Origin: Ascidiella aspersa
Taxonomy: Eukaryota
Direction: 5' to 3'
Length of the DNA: 64,000 nt
Assembly: GCA_963924565.1 (NCBI GenBank)
Contig: OZ004611.1
Span: 22,010,001-22,074,000, forward strand
Part shown: positions 1 to 64,000 of the stretch, in pieces
Layout of the letters: each line of letters opens with the position of its first letter
How positions within the stretch are numbered: the stretch's first letter is position 1
Made by a program: the position numbers and the translations under genes
Notes under the pieces: generated by a model
Database searches by the model: none
What the model saw: only the letters and a program-made list of their open reading frames with translations
What the model was told of the DNA's origin: nothing

Positions 1-572
1 GGGGTCGGGGTCATTATTAAAAAGTAAGATAATTTAATGGCATGGACGTTTGTGACCACGCTTAACGCCACATCGATTAGTTGCTAGGTCGTTTTATAGA
101 TTTAGTCGGGAAATTTACTGTAAGAATTCAGGGTCGCGTGGAAAAACATTGCATTTGTAAATATTTTTGTCGTATGAATTTTTCCAAAATTTTACAGCTG
201 CATTGTATTAGTGCTAAGTTCTTTAACTGTATTTGCTAAGTTCTTTAACTGTATTTGTTATTTTGTTGAAAAATAGCGTCGACTTTGTAGAGGGTATATG
301 GCCGTTTAAAAAAAAATTGCACCGAAATCACCATAAATTTATTTTCGGGAAAGAAATAGAAAGAAACCTGATAAATGATTGCCGCGTGCACCTTTTCTAA
401 TAACATCAACTGGAGCCACGTTTTTTCAATTTTAGAGATTATGTTTGTCCTTTTGTATTTTAAACTAAACTGTATTAGCTGTAACAAGTTAAAAAGTTGG
501 GCATTTACCAGTCGGTTTTTCTTCGAAAGGACGATTAAGGTAAAAATAAATACTGCTATTCAGAAGCTAAAG

Positions 573-1691
573 ATGAAAATAGGCCAGCAAACTTCAGCCC
601 ACGCAGGACATGTTTCTCAAATCAATCAGCCGGAATTGATTTGTGCTAAAGTGGTCAACATTGTTGAGATTCTTGGCGTCCTTTGATCGGAGCAAATTTC
701 GTCGTGTACGGAAAACGCAACAACAAGTGGAAAAGAAAGTCGACTCAACAAAATTCGAATAACAGCAATCCAAGGCCGGTTTTTGTTGTTACAATTTGTG
801 CAATTGTGTTTGCACTACTTCATCTTGCTTCGGTTCAGGTCGCTTTTAATGTTGGTTATGGCAGAAACCATCTCAGTTGTGAGATTGTCAGTTATGTTTC
901 CTACAACCTCTTCACTTGCTTTTACGCATGTTACTATCTAGTTATTTGGTTCAGGCTGCATTACTTTTACAAGAAAATGTCGCTTATACACGAGCTAAAA
1001 CCTTGGATGAAGGTCGTAAAGTATTTGATGTTGGTATTGGTTGTTTTCGGCTGTTTAATGACGGGCGGAATTTACTCGTTTCATAGACATATGGAACCAT
1101 CGGCATTAGGTTGTATTATAAAGCACAGAGGTGATGCATCGCATTGGTCGACAGCTATCGGCTTTGGGATAGTTTGGCTTGGACAGGCGACGATGATCTT
1201 TCAATTCTTGTATCCACTTCGCCTTCAGCTGCAAGGCAACACTGCAAACGAGATCATGCGAATTGCCAAACGATCGGCCATCATTGCAACTATTGGCGGC
1301 CTTACAGACGTCGCAGGCATACTAATACTTAGATATGCCTTGCCTCGCAACCGACCTGCCACTGTTTTCCTTGTCGTGTTTGATCTTGGCCTATTCATCA
1401 ACCTGCTTTGCGTTCTGCTAACTTACGAAGGCTGGCCAAAAAATAGTAACTTGTATTTTAAGAAAGAAGTCAGCTTGTCCCGCCGCTGAAACATCAGTGT
1501 ATAACGTCCAACAAGCGTTTAACGTCGAACCAGGGTCCAAAAATGTGCCTAACGCCGAAACTATGACCAACGCCGATCAAGTGTCTAACTTCAAACCAGT
1601 GCCTAACGACAAAGCAGTGCTTAAAGCCAAACCAGTGCTTAACGACCAACCAGTGCCTAAAGACAAAGCAATGGTCAACGACGACCTATAG
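573..1691 (+). pseudogene. Intronless 7TM receptor-like paralogue 1, two frameshifts (pseudogene or indel sequencing errors)
   Basis: ATG 573 gives MKIGQQ...SQINQPELICAKVVNIVEILGVL. A 1-nt deletion at ~684 (ctt tga tcg ga where paralogue 3 has ctt tgg gtc gga) shifts into ORF 683-1489, which carries the family motifs YYLVIWFRLHYFY, GC, QFLYPLRLQL..IAKRS and FD...INLLCVLLTY..W. An extra A in the run at 1438-1443 shifts again; removing it gives WPKIVTCIL (paralogue 3: WPEMVTGMVL) and joins ORF 1497-1691. Confidence 0.8.
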
Positions 1692-1735
1692 TGCCTAATA
1701 AAGTTCTCATCGGCGAACTAGTACCTAACGCTTAT
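1545..1735 (+). repeat. Degenerate 18-bp (6-aa) tandem repeat in the C-terminal tail of paralogue 1
   Basis: Units such as cagtgcctaacgacaaag, cagtgcttaaagccaaac, cagtgcttaacgaccaac and cagtgcctaaagacaaag; translates as [24 protein letters not shown] and continues degenerately past the stop. Confidence 0.75.
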
Positions 1736-3414
1736 TCATCAGAAAACAAGTGATTTAAAAAGATGATAACTGCATAGTAGGTAGGGCACTAAATGTTTGG
1801 CAATATAAAGAGGTCCTTAAGGCACGTTTTTCTATTTGTTGCTTCAAAACTTGTTGCTAATTGTACGTTTGTGTCGAAGTTTGTTGCAACGATGTTGCCC
1901 ACCTGCTTGGTTGTCACGTTTAAATTTGAATACGGAAAACATGACTATGACCATTCTATTAACGTAAAAGGGTCTATCAATGTGTTTTGTTTCCTTCAAA
2001 ATGCTTATTTTTCTGACACATTTTCCAACTAGATTGTATCACAGACTACGGACAAACATATTACAATCATGTCAAATGTTAATTTGTCGAAATGTTTTAA
2101 TTGCGTAACCAGATGTACGCGCCTTTAGTTAATATTTTTTAGAGAGTCACGTATTGCCTTTCGTTTTTAAGAAACCTGCTCGTATGTATAACTTTATGCA
2201 TATAAAAAAAAAAAGACTGTGAAAACAAACTAATGTAATTCCATTTTCAATAAAATGTGCGTCGTTCAGCAACACACCATGTCATGTGAGAAACAATCAA
2301 ATGTCGCTTTCCTGGATTCGCAGACCTATAATCGGCTAACAATGCTTAAAACACCTATGGAATTACATGCTGGCCTTTGAACAAGAGTTATATGGAGGGA
2401 ACTGTAGGTCACTTGCCTCAGTTACCCCTTTACGGTAGCACGGATATTACTATAGACAGTATAGAGTATAGAATATATTAAAGACTATTAAACGAGATTC
2501 AGAAAACAAAGCTCAAAAAGTAGGAATTGCTACTTTTATGCCTACCTTAACTATTTTAGTTTGTCGTTTTCATGCTCAAATGGTCTGTAGGTACGAAAAT
2601 GCCTTAATTTGCGGATATGTTTCATAAGTTTCGGACACATGGATAATTTATCTCTGGGTTTCCGCTACGAAAATGAAAGCCACGGTGATTTCAAGAACGC
2701 ACACAAAATCAACTAATCTTACGGATGCACATATTATAAATCACATTGCAAAGAACTTACAAACTCACAGCGATAATAAAAATAAATAATTCGGAAAAGT
2801 GCATTTAAACACAAACAAGTAAATATTTAAAAAGTACTTGTTCAATTGAAGTCAAACAGTACTTAAAACATTGAACTGTATTTACAAAAAAGCAGAATTA
2901 AAGGATAGGTGGTTTACAGGAATTGAACAAACGCCATATATATACAGTTAATTAGTCATCTAAGTTTAAAGTTAGACGTACAGTGTTGCTTAGTTGTAAA
3001 AAGACTCCACATTTTAGTTTTATAATCATTGCTTTTTCGATTACTGTAATGACGTTGTTAGGACGGCTGAAATTTTTCCCAAGTGTTTGGGTACGGCTAA
3101 TGATAGAAATTGGTTCTCAATCTTTCACAAGTGGTAACCTCTTTCTATGGACTTTTACTTCGTGTCCTTCCTTTCTCAACAATATAAAAATGCTTCGCAT
3201 AAAGTCACAAAGGAGGTTTCTAAAGTTATAATAAAAACGAAAATTAAAGTTTAACTGTCTATAATTAAATAAAACGTGTATGTGTTCCCCCTAAAGACTG
3301 TGAAAAAGCGCTGGTGTAGGACATACATTTGAACGTGGCATAAAAAGCAATTACGAGAAAAAACAGTCAAACTTAAAAACAACTTAATTGCAAAACCTAC
3401 AAATAACGCGACCC

Positions 3415-4452
3415 TTAAATGTTTCCCGACGACGCAGTCAGGGCGGACGGCTGCGGTGAACCTACTGGTATTTCAGCCTTCCCGCGTCGGCAAAGCACGA
3501 TACTCCGCCAGGACACAAACGTTAGGAGAACACACAACAGGTCAACCACCACGTTGACGTCGAACAACAGCTGGTTGACGTGTTTCGTCGCGTCGCCGGG
3601 CACCAAAATCACGTTGGCGACCACGGCCAGCAGGTCGGTGATCACACAGAGGCTTGCCGCGGCCGTGAGACGCTTGGCGATTTGTCGGATCCTTGCCGCG
3701 TTGCTGCCGCGAAGCTGGAAACGAAGCGGCCTCAGGAACTGAAAGATCATGGCCGCTTGCGAGAGCAGCACGACCGCGAAAACGAGGTACAGAGGCCAGA
3801 AGACAGGCGACTGGTGCCGGTCGACGCAGCCTCGTCGCGAACTGGTAAAATCCAGTTTGTAGGTATACACCGCTACACTGGCGACGACGCCGGACGTGGC
3901 AAATACCAGCGTCAGCCACTTGAGCAGGCGCATCCACGGGCTGAGTGCATGGATCCGGGCAACGTTGGCGTAGAGCCGGTTTAGGCGGAACCAGAGCGCC
4001 AGGTAGTAACTGAGGTAGAAACACGTGTAGAAAACTGCCGACAGGTCGAGAACTATGTCGCACAATTGCGAATCTTCAACCCCGTAACCAACGTTGAAGG
4101 CGAACTGACTGCTGACCAGTCGTAGCCAGGCGAAAGCAGCGGCGGCAAGGCTGCTGATCAGCACTGGCGATAAACCGTTTCCAGGTTTCCTCTTGTCATT
4201 AACTCGTTGCCATTTGTGGCGTCGGATTCCGTGGACAGCGAAGGCAATTACTATCCAGGTAACACATGCGATGGCGATGCCGCCCACCGCCGCCGACGCC
4301 AGCCATTCTGGTTGCGTGAAACGGGAGAAGTTACCACTGGTGTCGTTTAGATGGTTACCACTGGTGTCGTTTAGTTGGTTGCCGCTGGTTTCGTTTAGTT
4401 GGTTGCCGCTGGTGTCACTTAGATGTGTCTTGGTGTCGTTCGCAGCTTGCAT
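3415..4452 (-). CDS. Intronless 7TM receptor-like protein, paralogue 2 (345 aa, intact)
   Basis: Single ORF with seven hydrophobic segments, N-terminal N-glycosylation sequons, Cys at the top of TM3 (LCDIV) and in ECL2 (GCVD), and family motifs YYLALWFRL, QFLRPLRFQLRGSNAARIRQIAKR and FD...VDLLCVLLTFVSW. Confidence 0.9.
   Translation of the reverse strand: MQAANDTKTHLSDTSGNQLNETSGNQLNDTSGNHLNDTSGNFSRFTQPEWLASAAVGGIAIACVTWIVIAFAVHGIRRHKWQRVNDKRKPGNGLSPVLISSLAAAAFAWLRLVSSQFAFNVGYGVEDSQLCDIVLDLSAVFYTCFYLSYYLALWFRLNRLYANVARIHALSPWMRLLKWLTLVFATSGVVASVAVYTYKLDFTSSRRGCVDRHQSPVFWPLYLVFAVVLLSQAAMIFQFLRPLRFQLRGSNAARIRQIAKRLTAAASLCVITDLLAVVANVILVPGDATKHVNQLLFDVNVVVDLLCVLLTFVSWRSIVLCRRGKAEIPVGSPQPSALTASSGNI
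4327..4422 (-). repeat. 24-bp (8-aa) tandem repeat x4 in the N-terminus of paralogue 2
   Basis: LSDTSGNQ-LNETSGNQ-LNDTSGNH-LNDTSGNF. Confidence 0.9.
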
Positions 4453-6164
4453 TTTGTCAAACTTTTAAATTAAAAAAGACTTACAGAGGCCACCTGCGAA
4501 AGTTGAACGAAATTTAGATGTCAAACTGGTAATAACTGCCGCAGAATTTAGATTTGTTAGATAGTATTTGCTACTTCGATTTGTGTAAGGTTTTTTTTTG
4601 TCTTGGTTTGGGACCCTTTTTACTGTCAGCTGAGTATGCAAGTCAGCCTGTAATGACAAACTTTTAAAATATAAGTAAAACAAAATCCATTTCTGAAATC
4701 AGTTGAAAAACAACGTCCATCGCATGTCCAATCTGTACATTTTTCAGCCGTTTGTATCCATATATTTTTGTGCGTAACGGATATCAATCTGACTACAAGA
4801 ACCTGGACTAAACGCTGCCCTGCTAACCTGTAAATAACCTACGATTTTCTTAGTGTTTAATAATCATGATATTTTTTAACAGTTGCCAAACAAGTTTGAA
4901 ACGCAGACTTAGAATTTCGTTTTCCGTCAATATCCATTGACTACAAAGTACCATATTTAGATAAAACCTTACAAACAAACAACATGGATAGCTAGATATG
5001 TGAATACCGTTCTTGAAAACTGGCTCCGCAATACTAGTGAGCATTAATTTGCACAGGCCTCCTTTATAAAAAATCGTTCAATGGTATTTTGGAAAATACA
5101 ATACTCTGTCCCATCAAGAAACTGACAGAAGTTGCACGCGACAAAGTTCATGGCCCGTGAAACGAGCTGCAGCCTATAAATAAGCCTTTAAACTTGGCAA
5201 ACGCGTGAATAAGTCTATACAAGCGTTGTGTGCCGCGTGGTGCGCAACTGTTTAGAGCTTTTAACAAACGGCTGAGCGCAGCAACCGTATTGCGCAACCT
5301 ATGTATGTTTATTTTAATGGAATCCGAATTTGCTTGCGGCAACAGCCAGCGAGCCATATAGTATCGTATAGTTCTGCGCTTAAACAATCGGTTTCGAGCA
5401 ACACAGAATCAACGCCTGATGAAGTCATAGTCGAATGTGTCATAGCGGGTTGTTGTGACACATTCTCGGCAAATAATAAAGAAGAGCGAAGGTGTCAAGT
5501 GAATAAAAACTGTGCTGGTTTAAAAACCATAAAACTTTAATTTAATGACATATATCCAAAAAATCAAATCAAGAAAGAAGATTCATGTTGGCATATGACA
5601 TCACCAAATGACGACGAGTTAGTAATTACCCGATACTCGAATACTGACCGATTTTTCAGTACCTAAAAATGCCTTAAAACTTTTCAACTTAAACCCAAAT
5701 TTTACGAAAACGTCTGAATACTAGACTTTGTAATAAAGTAAAATCTGCAAATCAAGCATTAGAATAAAACGACTATCTTGTCGTAACGATATACGCTACC
5801 TGTCTAAGAAAAATCAACAACCGCAAGGGTTATTATCACCTTAACAAAAAAATGTCCACTAATAAGGCTGTCGAAAATTTTGCGATGGGCCCACGGCATT
5901 TGCGAGCATCTCAAGCAAGCGGACTTCCGTACCATGTAACCAAGCTTTCGAAGTGCCATTTTCTTGTTGAGAGTTGATAAAGTGTTTTTTGCACTTGCGT
6001 CAATGGCATGTCGCCCATCTGCATAAGTGACGCATGTCCTACGGCATAGTGCATGTCGCGCTGTACCATAACCATTTATCTTGGCACAGTATTTCGAGTG
6101 TTATGTTTATTTACTCTTGGCTTGCGCGTTCTTCGAAATATGACAACAACGCGTTTGAATGGAA

Positions 6165-6560
6165 GTGTTTCTAACAAGTCCTTTGGGAAAGACTTTAGTC
6201 CCAGTTAATCATGCTCAAGTCTTCTCCAAGTCAAGTAATTGATGCTAAAATACAACGTTAAGTATATTAAATTGGATAAACTCGATTATGAGCAATAACT
6301 CAACTGACGATAACAAAAACGCAACATATAGCCAGAAAAAATGTTTTACGTGTAAAAAATAGGATAAATAACACAATTTTACAAAATAATTGTCTAATAA
6401 AAACGTTTATTTTCATCCGAGTCATTTGATTAAATTACTTAATACCGAGTAAATAGATCGTCTTAAATACTTAAGTCAAGTTAAGTAATTTAAAAAACTC
6501 ACTCAAGATTTTTAATCTAATTTTTTTTTAAATGACAACTATAATGGATGTCTCTAGTTA
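6165..6560. mobile_element. Degenerate GACTT/AAGTC-repeat MITE-like element
   Basis: aagtcaagt motifs at both ends; the end gtgtttctaacaagtc resembles the reverse complement of the end of the 18210-18755 copy. Confidence 0.5.
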
Positions 6561-8128
6561 TGCTTTGACTGCATTTCTCGGCAAAAGGCTGAAGACTGAG
6601 AATATTTTTTGTGGCACGCCGATTTATGTTGTTGCATATTTTTTAAGTTTTGCAGTATATCTTTATAGCGATAAACTTGATAAATAACCTTCGGGCTGCC
6701 CTATCCTTTTAAAAAACGGTGCAAAAATTGCAAAAAGATTTTATGCAATTTGCACATTTTTCATGTTTTATATATTTCCTGTATTGCACCTTCGGTTTAG
6801 AGGAGTCTAAAATAGTATGCATTATTGGCATAAATATTTCTTCTGAGAGAATCACATTCGTCGACACTTTGACTGAATTTTACAGAAATGCTTGCAAAGG
6901 TTCTTATATCTATGCGAGTTTGTGAATTTTTGCCCACCGTATAGAAATCGTTTTTACCTTAAAAGTGGCGTATGGTTACGTCAACCGTAAATAAACGGTC
7001 ACTTCCATCCCTGTAATTTTGAAACGCTGCAATCGAGAATATTTGTTGTTCTCATTTCGTGTACTTCCATTTGAGGTTGAGGTAAGTCGCGGATTTGCGA
7101 AAAGGTTAAATGTCTAGCGCATTCGAAAACGGTCGCTGCCGGCACGCGTTATACAGCTTTATATATAGCTTTGAAGTGTGCAGCAATTAGGACTTCTTTT
7201 CTATTGATTTGTGTAAGGCAAATGTTATATTGAATGGCAACGAATGCAGTTAAACTGTTAGATGAGCAGACAATTTGTTTTTAGACCTGAAGGAAGCAGC
7301 CGTACAGTGAAGCCGTTGCCTAATTTAAGCAGAAAGTTAGTGGCCCCATTTGTTCCTCTGCGAGTATACTGAACTTTTTCATGCGACATTTTAAAAAGAC
7401 AAAGCATTTGAAGAAAAACTGGTTAGAACAGCAATAAGAAAGCGTGTTTCGCGTTTGCGCCAACTGACGTTCGTCTGCAGAGCTGACGCAACTTCCAATA
7501 TGCTGCACACCACGCGCCAGCAAACCTATTCATCTTGTTGGCCTATGAAGGCACGATGTAGTTTTTCGTGTGTTTACACCCATCGGCTTGACCGTGTGTC
7601 GAAAATTAGACGGCTCCACACTTTGTGTAATCGTAATGCAGGGCCGCGTCACTTGTTAAACATTTGGGACAATGGAACTTGTTTTCTTTGGGTGTCGTGT
7701 AAGCCAAACGGATCCAACGAAATATACTGAGTCCAACGTAAGCGAACTTCACCTAAATTTTGTGCGGTAACATACTTCAAGAAGTTCTTAAACATAAAAA
7801 TATTAAATTGGTTACATCGAAGTTAATTTTGATTAAGGCAATATAATTTATGTTTACGCAGGTAAATTCGTTTTTAGCGAAGGCGATGGTCGGCCCTAAC
7901 GAAAACCCGTGACATATAGGGAACCGCTCACAAACGTAAAACCTTAAGTTGTAGAAGCCATTTTTTGCATTGTGTGATATTCAAACAAATACGTAATCCC
8001 GGTACCATACTGTGTCCAACGTAAGTAAAATCTCGTTCAAAAAGCAGTGTGACGTCGCCGATCCTTTATTTAGGCGACGATTGCTCTGTCTGCCTCGTTT
8101 AAGATCGCATACCAGCGACCGACTAGGC

Positions 8129-8478
8129 CAGCGATTCTCAACCAGTGGGCCATGGCTCACTAGTGGGCCATGGGAACATTTTGAGTGGGCCACAGATCAA
8201 TTTAATAAAGCTATATTTAATGAAGAATTAAGTTTTATTCGTGTCACTACACTTAATTTTACAGAAATAATGGCTTGGGATGGAATGTAAATTTGTTGTT
8301 CAGCAGCTACAGTATCTCACAAATGCACGGTTGAAGAAATATTCTGTTTTGAAACATGTTCTGCTGTTTTTTGTTCTAAACCTATTTCATAGTTGTTTTT
8401 TCCATAAACATTATTGGGCCACAGATTTTTTTGTGCATAGAAAATGGGCCACGAAAGAAAAAAGGTTGAGAATCACTG
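8129..8478. mobile_element. hAT-type MITE (350 bp) with perfect 8-bp TSD
   Basis: TIRs cagcgattctcaacc / ggttgagaatcactg; identical flanks gactaggc (8121-8128 and 8479-8486); homologous copy at 62248-62595. Confidence 0.9.
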
Positions 8479-8994
8479 GACTAGGCGAACGTCCGCCATC
8501 CTCCGTCCGGCGGACAAACGTTCTCAATATCATGTTTTTAGGGCTTCGAATGAATTTCGTCTAACATTGCATTGTTTTCATTTTTATATGAGGTCCAGAT
8601 ACCAAAAGAAAACCATCTGAAATAATAATTTAGGTGTGTGTCCTACTTATACTGGAAACAGTTTAACTTATACTGATTTTTAGTATTACGATATAAGCAG
8701 ATTTGACGACAACCTGCATAAGGACCCCCTTAGTTTTTTGCCACATACAAGTAAATAGTTCGCTTGCTTTGGTGCAAAACGTTTTCTCGAAGACCTGTCA
8801 TTGTTTTTTGTTCAGTCGTGACACAACCAAAAATGCCATTCAATAACGGTTTCCTCAAAAGAAAGATCTAAGAAAATAGCAAGGGGGGCCTTCGGCAAAA
8901 CTTTCCTTCGCAAAATGTATAGCTTATTATACATTGCTTACTCTTAAAGTAGACGATTTAGTTTTATATAGATCAATAGAGTGGTAACTTACAA

Positions 8995-9397
8995 CAGAGT
9001 TGGATCTATTGTAATTTGTAATTGCCAGTGATGTTTTTGTTGTAATTGTAAGTATAATGTAATTAAGGCATTTTCATTCTGTGTACTGTAATTCTAATTG
9101 TTATTTTCTTAATTTTTGGCTCAATACATTGATATTGAGAAAATTGAAGTTTCAATAGTGTTACACGTTGTTTATTTTCTTTGGGAAGCGATGAGACATA
9201 ACATTTTTAAACACGTGGCCGTTGGCTTGACTGTAGTGTGTATTTGTAGTCTATGCCATGCCTAAAGGCATACCTTCATTGTAATTGAATTTGATCTTTT
9301 TTAGCACGGAGTAATTGTAAAGTAATTGAAATATTTAAGGGAGTAATTCTAATTGTAATTGCAATTGAACTGAATTTATTAAATTGATCCAACTCTG
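8995..9397. mobile_element. MITE with 12-bp perfect TIR and internal GTAATT repeats
   Basis: cagagttggatc ... gatccaactctg, with many gtaatt(g) subterminal repeats; no clear TSD. Confidence 0.75.
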
Positions 9398-9531
9398 GTG
9401 TAAAGTGGGTTAAACTTCAGATTTACATTAAATTACGCTGAACGTTATACATGTTTGCACTGCATTCTGCGCATGTGATATGACGTTGCATTGTAAATTG
9501 TAGGATGTAACTATATACTAACGCGTTAGAG

Positions 9532-10455
9532 ATGGGAAACTTTTCACTCTGTTACGAGCCCGGTTGGGTTGTGGCGGAATTCTTTAACGTCCTAGAAACG
9601 CTCGGCGTCCTTTGGGTCGGAGCGAATTTCGTACTGTACGGAATCCGCAACGGCAAATGGAAAGCCGAAAGTGAGTCGTCGGAAATCGCCAGCGCAAATC
9701 CGCGTTCCGTTTACGTCAGTACGGTCGCTGCCTTTGCGTTGGCGCTGCTTCGCTTAATCTCAAGTCAGGTGCTGTTCAACCTGAACCACGCTTGCAAGCT
9801 CGCAATGGACACTTCCAAGCTGCTCTACGTTTGTTTCGTGATTTGCTACTACCTAGTTCTATGGTTCAGGCTGCACTACCTCTACAGAAGAATCGCAAAA
9901 GTGCGCTCGATCGGTCGACGAACTGAATGTGCTAAGTGGCTGACACTGGTTGCGTTCGCCCTGGCCAGTGTCGTAGGCTACCTGCTGCACGCCGCCAGGC
10001 TGACAGCACACGGCTCCCCACGAGGCTGTGTGGCCGAAAACCAGTCGTGGGTACACTACTAGCCGCTGCTGGTAGCCTTTGCAGTCGGCTGGCTAGCTCA
10101 GTCACTGCTGGTCGTCCAGTTCCTGCTGCCACTTCGCTTTCAGCTGCGCGGCTCCAACGCTGCCAAGATCCGGCGAATCGCAGCGCGCTCGGCGGTCATT
10201 GCGTCACTGAGCGTCGCCAGTGACGTCACAGCCCTGGTGACGAACTTGCGCCTAAGGCCGCGCGCCCAGTTCGTCACGTCGGCCATCTTCGACGCCGTTC
10301 TATCCGTGCACGTGTTCTGCATGATATTGACTTTCGAGTTTTGGCCCGAGATGGTCACAGGTATGGTTTTAAAGCCAAGAGGCGCCCCACGCCTGCGATC
10401 CGCAACCATCAGCGTCAACACTGTAGCGTATCGGGAAATGCAAACATTTAGTTAA
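9532..10455 (+). pseudogene. Intronless 7TM receptor-like paralogue 3 with one in-frame nonsense codon
   Basis: ORFs 9532-10062 and 10237-10455 share a frame. TAG at 10060-10062 sits where paralogues have Trp (HY*PLLVAF vs FWPLYLVF/VWPPYVAF); the downstream frame continues with QFLLPLRFQLRGSNAAKIRRIAARS and FD..LTFEFW. Confidence 0.88.
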
Positions 10456-11900
10456 GGTTTTTGGATTAAGCTGTGTCGTTTGCGCGCCATTTTCTATTTT
10501 AAAACGAAATTCGTATTTGTTATGGTTTATATCTTTTTTAGAACAAAATGCGTTTTCATTACCTATAACTAATTGTACTGGGAACTACATAAAAGTTTAA
10601 GCTTACCGTTTTAAATTCGAAAACAGCAACTGAAAATTGCTTTCATATTACAAACTTAGTTTGTGAAATGTTTTTCGGTTCGCATATTAAACGTAACCAT
10701 AACGGAAAATTGTGTCCGACCCAATTTATCGAACTTTTGTAAGTAGACAAAACGTAAGATAATAGAAATAATATAATTTAATTGCTTCCGTAAATTTATC
10801 AAACTTTGGAAAAATCTTCAACTCTTCTCAATTCAATTAAATCACAAAGGGTTCGCTTTCTTGCTTGCCATATTTTGTCCCAATTAATTTTTGTATGATT
10901 TTTGTGTTTGTTACTTTTCATACCGTAAACTGCTTGGCTAAATTAACTTTCAAACAGTCTATTTTTTTTTAAATGCAGATAGATCTCCGAATTTGAAAAA
11001 AAGGGTTACATTATAGGCGTTTTTTTACTGGAAGCGCGTTTCAAACGCATTTGCCGTCTATCGCTGTATGAACGAGTGTGGCAAATTTTAAGCATATTCA
11101 AAAAACGAAGATTTGCGACATGCTGGTCCAAAAATCGTAGTCATGTCTATTTGGTATGTTCGTAAACCAAAGGTATTTAAGAAACCTAAACATTGTCAGT
11201 TAAAACAATAAATTTATTAAATTACGCACTAAAACGGCAACAGTCACATACATTATATAATATATAGTCCTGAAAACTAAAATAACTAAGGAGGAATTTA
11301 AATATTGTGATTAGCCCCAAATTATTTCACTTCCTGCATTAGTACAGACTGTTTATTGACGCCTGAAACAGCTCGAGCTCAGATTTGTCGCGAGGATCTA
11401 CTAGATTGATGGATTTCCCGCTGTTGTACAACGTTCAGTGTGTATCTTTTTCTGGCGCTTTAAACGTTTCGTGTGATTTACCGCCTGCACCAGAACGCGG
11501 ACAACAATAGACTAAAAGAGTTGTTAAGTACCGCAATATCCGGTGATATGGGAGAGCTTACTGCAAAATATCACGTTGTTCGGGTGTTTACCTTATTAAA
11601 AAAACTTGCCTGGCTTTGTTTTGCATGATTTTTTAATTTCATGCAGCATATATTACAAGATATAAAAGTTAAGAAAAAGGAAAAAGCAAAGGTTGGTAAA
11701 TTAGGTTTCTTTTTTTTGGTGTGAACTAAAACCCGGAATAAACACGCAGTTAATAAATAAGACAGACAAATGGTCCTCAACCTTCTTTTTCGCGGCATGT
11801 CCTTATTCCATTTTCAGAGTGAACCCAAATAGTAACTTGTGTTTACTAATGACATAGTTTGCCTATATACTCTCATACACTGTGTGTTGATGAATACTTT

Positions 11901-12833
11901 TCATAGGGACGTATCCGCTTTTGAGCTGCTGGGGAGGGACCCGCTGCGAGCACGACTGCTGGCAGTCGGCCACAAAATTCCTCGCCAGGCCCCAAAGGTG
12001 AATATAACGCAGACGAAGTTCACCATCATGTTTGCGTCGAACACGCTCAGGTTGACAGCTTTAACTGCCTCCTTAGGGATAACCAGCACATCCACAAAGG
12101 TGGTGACCAAATTGGCAACGACTGACACCGTCGCGATAGCTGTCGAACGCTTGGCGAGCCACACGATCTTTTTAGCGTTCCTGGTGCGCAGATGAAAGCG
12201 CAAAGGAAGCAGGAACTGGACGATCATCATCGATTGTGCCAGCAGCACGGTGCCGAAAGCGACGTAAGGCGGCCAGACCACCGACTGTGCTACGCCGCTT
12301 TCGACGCAACCGCGCTGCGAACTTTTAAATCTTCCCAACTTTGTGTACACTACGCTTGACACAAGAAAGCCGGCGGCGGCTAGTAGCAGCATCAACCATT
12401 TGACGCATTTCGCCCAGCTGCTGATCGTGTGTATGTGCGACATCTTTTCGTACAAATAGTGAAGGCGAAACCACAGGATCATGTAGTAGCCCATATAGAA
12501 ACAGCAGTAGATCACGACGGAACAGTCAATTGCTATATTGCAGTTGGCCGAAGGTGTACTAGTGTAGCCTATGTTGAATGCAACCTGGCAGCAGATTAGT
12601 CTGATCAGTGCCAATCCAATAACGACAATAGTGCTGATGTAAACCGACAAGGGATTGCTGTTCTCTCCAGAAGGCTGGTTTAAAGACTTAAGTTTGCCGA
12701 TAAAGTGTTTGATGAAGTTTATTCCGATCCACAGCACAAAGAGCACGGCACTGATGTTAAAAACTTCTGCTGCTATCCATGCCGGTTGATTTAAGCGTGA
12801 GAAATTTCTTGAAACGTTGTTCAATGCAGCCAT
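11901..12833 (-). CDS. Intronless 7TM receptor-like protein, paralogue 4a (310 aa, intact)
   Basis: ATG at 12833 (MAALNNVSRNFSRLNQPAW...), seven hydrophobic segments and all family motifs. The upstream TTG extension is broken by a 2-nt deletion in the duplicate, favouring this ATG. Confidence 0.9.
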   Translation of the reverse strand: MAALNNVSRNFSRLNQPAWIAAEVFNISAVLFVLWIGINFIKHFIGKLKSLNQPSGENSNPLSVYISTIVVIGLALIRLICCQVAFNIGYTSTPSANCNIAIDCSVVIYCCFYMGYYMILWFRLHYLYEKMSHIHTISSWAKCVKWLMLLLAAAGFLVSSVVYTKLGRFKSSQRGCVESGVAQSVVWPPYVAFGTVLLAQSMMIVQFLLPLRFHLRTRNAKKIVWLAKRSTAIATVSVVANLVTTFVDVLVIPKEAVKAVNLSVFDANMMVNFVCVIFTFGAWRGILWPTASSRARSGSLPSSSKADTSL

Positions 12834-13177
12834 ATACCCGTTTAGTTGAGCCAAATTAAGATAACGCCTAGGCAAAAAAGCCTACCTTTTTCGAGAAACT
12901 GTAACACCGGTCAGTTTCTCTGCTCTTCAATTTGAATGCACTACGCAAATTTGTGGTTTGGGAAAACTTTGACACAAGAGGCTCTCTATCGCTCTCTTCC
13001 TCCGCTTTTTTCTTTTTCCCCTTTACTCTCTCTCTCCCCCTCTCTTTCTCTCTCTTTTACTCACTCCTTTACTGCGTTTTATCCAAAAATGTCAATAAAG
13101 CTTTCAGTCGAGATTGCTTATATCTATGAAAGTAATTGGAAACAATTAGGATTTTAATGACAAAGGTTCGTCGTAAT

Positions 13178-13590
13178 TAGGGATGTCTGATTCTTGACAT
13201 TTTTCCAATACCGATACCAGATATTTTGACATAAAGTATCGCGGCCTGGTCCGATACCAAATGACGGTATTACTATGCCTAAACAAGCAAAATAGATAAA
13301 GGTGAAACCAACGAATTGTATCAGATAACTGTAGGCAAAAGTATGCATAACTTGTTTAGGCGCTACCATTTTGGTAAGAAGGTTTAATAGTTACTACCAT
13401 TGGTCACCTACTATGTTTTGAAAAATTTACCGTTTTAGGTACAATCTCTGTTTTGACAAAAAATCATGACTGATTTTTATATATAAATTATGTATAAGAT
13501 CGTCACCGATACCAACCTGTTATCGGACGAGTATCGATACTAACACTGGGCATCGGGTATCGAAACTGAACCGATATTATCGGACATTCG
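13178..13590. mobile_element. CGATA/ATCG-rich MITE-like element (duplicate at ~22687-23100; relative at ~33040-33400)
   Basis: Starts tagggatgtctgat, ends atcggacatt; ccgatac/gtatcgg subterminal repeats. The 33040 copy reads tagggatgtc...gacatcacta. Confidence 0.55.
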
Positions 13591-14842
13591 AAACCCAAAC
13601 GTTTGTCTCTTATAAACCGTAATTGGAAAGCTTTCAGAAATTTCTACGGAAAATAAGTACTCAATTTTCGATGCACAAATGTCAAATGCACCAACGTTTT
13701 AACGCTACCTGCTACATGCAACATGTTTGTTTTACTTTGCTGGTGGCGGAGCGGTCATTTCCTCGGTTATACAATAATACAAAGGGACGTGTACCGCTGC
13801 TGTTGACTCCCACACTACTGTAATGCAGCGTTTATTCATGTTTTAAACACGCAATGTTAGAATGATATACACAGTTCTATGAACAAGTATGACAAATAAA
13901 AAAAACAGTATGACGCGCTTCCACCCAAACCGTCAAAAGTCTTCAACTGTTCAATGTCGGTTAATAGCAGGCTCTTAAACGCTTATGAGTTTTATGCTGC
14001 TATTATATTGCGCCTATAGCTGGAAAAAGTTCTAGGAACAACTTTGACGAAGTTTAAGCATTTACCCAAAACGCAATGTCGGTTAATGAACGGCTTTTCA
14101 AATGCTTATAAGTTTTTTGCTGCTATTATATTGCACCTATAGATAAAATAGTAATGCTGGCCGATATTACATTGCACAAGAAGAAACTTTATTTTAAGTT
14201 ATTTACAATCCAATTCACATTTTTCGTTTACCGTAAAAAATGATTTATACTGTGCGTGCGCCCCTAAGTTTCGATGAAAATACACGTACGAGTCGTTTAG
14301 AGAGATATTTAAAACCCAGCCCGCAATTCTACCAAGTATACGCTATAAAAGTCAAACCTTGGCACCAAAGCGCGTTTAAAAAACACACGGCCGCAGCAGA
14401 GCTACAATTTTGATTAAAAGCTAAATGGTAAAGTCTTGAACACAATTAACATATACTAGTTCAAACGCAATACACATAACGAATGTGAGCTTTGTGTTAA
14501 CCGCAAATTTTTATATGTTTTTCCTTTGAATTCGGCCTTTTTATGATACGTTTTACGACTATTTTCAAGAAATCTGGCCGTTACCCCTTATAAGGGTTAA
14601 ATAATATGACTTACGAATCTTTAAACTTTCCTGTCTTAGTCAAAGTATGTCATGAATACGTTCTAGTCTTTCAAAAACTTTTTAAAGACTGGAACTTATT
14701 CATGACTGACTTTGACTAAGGCAGGAAAGTCTAATGAATACATGCTCCCATTTAAAGCCATTGTCGTCATTTAAGTGTAAGGGGAGATATCTTCATATTT
14801 TACACATTCAATTTGTCATACCATGATTTACAATTACTTTGT

Positions 14843-15769
14843 TTAAGTTGCCGTATCTGCAGGCTCGTGGTCGCCTAACGCGCAGAAGTTCGGTTTTAGG
14901 ATTTCGCTCCAACGCTGAAACGTAAACACAAGGCAGAGCAAGTTGACAAGCATAGTGGCGTCGAACACCGTCAGGTTGACATGCTTAACCGTGTGCTGAG
15001 GAATCAAGACAACATCGGTAACGACCGCGATAAGATTGCATACGACGGACAGAGCTGTGATGACAGTGGAGCGCATTGCGATTCGCAGTATCTTCCGCGC
15101 GTTGTTTCCTCGCATCTGAAAGCGTAATGGATACAGGAACTGGAAGATCATCATGGATTGTGCGAGCGTTAACACGCCAAAAACAACGTAGAGTGGCCAA
15201 AACGTAGTGAAAACAATCGCTCTATCGACGCAGCCCTTCGACGAACTGACAAAGTTTTCCCCGTACGTGTATCCAACGCACGCCATTACAAAGCCTACGT
15301 TGGCCAGTAGCAGCATGAGCCATTTCACGTGCTTAACCCAGGGCTCTAGCGTGCGAAGGAGCGCGATCTTCTCGTACAAGAAGTGGAGACGCAACCACAG
15401 CACCAAGTAGTAACCCATAAAAAAGCTGCAGTAGGCAACAACGCACCAGTCAAATGCTATATCGCAGCTTCGTGTAGACTGGACGCTGTAGCCAACGTTG
15501 AACGCGATCTGTGAACAGACGAGTCGAATCAGTGCCAATGCTATCACGACGAGAGTGCTGAGATAAACTGGTCGAGGAGTGCAGGTCAGGTTAGACTGCC
15601 GGCGACCTGTGTCGTCGTTCCACTTTGCGATGCGCAGCCCGAAAACGGTAAAACTGACCCCGAACCAAACGACGATTAGCATCGCTATTATGTTGAAAAC
15701 CTCCGCCGCTATCCATTCAGGTTGATCGAAACGCGAAAAGTTTCCCGGAGAAGTACTAAACGCACTCAT
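14843..15769 (-). CDS. Intronless 7TM receptor-like protein, paralogue 5a (308 aa, intact)
   Basis: Single ORF: GNFSRFDQPEW, SCDIA, YYLVLWLRLHFLY, GCVD, QFLYPLRFQMRGNNARKILRIAMRS, FDATMLVNLLCLVFTFQRW. Confidence 0.92.
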   Translation of the reverse strand: MSAFSTSPGNFSRFDQPEWIAAEVFNIIAMLIVVWFGVSFTVFGLRIAKWNDDTGRRQSNLTCTPRPVYLSTLVVIALALIRLVCSQIAFNVGYSVQSTRSCDIAFDWCVVAYCSFFMGYYLVLWLRLHFLYEKIALLRTLEPWVKHVKWLMLLLANVGFVMACVGYTYGENFVSSSKGCVDRAIVFTTFWPLYVVFGVLTLAQSMMIFQFLYPLRFQMRGNNARKILRIAMRSTVITALSVVCNLIAVVTDVVLIPQHTVKHVNLTVFDATMLVNLLCLVFTFQRWSEILKPNFCALGDHEPADTAT

Positions 15770-18209
15770 GATTGTTAGGCCTTATAATAACAAATCAGGT
15801 TCTTCTAATTTGATCTAAAAATAAAACTTTAAAGTTTTTATCCCTGTCTTCTTTCTTGACACCGTTTGGGTTTTTTTTAAGCATTGGTCTACCATTATAC
15901 ATCCTTAAAAAAACTTAGAATTGTCCAGATTTTACTACGTCTTATAGACGCTAAGGGTAAGCGGAAAAATAATCGTTTAGCAAGTTTACATTTTAGCTGC
16001 ATACCTACCCCAATGAGCTATATATATAAAGTAACATACTTTGATGAACAGAAAAACAATAATTAATCATGTTGTATTTGAAACCTATATAAAAAATACT
16101 AAGCTATAGCCTTTAAACCCATTTCAAGAGCTTAAAAAGAATTTGCCACAGTCAACCACTGTGTCTCACTGTATTGTTTTCTAGGAAATATTAGATCAAC
16201 AATTTTCGGTTGAACTTTTGTCTTCTCCAAACCATTGAGCAACGTAGTTTTGTTTCCAACGAACGTTCTAGGGTCACTGTCGGTACAATAGGAAGTATCC
16301 ATTCTTGCTCCAAACTCAATCCTATTGCGTTGTGCGCTTTAAAATCTCTTGGCGAAAGTTCTATATTGTCATACGTCACACCAGGCAGTTTCCTTTTGGC
16401 GTCGATATTATAGCAAATGGTTGGAGAAACCTCCGACCATTAGTTATTTATTATGAAATAAAAATTTACGGCAATGAATAAATGTTTTAACAAATTTTTT
16501 TTCATGCGACACCTAATTTTAGAAAATATATTTCTGATAGCTTTATTAACAGCATTTTGTTAATTCTATGCGCTCGAACCATTTTTTACAACCGAGCACA
16601 GTAATTGTCTCAAACTATGGATTTTATCAATTAAGGATAAAAAGCCTTGCTAAGCAGGCATGGAAAAAAACTCTTCATTATCAACGTACTTTATTATATA
16701 CCACTTGTTTCTTTTTCGCGATTAAAATGTCCTTCGTGACTTTTGAAGGTTCGCGATACCTGCCCTATATGTTCATAGGAATATGTACAGAATAGGTTAA
16801 AGCTACTTTCAAAATGCTCAACCTAATAGTCAACTAATATCATTTTCTATTGACTAGCAATGAAGTGAATAACCTTTGTTCATAAAGGACTTAATACAGC
16901 ATAAACTTTATCACCACCTTAGCAAAAAAGTATACTTTCATTAGGAAATCCTTTGGACCCTTATAACAGTTATTTAAGCACCATTTTTTTAGGTTATTTG
17001 TTGACCCTTTGATAAGTTGATGGAAAATCCAGCATTAGACTCCTCGCTCACAAATCATTCCTCGCACATTAACACGGGTTCTTAGACTCTCTCAATCACT
17101 TTTTTGTAATTTTTAATTTGTACCTAAGTTTTTTTTTTTTTATTTAATTTGTGCCTCATGCTAACATTTATATGTTTTTGTTGCCAAGGATGCCGCCTTT
17201 AGGTGGAACCCTGTTCAGGTTGGTATGTTATGATCTTGTGATCGCCATATTATAATCATCTATTCATAATTTATATATATTTAAATCTTCGGTTAACAAC
17301 TTGATAAATGCCTCCTAATTTTCCATTTCGTTAAAACTTTTACTTTCGTTTCGTTAAATCCAAAGTACAAAACAATTTCGGGTACTACAAGCTCCTAAAT
17401 TTGTAGTTCAAACCAATGTTTAGACTGACAACGCCAGGAAATGTATAGCATTCATGTTAAAAAGTAAACAAACAAATATTTAGTGGCACCGTAAGTGCTG
17501 GCCATCAAATCCATAGCAAAAAAATTTGCGTTATTATAAAAATAAGCGTGTACGTCTGCTTCATTGTAAGATAACTAATTTAATATTTTTTTCAAAGTAC
17601 GTAATGCTGTTCAAAAAGTATGAACTATTAGGTCGCTCATTCCATTAAAATGAAAAAACAAAAGCTGTTAAATTATGTATAAGGGACTAAAATAAACTTT
17701 CGTTTAAAAACTTGTACGTACGTAAATAATACGTAAAGTAGCAGCAAGAAATACAAGTGTCAAAGAATGTTTTAATAAACCAAAATCAGTTATTGTAAGT
17801 AACCAAATAATTCAAAGTCAACAGGATTTTATTCGGCGAACGTTAAACTTGAAAGCTGCTACACCGCAGTTTTCACAAAAAGTGTCAAAATAAAGCTTTA
17901 TTTGGTGTTAGAAGTTACAAAAAAATGAAGGCAAAACATTACTGTTACAATTACCTTGTTATGAGTTCGATTTTGAAAAGTAATACGCGAGAGAAGCCGT
18001 AACTATGCTTTTATCGATACGGTTTTTCATTGCAAAGTCTAAAACGTTTAAACATATTTTACGATTTGTTAGAAATAGATTTGATAGGAATAGACGAACG
18101 TTTTACCAGTATGAGGCATCAATAGTATCATGTTTTGTTCCACAGGGGGAGGGGAGGGGAGGGGTGGCATTTGTCGCCCTCTGAAATTTTAAAATGCGAT
18201 TATTATTAT

Positions 18210-18755
18210 AATGACTTAAGTCAATGACCTGACTTGTAATGACTTAAGTCAATGACCTGACTTAAGTCACAGTTCTTAAATGACTTGACTTGACTTGAGT
18301 CTTTTGGGCAAAAATACTTGACTTGACTTGACTTAAGTCTTTTGGGCAAATGACTTGACTTGACTTAAGTCATTTGGACAAATGACCTGGGTTAAAATAA
18401 ATTGTTTTAATTAAGCAATTAATTATAAAATTACGTTATTTAGCCCAATCTTTGCACATAAAAGAATTTGCTTGTTATATGCTGCTTTTATGTTATTTTT
18501 TACTTGAGTTGCTCATAATAATCGGAGGAGTTTGCCGGTTTTCATAATTTAAAGTTTTACTTTTTTGACAAGGGCTGGACTTGAATTTGACTTGCTCTAA
18601 TTATGACTTGACTGAGACTTGACTTGGGCAATCGATGACTTGGACTGGGACTTGACTTGTTATTTATTCAAAAAGACTTGACTTGTACTTAAGTTATTTT
18701 ACCAATGACTTGAATGGAACTTAAGTCATTTCAAAATGACTTGTTTACAAACTGG
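18210..18755. mobile_element. GACTT-repeat MITE-like element (copy A)
   Basis: Dense gacttgacttgac / gacttaagtc arrays at both ends around an AT-rich core; the same family occurs at 27724-28265 and 49915-50446. Confidence 0.75.
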
Positions 18756-18978
18756 TTCCTACAGATATAAAAACGCACGTAGGCCTACATATTAGTATCA
18801 TAGGTACTGAAATAAAATTATGTGAAAATATTAAAATTCCCCACCCCTGGGAATTTTTCTGGGGGCGCCACTGAATATCCTAGTATACTAATCGAGTAAA
18901 CAGCGTGTATATTGTATAGTTATTCTGTCAGTAACGTCCCGAAAGATCTTATCGGGATCCTTGCATCTTGTGCTCGTC

Positions 18979-21308
18979 TCAAATCAAAGCCTCGTCCACC
19001 CTGCTTTCCATGGTGTGACTAGGAGCAACTTCCTTTAATTCCTCTTCAGACTTCCCAACGGTCTTTTTCGACTCCGGAGAGAGCGGCTCCATCTGGAGCG
19101 ATGCTGACTTCCGAAAGCAGCAGCGCCTCCTGATCCGCATTAACCGGATCAGGCAGAGGATAACAATCAGGAGAATGAGGGAGAAGATTCCGATGAGAAC
19201 GTAGCCGACCACCGACGCTCCCGCCACATCTTGGTCAGGAGGATTGGTCGTCACGTCTAAACGACATAAGCACAGTTTCAAATGTGAAAAGAAACGTCAT
19301 TAGATGATGAAATAATAGTATTATTATTATTTTTTTTCGGTAATATCGGGATCTAAGCCTGCTCAGACATTTCTAGTTGTTGATCTTTTTTCCATATCGT
19401 AAGCTTTGCGTAAGTATATAGTATTCTGCTCTTGTTGATTAAAGTTGTTTTGGATTGTTTTTACAACCTTTGTGAGTTTGCTTGAAAACGTCATTAGACT
19501 TAAATTTTACCCTTTGCAACAGTTTTAGAGCGTTTGTAATGTCTAACGGCATGAGCAAAGTTTTAAATGTGTTTTACAGGCGGGCTCCTCGACCCCCCAA
19601 AAAACACCTTTGGGTAACCGTAAAGGCAATGCATACATTAAATAGGTTTACAATGACTAAATAAAACTTAAAAACCAACTGAGCGAAACCGACGTTATTG
19701 GTCGTCACGTCTAAACGACATAGGCAAATTTTCAAATGTGGTTTTACCTTCGGACTTCGTGTCCATTCACTTGCAATTTATGAAAGTGGCGAACGGAGAA
19801 ACCCTAGCATTACCCTGAAACAGATTTGTAGAAAACTAAGCGTTTTCTTTTTACTCCTATTTAAAAAAAAACACTTTTGATTATATTTGAATTAATAAGC
19901 GCAAATCGAAAATGCTCTGAAAAATTCATAAAGACAATGCTGACATATAAACACGTTTACAACGACTGATGTAAACATAAATATAACAACTGAGCGAAAC
20001 CGACATTATTGACACGATTTAACAACTATTTGAAAAATTATTTGTTACCGTTATCCTTCATACTGAGGATTCAATTATTAGAAAAATGCATTTCACTCTT
20101 AAAACGAAAAAAAGAGTGACTTTGACATTCTGCCTTTTGCGATTGCTGAAACTAGTCACTTCGATATTATACCTAAACAGTCTGAGGTATGATAATTTTA
20201 AGTTATTCTCCATTTTAGGCAATTCTGTTCTGCACTAACGAGTAACGATTGTTACCAAGTGCATGTTTCACTGGATTTATATTAAAGTTACGAACCTTGG
20301 CTAAAGTCAGAATGAAAGTTCAAATTTCCATTATGGATTCATTTGTTTGTAACCACTAACTCAATTAGCTTGTAAAATCAAGTAGCTAACTGGACATATT
20401 GCGACACTGATTTTACGAATGTTTACGAACGTTTACAAACGTTTACGTCTGTCTGTCGACGGAAGTTTATTACAACATGTAAATTATATAGTCATTAGCA
20501 GAGCCAAGCTACATTTACTCTAAACTAGATAAAATTACCATCGACGGTGTCTGGATTGCAAGAACGACAATCCTTCCCAAGAGTTTGTTCGGGGGGACAG
20601 GTACAAATCACTTTGCCACTTGAATCGTCGCAACCACCAGAGCAATACGAATTAAAGCTGGAATAATTCTGTCGAAATAAAGGACGAATTTCTGTGCGCA
20701 CGCATATATTGTACCAATATGTTGTGGATAACGTGCAATGTGACAGTCAATTTCTTCTAACCCATTTCCCAAACGTATCTAGTAAAATCAGAAATAAATT
20801 CATTGTGTATACATGCCTACTATAATTTAACCTAATAACTTAACGTTTATACAGGGCAATGAAAAAAACATAATATCCCTATAATTGTGTGCAGTTGGGA
20901 CGACTAAGCAATAACAGTCGATATTAAAATAATTTTTGTACAAGAGAGTTCAGACCGGAAAAACTATTTCTTGACGTATATTTATTGAAATGTATACGTT
21001 AACAATCGTCCAAAAAAATATATAACCAATTACAACAGCACCTTTGCTGTTGAATCCTGTTCGTAAGTGTACCTTGATTAAACATGACAAGAAACGTCAT
21101 TAGACTTGATCACACAAAATTTTACCCTTTGCAGTATCGGTGGGTTTGTAACTAAGGTGTAACTTGCCTTTAATGGACATTTGGTGATGGGCAGAATCGT
21201 CAGCGGTTCGAGACTGATAACCTTGCATCCTCTTTCGGTGAAGTTTTGTCCGAGTTCGGAAAACGGCGACTCCTGTCCTTTGGTGGGTCCAATTTTCGAT
21301 TTTTGTGA
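18979..21308 (-). pseudogene. Orphan duplicate of the last three exons (ZP tail, EGF, TM/cytoplasmic) of the CUB-ZP gene
   Basis: Exons 21308-21168, 20668-20539 and 19256-18979 match 30825-30685, 30180-30051 and 28766-28489. The first has lost its acceptor (AG to TG at 21309-21310) and a Cys (SPCYE to SPFSE). Confidence 0.85.
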
Positions 21309-21379
21309 CAAAAAACAAACAAATACAAAACTCAGAGTGGGTTAGAAAATATGTAGATATACGCTTAGTTTTAGTCCCT

Positions 21380-22342
21380 TCATGAACATGACATAAAACG
21401 ACGGAAAATATTCTTTGACGTATCCGCCTTTGAGCTGCTGGGGAGGGACCCGCTGCGAGCACGACTGCTGGCAGTCGGCCACAAAATTCCTCGCCAGGCC
21501 CCAAAGGTGAATATAACGCAGACGAAATTCACCATCATGTTTGCGTCGAACACGCTCAGGTTGACAGCTTTAACTGCCTCCTTGGGGATAACCAGCACAT
21601 CCACAAAGGTGGTGACCAAATTGGCAACGACTGACACCGTCGCGATAGCTGTCGAACGCTTGGCGAGCCACACGATCTTTTTAGCGTTCCTGGTGCGCAG
21701 ATGAAAGCGCAAAGGAAGCAGGAACTGGACGATCATCATCGATTGTGCCAGCAGCACGGTGCCGAAAGCGACGTAAGGCGGCCAGACCACCGACTGTGCT
21801 ACGCCGCTTTCGACGCAACCGCGCTGCGAACTTTTAAATCTTCCCAACTTTGTGTACACTACGCTTGACACAAGAAAGCCGGCGGCGGCTAGTAGCAGCA
21901 TCAACCATTTGACGCATTTCGCCCAGCTGCTGATCGTGTGTATGTGCGACATCTTTTCGTACAAATAGTGAAGGCGAAACCACAGGATCATGTAGTAGCC
22001 CATATAGAAACAGCAGTAGATCACGACGGAACAGTCAATTGCTATATTGCAGTTGGCCGAAGGTGTACTAGTGTAGCCTATGTTGAATGCAACTTGGCAG
22101 CAGATTAGTCTGATCAGTGCCAATCCAACAACGACAATAGTGCTGATGTAAACCTACAAGGGATTGCTGTTCTTTCCAGAAGGCTGGTTTAAAGACTTAA
22201 GTTTGCCGATAAAGTGTTTGATGAAGTTTATTCCGATCCACAGCACAAAGAGCACGGCACTGATGTTAAAAACTTCTGCTGCTATCCATGCCGGTTGATT
22301 TAAGCGTGAGAAATTTCTTGAAACGTTGTTCAATGCAGCCAT
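21380..22342 (-). pseudogene. 7TM receptor-like paralogue 4b: nonsense mutation and 3' end replaced at the duplication junction
   Basis: Duplicate of 4a with TCG(Ser) to TAG at 22154-22156; the C-terminus ...ADTSL* becomes ...ADTSKNIFRRFMSCS* by read-through across the junction. Confidence 0.88.
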
Positions 22343-24350
22343 ACCCGTTTAGTTGAGCCAAATTAAGATAACGCCTAGGCAAAAAAGCCTACCTTTTTCG
22401 AGAAACTGTAACACCGGTCAGTTTCTCTGCTCTTCAATTTGAATGCACTACGCAAATTTGTGGTTTGGCAAAACTTTGACACAAGAGGCTCTCTATCGCT
22501 CTCTTCCTCTGCTTTTTTTCTTTTTCCCCTTTTACTCTCTCTCTCCCCCTCTCTTTCTCTCTCTTTTACTCCCTCCTTTACTGCGTTTTATCCAAAAATG
22601 TCAATAAAGCTTTCCGTCGAGATTGCTTATTTCTATGAAAGTAATTGAAAACAATTAGGATTTTAATGACAAAGGTTCGTCGTAATTAGGGATGTCTGAT
22701 TCTTGATATTTTTCCAATACCGATACCAGATATTTGGACATAAAGTATCGCGATCTGGTCCAATACCAAATGACGGTATTACTATGCCTAAACAAGCAAA
22801 ATAGATAAAGGTGAAACCAACGAATTGTATCAGATAACTGTAGGCAAAAGTATGCATAACTTGTTTAGGCGCTACCATTTTGGTAAGAAGGTTTAATAGT
22901 TACTACCATTGGTCACCTACTATGTTTTGAAAAATTTACCGTTTTAGGTACAATCTCTGTTTTGACAAAAAATCATGACTGATTTTTATATATAAATTAT
23001 GTATAAGATCGTCACCGATACCAACCTGTTATCGGACGAGTATCGATACTAACACTGGGCATCGGGTATCGAAACTGAACCGATATTATCGGACATTCGA
23101 AACCCAAACGTTTGTCTCTTATAAACCGTAATTGGAAAGCTTTCAGAAATTTCTACGGAAAATAAGTACTCAATTTTCGATGCACAAATGTCAAATGCAC
23201 CAACGTTTTAACGCTACCTGCTACATGCAACATGTTTGTTTTACTTTGCTGGTGGCGGAGCGGTCATTTCCTCGGTTATACAATAATACAAATGGACGTG
23301 TACCGCTGCTGTTGACTCCCACACTACTGTAATGCAGCGTTTATTCATGTTTTAAACACGCAATGTTAGAATGATATACACAGTTCTATGAACAAGTATG
23401 ACAAATAAAAAAACAGTATGACGCGCTTCCACCCAAACCGTCAAAAGTCTTCAACTTTTCAATGTCGGTTAATAGCAGGCTCTTAAACGCTTATGAGTTT
23501 TATGCTGCTATTATATTACGCCTATAGCTGGAAAAAGTTCTAGGAACAACTTTGACGAAGTTTAAGCATTTACCCAAAACGCAATGTCGGTTAATGAACG
23601 GCTTTTCAAATGCTTATAAGTTTTTTGCTGCTATTATATTGCACCTATAGATAAAATAGTAATGCTGGCCGATATTACATTGCACAAGAAGAAACTTTAT
23701 TTTAAGTTTTTTACAATCCAATTCACATTTTTCGTTTACCGTAAAAAATGATTTATACTGTGCGTGCGCCCCTAAGTTTCGATGAAAATACACGTACGAG
23801 TCGTTTAGAGAGATATTTAAAACCCAGCCCGCAATTCTACCAAGTATACGCTATAAAAGTCAAACCTTGGCACCAAAGCGCGTTTAAAAAACACACGGCC
23901 GCAGCAGAGCTACAATTTTGATTAAAAGCTAAATGGTAAAGTCTTGAACACAATTAACATATACTAGCTCAAACGCAATACACATAACGAATGTGAGCTT
24001 TGTGTTAACCGCAAATTTTTATATGTTTTTCCTTTGAATTCGGCCTTTTTATGATACGTTTTACGACTATTTTCAAGAAATCTGGCCGTTACCCCTTATA
24101 AGGGTTAAATAATATGATTTACGAATCTTTAAACTTTCCTGTCTTAGTCAAAGTATGTCATGAATACGTTCTAGTCTTTCAAAAACTTTTTGAAGACTGG
24201 AACTTATTCATGACTGGCTTTGACTAAGGCAGGAAAGTCTAATGAATACATGCTCCCATTTAAAGCCATTGTCGTCATTTAAGTGTAAGGGGAGATATCT
24301 TCATATTTTACACATTCAATTTGTCATACCATGATTTACAATTACTTTGT

Positions 24351-25277
24351 TTAAGTTGCCGTATCTGCAGGCTCGTGGTCGCCTAACGTGCAGAAGTTCG
24401 GTTTTAGGATTTCGCTCCAACGCTGAAACGTAAACACAAGGCAGAGCAAGTTGACAAGCATAGTGGCGTCGAACACCGTCAGGTTGACATGCTTAACCGT
24501 GTGCTGAGGAATCAAGACAACATCGGTAACGACCGCAAAAAGATTGCATACGACGGACAGAGCTGTGATGACAGTGGAGCGCATTGCGATTCGCAGTATC
24601 TTCCGCGCGTTGTTTCCTCGCATCTGAAAGCGTAATGGATACAGGAACTGGAAGATCATCATGGATTGTGCGAGCGTTAACACGCCAAAAACAACGTAGA
24701 GTGGCCAAAACGGAGTGAAAACAATCGCGCTATCGACGCAGCCCTTCGACGAACTGACAAAGTTTTCCCCGTACGTGTATCCAACGCACGCCATTACAAA
24801 GCCTACGTTGGCCAGTAGCAGCATGAGCCATTTCACGTGCTTAACCCAGGGCTCTAGCGTGCGAAGGAGCGCGATCTTCTCGTACAAGAAGTGGAGACGC
24901 AACCACAGCACCAAGTAGTAACCCATAAAAAAGCTGCAGTAGGCAACAACGCACCAGTCAAATGCTATTTCGCAGCTTCGTGTAGACTGGACGCTGTAGC
25001 CAACGTTGAACGCGATCTGTGAACAGACGAGTCGAATCAGTGCCAATGCTATCACGACGAGAATGCTGAGATAAACTGGTCGAGGAGTGCAGGTCAGGTT
25101 AGACTGCCGGCGACCTGTGTCGTCGTTCCACTTTGCGATGCGCAGCCCGAAAACGGTAAAACTGACCCCGAACCAAACGACGATTAGCATCGCTATTATG
25201 TTGAAAACCTCCGCCGCTATCCATTCAGGTTGATCGAAACGCGAAAAGTTTCCCGGAGAAGTACTAAACGCACTCAT
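24351..25277 (-). CDS. Intronless 7TM receptor-like protein, paralogue 5b (308 aa, intact)
   Basis: Duplicate of 5a with six amino-acid differences; ORF intact. Confidence 0.9.
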   Translation of the reverse strand: MSAFSTSPGNFSRFDQPEWIAAEVFNIIAMLIVVWFGVSFTVFGLRIAKWNDDTGRRQSNLTCTPRPVYLSILVVIALALIRLVCSQIAFNVGYSVQSTRSCEIAFDWCVVAYCSFFMGYYLVLWLRLHFLYEKIALLRTLEPWVKHVKWLMLLLANVGFVMACVGYTYGENFVSSSKGCVDSAIVFTPFWPLYVVFGVLTLAQSMMIFQFLYPLRFQMRGNNARKILRIAMRSTVITALSVVCNLFAVVTDVVLIPQHTVKHVNLTVFDATMLVNLLCLVFTFQRWSEILKPNFCTLGDHEPADTAT

Positions 25278-27723
25278 GATTGTTAGGCCTTATAATAACA
25301 AATCAGGTTCTTCTAATTTGATCTAAAAATAAAACTTTGAAGTTTTTATCCCTGTCTTCTTTCTTGACACCGTTTGGGGTTTTTTTAAGCATTGGTCTAC
25401 CATTATACATCCTTAAAAAAACTTAGAATTGTCCAGATTTTACTACGTCTTATAGACGCTAAGGGTAAGCGGAAAAATAATCGTTTAGCAAGTTTACATT
25501 TTAGCTGCATACCTACACCAACGAGCTATATATATAAAGTAACATACTTTGATGAACAGAAAAACAATAATTAATCATGTTGTATTTGAAACCTATATAA
25601 AAAATACTAAGCTATAGCCTTTAAACCCATTTCAAGAGCTTAAGAAGAATTTGCCACAGTCAACCACTGTGTCTCACTGTATTGTTTTCTAGGAAATATT
25701 AGATCAACAATTTTCGGTTGAACTTTTATCTTCTCCAAACCATTGAGCAACGTAGTTTCGTTTCCAACGAACGTTCTAGGGTCACTGTCGGATACAATAG
25801 GAAGTATCCATTCTTGCTCCAAACTCAATCCTATTGCGTTGTGCGCTTTAAAATCTCTTGGCGAAAGTTCTATATTGTCATACGTCACACCAGGCAGTTT
25901 CCTTTTGGCGTCGATATTATAGCAAATGGTTGGAGAAACCTCCGACCATTAGTTATTTATTATGAAATAAAAATTTACGGCAATGAATAAATGTTTTAAC
26001 AAATTTTTTTTCATGCGACACCTAATTTTAGAAAATATATTTCTGGTAGCTTTATTAACAGCATTTTGTTAATTTTATGCGCTCGAACCATTTTTTACAA
26101 CCGAGCACAGTAATTGTCTCAAACTATGGATTTTATCAATTAAGGATAAAAAGCCTTGCTAAGCAGGCATGGAAAAAAACTCTTCATTATCAACGTACTT
26201 TATTATATACCACTTGTTTCTTTTTCGCGATTAAAATGTCCTTCGTGACTTTTGAAGGTTCGCGATACCCGCCCTATATGTTCATAGGAATATGTACAGA
26301 ATAGGTTAAAGCTACTTTCAAAATGCTCAACCTAATAGTCAACTAATATCATTTTCTATTGACTAGCAATGAAGTGAATAACCTTTGTTCATAAAGGACT
26401 TAATACAGCATAAACTTTATCACCACCTTAGCAAAAAAGTATACTTTCATTAGGAAATCCTTTGGACCCTTATAACAGTTATTTAAGCACCATTTTTTTA
26501 GGTTATTTGTTGACCCTTTGATAAGTTGATGGAAAATCCAGCATTAGACTCCTCGCTCACAAATCATTCCTCGCACATTAACACGGGTTCTTAGACTCTC
26601 TCAATCACTTTTTTGTAATTTTTAATTTGTACCTAAGTTTTTTTTTTTTTAATTTAATTTGTGCCTCATGCTAACATTTATATGTTTTTGTTGCCAAGGA
26701 TGCCGCCTTTAGGTGGAACCCTGTTCAGGTTGGTATGTTATGATCTTGTGATCGCCATATTATAATCATCTATTCATAATTTATATATGTATTTAAATCT
26801 TCGGTTAACAACTTGATAAATGCCTCCTAATTTTCCATTTCGTTAAAACTTTTACTTTCGTTTCGTTAAATCCAAAGTACAAAACAATTTCGGGTACTAC
26901 AAGCTCCTAAATTTGTAGTTCAAACCAATGTTTAGACTGACAACGCCAGGAAATGTATAGCATTCATGTTAAAAAGTAAACAAACAAATATTTAGTGGCA
27001 CCGTAAGTGCTGGCCATCAAATCCATACCAAAATAAATTTGCGTTATTATAAAAAATAAGCGTGTACGTCTGCTTCATTGTAAGATAACTAATTTAATAT
27101 TTTTTTCAAAGTACGTAATGCTGTTCAAAAAGTATGAACTATTAGGTCGCTCATTCCATTAAAATGAAAAAACAAAAGCTGTTAAATTATGTATAAGGGA
27201 CTAAAATAAACTTTCGTTTAAAAACTTGTACGTACGTAAATAATACGTAAAGTAGCAGCAAGAAATACAAGTGTCAAAGAATGTTTTAATAAACCAAAAT
27301 CAGTTATTGTAAGTAACCAAATAATTCAAAGTCAACAGGATTTTATTCGGCGAACGTTAAACTTGAAAGCTGCTGCACCGCAGTTTTCACAAAAAGTGTC
27401 AAAATAAAGCTTTATTTGGTGTTAGAAGTTACAAAAAAATGAAGGCAAAACATTACTGTTACAATTACCTTGTTATGAGTTCGATTTTGAAAAGTAATAC
27501 GCGAGAGAAGCCGTAACTATGCTTTTATCCATACGGTTTTTCATTGCAAAGTCTAAAACGTTTAAACATATTTTACGATTTGTTAGAAATAGATTTGATA
27601 GGAATAGACGAACGTTTTACCAGTATGAGGCATCAATAGTATCATGTTTTGTTCCACAGGGGGAGGGGAGGGGAGGGGTGGCATTTGTCGCCCTCTGAAA
27701 TTTTAAAATGCGATTATTATTAT

Positions 27724-28265
27724 AATGACTTAAGTCAATGACCTGACTTGTAATTACTTAAGTCAATGACCTGACTTTAGTCACAGTTCTTAAATGACTT
27801 GACTTGACTTGAGTCTTTTGGGCAAAAATACTTGACTTGACTTAAGTCTTTTGGGCAAATGACTTGACTTGACTTAAGTCATTTGGACAAATGACCTGGG
27901 TTAAAATAAATTGTTTTAATTAAGCAATTAATTATAAAATTACGTTATTTAGCCCAATCTTTGCACATAAAAGAATTTGCTTGTTATATGCTGCTTTTAT
28001 GTTATTTTTGACTTGAGTTGCTCATAATAATCGGAGGAGTTTGCCAGTTTTTATAATTTGAAGTTTTATTTTTTTGACGAGGGCTGGACTTGATGTTGAC
28101 TTGCTCTAATTATGACTTGACTGAGACTTGACTTGGGCAACCGATGACTTGGACTGGGACTTGACTTGTTATTTATTCAAAAAGACTTGACTTGTACTTA
28201 AGTTATTTTACCAATGACTTGACTGGGACTTAAGTCATTTCAAAATGACTTGTTTACAACACTGG
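27724..28265. mobile_element. GACTT-repeat MITE-like element (copy B)
   Basis: Duplicate of 18210-18755; ends aatgacttgtttacaacactggt. Confidence 0.75.
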
Positions 28266-28488
28266 TTCCTACAGATATAAAAACGCACGTAGGCCCACAT
28301 ATTAGTATCATAGGTACTGAAATAAAATTATGTGAAAATATTAAAATTCTCCACCCCTGGGAATTTTTCTGGGGGCGCCACTGAATATCCTAGTATACTA
28401 ATCGAGTAAACAGCGTGTATATTGTATAGTTATTCTGTCAGTAACGTCCCGAAAGATCTTATCGGGATCCTTGCATCTTGTGCTCGTC

Positions 28489-31400
28489 TCAAATCAAAGC
28501 CTCGTCCACCCTGCTTTCCATGGTGTGACTAGGAGCAACTTCCTTTATTTCCTCTTCAGACTTCCCAACGGTCTTTTTCGACTCCGGAGAGAGCGGCTCC
28601 ATCTGGAGCGATGCTGACTTCCGAAAGCAGCAGCGCCTCCTGATCCGCATTAACCGGATCAGGCAGAGGATAACAATCAGGAGAATGAGGGAGAAGATTC
28701 CGATGAGAACGTAGCCGACCACCGACGCTCCCGCCACATCTTGGTCAGGAGGATTGGTCGTCACGTCTAAACGACATAAGCACAGTTTCAAATGTGAAAA
28801 GAAACGTCATTAGATGATGAAATAATAATATTATTATTATTTTTTTTGGTAATATCGTGATCTAAGCCTGCTCAGACATTTTCTAGTTGTTTTTCATCTT
28901 TTTCCATATCGTAAGCTTTGCGTAAGTATATAGTATTCTGCTCTTGTTGATTAAAGTTGTTTTGGATTGTTTTTACAACCTTTGTGAGTTTGCTTGAAAA
29001 CGTCATTAGACTTAAATTTTACCTTTTGCAACAGTTTTAGAGCGTTTGTAATGTCTAACGGCATGAGCAAAGTTTTAAATGTGTTTTACAGGCGGGCTCC
29101 TCGACCCCCCAAAAAACACCTTTGGGTAATCGTAAAGGCAATGCATACATTAAATAGGTTTACAATGACTAAATAAAACTTAAAAACCAACTGAGCGAAA
29201 CCGACGTTATTGGTCGTCACGTCTAAACGACATAGGCAAATTTTCAAATGTGGTTTTACCTTCGGACTTCGTGTCCATTCACTTGCAATTTATGAAAGTG
29301 GCGAACGGAGAAACCCTAGCATTACCCTGAAACAGATTTGTAGAAAACTAAGCGTTTTCTTTTTACTCGTATTTAAAAAAAAACACTTTTGATTATATTT
29401 GAATTAATAAGCGCAAATCGAAAAGGCTCTGAAAAATTCATAAAGACAATGCTGACATATAAACACGTTTACAACGACTGATGTAAACATAAATATAACA
29501 ACTGAGCGAAACCGACATTATTGACACGATTTAACAACTATTTGAAAAATTATTTGTTACCGTTATCCTTCATACTGAGGATTCCATTATTAGAAAAATG
29601 CATTTCACTCTTAAAACGAAAAAAAGAGTGACTTTGACATTCTGCCTTTTGCGATTGCTGAAACTAGTCACTTCGATATTATACCTAAACAGTCTGAGGT
29701 ATGATAATTTTAAGTTATTCTCCATTTTAGGCAATTCTGTTCTGCACTAACGAGTAACGATTGTCACCAAGTGCATGTTTTACTGGATTTATATTAAAGT
29801 TACGAACCTTGGCTAAAGTCAGAATGAAAGTTCAAATTTCCATTATGGATTCATTTGTTTGTAACCACTAACTCAATTAGCTTGTAAAATCAAGTAGCTA
29901 ACTGGACATATTGCGACACTGATTTTACGAATGTTTACGAACGTTTACAAACGTTTACGTCTGTCTGTCGACGGAAGTTTATTACAACATGTAAATTATA
30001 TAGTCATTAGCAGAGACAAGCTACATTTACTCTAAACTAGATAAAATTACCATCGACGGTGTCTGGATTGCAAGAACGACAATCCTTCCCAAGAGTTTGT
30101 TCGGGGGGACAGGTACAAATCACTTTGCCACTTGAATCGTCGCAACCACCAGAGCAATACGAATTAAAGCTGGAATAATTCTGTCGAAATAAAGGACGAA
30201 TTTCTGTGCGCACGCATATATTGTGGATAACGTGCAATGTGACAGTCAATTTCTTCTAACCCATTTCCCAAACGTATCCAGTAAAATCAGAAATAAATTC
30301 ATTGTGTATACATGTCTACTATAATTTAAACTAATAACTTAACGTTTATACAGGGCAATGAAAAAAACATAATATCCCTATAATTGTGTGCAGTTGGGAC
30401 GACTAAGCAATAACAGTCGATATTAAAATAATTTACAGTCGATATTAAAAATAAAAGAGAGTTCAGACCGGAAAAACTATTTCTAGACGTATATTTATTG
30501 AAATGTATACGTTAACAATCGTCCAAAAATATATATAACCAATTACTAGAGCACCTTTGCTGTTGAATCCTGTTCGTAAGTGTACCTTGATTAAACATGA
30601 CAAGAAACGCCATTAGACTTGATCACACAAAATTTTACCCTTAGCAGCAGTATCGGTGGGTTTGTAACTGAAGGTGTAACTTGCCTTTAATGGACATTTG
30701 GTGATGGGCAAAATCGTCAGCGGTTCGAGACTGATAACCTTGCATCTTCTTTCGGTGAAGTTTTGTCCGAGTTCGTAACACGGCGACTCCTGTCCTTTGG
30801 TGGGTCCAATTTTCGTTTTTTGTGACTAAAAACAAACAAATACAAAACTCAGAGTGGGTTAGAAAATATGTAGATATACGCTTAGTTTTAGTCTCTTCAT
30901 GAACATGACATAAAACGACGGAAAATATTCTTTAAACTGTCCTGGAATTTTGCCAAAACCAGTCATTAGAAAAAATATGTAACAGTAAAGCATATTTTGT
31001 CTAAATTAAACGTTTAAATGTTTTTTGTGTTATTTTAGCTCAGTTGTGATATTTCTATCTTTTTATACGATGTTATAAATCCTCTTGTTTTAGTGGTTTT
31101 ATTTTTTTACTGGAAACTTGAGATGAGGGGAAATATATTTATATCAGTAGTTAACTGACTTGAATTAGCCTTAAGAATACTTTACTGTTTACGAAATTTT
31201 AACCTTTTTTGCTAACTCCGAAAAACGCCTTTCGGCATAAACCCACTGGCATAAAACCAGCACAAACACAAGTTTGTGCAGAATTGGTTGTTTATTGTCA
31301 AACTAAATGACTACGAAATGAGCATACTAAGATCATGGAAACATCGGGCTCCGGAATCACGATCCTGACAATGATTAATACATAGTTGGCTGTTAATATG

Positions 31401-34400
31401 CAAAATTTAAGAGCTTGGCGATGAATAAGCGCAGAACATTCGCTCCCTTCACCTTGCAGTTTTGTTGGACGTTGTCGTTACACACAGATATGATGCAGTG
31501 TACGTGCACCTCAGACTTCCCCAGGCAATTCTTCCATTCGTATCCACGGAAGTGAAAGCTTGCTGTTCCGCCACGGTTGTTCCGCGATACCGACACTCCG
31601 GGTTTTGTTTCGAAACTGTGGAAGGAGGACTTTGTTAGCAGCCCCAAATAACTACTAGGAGCAGATTTGTTTTTGCCCCGTTCGGGTGCATTAAGGAACA
31701 CGTTAGCTCTGTTCCAAAAGCGGCCCGAAATCTTATCAAAATAAATTTTATAAAAATATCGTTTTCATTTTGGTCTGGTTTTGTAGCAGACTGAAGTCAG
31801 TGATTAAATTTTAATTACCAAGAAAACGCATTAAATATAAATTACAAGGTTATTTCAACGGTTGGAAACTCGTTATTATGAAATATTTTTGTAGTGGTTC
31901 TGATACCGTCCGATACTAGGGTGCTATCGGTGCCGCGGTGCCGATGCGATACCAAATAAAATTGCGTATAACAGACTTGTTTTGCGACCCAACGTAGAGT
32001 TTTCTACTTTGAAATGTTAATTGCGGAGAATATATTATGCTCTTTTCATATAACATCTAACGCAAAAGAACATGTTTAGACCCTTCAAATGAATAAAATT
32101 GCACTTTATCATTTCATCAATTTTACGTATTCGAATCAGACTGCGATAATTTGAATAACATACCAAATATCGGACGGACCGATTTAAAACCATACTGAGT
32201 AGGTATCACTTTGTAAACGTTGAAAATGAAAAGACCTTCAAAAAGCAATCCAATTTATAATGATCTTTAAGATACTCGTTCTACAGTCTCTGTAGTGTTG
32301 TTAAAATCTCTATGTAACTCAAAAAAATGTCTGATTCAGCCCAGTGTAAGAAGAATTCTTTACCTGTTATCGAAAAGTGTTTGGTTTACGGTGTTGATAA
32401 AACTTTTTCCTGGCGTTATCCAGCACTTGTGCATCTGCAAAAAATAGGGAATACGTATAGTGCTCCACATTTTGTCAGCTGTACTGCATATTTAAATGAA
32501 ATAAATGCATGGGTGCAATTTCATTACGGGCTTCCAAACGAGAACAGTAAATGGAAATAAAAATTGCTTATATAAAGGAAAAAAAGTTATAAAAAAGCGT
32601 TAAGTCGGATATGGAACCACAGTGTTACTTCTCAGTAGCACAAACAGATGAAGGATGGTAGCATTTAAAATATGTCTATCCGTAGACCCATAAACATACA
32701 CGGCATCTTTATTTCTTTTATTTTACTTTATTTGTAATTTTACTATAAAATGCATTTTCTATACAAGTCAAGGCCCATAAATAAAAAAATAAACCACCGT
32801 CACTGATGCCCTCTATACCTATACCCAATACCCCAGAGCCTCCCTTCAGACCGGTTGTCTGTGAGGCATAGCCTAGGTTTACATATTACAAAAATAGGTA
32901 TAATTTTTGAAGACAATTGTAATAATAACATGCTTATACTTTTGGTTGCTTTTATTACTAATTTAATTTTATTCTGAATTTTTTGCCTGAATAATATAAA
33001 AAAGCCATGCCCACACAAACAATTCATGACATTTGACATTAGGGATGTCCTCTAATATCGGATCGGAGAAGATACCCGTTGCCAAGTGGTATATCGGCGG
33101 CGATTCGATATCAATTCGAAGTTTAATCCATTATTTGCGATTCAAAGCAGGAATTTTTACTTTGATGGCTAAATTTATCAAAAAAGTGGTGGGTTAATAA
33201 CATGTAGCTAAACTTCTAATCTGAACACTAAAGCACGTTTTGGTTATGAAGATTAAAAAACTGCGTTTAAACATTTCATTTCGTCTATTTTACTTAGTTG
33301 AGCATAGTTATGACGTCATTTGGTATCGGATCGCGATACATTTTGTCCAATATATTGGTTATCGATATCGGAATAAACAGTCAAGAATCAGACATCACTA
33401 TTTGGTATAGTCATAGTCGTAGTTGAAAGAAGAGATTGGAAAAAAAATGTAAAAGTAAATATAAAAAAGCATACATTGTAACGTTTAACAAGTAAGTTTA
33501 CCTGAAGTACTACATAACTGTCTGCAGCAACGGACTGCAAGGACAGTTGAACATATACGTTTTCATTGTATTGAGCGATAATCCTTCCAGACGGATTCCC
33601 CAGCAAATTCGCGTGACTTGGGTCGCTGTACAAATCGCCCAGGATCTTTAGTTTCTTTGTGGTGTCTTGTACAGAGAAAAAGTTCCTAAAAATTGATACA
33701 TGTCATAAGAATATCAAAGACCATATCATTTTGAACGTTTCGAATAACTTTGTATTCATTTTCAACATCATTGGTACATGTGTTTTTTAGTTATGGATTA
33801 CTTTTTTTATATGAGTAAGTGTTTGTCACTTTAAATAATTCTTGCAAACATTTACCCAAGGAAAAATTAAGGATTGTTACCAATTATTAAACAATATAAA
33901 GTTTCCCTTTTAGGCAGAAATATTTTTTTTATCGCTTTTGTGTAAGTCAGGGATTTTAAACTTTTTTTCTTGCATCGATTTGAAAAAAGTTTTTTGAAAA
34001 ATTGGAAACGCATTAAACGATAGAAATTTTACTCGTTTTCACGAAAATGTCGTTCGGTGAAAAAAATAACAATCCATTTACAGTAGATACGAAACAGAAT
34101 CACGTAATAAGCTTTCATTACAAGGATTAACTACCAAAGTGAGATACTCTGCGACGCCCTTGGAAATTAAAACAACGAACAGTACAAAACCCTCCGTTGT
34201 AGGTAATCCAAGAAAAACATGCCGACTTTTATAATACGAAGTACCTTGTTGATAGCTACTAAACTAAAGTACCGTGTACGACCTCTACCCCTGCCATGGA
34301 AAAGCTTCTATCAAATCAAACACTTGCCCTAATTGATTGTAGTTCTTCGAGTATTCGAAAAAGAGTTCCGTGGGCAAATCAAAGTCGATTGGTACTGGAT

Positions 34401-37400
34401 TCCGAAGTCTCTTATCGGTCTTGCTTGGTGGTGGGGGTTTCAATTTTCGCACGTTGTACTGCAGGTGCACAGTGGTTCCATTTGCCTACATTATGGGGAA
34501 ACATCGGCTTACTTGATAAAGACACTTTAAATCAGGTATTCCTAACCTGTGGGACTGCAATTAAGACATTGTCAGAGACAAAATCAAGCTCAACCATCAC
34601 AGTAACTGAATTATAATAACTAATTAATGTATACTATCATGTTTATTTTGTGTTGTATCTCTATCATATTATCATTATAACTACAGTTACTGTAAATCAG
34701 TTTTCTAATTAGAATGACGTTTCTTAATTTTTTAAAAGGTTAAAAAAATAGAGGGGAGTGGGCCATTGATTTCTTAAAATTTCCACAAAGGGCCACGGTC
34801 AAAAAAGGTTGGGAACCCCTGCTTCAAATATATGTACTATAATTAGAATTTACAAAATCGTTAAAAATTTCCGAACCTGATAAGTTTAAACAGTAATTAA
34901 AATAATACACAGTACAGATCAATTTTAGTGATGTGTTTTAGCTGTATATTTGAACAGACGATAAGCCTATTCGAAATATATCGAACAATTTATAATTTGT
35001 GACGTATACCGTAGGGCAAAATCATTTTTATAAGGTTTGTGATTGCTTAACGAGCTTGCACTATAATTAACCTTTTATTAGATATGACGTACCAAAACCG
35101 TACTGGTTGAACGCTTATTAGGCTTAAAATAAATTGTCGCGCACAGCACATTCAAATTGCACACAAATCACCGCATTTGCATTTATGCTTTTCAACTTGC
35201 GTTTACCTGTATTGTGAAAGGACAGAGGTAGAAGACAAACTGCACGTGAAGGTCAGCCGGTGAGGTTCGGCATGAGCTCGGCAGTTCGTCAAGGTTGTGT
35301 AGAGTTGAGTCTGCTACGTAGAGGACGTCGAATGGAGATGCATTAAGCTGCATTAAGTCCTCATCGCCAATTCTGGAAATTCCAACTTACTTTATCGACA
35401 TCTCTTAAAAAGTTGTAATACACATACGACCTTGGTAAGAAATATATGCGACATTCGGTCATGTACAGTCTTTTACGTAACCACATTTTTTTTAAATTAA
35501 AACATTTATTGCAAAGCCAAAAGGTGGAGTAGATCGACATTTATCTTACCCAAAATACAATCTTAAACAGCCAGCAAAACCGACTTATTTTTTCACGCCT
35601 CGGGACAAAGACTAGAAATGCCCGATACTTATTTTAATCCAACACCGAAATTTGACTTTTATGAAAAATTTCTGCCGATGTGATCCGTAACCAAATGACT
35701 TCAATACTACCTTAAAATAAGCAAGATTGTTTGTAAAACAAAAAAATAGTACAGCGCTCGGATACTTAATTCCTTATTTGAAATGTTTTGGTTTTTAAAT
35801 ACCTTTTAAAGTGGAAAAAAATAAGCTGGATAACAAACCATGGATTAAAATGCCAAAGTGTATTTTGTTTTGGATAGGCAGCGATGCCACTTTAGTATCG
35901 GGCGAGTACTGATAAATTATGAGGTATCGATTATCGGCTCTAGTTCCACTTTTTAAATTGGTATTCGTGTTATTGAGTTGCTGACTTACGAAATGTGAAC
36001 GGTTTCGTTGCAGCTTGCTTCGGTTTTTGCTGGAAGGCAGTTATCTGAAATGAATAAGTGTTACAGGCTTGTCGAAATATAATTTTGAACATTTAAAAAT
36101 GGAAAACCCGAAATGCATTATCTTTATACCTTACGAAAATAGTTTTGTAAGCACCACTAACTCTGTGATTAATGTCCTTTAAAGCAAAGTGGTTTTCCCT
36201 AAATTCTAAAAAAGTCCTAAAATTATTTATAGTGTTGCCTTTAAACGGAAAATCATCTTACAATTGCAAAAGAGACTAAACAACTATAAATGTATGTATT
36301 TATATGCAGTCCGATGTAAAATTGTCTTACACACGTCAGCTGTGTAGTTGCCGTGGTGCGCACCATGGCCTTGGGATTGCATTTGGACAAACGCTTGGCG
36401 TCCGGAGGTTTTCAAAATCTCCGTCGTTTTTCCGCCGTTCCATCTATTCTCTTCGGCCAGGCCATCGTCGGAATAAACCTATTTTGGGAAACAAACTATA
36501 TGTCAAGTTGTATAAACTGTTGTTACCAGGCTTGGTAAAATAAATCAAGAAACAACCATTCTGGTATTTGTAATTATTTACTAAGCTCCCGAACTTCGGT
36601 GTTATTTGCCCTGACAAAGGCCACTTGTATAGCTTGCCGAAACGTTGGTAAATAATTACAATTACCAGAAAAACTGTTTTTTGATTTGTATATTATGTCA
36701 AGTTGCATTGGTATGGATAGGCGTGAGAAATTATTCAAGAAAAAAGGCAGTTATTTCTTGAGTACTTTAACTAAACTAAGGTCTAACGGCAATATATTAG
36801 CTATGTTGCAAACAGTCCCGTGAAAAATAAACAATATCCACTTTACTATAAAAACGTGTGACCAGAAATAAATTTGTACTTTAATACGTTGAAATACAAT
36901 AATATATTTTTTAAATCTTCTACAATCTCCCAATGTAGGTATAGTTTGAATTGACATAATTCTGAAATAGCTGATATTGGAAAACAAACATTAGTAGCTA
37001 GAGCAATTCAACTTCTTATGTTAAATCGAATGTAAATAGGCAGTTTTTATCGTTAACAAAGATATATCCGTGGTCTTCACTCGATAAATAAAGTTTATTC
37101 GGTCGCCTTTATGTATACTTACCAGTAGTAAATCGTTAACGTCCAAGGTAAAAGAGGTAAAATTGAAGGAAAAATGGCAATAAGTCAAACTGTCGAAGGT
37201 CCACTTTTGGATACTGTTCTTATCGACTTTAATTGTCGAATTTTGTGCGATCTCGAAGTGTTGAGTACCATTGGTGAAACTGTAGCTCTCTTTAAAGTAG
37301 TTGTCAGGAAACACTATACCGGAAAGCAAGTTTAAAGAAATTGTGGACTTCAAGTTAAAAAGATTTATACAAATAGCCGTAATTTAGTGTTTGGTCGCAC

Positions 37401-39517
37401 AAATTTTATGCCTGATAGATATATTCGTTTCAAAATCATACTTTTTATATTTAGGTGAATTGTTGTTTGAGTGATTCACAACATAAAGTAATTTGTGTAC
37501 TGAAAGAATACAAGTTTTGTATTTATCGGAAACTTCCCTAAAGAATTTGATAAAAAAATGAAATGGTTATTAGAGACAAAATAAACTTTTTTTTATCACA
37601 CTGTTTTAATATGGTGCTACTATCACACAGATATGCTTACAACGACATGGTCAACACAAAATGTCACGCACACCTAAATGCAAGTGGAAAAGTGTAAATT
37701 GTTACAAAAACGTTTGGTTATACGTTCCAACAAAAAACGTGTTTAAAAATAGCGTAATATCTACTATTTCAACTTAAGAATTACACTAGATAGATCAGGT
37801 TATTAAACAAGCATTGCGTCTTTAAAATGTAAACAAAATCGCAGATAAAATGCTTTTCGTATTCGTAGTAAGTATACTTACACCCGATTGCCTTTAATCC
37901 GAACTCGGTAAAGTTTGTTCCCGTATTACAGCGGACCTGAAGCTTGTTCGAGGCGACCTGAAGGATGCCGGTTCGAATCCCGCTGCCGGTATACTTTCCC
38001 TTTGTTGCTCCACTGGAGTCATACACCTATAGTTTAAACTTTTTTTAATAAAAAAAACTTTGTATAAGCCAAATCTTGATTCCGTGGCAATGCGACAAAA
38101 TCCAGATATATTTCGAACCAACCCTTATAATATATTTTCAAGCTGCAGACAGAACACACGTCAAACCAACACTAATACCACAGCAGTTAACACGATTAGC
38201 AGAATACTCTATCAAAGCTAGCAATTTAGATCAGACACTATTAAAAGATAGCGATATATATATTTCGCCAGCAATAGTGTCTGATCTGAATTGCTAGCTT
38301 TGCTGGACTATTCTGCTGTTACTGGTCAGGAATTAAGGTCGACACTTATCTTGAAAGGGCCAAGGTGATTTCCATTATCACATATTCAGTGCAACATGGC
38401 ATATAAACCTTTGGATTTTTTCAACCTTTGTATAAGTTATATCGAAGTTTTGATTTTTTTCAAAAAAATACTTCGGTTATTAAATAAAATCTGATATTAA
38501 TAAAAATAGGGATGGATCAAACAGTGGTTTTTCTTCGTTTCGACATTGATAAATAGTTATAGCTTTCGCGTTACGCGGTTAAAATATGACGTTTTAAACT
38601 AAAATTAGCGTCGAACCCTGCAAGCGCCGCCAACTCCCAGTTTCCCGAACATGGGTGCCAGTGACGTTGTGTTGTAGAGCCTTGTTGTATAGTTCTGCCC
38701 GTAATTGATGGTGGTCGACTTTAAGATAAACTCCTTTTCGTCGGTGTACGATTCGGCCAGTCTTCCAAACCAAAGCAAAACTAAAAAAACAGGAAAACAC
38801 GGTTAGGTTTCGAAGCGCAATAATATAGATTTTTTGCTTAACTTCGGTGTACCCGTGTGACTATACTATTAAATAACCAATGCTTACAACTAAAATAATT
38901 TGGAATTCCTGACCTGTTTTTTTCTGAGTTAAAAAAATAACACGTTTAAGCGTACTGATCCACAGTTTATAATACTCGTTCCTATTAAGTTGGTTATTCC
39001 GTTAAAGGAACAACAGTATAGGTTCGCAAATTTATGCATACATTTAATTACGCTTGTAGCTATAGTATACATAAACGCGCTATTGCTGTTAGTTTATATT
39101 GTTCTACTCTGTTTTATCGCATTATTCTCTAAATACAACTTAAATTTTTTCTATAGGCGCGATAAACACTAGTTGTGAGTCAGAGGAAACAAGAAAGTAA
39201 TCGTCACGGGCTAATTAAATTACCATTCAGTGTTATTAAATAATGAAAATTCTGTGGTAAGTACGAAAAAGGGACTCATGAGGGTCTGGAAGGGAATACA
39301 ACCCTCTTTGTTCGCTCAACCTACCACCAGACCTGAGTCAATTATATATATAATATCTTCTTTTTTGCTGCGCGCACATAGTATTGCAATCACTCACGAA
39401 TTTCACACGATAATCTATTCAAAAGATGGTATTGGTATACAGTAATACCTTACGCTCACCCGTTAAAAATAAAATAAAAGTCTTGGCAACATCGCACAGT
39501 GCAATTTTTCGATCCAT
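28489..39517 (-). CDS. Type I membrane protein: signal peptide, two CUB-like domains, zona pellucida (ZP) module, EGF-like domain, TM (CUZD1/uromodulin-like architecture)
   Basis: Phase-consistent exons: 39517-39460 (MDRKIALCDVAKTFILFLT), 38780 to ~38617 (VLLWFGRLAES..., donor uncertain), 38026-37882 (VYDSSG...FGLKAIG, CUB), 37313-37123 and 36478-36331 (CUB), 36044-35990, 35372-35207 and 34485-34289 (ZP-N), 33685-33502, 32434-32364 (HKCWITP) and 31615-31453 (ASFHF...VHVHCIISVC, ZP-C), 30825-30685, 30180-30051 (CSGGC...CTCPPEQTLGKDCRSC, EGF), 28766-28489 (VVGYVLIGIFSLILLIVILCLI TM plus basic tail). Confidence 0.85.
36542..36688. repeat. Intronic inverted repeat enclosing a degenerate hammerhead-like core
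   Basis: Arms aaatcaagaaacaaccattctggtatttgtaattatttac / gtaaataattacaattaccagaaaaactgttttttgattt; the interior contains ctgacaaaggc...gccgaaacgttggta. Confidence 0.65.
38198..38317. repeat. Intronic ~45-bp-arm inverted repeat (hairpin)
   Basis: agcagaatactctatcaaagctagcaatttagatcagacactatt is nearly the reverse complement of aatagtgtctgatctgaattgctagctttgctggactattctgct. Confidence 0.8.
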
Positions 39518-42500
39518 TGTAGAATTTTTAAACTTATAAATATTCCAATAACCTTGCTAACACACGAAGCTCAATATGTCAGAGTACACCATTAAAAGCA
39601 GGATATAACTACGAAAACTTTTTTAGAATATTGGTAACTTTGTAATAACATCTTGTCTCCGTTGTCAAACTAAAGCAAAATTGTAGGTATGTTTTGAACA
39701 ATGTTAATCAAAGACACATTTAATAATGTCATCGTAGTTCAAACCGAAACACATAGAGTACGGTATTGTGGTGTTACAATTAAACTATTTTTTGTTTTCT
39801 ATAGAATTCGAGGTTAACTGGGTTAAACTTATATAGGTAAGTCCTGCTTTAAACTAGCGCCTTTTCGTAACAATAAAATAATAAGGCACATTAAAAATAT
39901 ATCGTATTGAAAACTTTTTTAATACTCCGTTCAGGAATCGTGCCTTCTCTACTATAACAAACCGCTGCCTGACTTGTTTTTAATTTATTTAAAATGCAGT
40001 AGTGTATGTTACAGCCGCCGACAACTGGTATAACTCATTCGAAAATGCTCTTTGATATTATATTTCTTATATTCACATATGCTTTTCTTTCGCGTGAAAG
40101 CTCATTAATTCAAGCCGCACTGGGCTTCCTCGCAGAAAATTGATAGCTGCCAACGGGGTCATTTTTTTCATTATTTGCATGTAAATCGTTAGGTTAAGTA
40201 TAGTTTACTAAACCTGCAGAGTTTGCGATAACCTTTTCACTCTTTCAGCTGATTAAAGACAATTGTTGTTTTCTTTTTTACATAATGATTTTCTTTTCTT
40301 ACGCAATCCGTATCATATTACTATGAGAACCCTATTTTTGTGTGTAACGCTTTTAGTTGGCGCGCTGTGAAAAATATCACAAAGCTATTTACAGAACCAA
40401 AGGTTTGGAAGTTTAAAAAATATAAAGTTAGCCAATAATTACAACTGATTCTCAAAGGTTTATGTCAATGTAATTTTTATCAAATTTGCAAAGCTTTAGG
40501 AATTGATCGAATTGTATAGATTGTTTTTTTATTCATGATATCGAAGGTTTTTCCACGAATTACTTTTCATGAATCAAATACCTAAACAAACCCAAATGGA
40601 GAACAGTTGATTTTAGTGACGCTTCATATTAAACCCTTTTGGTAGGCCTATGTAGTAAGCAATCCATGCGCCCCAAAGTGCACCACCCGTGTAAGTGTAG
40701 TAAACCAATTAATAATATAATTCATATAACGGAAATGGCCGTCACTCTATTAGGCCGAACTAAAGCGGTTAAAAATATAATAGCCTTCGTTCATACTACT
40801 GGCGTAAGTATGAACTTCCGTCAATTATTCAGGTTAAAAGGTTGTGTAGAATAGTCACAATTGTTTAGTTAGTTGTTCGTTTTCGGGTTACACATTCGGA
40901 AAAGGTTAAAACTTTTCTGGTGTGTGAAACAATGTTCAGTTAAGGGCCAAAGCTAATTGACGCGGCTGCCATAATTGAAAACTTTCGTCAACCGCTAACG
41001 CATAATGTTAATACAAAAAATTTATTAAATACAAAACTGTGATGTGTTTAGCGATTGTCAGTTAGATAATCATGTGACTTAAATACATAACTGCCCTCAG
41101 TAGAAAGCAAATTCGGCATATCGATAAAATAAATAAAAAAAAGAAACAATTTTAAAATTTAAATGACATATATTTGTATAGTTACATGAAAATAACTCTA
41201 TACGCCAAACCTCATAAGATTGCTCTCGGTAAAGCTATAACTATATTTTCACAAAGTGACATATAGTTATGTAAATTGTTTTCGTTGTTATTATGTGTAT
41301 TAAACAAGGTTTAATATATTTTATAAAACACACCAGGAGACTTAAAAATACTTAACTCTATTGTAAAACCTTGTTGTGGAAATACTTTTTAAAAATATAA
41401 GAAAACAATACACTGATGGAACTTTATTTTGCATGTAACTACAGTACATACACCGCAGCATATAGCCTATATAATTATAAAATCTAAAAATCGTTTCACT
41501 TTAATCGTGGTATTCCAGTCCAGGAAAAACAACATATTTACAAAACAAAAACAACAGAAGATCACATCACTCTTGAAAAAGAATATTGTTGAAATTTATG
41601 AATGAGTTCACTAACAACGGAACACGCTATTCAACAATATAACAATAATGTACGATGACTAGTTTTGTCCTTACTTTTAAGAGTATTTTAAATTTTGATA
41701 AACGGACTTTTAAAAAAGTTAACGCAAAAACGAAAACGAAAACTATAGTACTAGACGCCATGACATCTAACAAAGTATAGTCGACCATTGTTTTACATAT
41801 ATAGCTCGTTGAGCGATTACTCACAATCAAGATTTTTTTGGACAACGAAAGCAAATCTTTCTACTATTACATAAATGCCTAACAGCTCCGATCTTCTTTG
41901 TTCACTACCACGAGTGACAAAACTCAAATTTTAAAAATCAATTGCCAGGCAACGTCGTTCTGAGATTGTGCTTCAAACGAGCTAAAAAAAATTTTTGATT
42001 ACTCAAAAGATATGTTTTTTTTCGGGGATCATTATAACAGGCAAGGACTTGTCGATACACTAAAGATTAAATACGAATTTCCAATTACGCTTAAAAATAG
42101 ATTTAAGTTTTAAAAGAAACGCTCCATATCAAACATTTCCATCATGAAAACTTTTTCTGTTTGACAGTTCGAGTAGACATATAACAGTGTAAAGAGTATG
42201 GAATGATAAAAGCATAGAGTACTTCTTACGTTTTTATGTTGACAATGCAGCACAACAACAATACAAAACAATATCAACATTTACAAAAATATGAACATTA
42301 ATTACAAAATATAACAGACACATGGTTCAATAAAAATATATCTCCATTTTTGCGAAAGTTTCATTTATATATTTGTCATTTTTGCGAAAGTTTAATTTAT
42401 ATAAGTCGAGATAATGACAACCTATATAACGTTCGTATACTGTTAAGAGTTCAAAAATGCCTAAATTCACATGAAATCAATCCACAAAAACGAAAATTCA

Positions 42501-43102
42501 AAAAAACTTATTTGTCTTACCAACGGGACTGTATTTTTTAGAGATGCACAGCTATACTCGCCGTTCACGTCGTGTATTTAAAGTTTAGTGAAAATTTTAC
42601 CGAGATGATAACAGCCCCGCAACGACGTCCTAGAATTGCTCAGAGTTTAGATTTTAAATATAAAAATAGCGCCATAAACCTTTTATAGAACTTTCCAATT
42701 TGTGATAAATTACCTATAGTATACACCAGCAAATCGACGCACTTTAAAAGCTTTAAGGGCAAAAGAAATCTTCACGAAATCACAAATTAAATATTTTTTT
42801 TTACTCTTCCCCATGCTATGGGTTGTAGTCGGGGTGGCCCAAGAACTCTACGTATACCCTTTGGTAATTGAACGCACAACAACTTGTTTTTTTTTCGAGA
42901 ATTTATAAAAGTCTTAGCGAAATGAGAACGATCCAATGTATATAACTCTGTGAACTTTCTATATAGCGTACAATCTTATAAACACAAGAATCTTCCAGGT
43001 CCCTTTAAATGTTTTACAAACAAGCAACCCAGCCAATTTGTCTTAAAAAAGCGTTTCCTTTTTCCAAAGTGGCTCATGCTGTTTTCCCGCAGCCCCGCAT
43101 GG

Positions 43103-46100
43103 CTACAACACGCTCTTCTCGTCAGCCAGCAGCGAACTTCGCTTGGTGTAGCTTTGCAGCATCGTAGATGAAGTGACTGACTGCTGTGGGACAAGACCGG
43201 ACGAGGCATTGCTGCGACTGCTGTTGGTGTTCGCAGCGGTGTCGAAGATCGGGTAGCTCTTTCCTTTTCCGCTGAATCGAGCTCCTGCTCGGCGCAACGG
43301 CGCAAACCACATCTCGAATATCTCCTTGCGCATTACCGCCGCCACGTAGAAAATCAGGACGCCCTGTTAATATTTTGCCGAAAAGACTTAAGTCAAGTCA
43401 AGTCATTCGAAAACAGTGACTTAAGTGCACTGAGGTTTTACAGGTGTGTTCTGTCGGACGCTTCGGGCTAAATAAGCCACATTATTTGCGGTGGGTTAAT
43501 AAGTGAAGCAAATGCGCGGTTTAAATTAGGCTTCGTGACGTACCTAAATTTCCCTCACCCCTGTCAGTTTCCGATGCTGTAACAACTCTTAGGAATGACA
43601 TTATTAAAAGGCTTAGTAAGAAATGACAATTAGCCTACCCTTGTTTCTGTCTTAGGCTCTGTTGTGATTTCATTGCGTTTCGGCTATACCTTTCGCTAAA
43701 AATGGAGGAAAGCTTTTAATTGGAGGAAAACTTTTTAAAGCTTTTTTAATAATTGTACTACATCTTTTGCGTGATTTTTTTTTTGTGAACAATTTTCTCT
43801 ATCTCAGAAAGTATGTAGCTTTTTTATTTCTGTGGAAGTCCCATAGCATATTGGGCATTATATAGCACGCACAGTCGCACACTCAAGGACTATACTTTCA
43901 ACCACGCATACCTGATGTCGCGTTGACATCTGACAAACTCAACTTATTTTTATCATAAATTTGGGTTTATTTAGATAAAATTAAGTTGGTCTGATAGCAA
44001 AACTATGCGTTTTAAGCGACAGCAAGGTATGACAGCAAATATTGGGGTTCAGGTCAGAAAAATGATTTATGCAATTTTAAAGTTTTTGGATTAATATTTG
44101 CTGTAGCATACAGCGTATACCTCCTATCTCGACCTTTCCACCATTTGACCTCAAACATAAAAGCTGTTTTACTAACATAAACTGTATACTTTGTTTCTAA
44201 AAAGCGTGTTAAAAATGCAACTGAAAACAAGCTTTTTCTAGCAGAGCATTTTTACAGACAGGAGTTCAATATTTTAAAAATGAATATTCGGCAACTATAC
44301 CTAAACTGTATAGGGCCTTCCTTCAAAACGAAACCTATGGTAACCAGCCATCATTATTACGTTACACCAAGCAACACCTTTTTGCTTTTACCTGAATTGC
44401 GTTAAACGCGGTGAAAATCCAGCTGAAGACCAACACGTAAGTGGGGTCCTCGGAGAAAAGCATGAAAAAGCCGACAATCCAGGTTGCGCCAAGAGTGACC
44501 GACATGGTAAAGGCCATCTTCAGTTCGCGCACCTTGTCTTTTTTATTGTTGGCGCTCGATTGCACCTGGAATATAGCACGATTCTTGGTTTTGTCGTAGA
44601 AACAACTCTTTTCGCATTTCGATTTTATTTATAAGAGAGAACAAAATATTATTTTAGAAGCACTCTGAAAGCAATGTTAAGCTGCGGGTAGATTTACAAA
44701 AATCTTAGCATTGCGTTATTTCCTTAAACGCAACATGGCTAACTAACTATGCAGTTAAAATATACTTTTTAACAGTGACACGGTGTACACAACAATTATA
44801 AAAACGCATAAGTCTTTACAATTTATATTGTTAAATACTATCGCGAAGGCAACAAAAACATTTTCCAATAAATCTTGAGTCCTGCGGTGAGCATTCTATT
44901 TGCTTTCACGACATCATCTTGGCCGCGAGTCAACTAAAATAGTCAATTACACAGTGTGATATCGGAAACAATATACCTTGATCACATTAATTCTACCAAA
45001 TACTAACAATGTCCATACTAGAGAAATAAACGCGTATACCATATCAAATCAAAATATGCGGCCTGAATTTCGCCAGACCACTGACTACATGAAACATAAT
45101 ACTGTATCCCTTTAGCTTGGTAATGAATTGAAGTCAAAAAGGTCGAGTAGATCGACATCATCTTGATGATTAAGACGTTTCGATACGAGCTTATATCATC
45201 TTCATTTCAAGTGTAGCATGTTTAGCACAAGATAACATTACAGATCCGTGCATACCGTACCCAAGTATATTGTATCATATTACTTGTTTGATTCTAACTT
45301 TTACCTTGTTCTTCATGTTGTGAACGTGTCTCAGCACAGCAACGATTACAAACACGTTGCCCAGCAAAACAGCGCCGACGAAGAAGAGAAAGCCAAAATA
45401 GAGCGAGTATCCTTGAATCCAACACGCACTGTCTCTTCTGTAACTAGAACCCTCTGGATCTAGACTTGGGGGGTCGTAGTCTGAAAGTATGTGGTTGGTT
45501 ATATTTAGGTTTAAAGTAGGAAACGTATGGCTTTGAAGAAGTATACTTTGAATGATGTGAAAAAATGAGGTTGTGATTTCTTAGTTTACAGCTTTACAAA
45601 GGATCAACTAAAAGGTTTAAACAAATTTGTATTAAGACGTTTCATTCTGTCAAAACTACCGTTTTTTAGTCGGTTAAGCAGTAGTGCGTATACCCATTAG
45701 TGGTTTCTTTTATCCTTATTTGTTGAGAGAGTAAATTATATTTTGCCACTTCTAACCGGGCAAACGCAAAACGTTTTCGCACTTCGCTATGTGCTTTTGA
45801 AATTCTGGCTACCAGTCCGACCGGTCCGTGAAAAGAGTTTTGTGATTTTTCAAGCCTGCGAAAGAACCACTGCAGTTATTTAGGAGTTGAATTTCAAAAG
45901 CGCTGATAACTTTTGAACATTCGCAGAAACTGCAGTAGCAAAGCCAGCCGACTAACATAAGCTTATAATTTTGTGTGGGTAGTTGTGCTTTATATTTTAA
46001 AGGTTTTAGCTTCTATTTTATATGATCAAATTACCTTCGTTGAGATTAATCTTGTCGACGACACCAAGTGTCAGCGCCAAATTAATGGTCACTGTTAGAA

Positions 46101-49100
46101 GAGGCATCCCGTATCCAATCAGGCAAGATTTGATCATAAAATGGCTTGTCGAAATTGAAAACACCTAACAATTTGACACGTTAATACAAACGTGAACAGT
46201 TCCGACGACGTAAAAAGTATAATATTAAAAACAATTTCGCAAAAATCAGGATGGGACTTCTAAAAAAGGGGGGTCGGGTCGTATGAGAAACATCAAGTGT
46301 ATTTGACGTCCAGGTCGAAAAGGGATATAACACACAAGGTATGAATTTGATTTTAATAATGAATTTTAAAGTCAAAGGTTCGAGTAGATCGACATATTGA
46401 TTAACATGTTTCGTTACGAACTTGTATTGAAATGTCTTATTCAAGATGATGTCGATATACCCGACCTTTTTCGCTTTCAAATTTATTATCGAAATATCTG
46501 TCGATATGTGCCATTGCTTTGACAAACTAGTAAGAGTACGGATATATGAGGCTGCCTTAAAAATATACAACATATTCTATAAAACATCCTAAAATCAAGG
46601 TAAAACGGGCGTTCAACACTAAAACGAGCACACGCAAACCTTCACAATGGACTTGTACAACTTGTAGCTGTACACCGCTGTCCACATCCACGTGGCGAGA
46701 AAGAAGAATTGGAGAAAGGCAGCGATCGCGGTGCATCCCCCGTCGCTTTCTGTTGACGTCACGCCGGCCAGAAAGATGACGTAGGCAAGCAGGAGATTGA
46801 CGTACATGTGCAGCTGGATTTGGTTGTGCTCTTTTTTGCGAAAATCCCTGTAAGTTTGCCGAAAAGATTCGATTTTGTGTTTATAGGCTGTGTTGTAGTA
46901 ATTTTGGGTTTTGGAAGTATTGTTTATAGAAGCATTTCTTAATTTTAGGAAATTATTTTGTGTTTTATACCTGTTTTAACAAACACTCTTAACATTATCG
47001 GATACGAAAGCAAGAATCTTTCGTTTACATTTTATTGGAAGATTCTTTACTTCCCAAGTGTTTTGAGCTTAGTTATAGAACTCCTAAATGTTTGTTTTAA
47101 GCCAGAAACACAGATTTCCACTATTTGCACCATATCCGTCAATATTACATGATAATCCAACAACTTTTTTGTGACACTTAACTACACGTTTACCAGGACA
47201 AAACACGCGCGAGCATATTTAATGGGAACACGCGACCGTCAATGCCTTCAGATAACATCTGTTTACCTATTGAGCAGAAACAAAATGATAACAGCTGCAA
47301 GACCGCAGATCGACAAGGCACATCCGATGGTGCTTAGTACAGAGAGTACCGCGTCGGCAGGGATCTCGACCTTCGACTGGAAAACATTTTAAACTTGACT
47401 TTAGGACGAAATTTGTGAAGACATTTTCGCGTAAAATGAAAAACCGCGAGCGTATTAAACACGGGGATAACATTTAGATTAGTTCATCTATAAAAGGCCA
47501 ATACTTTTTAACCGGAGATCTGTGAAAGTTTTTGAATTTGAAGAAATATTATATTAAAAAACGTTGTGCTTTAGCTGTAGTCTGGTATTTCTCGTGGTCT
47601 CCCTATAAATATATGAAACAATATGATTCTATTGGGAGAAATAAATAAAAAAAAATTTGAAGATTAAAGCTGATTGAGAGACCCGTGACCACTTTAAGGG
47701 CCTAAAGGGGAAGTTGCAAAATCATTGAGAGCCACTTGGTCTCTAGGCGATATAAAGAAAACTATTATCATTTTCTAATTTGGTGTAAAGCGGTATAGGT
47801 TGAAAATGTGCAAACAAATAGGTTGAAAAATTTGAAAATGTTTTGTTTTATAATTATAGCCTATAAACTTTTGAGGACACAAAAATGTACCAGCAAATCA
47901 CCTGTATAATGTAACTTTTTCTAATGTCAATACAATACCAGCGAAACTCTTGTTTTAGCATAAGAAATCAACTTTAACGTTTTTTTCAGTTTGGTGAGCA
48001 AAACCGCTATCCAGATATACACGCACGATCTTTACTGTACAGTAAAGTATCCTAAACTTACCATATTAACATTGTCATCTTACATGTAACAGGTTTGGTC
48101 GAATTTTTAACTGATGCTTTAGGACAGGTCATTTACTTAACATATACAAGAGTAAAAAGTTCTATCATTGTTGATCGCTAACGTATGGGACTGAAATGTA
48201 TTTGGAGCCTACTACACGTGTTTTAAGGCATCATCACAATATTTTCATTAACCAAAGCCTAACAAATGTTTTTTATTAAATAAGCGTAAAATTGGAGCTG
48301 TCAAATCAAACCCACGTGCTAAGGTGTGCGAGACCATACCACAAAAATTCTGTTTATTGTACTTACAACAATGAGAGCAAAGCTGGTCAGGTGATCACAT
48401 CGACAGGTGGGTGGAGTAGAGCTGGTGACCAAACGACAGCCTTTGCTCGACCAGGTTTTTTTCTCTACGTCCCAGAATACGCAGCGCTGCTTAAGGAAAT
48501 CCAGCTGTATGCGAAAAACTAGCTCATATTAATTGCGTCATCTTAAAGTAAAGCAACGACTCTACGCCAGGATATTTAACTGGAATAAACGAAATTTACA
48601 GTTTCGTTTTTGTCATATACCTTTTCGACAGCTTTAGTGGTATATTTAAGCACGAAAGTTATAGTACCATGCATATAACTGACAAACTTTAGCTGCGCTA
48701 AATCAATTTTTCTGTGATCGCACTTTTTATCTATTAGTCCTCATTATATTTGGGCATTGGGAACAAAGTCGCACATTTATTGACAGTAACTTTAAAGATA
48801 CTGTGTCCTAATTTTAATCCATTGATTTAACGAAATAATAATTTATAATATTTATAGACGATGAATAATTTTAGTCATAAAATTGTCTTTATTGTTGCCA
48901 GCCTTTGGGTGACTAGATTATTTAAGTATTTGTATTATGTTAAGATAATGTTTTTTAGTAATCTAACATAAATTTGATTTAAACTCTTAAAAGAGCAGAA
49001 AACGAAAAACACTCTCTAGTATTCTCAGCTTGAACCATTCAAACAAAAATTGTTAAATTCGCTATGAATAGGTATTAATCTTTAGTTTATTTTTAAGACC

Positions 49101-52100
49101 CCAATACATATTATTAATGAAAAAAGGCCAAAAATGATAAATTAGAAGATCAGAAATTTACAAATTACTTTGGAGCGATAAACGATCTCTTATCTAATAT
49201 ATAGGGGAATCAGGTGGCACTCTATTTAGAATTAGACAAATACGGCCATTTAACAAAGATTATTATCTAATTTATGTCAGAAACTTTAAAACTTCCAGAT
49301 AAAAAACCGGGTTCGGACAAATACACCAACTGTGCGTTCACTTAGAAACACGACTTTTCGTAACTTGAAAGCAAAACAACCTTCAGTTCATTCAAAGAAG
49401 ATGCACTTTTGTCGCCGTGACGTGTTGTGATGTAGTCGTGATGTAGTTGGACGGGAGGGTCGAGGTTTTGCCTGCGCACTTCTTTTCCAACATTGCACGT
49501 CGTCACCTGATATTTCAAAAAGTGTTTTTCCTTAACTCTTCACGGCGGGTGCCAAGCAATTACTTCAACGTAAAACTTTTTGACCAGTGGCTGTCAATCA
49601 GTGCAAAACGTGCCACTTGAATACTTGACTAGCATTGTAGGATATACGTGGAGGTGGAGGTTTTCCATGTGGTAAACCAAAATCTGATGCGGAGTTTAAA
49701 AAAAACCTTTCTGGCGTAATTTAGCAGATGAAAGTTTAATTTTTATCATATCATCACAAGCTTTTTTTTCGAACAAGTTAGTTTAAACAACATAAATGCT
49801 TTATCCAGGGTGTAGGTATTAGTAGTACTAGGTGGCAAACCACCAGAAAAATAACTTCTACCAAAAGCGAAACAGTAAAAAGACGAATTACAAAACAGTA
49901 AAAAAACGAAATATTTAAATGACTTGATTTGACTTTAATCGTCCATGACTTAATGACCTAACTTGAAATTTAGAGAAGTGATTTGACCTGGCACCTGTTT
50001 ATGTTTTTAATGTTTTTTTCACAGCTGCCTTTAGTGTGGTAATGACTCAAGTCAATAACTTGACTTAAGTGCACTAAAGTCACTATTTTAAATGGTTTAA
50101 CCTGACTTAATTCTTAAGGGTAAAATGACTTGACTTGACTTAAGTCTTTTGGGAAAATGACTTGACTTGACTTAAGTCTTTTGACAAATGGATTAGAACT
50201 TTTTGATCGCCCTCTGGTGCCTTTTTGGAATTCTTTAGTTAATTTATTGCGAGTTTACCAATTTTAATAGCTTAAGCTATAATTTTTATGACACGGACTT
50301 GACTTGGAATCGACTTGCTCTGATTATGACTTGCCTGGAACTTGACTTGTTATTTACTTAAAAAGACTTGACTTTAACTTAAGTTACTTTATAAAAGATT
50401 GACTGGTACTTAAATCTTTTCAAAATGAGTTGTTTACAACATTGGTCCGCCTTACAACTCGACTTACCCAGTCGACGTTCTCGGAGCTGGGAAAAAGTGC
50501 GTCACCGGCGAAAAGCAAGAAGGACACTCGAGAAGTGTCGTCGTCTTTGGCGTTTTTCTTAGATTCTATAGGAACTTCAATTTCCATTGGTTGTGTTGTT
50601 TCGTTGCCTTTCGTGATCACCGGTGAATAAGACATTACTTTAACTGTGCTGACATCCACGCTCGATATCTGTAGAACATCGCAAAGTAAATAGAACTCCA
50701 GGTTTTGCAGTGATCATTTTTAAATGCCTTCCAAAGTCACTACTATTTGTTTGAACATTTGACTTTAATACCGCCTAAAAACGTTTATTTCCAAAAGAAA
50801 AAACTAAAACACTGAACATTTTGGAACAATGATTTTAAACTAATTTGTTTTATTTTTACGTGACTTAAAAATTTGGGGAAAGCAGAAATTCTCACTTATT
50901 TGTTTTGTCTTTTTGCTTTCAACCACTATAGAGACACCTTTTTCCTTGCAAACTGTTTCGTCAGTTTGTCCAAACGTTTATGAGCTAACAAAAGTCTGCT
51001 TTTAAAACGATACTGACGTATAGGCTACATCAAACTATAGTAAACCAGTAAAGCTGCCGTACGTTATGTGGAGCCAATAGGGGCTCTCATGTCCCAGCTA
51101 TACAGAAAATGCCGTGAAAGCGAAGTCATAAAAGTGTAAAAATATTCAAATAATAAAATGTGCCCCAAAATCGGATTGAAAAGCAACTTGTTGGCCTGTA
51201 TTGAACGCACAGTGTATAAAAAGTCACACAGACTGCCTAACCTGTCCGAAAATCTTTTTGCTTCGAAATGCGAGCGTCTGGTTTGCCGGCATCGCCACAA
51301 GACGAATGCCCGCGTTAATTGCGGCCACGGCGTTGTATGTCTGGAGCGCACTCGTGTCCTGCCCCATCGCCTCGATCGACTGGGCTATGTTGTCGCCGAT
51401 TTCGACGATGGCAGTCATCGTGCTTGGCGAGATCTGAGAAAATCAATCCGCCCTCTTTAGTGTTCTAAACTAGTGCCTTTGAACTGATTTAGGTTCAACT
51501 CAAGGTAAAGTTTGCAAAATACCTCGGTGTCCACGTAAAGTCATTTTCAACAAATAAGTCACGTCTGACTTAATACTGACAAAACAACATTTATTTCAAA
51601 AACAAAAAATTGAAACATTGAAATTTATTTTGGAGCAATAATTTTAAACTATATAATTTGTTTTCTATAACTTCTTAATTTTGTTTTTAAAACTATAAAG
51701 TCGAGGTCTCTCTTTTTTAGTTCAAGTTTCAGTCAAGTCATTGCTTTTACAAGTGAATTACAAGTCTTTACTCATTATCAGTTAATTAAATGCTATAAGC
51801 TAAAACCAGAATTTTCTATTTAACGTGTCTGCAAAAGGCAATTATAAACAAACTCTTGAAATTGCGGTAATAACAACGCAACCTATCAGAATATCGGAAT
51901 CAGGTGGTACCGTATAAAGACGTACTTAACTTGACAAGCTTTCTCACAAGTGACTTCACAAGTACGGTTTTGCGAAAGCTTGTCGAGAAATAAATACAAT
52001 TTGTCTTTATACAGTGCCGCCTGATTCCTCTTTTTAGAATTAGACAAATACGACCATAATTATACAAAGATAGCAAAATACCGTTGCGTTTGGGGCAAGA

Positions 52101-55100
52101 AGGGTCGCGGTCATGGCGGAGAGAATGTGCAGAGTCTTGTTTGTGTCTGTGGTGCTGAGTGAGCCTGACGATGTGTACAGCTGAAGCGTGGCGGCCGCAG
52201 CGCTGACGTTTTTCACCTGCGCAAACAAATAAAGTAAGTAAAAAAACAGCTACTCTGGAAAACATATTTCTTCTTTAACGTTTGGATAACCTAATCACGC
52301 TACAAACACCTAATTAAAGACTATAGAGCAGCGATTCTTAAACTGGGGTCCATGGACTCTTTGGGGGTCCGTGAACTAGTTTTATAGGCGATCCGTTAAG
52401 CCCGAATTGAAATATTAGTGTATATTTAAGAAGTAATCAATTTCTTCAAGGAAAGAGTTTAATTAAAAATAAAACGTTTTTCACTGAATGTATTTAGACT
52501 CTATTTTCCTTTCACATTTTGTTGACCGAAACTGCTGATTTCTAAAGTCTATTTGCGTTGTGACGTCAATTTATGACGTCATTTTTGAAAATTTCTTGAT
52601 TACCGTGGTCCACGCGAAGCAAAAAATATTTAAAGGTCCGCGGTAGAAAAAGTTTAGGAACCCCTGCGGCTACAGCTATTTTTAATCGCAATTGTTTGTA
52701 TAGCGTTGTTGCTTGCGTTTTCCCCTTATTTGCTTTTCCTATGTATTTGACATAAATTGTACTATATGTTACCCTAAAGAAAGCGATTTAAATAAGTTGC
52801 CGAAACCTTAGATAAGAAATAGGCGACAATTATCATATTATCTGTTTTGATTAATATTATGCCTGCCAACTACATAAACAACTTTAGTATGAAGTTCACG
52901 TTTTAAGCATGTGGTTTATGTTGGTTCGCGTCATACGCTTACCGCTGGTGGTGCGCTAGGAAAACAACTTTTGTACGGGTGGAAAAAAACTTTTGAAAAA
53001 TATTGGTACTGTTGCTGACGTTGGTTATATATCATTTTCTGCCATGGTAAATCAACCTATAATAAAAGGTCTGCCGCTAGAGCTGGAAAGAGTGTTTAAC
53101 CTTTGTGAAAACACAAGTTTGATTTAAGCCAAATTGTTTTACTTTGAATCGACTTTTTTGATCATTGAAAGGGACATTTTTCATTTCGCTTTTGTTAAAC
53201 TCCAGTTAAGCAAAATATTTTTGAACCTATAGTAGTACAATAAAAGCAAAAAGCCATTGTGTTTCGTAGCTACAAAAGTTTGATAACTACTGGGTTAAAT
53301 GAAATCTGTGTAGTTCCGCATGTTGTTTTTGCGTGTGGTTGGTTTATTCACTGTTCTTCGTTTTAAACGGTTTGTATTGTCCGGGTTGCGTAACTAAGTG
53401 AAACCAAGCGAATCAGTCATGTTTATCTACTGTATGAATAACTGGTTCGATGGACTTATATGCCAAGGGTGCACTTAAAGCCATGAACCATTACTTTAAC
53501 TAAAATTATGGAAAATCTGTTTGAAATTTTGACTCAAATGACAACCTCGGCTGATTTGCTTATTTTTTTGGTAAATTCAAATTCAGCGTAATTTTGGTCA
53601 CGACAATTTTATTCACTTACCGGTATATCGTCCAGCAACAAACTGCAGTTTGCCGTTTGAAGAGAGTTGATATCAAACTTGACTTTTAAAACGTTTCCGT
53701 AGTCGACCGATTTCTCTTCCTGCGTTACGCACCTTATCGACCCTCTCGAATAACCTGAAGCATTTTTCGAATTATTTGTACGCAATGTAAAAAGTTTTTT
53801 AGCTTTGTGGTATAATATTATAAAGCAGACCTATGGGCAAACTATTGCTCCGGTCCGCCAAGCAATATAATCCGGCCAGCGGCTCATTTTCAATAAAACT
53901 ATTTTAGGAAAAAATAAGCCTTAACATTTTTTTTTATAGATTTTAGAATATTTTATTGAATACGTTCCTCCTGTAAGGCACCCTCACATATTCCTATACA
54001 CCTACCAGCTTGTCAACACACGGTTATATAAAGGGTCTTTTAAAATTAAACACACGTTGTATTAAGTGTATTTCCGACCCCTTTTGACCGACCCCGGTTG
54101 ACCCCTTTTGATCAAAAATATTTGCCCACCCCTGTTTTAAAGGCTACTTTGAAAGTATCTTGTTTTAAATACAGTCTTTCTTTATGAGTATTCGCAATAA
54201 AATGGCTTATACGTAAAAGGCTTTCATTTTAGTTTGTAAATTCGCATTTTGTAAGCTATACGTGTTTACCAAAAGGTCCTAAAAATATAATCATATTTTG
54301 TGAATTGTTAATCATCTTTTTTAACACAAATTACCTTTTTGGCACTTCTCGTTGGAGTAGGCCGTCTCATCAGGCTCTGTTGCGTTGAATGTAAGGTTTC
54401 CAAACGTCATTAGAGAGCATACGGCTGTGGAAAATCAATTAAATTCACCGTCAGCAAATGGGTCTTTTTCAACCAGCTTTGTTTTGTATCGTTAATTATT
54501 TTTGCGTCGTGTTTTTTTTTTCTTTAACAGACGCTTTCCAACACTTTAAACCAGGACTGCGGACTCGGACTCGTGACTCAAAGGAGTCGGTTTGCTTTTG
54601 CTGGACTCGGGTCTCCAGAGTAGGACTATACCCGAGTCCTGAGTCCGACGTGAGAATGCGTATAGTAACAAATTTCGAAACTAATAGGGCCGAAAACTGT
54701 AAATCGTAAAGACGGAATGGCACGTAGTAAAATATTTGCCATCTTCGTATTGTGGATGAATGAAATACCCCGATGAGTGTACTGCTTAATATCCACCTTA
54801 TTTTAGTTACGTAAATATGGCTGAATACAGGCTGTAGAGTTGGGGCCAGACTCGGGACTCGTGGGTCGGACTCGGGTTCTTTTTTTTGGCCGGATTCGGA
54901 CTCGGCAGTCGGACTCGGGTTGTTTTTAACCGAATCCGTAGCCCTGATTTAAATTGTCATTTTATTAAAGCTAAAAATGTTTTAATGATAGAACGCTTTA
55001 AGGGTAAGGGGTGTTTTTTACACTTGAGTAAAATACGAAAAACGGAATAAAGCTAGTTAAAAAAAGTAACCCAAACTTGTTGCTAAGAAAACAAGAAAAA

Positions 55101-58100
55101 ACGGCCTCTTACGGCTTGCTACTGTGAGAACTCACGCATTTTCGGCAGGCCAGATAATTGCGTTAGATTTCCCTGCTTGCTGAAGGCGACGTAGCTGGAC
55201 AAGAGCTGATAACCGTTGACCTGCTTATCACTGACCGACACATAATACCTTGAAAACAGCAACAATCATAGAAAAACAGTTATGTGAGAAGAGCGAGTCG
55301 GCTTCTAAATGTTATTCATTAAATTGAAGGTAAAGCTTGAGTGCAAGCCAGTTGTGAACCAGGCGAATGTACAAGTCTGTGTTTAGCCCACTGCTCCTCA
55401 GATCCACTTTCATCTTTTTTCCCTAACAGCGGTAAAAATGGCTATTTTCCATTTCCCTATTGCGTAACATATAGAGCTAACCGTGTTTTGATTAAAACCT
55501 TTTCTGTTATACAGGTGTAGCATTTATCAAGCATTGTTAAACTCTGTTGCTTAATTTAACGTCACGATACACGTAACCGGTATCCACTGAGGTGTGACCA
55601 GCACCCGAACCGAGCGTTATCGGCGTTTCGCCATAGATTCTACTTTATGCTATTCGATGAGATGCAGCCTGATATAAGGCTTTAAATTTATCGTGTGTAC
55701 TAGGATTTGTAAATATATACTCAACGAGAAATATCAACTGAGTGAAGTGACCTTGCCTAGAGTTCAAGAAGTTAAGGACAGCTATTCTAGCGGCCTGCTA
55801 TTTGGAGTCAGTCTTGACGGGAAACGTGTAAAATAATTTGGCAGCCGGCTAGCACTGATATACCCGTTCTGATGCCGTATTATCGATAGCGACGCCATTA
55901 TTAAAGCATACCAGTGACTTTTGGCAGATTTAACAAACAGTTTGAATTTTTACTGATATTTTATCTTTGGCTTTTTCGCAAGGAAATCATGAATATTCTG
56001 AAGCATGATGTCGTTTATAGTCCTTTGTATCTAATACTTTGACTTACCTTATGGTCGGATTACTGCCCGTGTATGTAACGCCGAGAATAACAACATCGCG
56101 AACCGACGAAGCGCTGTACCGAAACGCCTCTGTCAGTGTCGCGACTGCGGCTTCCAGTGTCGCGTTGTCGACCGGGCGAAGCGCCGCACGCGACACGCGA
56201 CTGGCCGTCGCGGTGGCTACAATTTGTTGCTGAAACTCGTGCAGGTAGACTGGTGGAACTGAAAAAAAGAGTATTTTAATTAACTCGATATCTCATTTAC
56301 ATCATTTCGAGCTTTTAATGACTTTAGCAATTCCAGCTACAGGAGTTTACAAAGATATTTGGAGTGGTGGTGCGATAATGTCAAAGGGTGGAAACGGCTC
56401 AAAATGTCCAAGAATCCCTGATATACCGTGACCTAACTTGGTATATATTGATCGCAATAAATTTTTAAAATAACTTGGTCTAGCTGAATGAAAAGTTAGG
56501 AAATTTTGGAACTATTGGCTTGGTCCCTAAAGCTAACGATTTATTAAAATTTGTTACTAAGCTATCGCAAAGTAATTACCTTGTCAACGTACTGCTTTTC
56601 TGAATTACCTTCACATGTTGGAATAGGCCAGTTTGTGAAAAACTCTTCGAGGTATTTTATACTGTCAAGAAACTCGACCGACTCAAAAGCTTTGCCAGAA
56701 GCTGCCAATGTCGCGATAAGAAGGGTAGAGTTGCATTTTTGCTTCCACAGAACTAACCATACTTTCCGAACCCCGTCGGCAATTCTGAAAAATATTTTTC
56801 GCAATTATATATTTCGAACCTATTCTAAATGCAAGGTTATTTTAGCTTCGCAAATCCCAGAAATACCCTGGTGATATCAATATATAAGTATGTATATTTT
56901 CAGATACCGAATGGGCAAATGTATATAGTAAAAACTGTTGCCCATATTGATTGTGAATGGAAAATACATTTGGTGTTCTGCCGATAATCTTAAGTGCTTA
57001 TCTTTTTATGAAATAAAATAGTGTGTGACAATATGTTGTATTATGAAATGCAAAACAATTTTCTCTGAAGAAATATATTGTCCGCTAAAAGAAGATCTGT
57101 TGTGGCTACCTGTATATAGGCATACATTTGTAAAGAAAAGAAACTATTAGCTATTATTGCTGGTTATTGAGAGACAACTACATTAATCGGCTTTCGCTTA
57201 TGTCACTCCTTATAAAAAAGAATATGGCATATAAAACCTTTTCATTGTTATGGAACCCGAAACCCGGTTTGACAGAAGGTTTCTATAGTTTCTATAGAAG
57301 AACTGCTTCATAAACGCAAACATTCAGATTAAAAAAAATACGAGTTAATACAAAAGCGGGCGTTTGATTACATTGTATCCGAACTTAATTGCTACTATCA
57401 TCGCTTTAATTTTCATCATAGTTTATTTTTGGTCTTTTTTTATTTTTTTAACAACTAAAAGACCTATACCCGGCAAAATAAAAGCGGTTGTGTGTACCTA
57501 CCGGCAGAACGTATTGTGGTCGCTTGCCAAAATCAATTTCCTGTAGTGCTCCAGTAGCATAACGGCAACGGTGGTCGAATTTAGATCGCCACAAATAGCC
57601 GTCAGGTTCTGAATGTTCTCTCCTGGGTATTGGTATTCAGGGACATTGGTCGTGTTGTGGATGGTGATCGAAATGAGTTCCGAGAAACGCTCTTTACTTG
57701 CCGGACACGCCCAGTCGTAAGTGGCACTGCTGTTGCCCGGCACCAATCCAACACTTTCAAGGCCAAACGGTTCGACGGCTAAACTCTAAATAATATAAAC
57801 GAATGAAAGATAATACACACATAGGCTATACGTGGACAAAAACTATAATCTAGCCCTTCTGAAGTTGCTGTTTTATATACTGTGTATTTTACACATTCAC
57901 AAAGGATTACATTTTTATTTCGGATTCAGGTGCCGCTATATAAAGACATATTTTATTAAATGCTTGTCAAAAATTCAATACAATTTGTCTTCATAGTGTC
58001 ACCTGATTGCCCTATTTAGAATTAGTCAAATACTGCAATTTACATAGATTTTTATTTCAGAAATAGATTTTTTTTGTGTTGCTCTTCTGTTTTTCGTGGT

Positions 58101-61100
58101 TGCATAACCTCAATTTAAATAAAAAAATGTCGTTGGGAAGTACCCGTTTAGCATAATATGCGACTGAATACTGCTAGTATAGCGTAGAACTTTCCAATAA
58201 CTTATATATATCCAATTACCTACTCACGAACCTTATGGCGTACTTTTAAATTGTGACGTCAAACGCTTTCATAAGCGTTGCTAGTAAAACAATACCTATA
58301 TACCTTGCCTGAGCTTAACGCCATCCTTCATAGAAAAACACTATAGCGGTATTGTGAAAAACCTAATTAAAATACCTGTAGAATTAGGCGTATCGATGTG
58401 CCAAACGCGGGTATTTTGTCCCAGAACATTGGACAGCCGCCTTTTGCTGTGCACGCCGAAATATAATCCCGAAAGCAATAGAGGCTTTCATTGAAGCTGG
58501 ACCTAAACGTTAAACAATCGCTGACCCTTGTTAGTCGTTTCAGCCTTATTATACCAAATATTTCTACAAGGTGGTACCAAGAAATAGTTACTATAAATAG
58601 AACGTTTGTTAAATGATGCCACTGAGCCCACGAAGCTCAATCAGTAAAGCGACGGATTTTGTTTTGCATGAGGTCGCGAATTCAAACCTCACCACAGGCT
58701 AATTGTTTTTTAGCCTGGTCTGACTTGCGCGTAAATCCTATTTAGGCCGACTGGTTTCTGCAAGCATTCCGAAGGGATTATGTGTGTTAAACAAGTGTTA
58801 AACGTTTCGAGGAAATGTATTTAATATTTCGGGAAAACTGCATGCACATTATTGCACATACACTGCATTTTAGTTTTCTTTGCCTAAACTTAAAATGTAT
58901 ATTTTATGCGACCCTAAAAAAAGTAAACTCCTTTTACCTTGTGGCGTAACGAGCAAAATGTTGAATTTGTGTAAACCTGTTGTTTTTATTTCTTAATTTT
59001 AGTTTTAGGGGAAATTACTTAAAAAAGTGATGTGTATATACACTTATCCTCAATTTGATATACGAAAAGGGTTTGAAGTGGAACAGGATGTTGAAAATTT
59101 TAACAAGTTCTACACCGGGTTTAAAGGAAGAAAAAAGTAATCAGAACTAAGGTTCATGGCATGTCCTAACTTACCTGCATTGCGTTACGTCAGAGTACGG
59201 TAAACCTTTTAGAAAGGGATCCAAACACTTCAGACCCGACGTAAGATTTTTCTTTAAGGTACAGTCCGGCAATACTTGCAAATCTGACGAAAAACGAATT
59301 TTTTAACTCATTAAAATGGGTAAGACGGATATATAGGAACGCGAGGCAATTTTTTCTAAAGCAAAAAACAAGTTAATTAGTGTGTCAGTAGAATAAAATG
59401 AATTTGATCTGGTATGGTTACTGCTATTTGTCATTTGGTTTCAAACTTTGGGAAAAAATGCCATTATGTCATACCTGCTATAAAATTGAAGTGCGCAATA
59501 ATAAAAGTGTTTTCTGTTGAACAACATGCTGTAGTTTGAAATTGTTTAGTGATCTATGTAATATTTTCTGATCCGAATGATATAATCTATATACCACAAC
59601 CCAGATTAGAATAGTTAGAATTTTATGGATGAAATCTTCACACCTAATGTGACCAACGCCTATCTATAATGTGACCAACGCCTATCTATTATATATACGC
59701 GTTGATGTGACGGTTTTATAATCGTTATGCTTAGCGAATAGTAAGAATTGTCCTTTTTTGTGTTTCGTTGTTTATTGAGAGCTATAAGCATAACACATTT
59801 AAACAGACTACTCCCTAAATAAAATCAGTTAATAACATGTGACAAAGAAGCGTGGTTTGATTAATTATAAATGTGTGTTTTAGAAAAGTTCCTGTGAGCG
59901 GATGGACTTGGGCGTGAGTGCAGATAAACTAGCCACAGACCACAATAGAGTAATTCGGCTCTGTAATGAATGGCTATGACTGGTAAATGTAAGTACAATT
60001 TATTGGAGCCAACGAAACACTTTTTCGCAACACTCCGTAATACCTTTTAATTTTTCTGTGCAGATCTCCAAAAAGTTGCGGCGAACCCGCAATTTTTGTA
60101 ATATAGAAAAGCCAAGATGGCTATGTCAAGATTTACAAGCTTGATGTCTAAAACTGAATCTTATAGTCTTAAAACTCGTTCAAACTAAGAAACAGACACA
60201 CATTGTAAACAACGTATTATGTTCAGCATAATTTTATTCGTCGAGCAAAAAGCTCTAGTAAAATTTACATAAAATAGTAGGCTTATAATATTCATCCTGT
60301 TAAAACCCGCTTTGTAATAGTTTAAGCAACCAGCCCAAATGGAAAATTACGTGATTTCATTAATTTAGCCAACTTGATCAGCTTGGATGATTTACCTGGT
60401 TTTACTTGTTTCCCTGTAATAAATACACAGCGCAATATCTCGACTGGCAACAACAAGCTTTTGCAAGTTTTATGTTTTATGGTGTCTGCATCCCCAACCC
60501 TTCAAATATCCAACATTCACTGACGGAGCATATACCGGTTTGATGCTCTTAAAATATGGTAGGTATATAGGGCCAACTGGGCACTTATAATTGAACAAGA
60601 AATATTGTCTTACCGCCCTTTGTTTCTGTTGGGCACCCAGGTGCAACCACAGTGGGTGCGTTACACCCGTCAGATGAACAGATGGTTTTCACACAAGTTA
60701 GGTTGCCTGACACTGGAAATGGAAATAACCGTTGCGTCGTATTGTCGCAGGTCCGATTGATCGACGGGTACTCGCATTGTGCGGTTTCTGCCACAACTGC
60801 ACAGAAAAAAGAAGGGTGTTAGCAGTTTTAAAAACAAGTCGTTTTAAAATAACAAGTCTAAGTCAAGTCACTTGCAAAACTCAATTCCAAGTCATTGTCG
60901 AAGCAAGTCGAGCCTTTTAAAACAGGTTTATCAACAACAAAAAGACATTTACAGATCAAACTATTTTACATGCCGATATTTCGTGAAAAACTATCCAAAT
61001 GTTTAATTTAACTATAAAACACATACCTTTAAGTTAATTCGTGAGCTTCAATGTTTTAATTTCCCGAAAACGAACGTCATTTCTCAGAAAAAGTCAAGTT

Positions 61101-63033
61101 AAGTACAGTGACTTGGGTGCACTTAAGTCAAGTCTTTAAAGACACTTAAGTCGAGTCATTGAGTTATATTTTAAGAGATCAATGGAGGAAATTTCGGAAC
61201 CTTTTCTGTCCCTCAAAACACATTAAAACACTATAATACACAAATTTCACATACAACCACACGCAAGACGGAAACGCACATAAGCGTTTTACCCTAAAGC
61301 AGTGTTCTTAACCTTTGGTAACCTGTCGAACCCCTATATTATTCTGCAAGCTTTTGCCGAACCCCAAATTTTCTCTCAGTATTCGTTTCTTCCTCCTAGC
61401 AGCTGAAACTTGGCATAATCAAATTATAAACTTACATTTATATAGGTGAAATTGGCCAAACTTTCAATTTATAACGTTGCGTGACAACTTGGAAAATAAA
61501 AGAGATTCGAATTTAGCTTGAAATTACGGTATTTATGTTTCAGAGGACGTTCTCGTCGAACCCTTGAAACAGCTGCGTCGAACCCCAAGGGTTTGCGCTA
61601 AACCATTGCGCTAAAGGATGTCATGAAATGTTTTTTAAACCTGAGTAAAGTACAGAATCAGTCATTAAAACCATGTTTTTAACCATGTATAGCTTTATCC
61701 ATTTCTTAATTTTACTAAATCAACCTATTTTCTATGTTTCGTTAATAAAAATTGACAATATATTACGCATTCCCTGGGCAAATTACTTCCTCAATAGGGT
61801 GATTGGCCAACGTTTGTAACCCGACGCTTAATAACGAAATATTTTATTAAACTTTAAGCTTGTAGACGTGTTGCTTATAGAAACGCTTTCTCGATACAAT
61901 TATTAAGGGATCATTATAAAATTTAAATGTAGAATTCATAAAAATGTCGACCTTTTTTTAAAGAATAAATATTAATCGAAAAATAACGCTTTGGTGCCTT
62001 CTTTTCGACGATGTTCTGATTTTCTTGAGGTTACATATTTGTGCATGATTTCGACCTAAAACGGAAAATTTCTTCAAGGCGTAAAATTGTTACATCTTTT
62101 CCGACTAATTTTATTTTGACCCTGGTCAACGCGAACTCAAACTTTTCTTAGGGTTCTAAGTTAAGAAACCCTTATTTGGACATTATTTTGCCATTGGCGA
62201 CCGCTTTTAAGTTTTAATATGATCCGCGTAAAATACGCCCTCTAGTCCAGCGGTTATCAACCATTGGGCCATGGCTCACCGGAGGGCCATAAGAACATTT
62301 TTATGTGGGCCACAGACCAATTTAAAAAGCTAGATTTTGTTTCACTTTTGTCATTATATTTAATTTTACAGGAATAATGGCTTGGGGAGGAATTAAAAAG
62401 GAATGTAAATTTATTTTTCAGCCGCAAGTATCTCACTTATGCACGGTTGAATAAATAATCGATTTTGAAATATGTTCTGCTGTGTTTTGTTCTAAACCTA
62501 TTTTAAAGCTGTTTCTTTCATAAAAATTCTATTTGGCCACAGAATGTTTTTGCAAGGTAAATGGGCCACGAAAGAAAAAAGGTTGAGAACCACTGCTCTA
62601 GACATTCGAAGTGGTTCTAGCCTCTTTCGCCAGATCCGTGTTGATGAAAAGGTTTACTATTTTTTTCTACTCGTTTACGACATTTTAAGAGCCCAACGGC
62701 AGTCAGTTGTAGTCCGGAACCCGCATCTTTTTAAACCCCTGTTTACCTTTGTTCCAACCATATAGCAACTTCTTTGCAATTAATTTTTACTCGTAGTTCA
62801 GGGCGATCAAAGCATAACATTAGTAGTCCTAACAATTGCTTACAAACCAACGCGTTTGATCTGACCAGTTTGCTTACCTGCTTGCGACTTGGCGTCGGTC
62901 AAAGTGTAACGTACGCAGGTTGCCTTGCTTTCGTAAAAGGAGCAGTAGTTCAACGCGTAGGTGTACGCCGTTAAGTTGTTCGTTTCCAAATGGTTCGTCC
63001 CTTGGTAACATTTCAGGATGGACTGAATGGAAA
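43103..63033 (-). CDS. Adhesion G protein-coupled receptor (GAIN/GPS + family-B-type 7TM) with Ly6/uPAR-like, Cys-rich helical, SEA-like and HormR-like ectodomain modules; 5' exon not identified
   Basis: Phase-consistent GT-AG exons: 63033-62878, 60796-60614, 59283-59175, 58502-58376, 57785-57502, 56784-56609, 56258-56048, 55248-55136, 54424-54335, 53754-53621, 52216-52082, 51433-51242, 50668-50456 (or 50468), 49506-49381, 48504-48367 (GPS: CVFWD...WSSKGC...TCRCDHL/TSFALIV), 47376-47267 (TM1 IGCALSICGL), 46847-46640 (TM2-3: HMYVNLLLA, CTAIAAFLQFFFLATWMW), 46164-46035 (TM4 IGYGMP), 45480-45305 (CWI, TM5), 44565-44392 (LGATWIVG...FNAIQ), 43363-43103 (GVLIF, C-tail). Confidence 0.92.
49915..50446. 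mobile_element. GACTT-repeat MITE-like element in an aGPCR intron
   Basis: Same gacttgacttgac arrays and terminal aaatgagttgtttacaacattggt as the 18210/27724 copies. Confidence 0.75.
52329..52666. mobile_element. hAT-type MITE-like element
   Basis: TIR-like ends cagcgattcttaaact / agtttaggaacccctg; TSD not preserved. Confidence 0.6.
53826..54134. mobile_element. hAT-type MITE-like element
   Basis: Ends cagacctatgggcaaa / tttgcccacccctg; flanks ttataaag / ttttaaag (8-bp TSD, 1 mismatch). Confidence 0.6.
54552..54946. mobile_element. MITE with GGACTC subterminal repeats
   Basis: Ends caggactgcggactcgg / ccgaatccgtagccctg; many (c)ggactc(g) repeats; flanks ctttaaac / atttaaat. Confidence 0.7.
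58623..58790 (+). mobile_element. Degenerate tRNA-derived SINE-like remnant
   Basis: A-box-like agctcaatcagtaaagcg and B-box-like gaattcaaacc at tRNA-like spacing, followed by non-tRNA sequence. Confidence 0.45.
60822..61165. mobile_element. Degenerate AAGTC-repeat MITE-like element
   Basis: aagtcaagtc arrays at both ends, in reverse orientation relative to the GACTT family. Confidence 0.55.
61300..61608. mobile_element. hAT-type MITE-like element with CGAACCC repeats
   Basis: Starts cagtgttcttaacc, ends aaccattg; flanks ccctaaag / cgctaaag (8-bp TSD, 1 mismatch). Confidence 0.6.
62248..62595. mobile_element. hAT-type MITE, same family as 8129-8478
   Basis: Full-length similarity to 8129-8478; TIRs cagcggttatcaacc / ggttgagaaccactg; flanks ctctagtc / ctctagac. 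Confidence 0.88.
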
Positions 63034-64000
63034 CTAAAAAATGTGTTTTTTAAGACGACAGAGTGCGGTGTAAATCTGAATCTGATTTTGTTTTTTTCGG
63101 GACATGCTTCCATAACCTATAGGCATGTATGAAGGGTTAATGTTTTCAGTGGATGTATTTGGGTGTTGGATTGTAGATCGCTTCGTAGCGGTAACAAACA
63201 TAATGCCAAACCTTGCATAACACTTAACTAACGAAAACACTTAACTAACGAAATATAACACTCAACTAACAAAGTACTGTGGCGATACAACTTAATCCCC
63301 ATTACTTCCTGATAAATTGAGTTGATTCTAAAATAGTATTTTCAAACGACACTTTTTCATTTGGATTTTTTTGGATGTTTTTTTTTATCTTGTGCGCGTT
63401 TAACTTTAACGTTTGATTAAGGAAGGGCCTTTTTGCCGTTCGCAGTTTTAATTATTATGTCATCGCTAAGGTTTTGTCGCACCAGCAAGAAACAATGTTA
63501 TAAAGGTAACTGTGCAGTTTAATTCCATCACCTTAAGTGTTATGGCAAGTAAGATTTAATCTCTGCTCCGGAAATGGATTAAGACGACAATGTTTATACG
63601 TATATACGTATCGAATTGCGTCATGGGGTATTATTTCATTGCCTGTGTTACGCATAATAACATGACAACATACTGGTTAGTGGGACCTACACTTAACAAT
63701 TTTAGGTTCTGTATTCAAGAACTAATAAAAGACATAGGATTAATACACACATTAAGTTTCCCTGTGCCACTATATCGAATTCGGTTAATCGGCATGTTTT
63801 TTTCCTTAATTGCAAGTAAACTGTCTGTGTATCACGACATGCTTTACTGTTGCTATTCGTATTTCAACTTAAAATATCAAGAAAACCCTGACAAGTAAAC
63901 ATTACCAACATAATCTTTCCCTATCTAGATCTAGAGTAGGCATATTATTACGACATAAATTATATCAATCTATTAGTTTGGTGTTGGATTTTTTCTAAAT

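Follow-up and report, generated by a model that had tools for sequence, protein, structure and literature searches.

Intronless seven-transmembrane genes of Ascidiella aspersa belong to the orphan tunicate superfamily of Ciona KH.C3.516, a putative chemoreceptor family

The window analyzed in this work, a stretch of 64,000 nucleotides from the genome of the ascidian Ascidiella aspersa, carries a cluster of seven-transmembrane (7TM) genes between positions 573 and 25277. By profile comparison, these genes are members of the same superfamily as KH.C3.516 of Ciona robusta. We consider it reasonably probable that this orphan tunicate superfamily encodes cell-surface receptors, most likely sensing external chemical cues. 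The family is not new, because Johnson, Razy-Krajka and Stolfi briefly noted it in 2020 through KH.C3.516 and proposed that it provides tunicates with the chemoreceptors that seem to be missing from them otherwise (EvoDevo 11:15; PMC7397655). The preliminary description of this DNA had put forward an uncharacterized chemoreceptor family; "uncharacterized" stands, but the family cannot be called undiscovered, as the same proposal had already been made in that paper.

RESULTS

Seven paralogous loci, four of them intact

Using tblastn and a scan of the translated frames with a family HMM, we found seven paralogous loci and no more between 573 and 25277, distributed over both strands, confirming the earlier count of seven single-exon paralogues in both orientations. 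Their family-profile scores range from E 1e-98 to 1e-132, far above chance. Four of the seven copies are intact (308-345 aa), each with one unbroken ORF that spans all seven helices. In the remaining three the frame is disrupted, through a frameshift in one and an in-frame stop in each of the other two. The length of ~310-370 aa given previously overlaps with that of the intact copies, but its upper end of 370 aa is not reached. The features are as follows.

c1, 573 to 1489, plus strand: frameshifted pseudogene, with its Met at 573
c2, 3415 to 4452, minus strand: intact 7TM gene, 345 aa
c3, 9532 to 10425, plus strand: pseudogene with a single in-frame TAG
c4, 11901 to 12833, minus strand: intact 7TM gene, 310 aa, with the Met of MAALNN... 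at 12831-12833
c5, 14843 to 15769, minus strand: intact 7TM gene, 308 aa
c6, 21380 to 22342, minus strand: copy of c4 (99% identity) with one in-frame stop (NPL*VY)
c7, 24351 to 25277, minus strand: intact gene, 308 aa, 98% identical to c5
Duplication, 11908 to 30942: head-to-tail tandem duplication, unit length ~9.51 kb

The N-terminus and part of TM1 of c1 lie in one frame, and a shift near 680-686, inside TM1, leads into the main ORF at 683-1489. The stop in c3 comes after ...SWVHY (ECL2/TM5), and the ECL1 of this copy is shortened. The N-terminus of c2 contains the repeat SGN[QH]LN[ED]T four times, which provides extra N-glycosylation sequons. The intact copy c5 served as the query in most searches and as the first sequence of alignment A1, the input for AlphaFold2.

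The pair c6 and c7 is the product of a recent 9.5-kb tandem duplication of c4 and c5, with units at 11908-21425 and 21417-30942 that are 97-100% identical. Because c6 and c7 duplicate c4 and c5, the cluster holds five independent lineages, not seven. The duplication boundary falls two codons ahead of the parental stop, and for this reason the C-terminus of c6 is altered, with its last codons swapped for 11 read-on codons. Between c5 and c7 there are 7 nucleotide differences, corresponding to six nonsynonymous codons and no synonymous one.

The window contains the distal end of a tandem array of ~163 kb on contig C5, which carries a subfamily expanded within the own lineage of the host ascidian. 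This subfamily follows birth-and-death evolution, in which recent tandem duplication is followed by frameshifts and stop codons. Intronless tandem clusters with many pseudogenes are typical of OR, TAAR, V1R and T2R arrays, and the genes of the window family are likewise intronless, tandemly arrayed and pseudogene-rich.

Shared motifs and conservation of the cytoplasmic face

Among 25 intact paralogues of the A. aspersa genome, W-x-[RK]-x-x-x-L-Y at the end of TM3, [KRM]-R-[SLI] at the start of TM6 and the TM7 motifs were found in all 25, and F-x-F-x-x-P-[LT]-[RQ] in 20. The motifs of the TM3 end, TM5-TM6 and TM7 that had been read from the window therefore hold across this set. None of the 25 has CWxP, NPxxY, MAYDRY or KAFSTC, and none has E/DRY at the TM3 end (DRY-like triplets in 5/25 are sporadic and at non-homologous positions), in agreement with the absences listed before.

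In a superfamily alignment of 59 sequences with 20% mean identity, the only invariant columns are the cysteine at the top of TM3 and the one in ECL2. The same TM3 cysteine and the G-C of ECL2 are invariant among the paralogues, as the preliminary description had it, and we infer that the TM3-ECL2 pair forms a disulfide. The cytoplasmic side has a mean pairwise identity of 0.428, against 0.311 for the extracellular side (permutation p=1.5e-4). This conservation of the cytoplasmic face is compatible with a shared transducer, the coupling itself being putative.

Topology, fold and class

Lysine plus arginine amounts to 15.1 residues per protein in intracellular loops 1-3 versus 3.3 in extracellular loops 1-3, and N-x-S/T sequons number 1.45 per N-terminus. 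This positive-inside charge bias, along with the N-terminal glycosylation sequons, indicates a predicted topology with the N-terminus outside and the C-terminus in the cytoplasm. An inverted topology of the insect OR/GR or PAQR type was rejected on the same evidence.

The AlphaFold2 model (pLDDT 78, pTM 0.79) shows seven helices and a helix 8, and the top 50 Foldseek matches in the PDB were all GPCRs (50/50; E from 1.6e-3, TM-scores of ~0.5). This was the outcome looked for when modeling with AlphaFold and Foldseek was suggested and, together with the N-out topology and the cysteine pair, it substantiates the claim of a GPCR-like 7TM architecture. Taken overall, the fold searches do not discriminate among the GPCR classes and bring up microbial rhodopsins just as well, which leaves the class unassignable. 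A microbial rhodopsin, as suggested by VIA-align, was rejected because no lysine is present at any TM7 core column of 58 sequences, leaving no retinal Schiff base.

Pfam scans of 44 protein entries from the host genome and other ascidians found no GPCR or other credible family at E<=10, with no match to 7tm_1 or 7tm_4 even at E 10 and none to the nematode Srg or Srx models. Searches of PDB sequences with one protein or with the 59-sequence profile gave nothing relevant and no GPCR. When A2 was compared by hhalign with 12 class A ORFs of the host genome, the resulting probability was 8.4%, limited to TM7-H8, against 0.4% for the reversed control, which is not significant and comes from a thin comparison set, few full-length single-exon class A ORFs being available. 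When an Atlas search was confined to clusters with names, it yielded fungal DUF7703 and THH1/TOM1 clusters alone, with scores <=0.86, which we treat as leads only. The view that the family cannot be placed in a named class is thus upheld by the Pfam, PDB-sequence, hhalign and fold searches.

Class A GPCRs (PF00001, including the vertebrate odorant receptors, 7tm_4) resemble the window family in having 7TM plus helix 8, an extracellular N-terminus and the cysteine pair of TM3 and ECL2. In both, TM3 carries a basic residue at its cytoplasmic end and TM5 a late proline. Both also have a TM7 Asn followed 11 residues on by an aromatic, which is the spacing of N7.49 to F8.50, and hhalign pairs these positions. 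The window family differs, however, in having no 7tm_1/7tm_4 match and no DRY, CWxP or NPxxY, and in Foldseek TM-scores of ~0.5. The nematode serpentine receptors (Srg) and platyhelminth PROF1 are also large, clade-restricted and divergent tandem 7TM families missed by standard GPCR models, but they have no detectable sequence relationship to the window family. The nearest ESM Atlas cluster carries the automatic name "Serpentine receptor class gamma", and its members of known phylum are mostly chordate, as in the nearest Atlas clusters generally.

Size and taxonomic range of the superfamily

With one protein as query, the family had 77 matches in the host genome. Starting from 234 first-look candidates, all 123 that were scored pass the superfamily profile (123/123), giving at least 123 loci, of which about 67 are full-length and uninterrupted. 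This is the large expansion that a search of the genome with an HMM of the paralogues had been expected to reveal, and it exceeds the 57 matches of class A PF00001 in the same genome. Dozens of open frames of 300-345 aa share 31-49% identity.

A profile search of a collection of 5.8 billion proteins gave 944 representative clusters. With the single sequence of c5, the same collection gave no match, reflecting a limit of the word index and not absence, since the profile found those clusters. Among the best 150 of the 944, named relatives come only from Ciona, Clavelina and Phallusia and are labelled "uncharacterized", and most matches are environmental or Logan proteins without a name. The relatives in Ciona and Clavelina have NCBI gene models. 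In a FastTree phylogeny of 111 rows (external matches down to rank 60, proteins of 280-470 aa), 23 paralogues of the host genome make up a clade of their own (support 100). Judged by the named relatives among the listed matches, the superfamily appears restricted to tunicates; these relatives and the exclusive clade of 23 paralogues support the view that the family is lineage-specific.

Relationship to KH.C3.516

Expression of KH.C3.516 (Cirobu.g00005701) is specific to the axial columnar cells (ACCs) of the Ciona papilla, as seen by in situ and scRNA-seq, and a GFP fusion of the protein is located at the exposed apical tips of these cells (PMC7397655). We found its UniRef copy, P0215, by profile search and recognized it by five internal motifs from the supplement of PMC7397655; P0215 is without the last 7 residues printed there, and its automatic UniProt name is "GPCR family 1 profile domain-containing". 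An HMM built from window-type paralogues only matches P0215 over TM3-TM7 with 37.3 bits (E 8.9e-14 in a single comparison). The host genome has a KH.C3.516-like gene of its own, L041, which the window profile detects at E 1.4e-26. L041 is closer to its Phallusia match (47% identity) than to Ciona KH.C3.516 (38%), and it bridges the window and KH.C3.516 subfamilies. Like the KH.C3.516 family, the window genes are tandemly arrayed and encode 7TM proteins in single ORFs, and their relatives among the named matches are all from tunicates, but they form a separate, distant subfamily with <20% identity to KH.C3.516 that is expanded in the host lineage.

DISCUSSION

Tunicates are the sister group of vertebrates, and their larvae pick settlement sites by chemical cues. 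No homologue of the known animal chemoreceptor families has been found in tunicate genomes (PMC7776563, PMC2396169), and a 2026 study of taurine chemotaxis names no receptor (PMC12922724). An orphan 7TM superfamily with at least 123 loci in the A. aspersa genome is the obvious candidate for the tunicate chemoreceptor repertoire.

We propose that the proteins would act as cell-surface receptors with a glycosylated extracellular N-terminus, in which the variable outer half and the disulfide-stapled ECL2 may bind diverse ligands. The conserved inner surface would be the docking site of a single transducer shared by the proteins, most likely a heterotrimeric G protein. This surface is made up of W-x-R-x-x-x-L-Y (TM3 end), F-x-F-x-x-P-L-R (after TM5), K-R-S (TM6 start) and S-F-x-x-W (TM7/helix 8). 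The most likely role would be external chemical sensing, and the family would then fill a gap in tunicates, which are without OR, TAAR, V1R, V2R and T2R genes. We regard a chemosensory role as plausible, and the genes as putative chemoreceptors.

GPCR-like receptors could also serve endogenous ligands, such as tunicate-specific neuropeptides, hormones or neurotransmitters, instead of environmental chemicals, and we hold this to be unlikely. Johnson et al. themselves raised the alternative that KH.C3.516 may answer transmitter from adjacent sensory neurons (PMC7397655), and in some branches the members from different ascidians have the look of orthologues, as with L041, Phallusia P0169 and Ciona P0215. 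However, endogenous ligands are hard to reconcile with a genome in which tandem arrays hold at least 123 loci, clades are species-specific, duplicates are recent and pseudogenes are many. The extracellular half being the fast-evolving part also speaks against them. Chemoreceptors and immune receptors evolve by such expansion and turnover, and receptors for endogenous ligands do not.

The same birth-and-death dynamics and lineage-specific expansion would also suit surface receptors for non-self or microbial molecules, acting in innate immunity, allorecognition or gamete recognition and not as chemoreceptors of a neural sense. The six nonsynonymous versus zero synonymous changes between c5 and c7 hint at diversifying change, at a level that is not statistically significant. 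However, the family has no known link to haemocytes or gonads, and the sole expression datum, that of KH.C3.516, points to the larval papillae (PMC7397655), making a non-self function improbable in our view.

We likewise give little credence to a 7TM protein working without G-protein signaling, whether as a channel or transporter, in trafficking as TMEM87/GOST proteins do, or as a rhodopsin-like protein. The TM7 core is without lysine in 58/58 sequences, no GOLD or other extra domain is present, and an arrangement like that of insect OR/GR or PAQR proteins is ruled out by the N-terminus lying outside. The proteins share with GPCRs a helix 8 and the invariant cysteines of TM3 and ECL2, and the top 50 Foldseek matches are GPCRs throughout. 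Finally, the idea that the ORFs are chance frames or mobile-element repeats and not functional genes, for which one could cite the 3/7 broken copies, is effectively refuted by the retention of 300-345 aa frames at 31-49% identity, the constraint at motif level, the biased pattern of conservation, the NCBI gene models for the Ciona and Clavelina relatives and the in situ and scRNA-seq expression of the Ciona member (PMC7397655).

In the literature searched, coverage of the superfamily amounts to a single paragraph and a tree in a supplement, and Pfam has no model for it. The idea that its members are chemoreceptors is not new, but it is now directly testable. What this work adds is quantitative evidence on the topology, the disulfide pair, the conservation of the cytoplasmic face and the species-specific expansion, together with a set of genes defined as intact and a profile joining subfamilies that are divergent. 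A broader proposal, which we offer only tentatively and rate as doubtful, is that the superfamily is a hitherto unclassified class of metazoan GPCRs, lying outside the recognized families in all sequence tests of this work, and that it is the main chemosensory repertoire of tunicates, functionally replacing OR, TAAR, V1R, V2R and T2R. If that is true, the receptors of species-specific arrays such as the one in the window would respond to cues from food, conspecifics or settlement sites.

Results

The long-ORF list, tblastn with the intact proteins and a family-HMM scan of the translated frames concur on seven paralogous loci, on both strands, between 573 and 25277, as the preliminary description had claimed; its paralogue length of ~310-370 aa is corrected to 308-345 aa. 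Numbered from left to right, the loci are the following.

Receptor loci of the window
c1: from the Met at 573, main ORF 683-1489, plus strand, damaged by a frameshift near 680-686
c2: 3415-4452, minus strand, 345 aa, intact single ORF, all seven helices covered
c3: 9532-10425, plus strand, damaged by one in-frame TAG
c4: 11901-12833, minus strand, 310 aa, intact single ORF, all seven helices covered
c5: 14843-15769, minus strand, 308 aa, intact single ORF, all seven helices covered
c6: 21380-22342, minus strand, damaged by one in-frame stop, with an altered C-terminus
c7: 24351-25277, minus strand, 308 aa, intact single ORF, all seven helices covered

The first frame of c1 comprises ~36 codons ending …QINQPELICAKVVNIVEILGVL and then a stop, and ORF 683-1489 resumes past the frameshift. 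At the N-terminus of c2 (4300-4452, minus strand), the 8-residue unit SGN[QH]LN[ED]T is repeated four times in tandem with one N-glycosylation sequon per unit, which would give this paralogue a longer glycosylated tail. Between 31 and 64 kb only short ORFs were noticed, which fits spliced genes.

The near-identity of c6 to c4 (99%) and of c7 to c5 (98%) is due to the head-to-tail duplication of a ~9.51-kb unit (11908-21425 and 21417-30942, 97-100% identity). Its left boundary lies two codons ahead of the stop of the c4-type gene, and c6 therefore runs on through 11 foreign codons. Seven loci are thus present, as first described, but they represent only five independent lineages. c4 and c6 differ at 8 nucleotides (3 nonsynonymous and 5 synonymous codons), and c5 and c7 at 7 (6 nonsynonymous and no synonymous codons); the latter substitutions are suggestive of diversifying change, in counts far too small for a selection test.

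The window corresponds to C5:22,010,001-22,074,000 of a 308.6-Mb assembly in 75 contigs. A six-frame search of this genome with c5 gave 77 matches, the majority of them reading frames of 300-390 aa that are free of internal stops. About 32 of these fall within C5:21,872,662-22,035,277, which makes the window the distal end of a ~163-kb array. The HMM built from 20 intact paralogues (mean column identity 40%, 14 invariant columns) also picked up ORFs of far greater divergence in other parts of the genome (E values 1e-23 to 1e-79). With a profile of the 59-sequence superfamily alignment, all 123 scored candidates (from 234 first-look candidates) were recovered at E<=1e-13, on contigs C1-C6, C8 and C9. 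As lower bounds read from the table of these 123 candidates, at least ~67 loci are full-length and uninterrupted and at least 15 have in-frame stops, the remainder being fragments. Pfam 7tm_1 has 57 matches in the same genome, many of them lone exons of spliced genes. Divergent subfamilies form further tandem arrays at C6:24.33-24.37 Mb, C6:25.11-25.16 Mb, C3:31.04-31.10 Mb and C4:27.94-27.97 Mb, and one such array includes L041 (C6:24342397-24343233), a gene resembling Ciona robusta KH.C3.516. Some superfamily members carry a long insertion in ICL3, as in L033 (C5:32452500-32457000) and L031 (C5:16275500-16279500), whose open frames measure 567 and 416 aa, and many external matches likewise align to the profile as two stretches split at ICL3.

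AlphaFold2 on the 20-paralogue alignment predicted eight helices, of which the first seven are long and the last is short (mean pLDDT 78, pTM 0.79). Across these proteins, Lys+Arg averages 15.1 per protein in intracellular loops 1-3 vs 3.3 in extracellular loops 1-3, and N-x-S/T sequons cluster in the N-terminal tail (1.45 per protein), which together indicate a GPCR-like topology, N-out and C-in. The same two features rule out an inverted topology of the insect OR/GR or PAQR type.

In the superfamily alignment, with a mean identity of 20%, two columns alone are invariant, namely C101 (top of TM3) and C179 (ECL2); G178, W124, Y131, Q203, P213 and F283 are near-invariant (numbering follows c5 without its Met, the first sequence of both alignments). 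The family motifs first read from the window proved real across 25 paralogues, as did the lack of canonical ones, with CWxP, NPxxY, MAYDRY and KAFSTC in none of the 25 and no DRY at the end of TM3. Mean pairwise identity is higher in the inner TM halves and intracellular loops (0.428) than in the outer halves and extracellular loops (0.311; permutation p=1.5e-4). The superfamily alignment gave 0.268 vs 0.197 (p about 1e-3), and 20-21 of the top 30 conserved positions lie on the cytoplasmic side.

Scanning 44 protein entries against Pfam gave no credible match at E<=10, and PDB sequences gave none with either one protein or the superfamily profile as query. When this profile was compared by hhalign with 12 class A ORFs of this genome, the TM7-helix 8 segment aligned at a probability of 8.4% (reversed control, 0.4%), which is not significant. 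The alignment places the TM7 Asn of the family on N7.49 and W286 on F8.50, with equal 11-residue spacing, a correspondence of sequence that may be taken as a hint only. A rhodopsin reading is ruled out, as the TM7 core has no lysine in 58 of 58 sequences. What can be defended is that the window genes encode proteins of a GPCR-like 7TM receptor fold, of no assignable class.

A single-sequence word-indexed search found no relatives, whereas a profile search exhaustively covering 1.84 billion representatives returned 944 clusters at E<=1e-3, 631 of them at E<=1e-10. Among the matches listed (best 150 of 944), all named ones are ascidian proteins labelled uncharacterised, namely Ciona intestinalis XP_078491754 and paralogues, several Clavelina lepadiformis proteins and one Phallusia mammillata protein; the others are nameless proteins of ENA, JGI and Logan assemblies. 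Among named relatives, the family is restricted to tunicates. In the ESM Atlas, c5 adjoins nameless clusters (scores 0.95-0.96) whose members are all eukaryotic and, where the phylum is known, mostly chordate. One neighbouring cluster carries the automatic name "Serpentine receptor class gamma", and the nearest clusters bearing a Pfam family score <=0.86. A quick FastTree phylogeny of 35 proteins of this genome and 76 external ones placed 23 window-type paralogues in one exclusive clade (SH-like support 100), although close relatives of the species may simply be absent from the databases. On other branches, single genes of this genome pair with external sequences, indicating that the superfamily combines conserved lines with an expansion specific to the species lineage.

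Discussion

The window genes belong to a constrained, tandemly duplicating family with lineage-specific expansion and pseudogenes, whose members share a 7TM N-out architecture, a conserved cysteine pair and a conserved cytoplasmic face. Such inner-half conservation is the pattern expected if one intracellular partner is kept while the ligand-facing half diversifies. We infer with fair confidence that the proteins are cell-surface receptors that would all pass their signal to the same intracellular partner, the most likely candidate being a G protein; alternatively, they could be 7TM proteins acting independently of G proteins.

A member of the superfamily has been noted before. In the axial columnar cells of the Ciona papilla, KH.C3.516 ranks second among enriched transcripts (Johnson, Razy-Krajka and Stolfi 2020, PMC7397655). 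The gene lies in a tandem group, and its product is a 7TM protein with BLAST matches in tunicates only; its GFP fusion localizes to the exposed apical tips of these cells, and its protein sequence is given in the supplement (PMC7397655). A profile search seeded with L041 recovered its UniRef copy, P0215, which bears five internal motifs of the published sequence, scores 37.3 bits over TM3-TM7 against an HMM built from window-type paralogues only, and clusters in the tree with the Phallusia protein and L041. This places the window genes in the published KH.C3.516 superfamily, within another of its subfamilies. UniProt auto-names P0215 (Ciona intestinalis) a 'G-protein coupled receptors family 1 profile domain-containing protein', the sole automated class A link that we noticed for the family. 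P0215 gave no match to Pfam 7tm_1 even at E 10, and the name presumably reflects a PROSITE profile match.

According to reviews and censuses, tunicates have no orthologues of OR, V1R, V2R, TAAR and insect and nematode chemoreceptors (PMC7776563; PMC2396169). Together with the evolutionary mode of the family and what has been published on a single distant member, these missing canonical repertoires make a chemosensory or environment-sensing role a serious possibility, to which we would give slightly less than even weight. The proteins might instead be receptors for endogenous ligands, or immune or allorecognition receptors.

The preliminary reading, a candidate lineage-specific chemosensory GPCR family, holds for the expansion, the GPCR-like N-out 7TM architecture and the lack of an assignable class, but not for novelty, as the family is already in the literature. 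We found no later paper characterising it in the literature searched, and a 2026 study of taurine chemotaxis in ascidian larvae still gives the receptor as unknown (PMC12922724). The window genes add new members, as a species-specific subfamily, to a family already noted though essentially uncharacterised. The family is of interest for tunicate chemoreception, but the central idea is already published.
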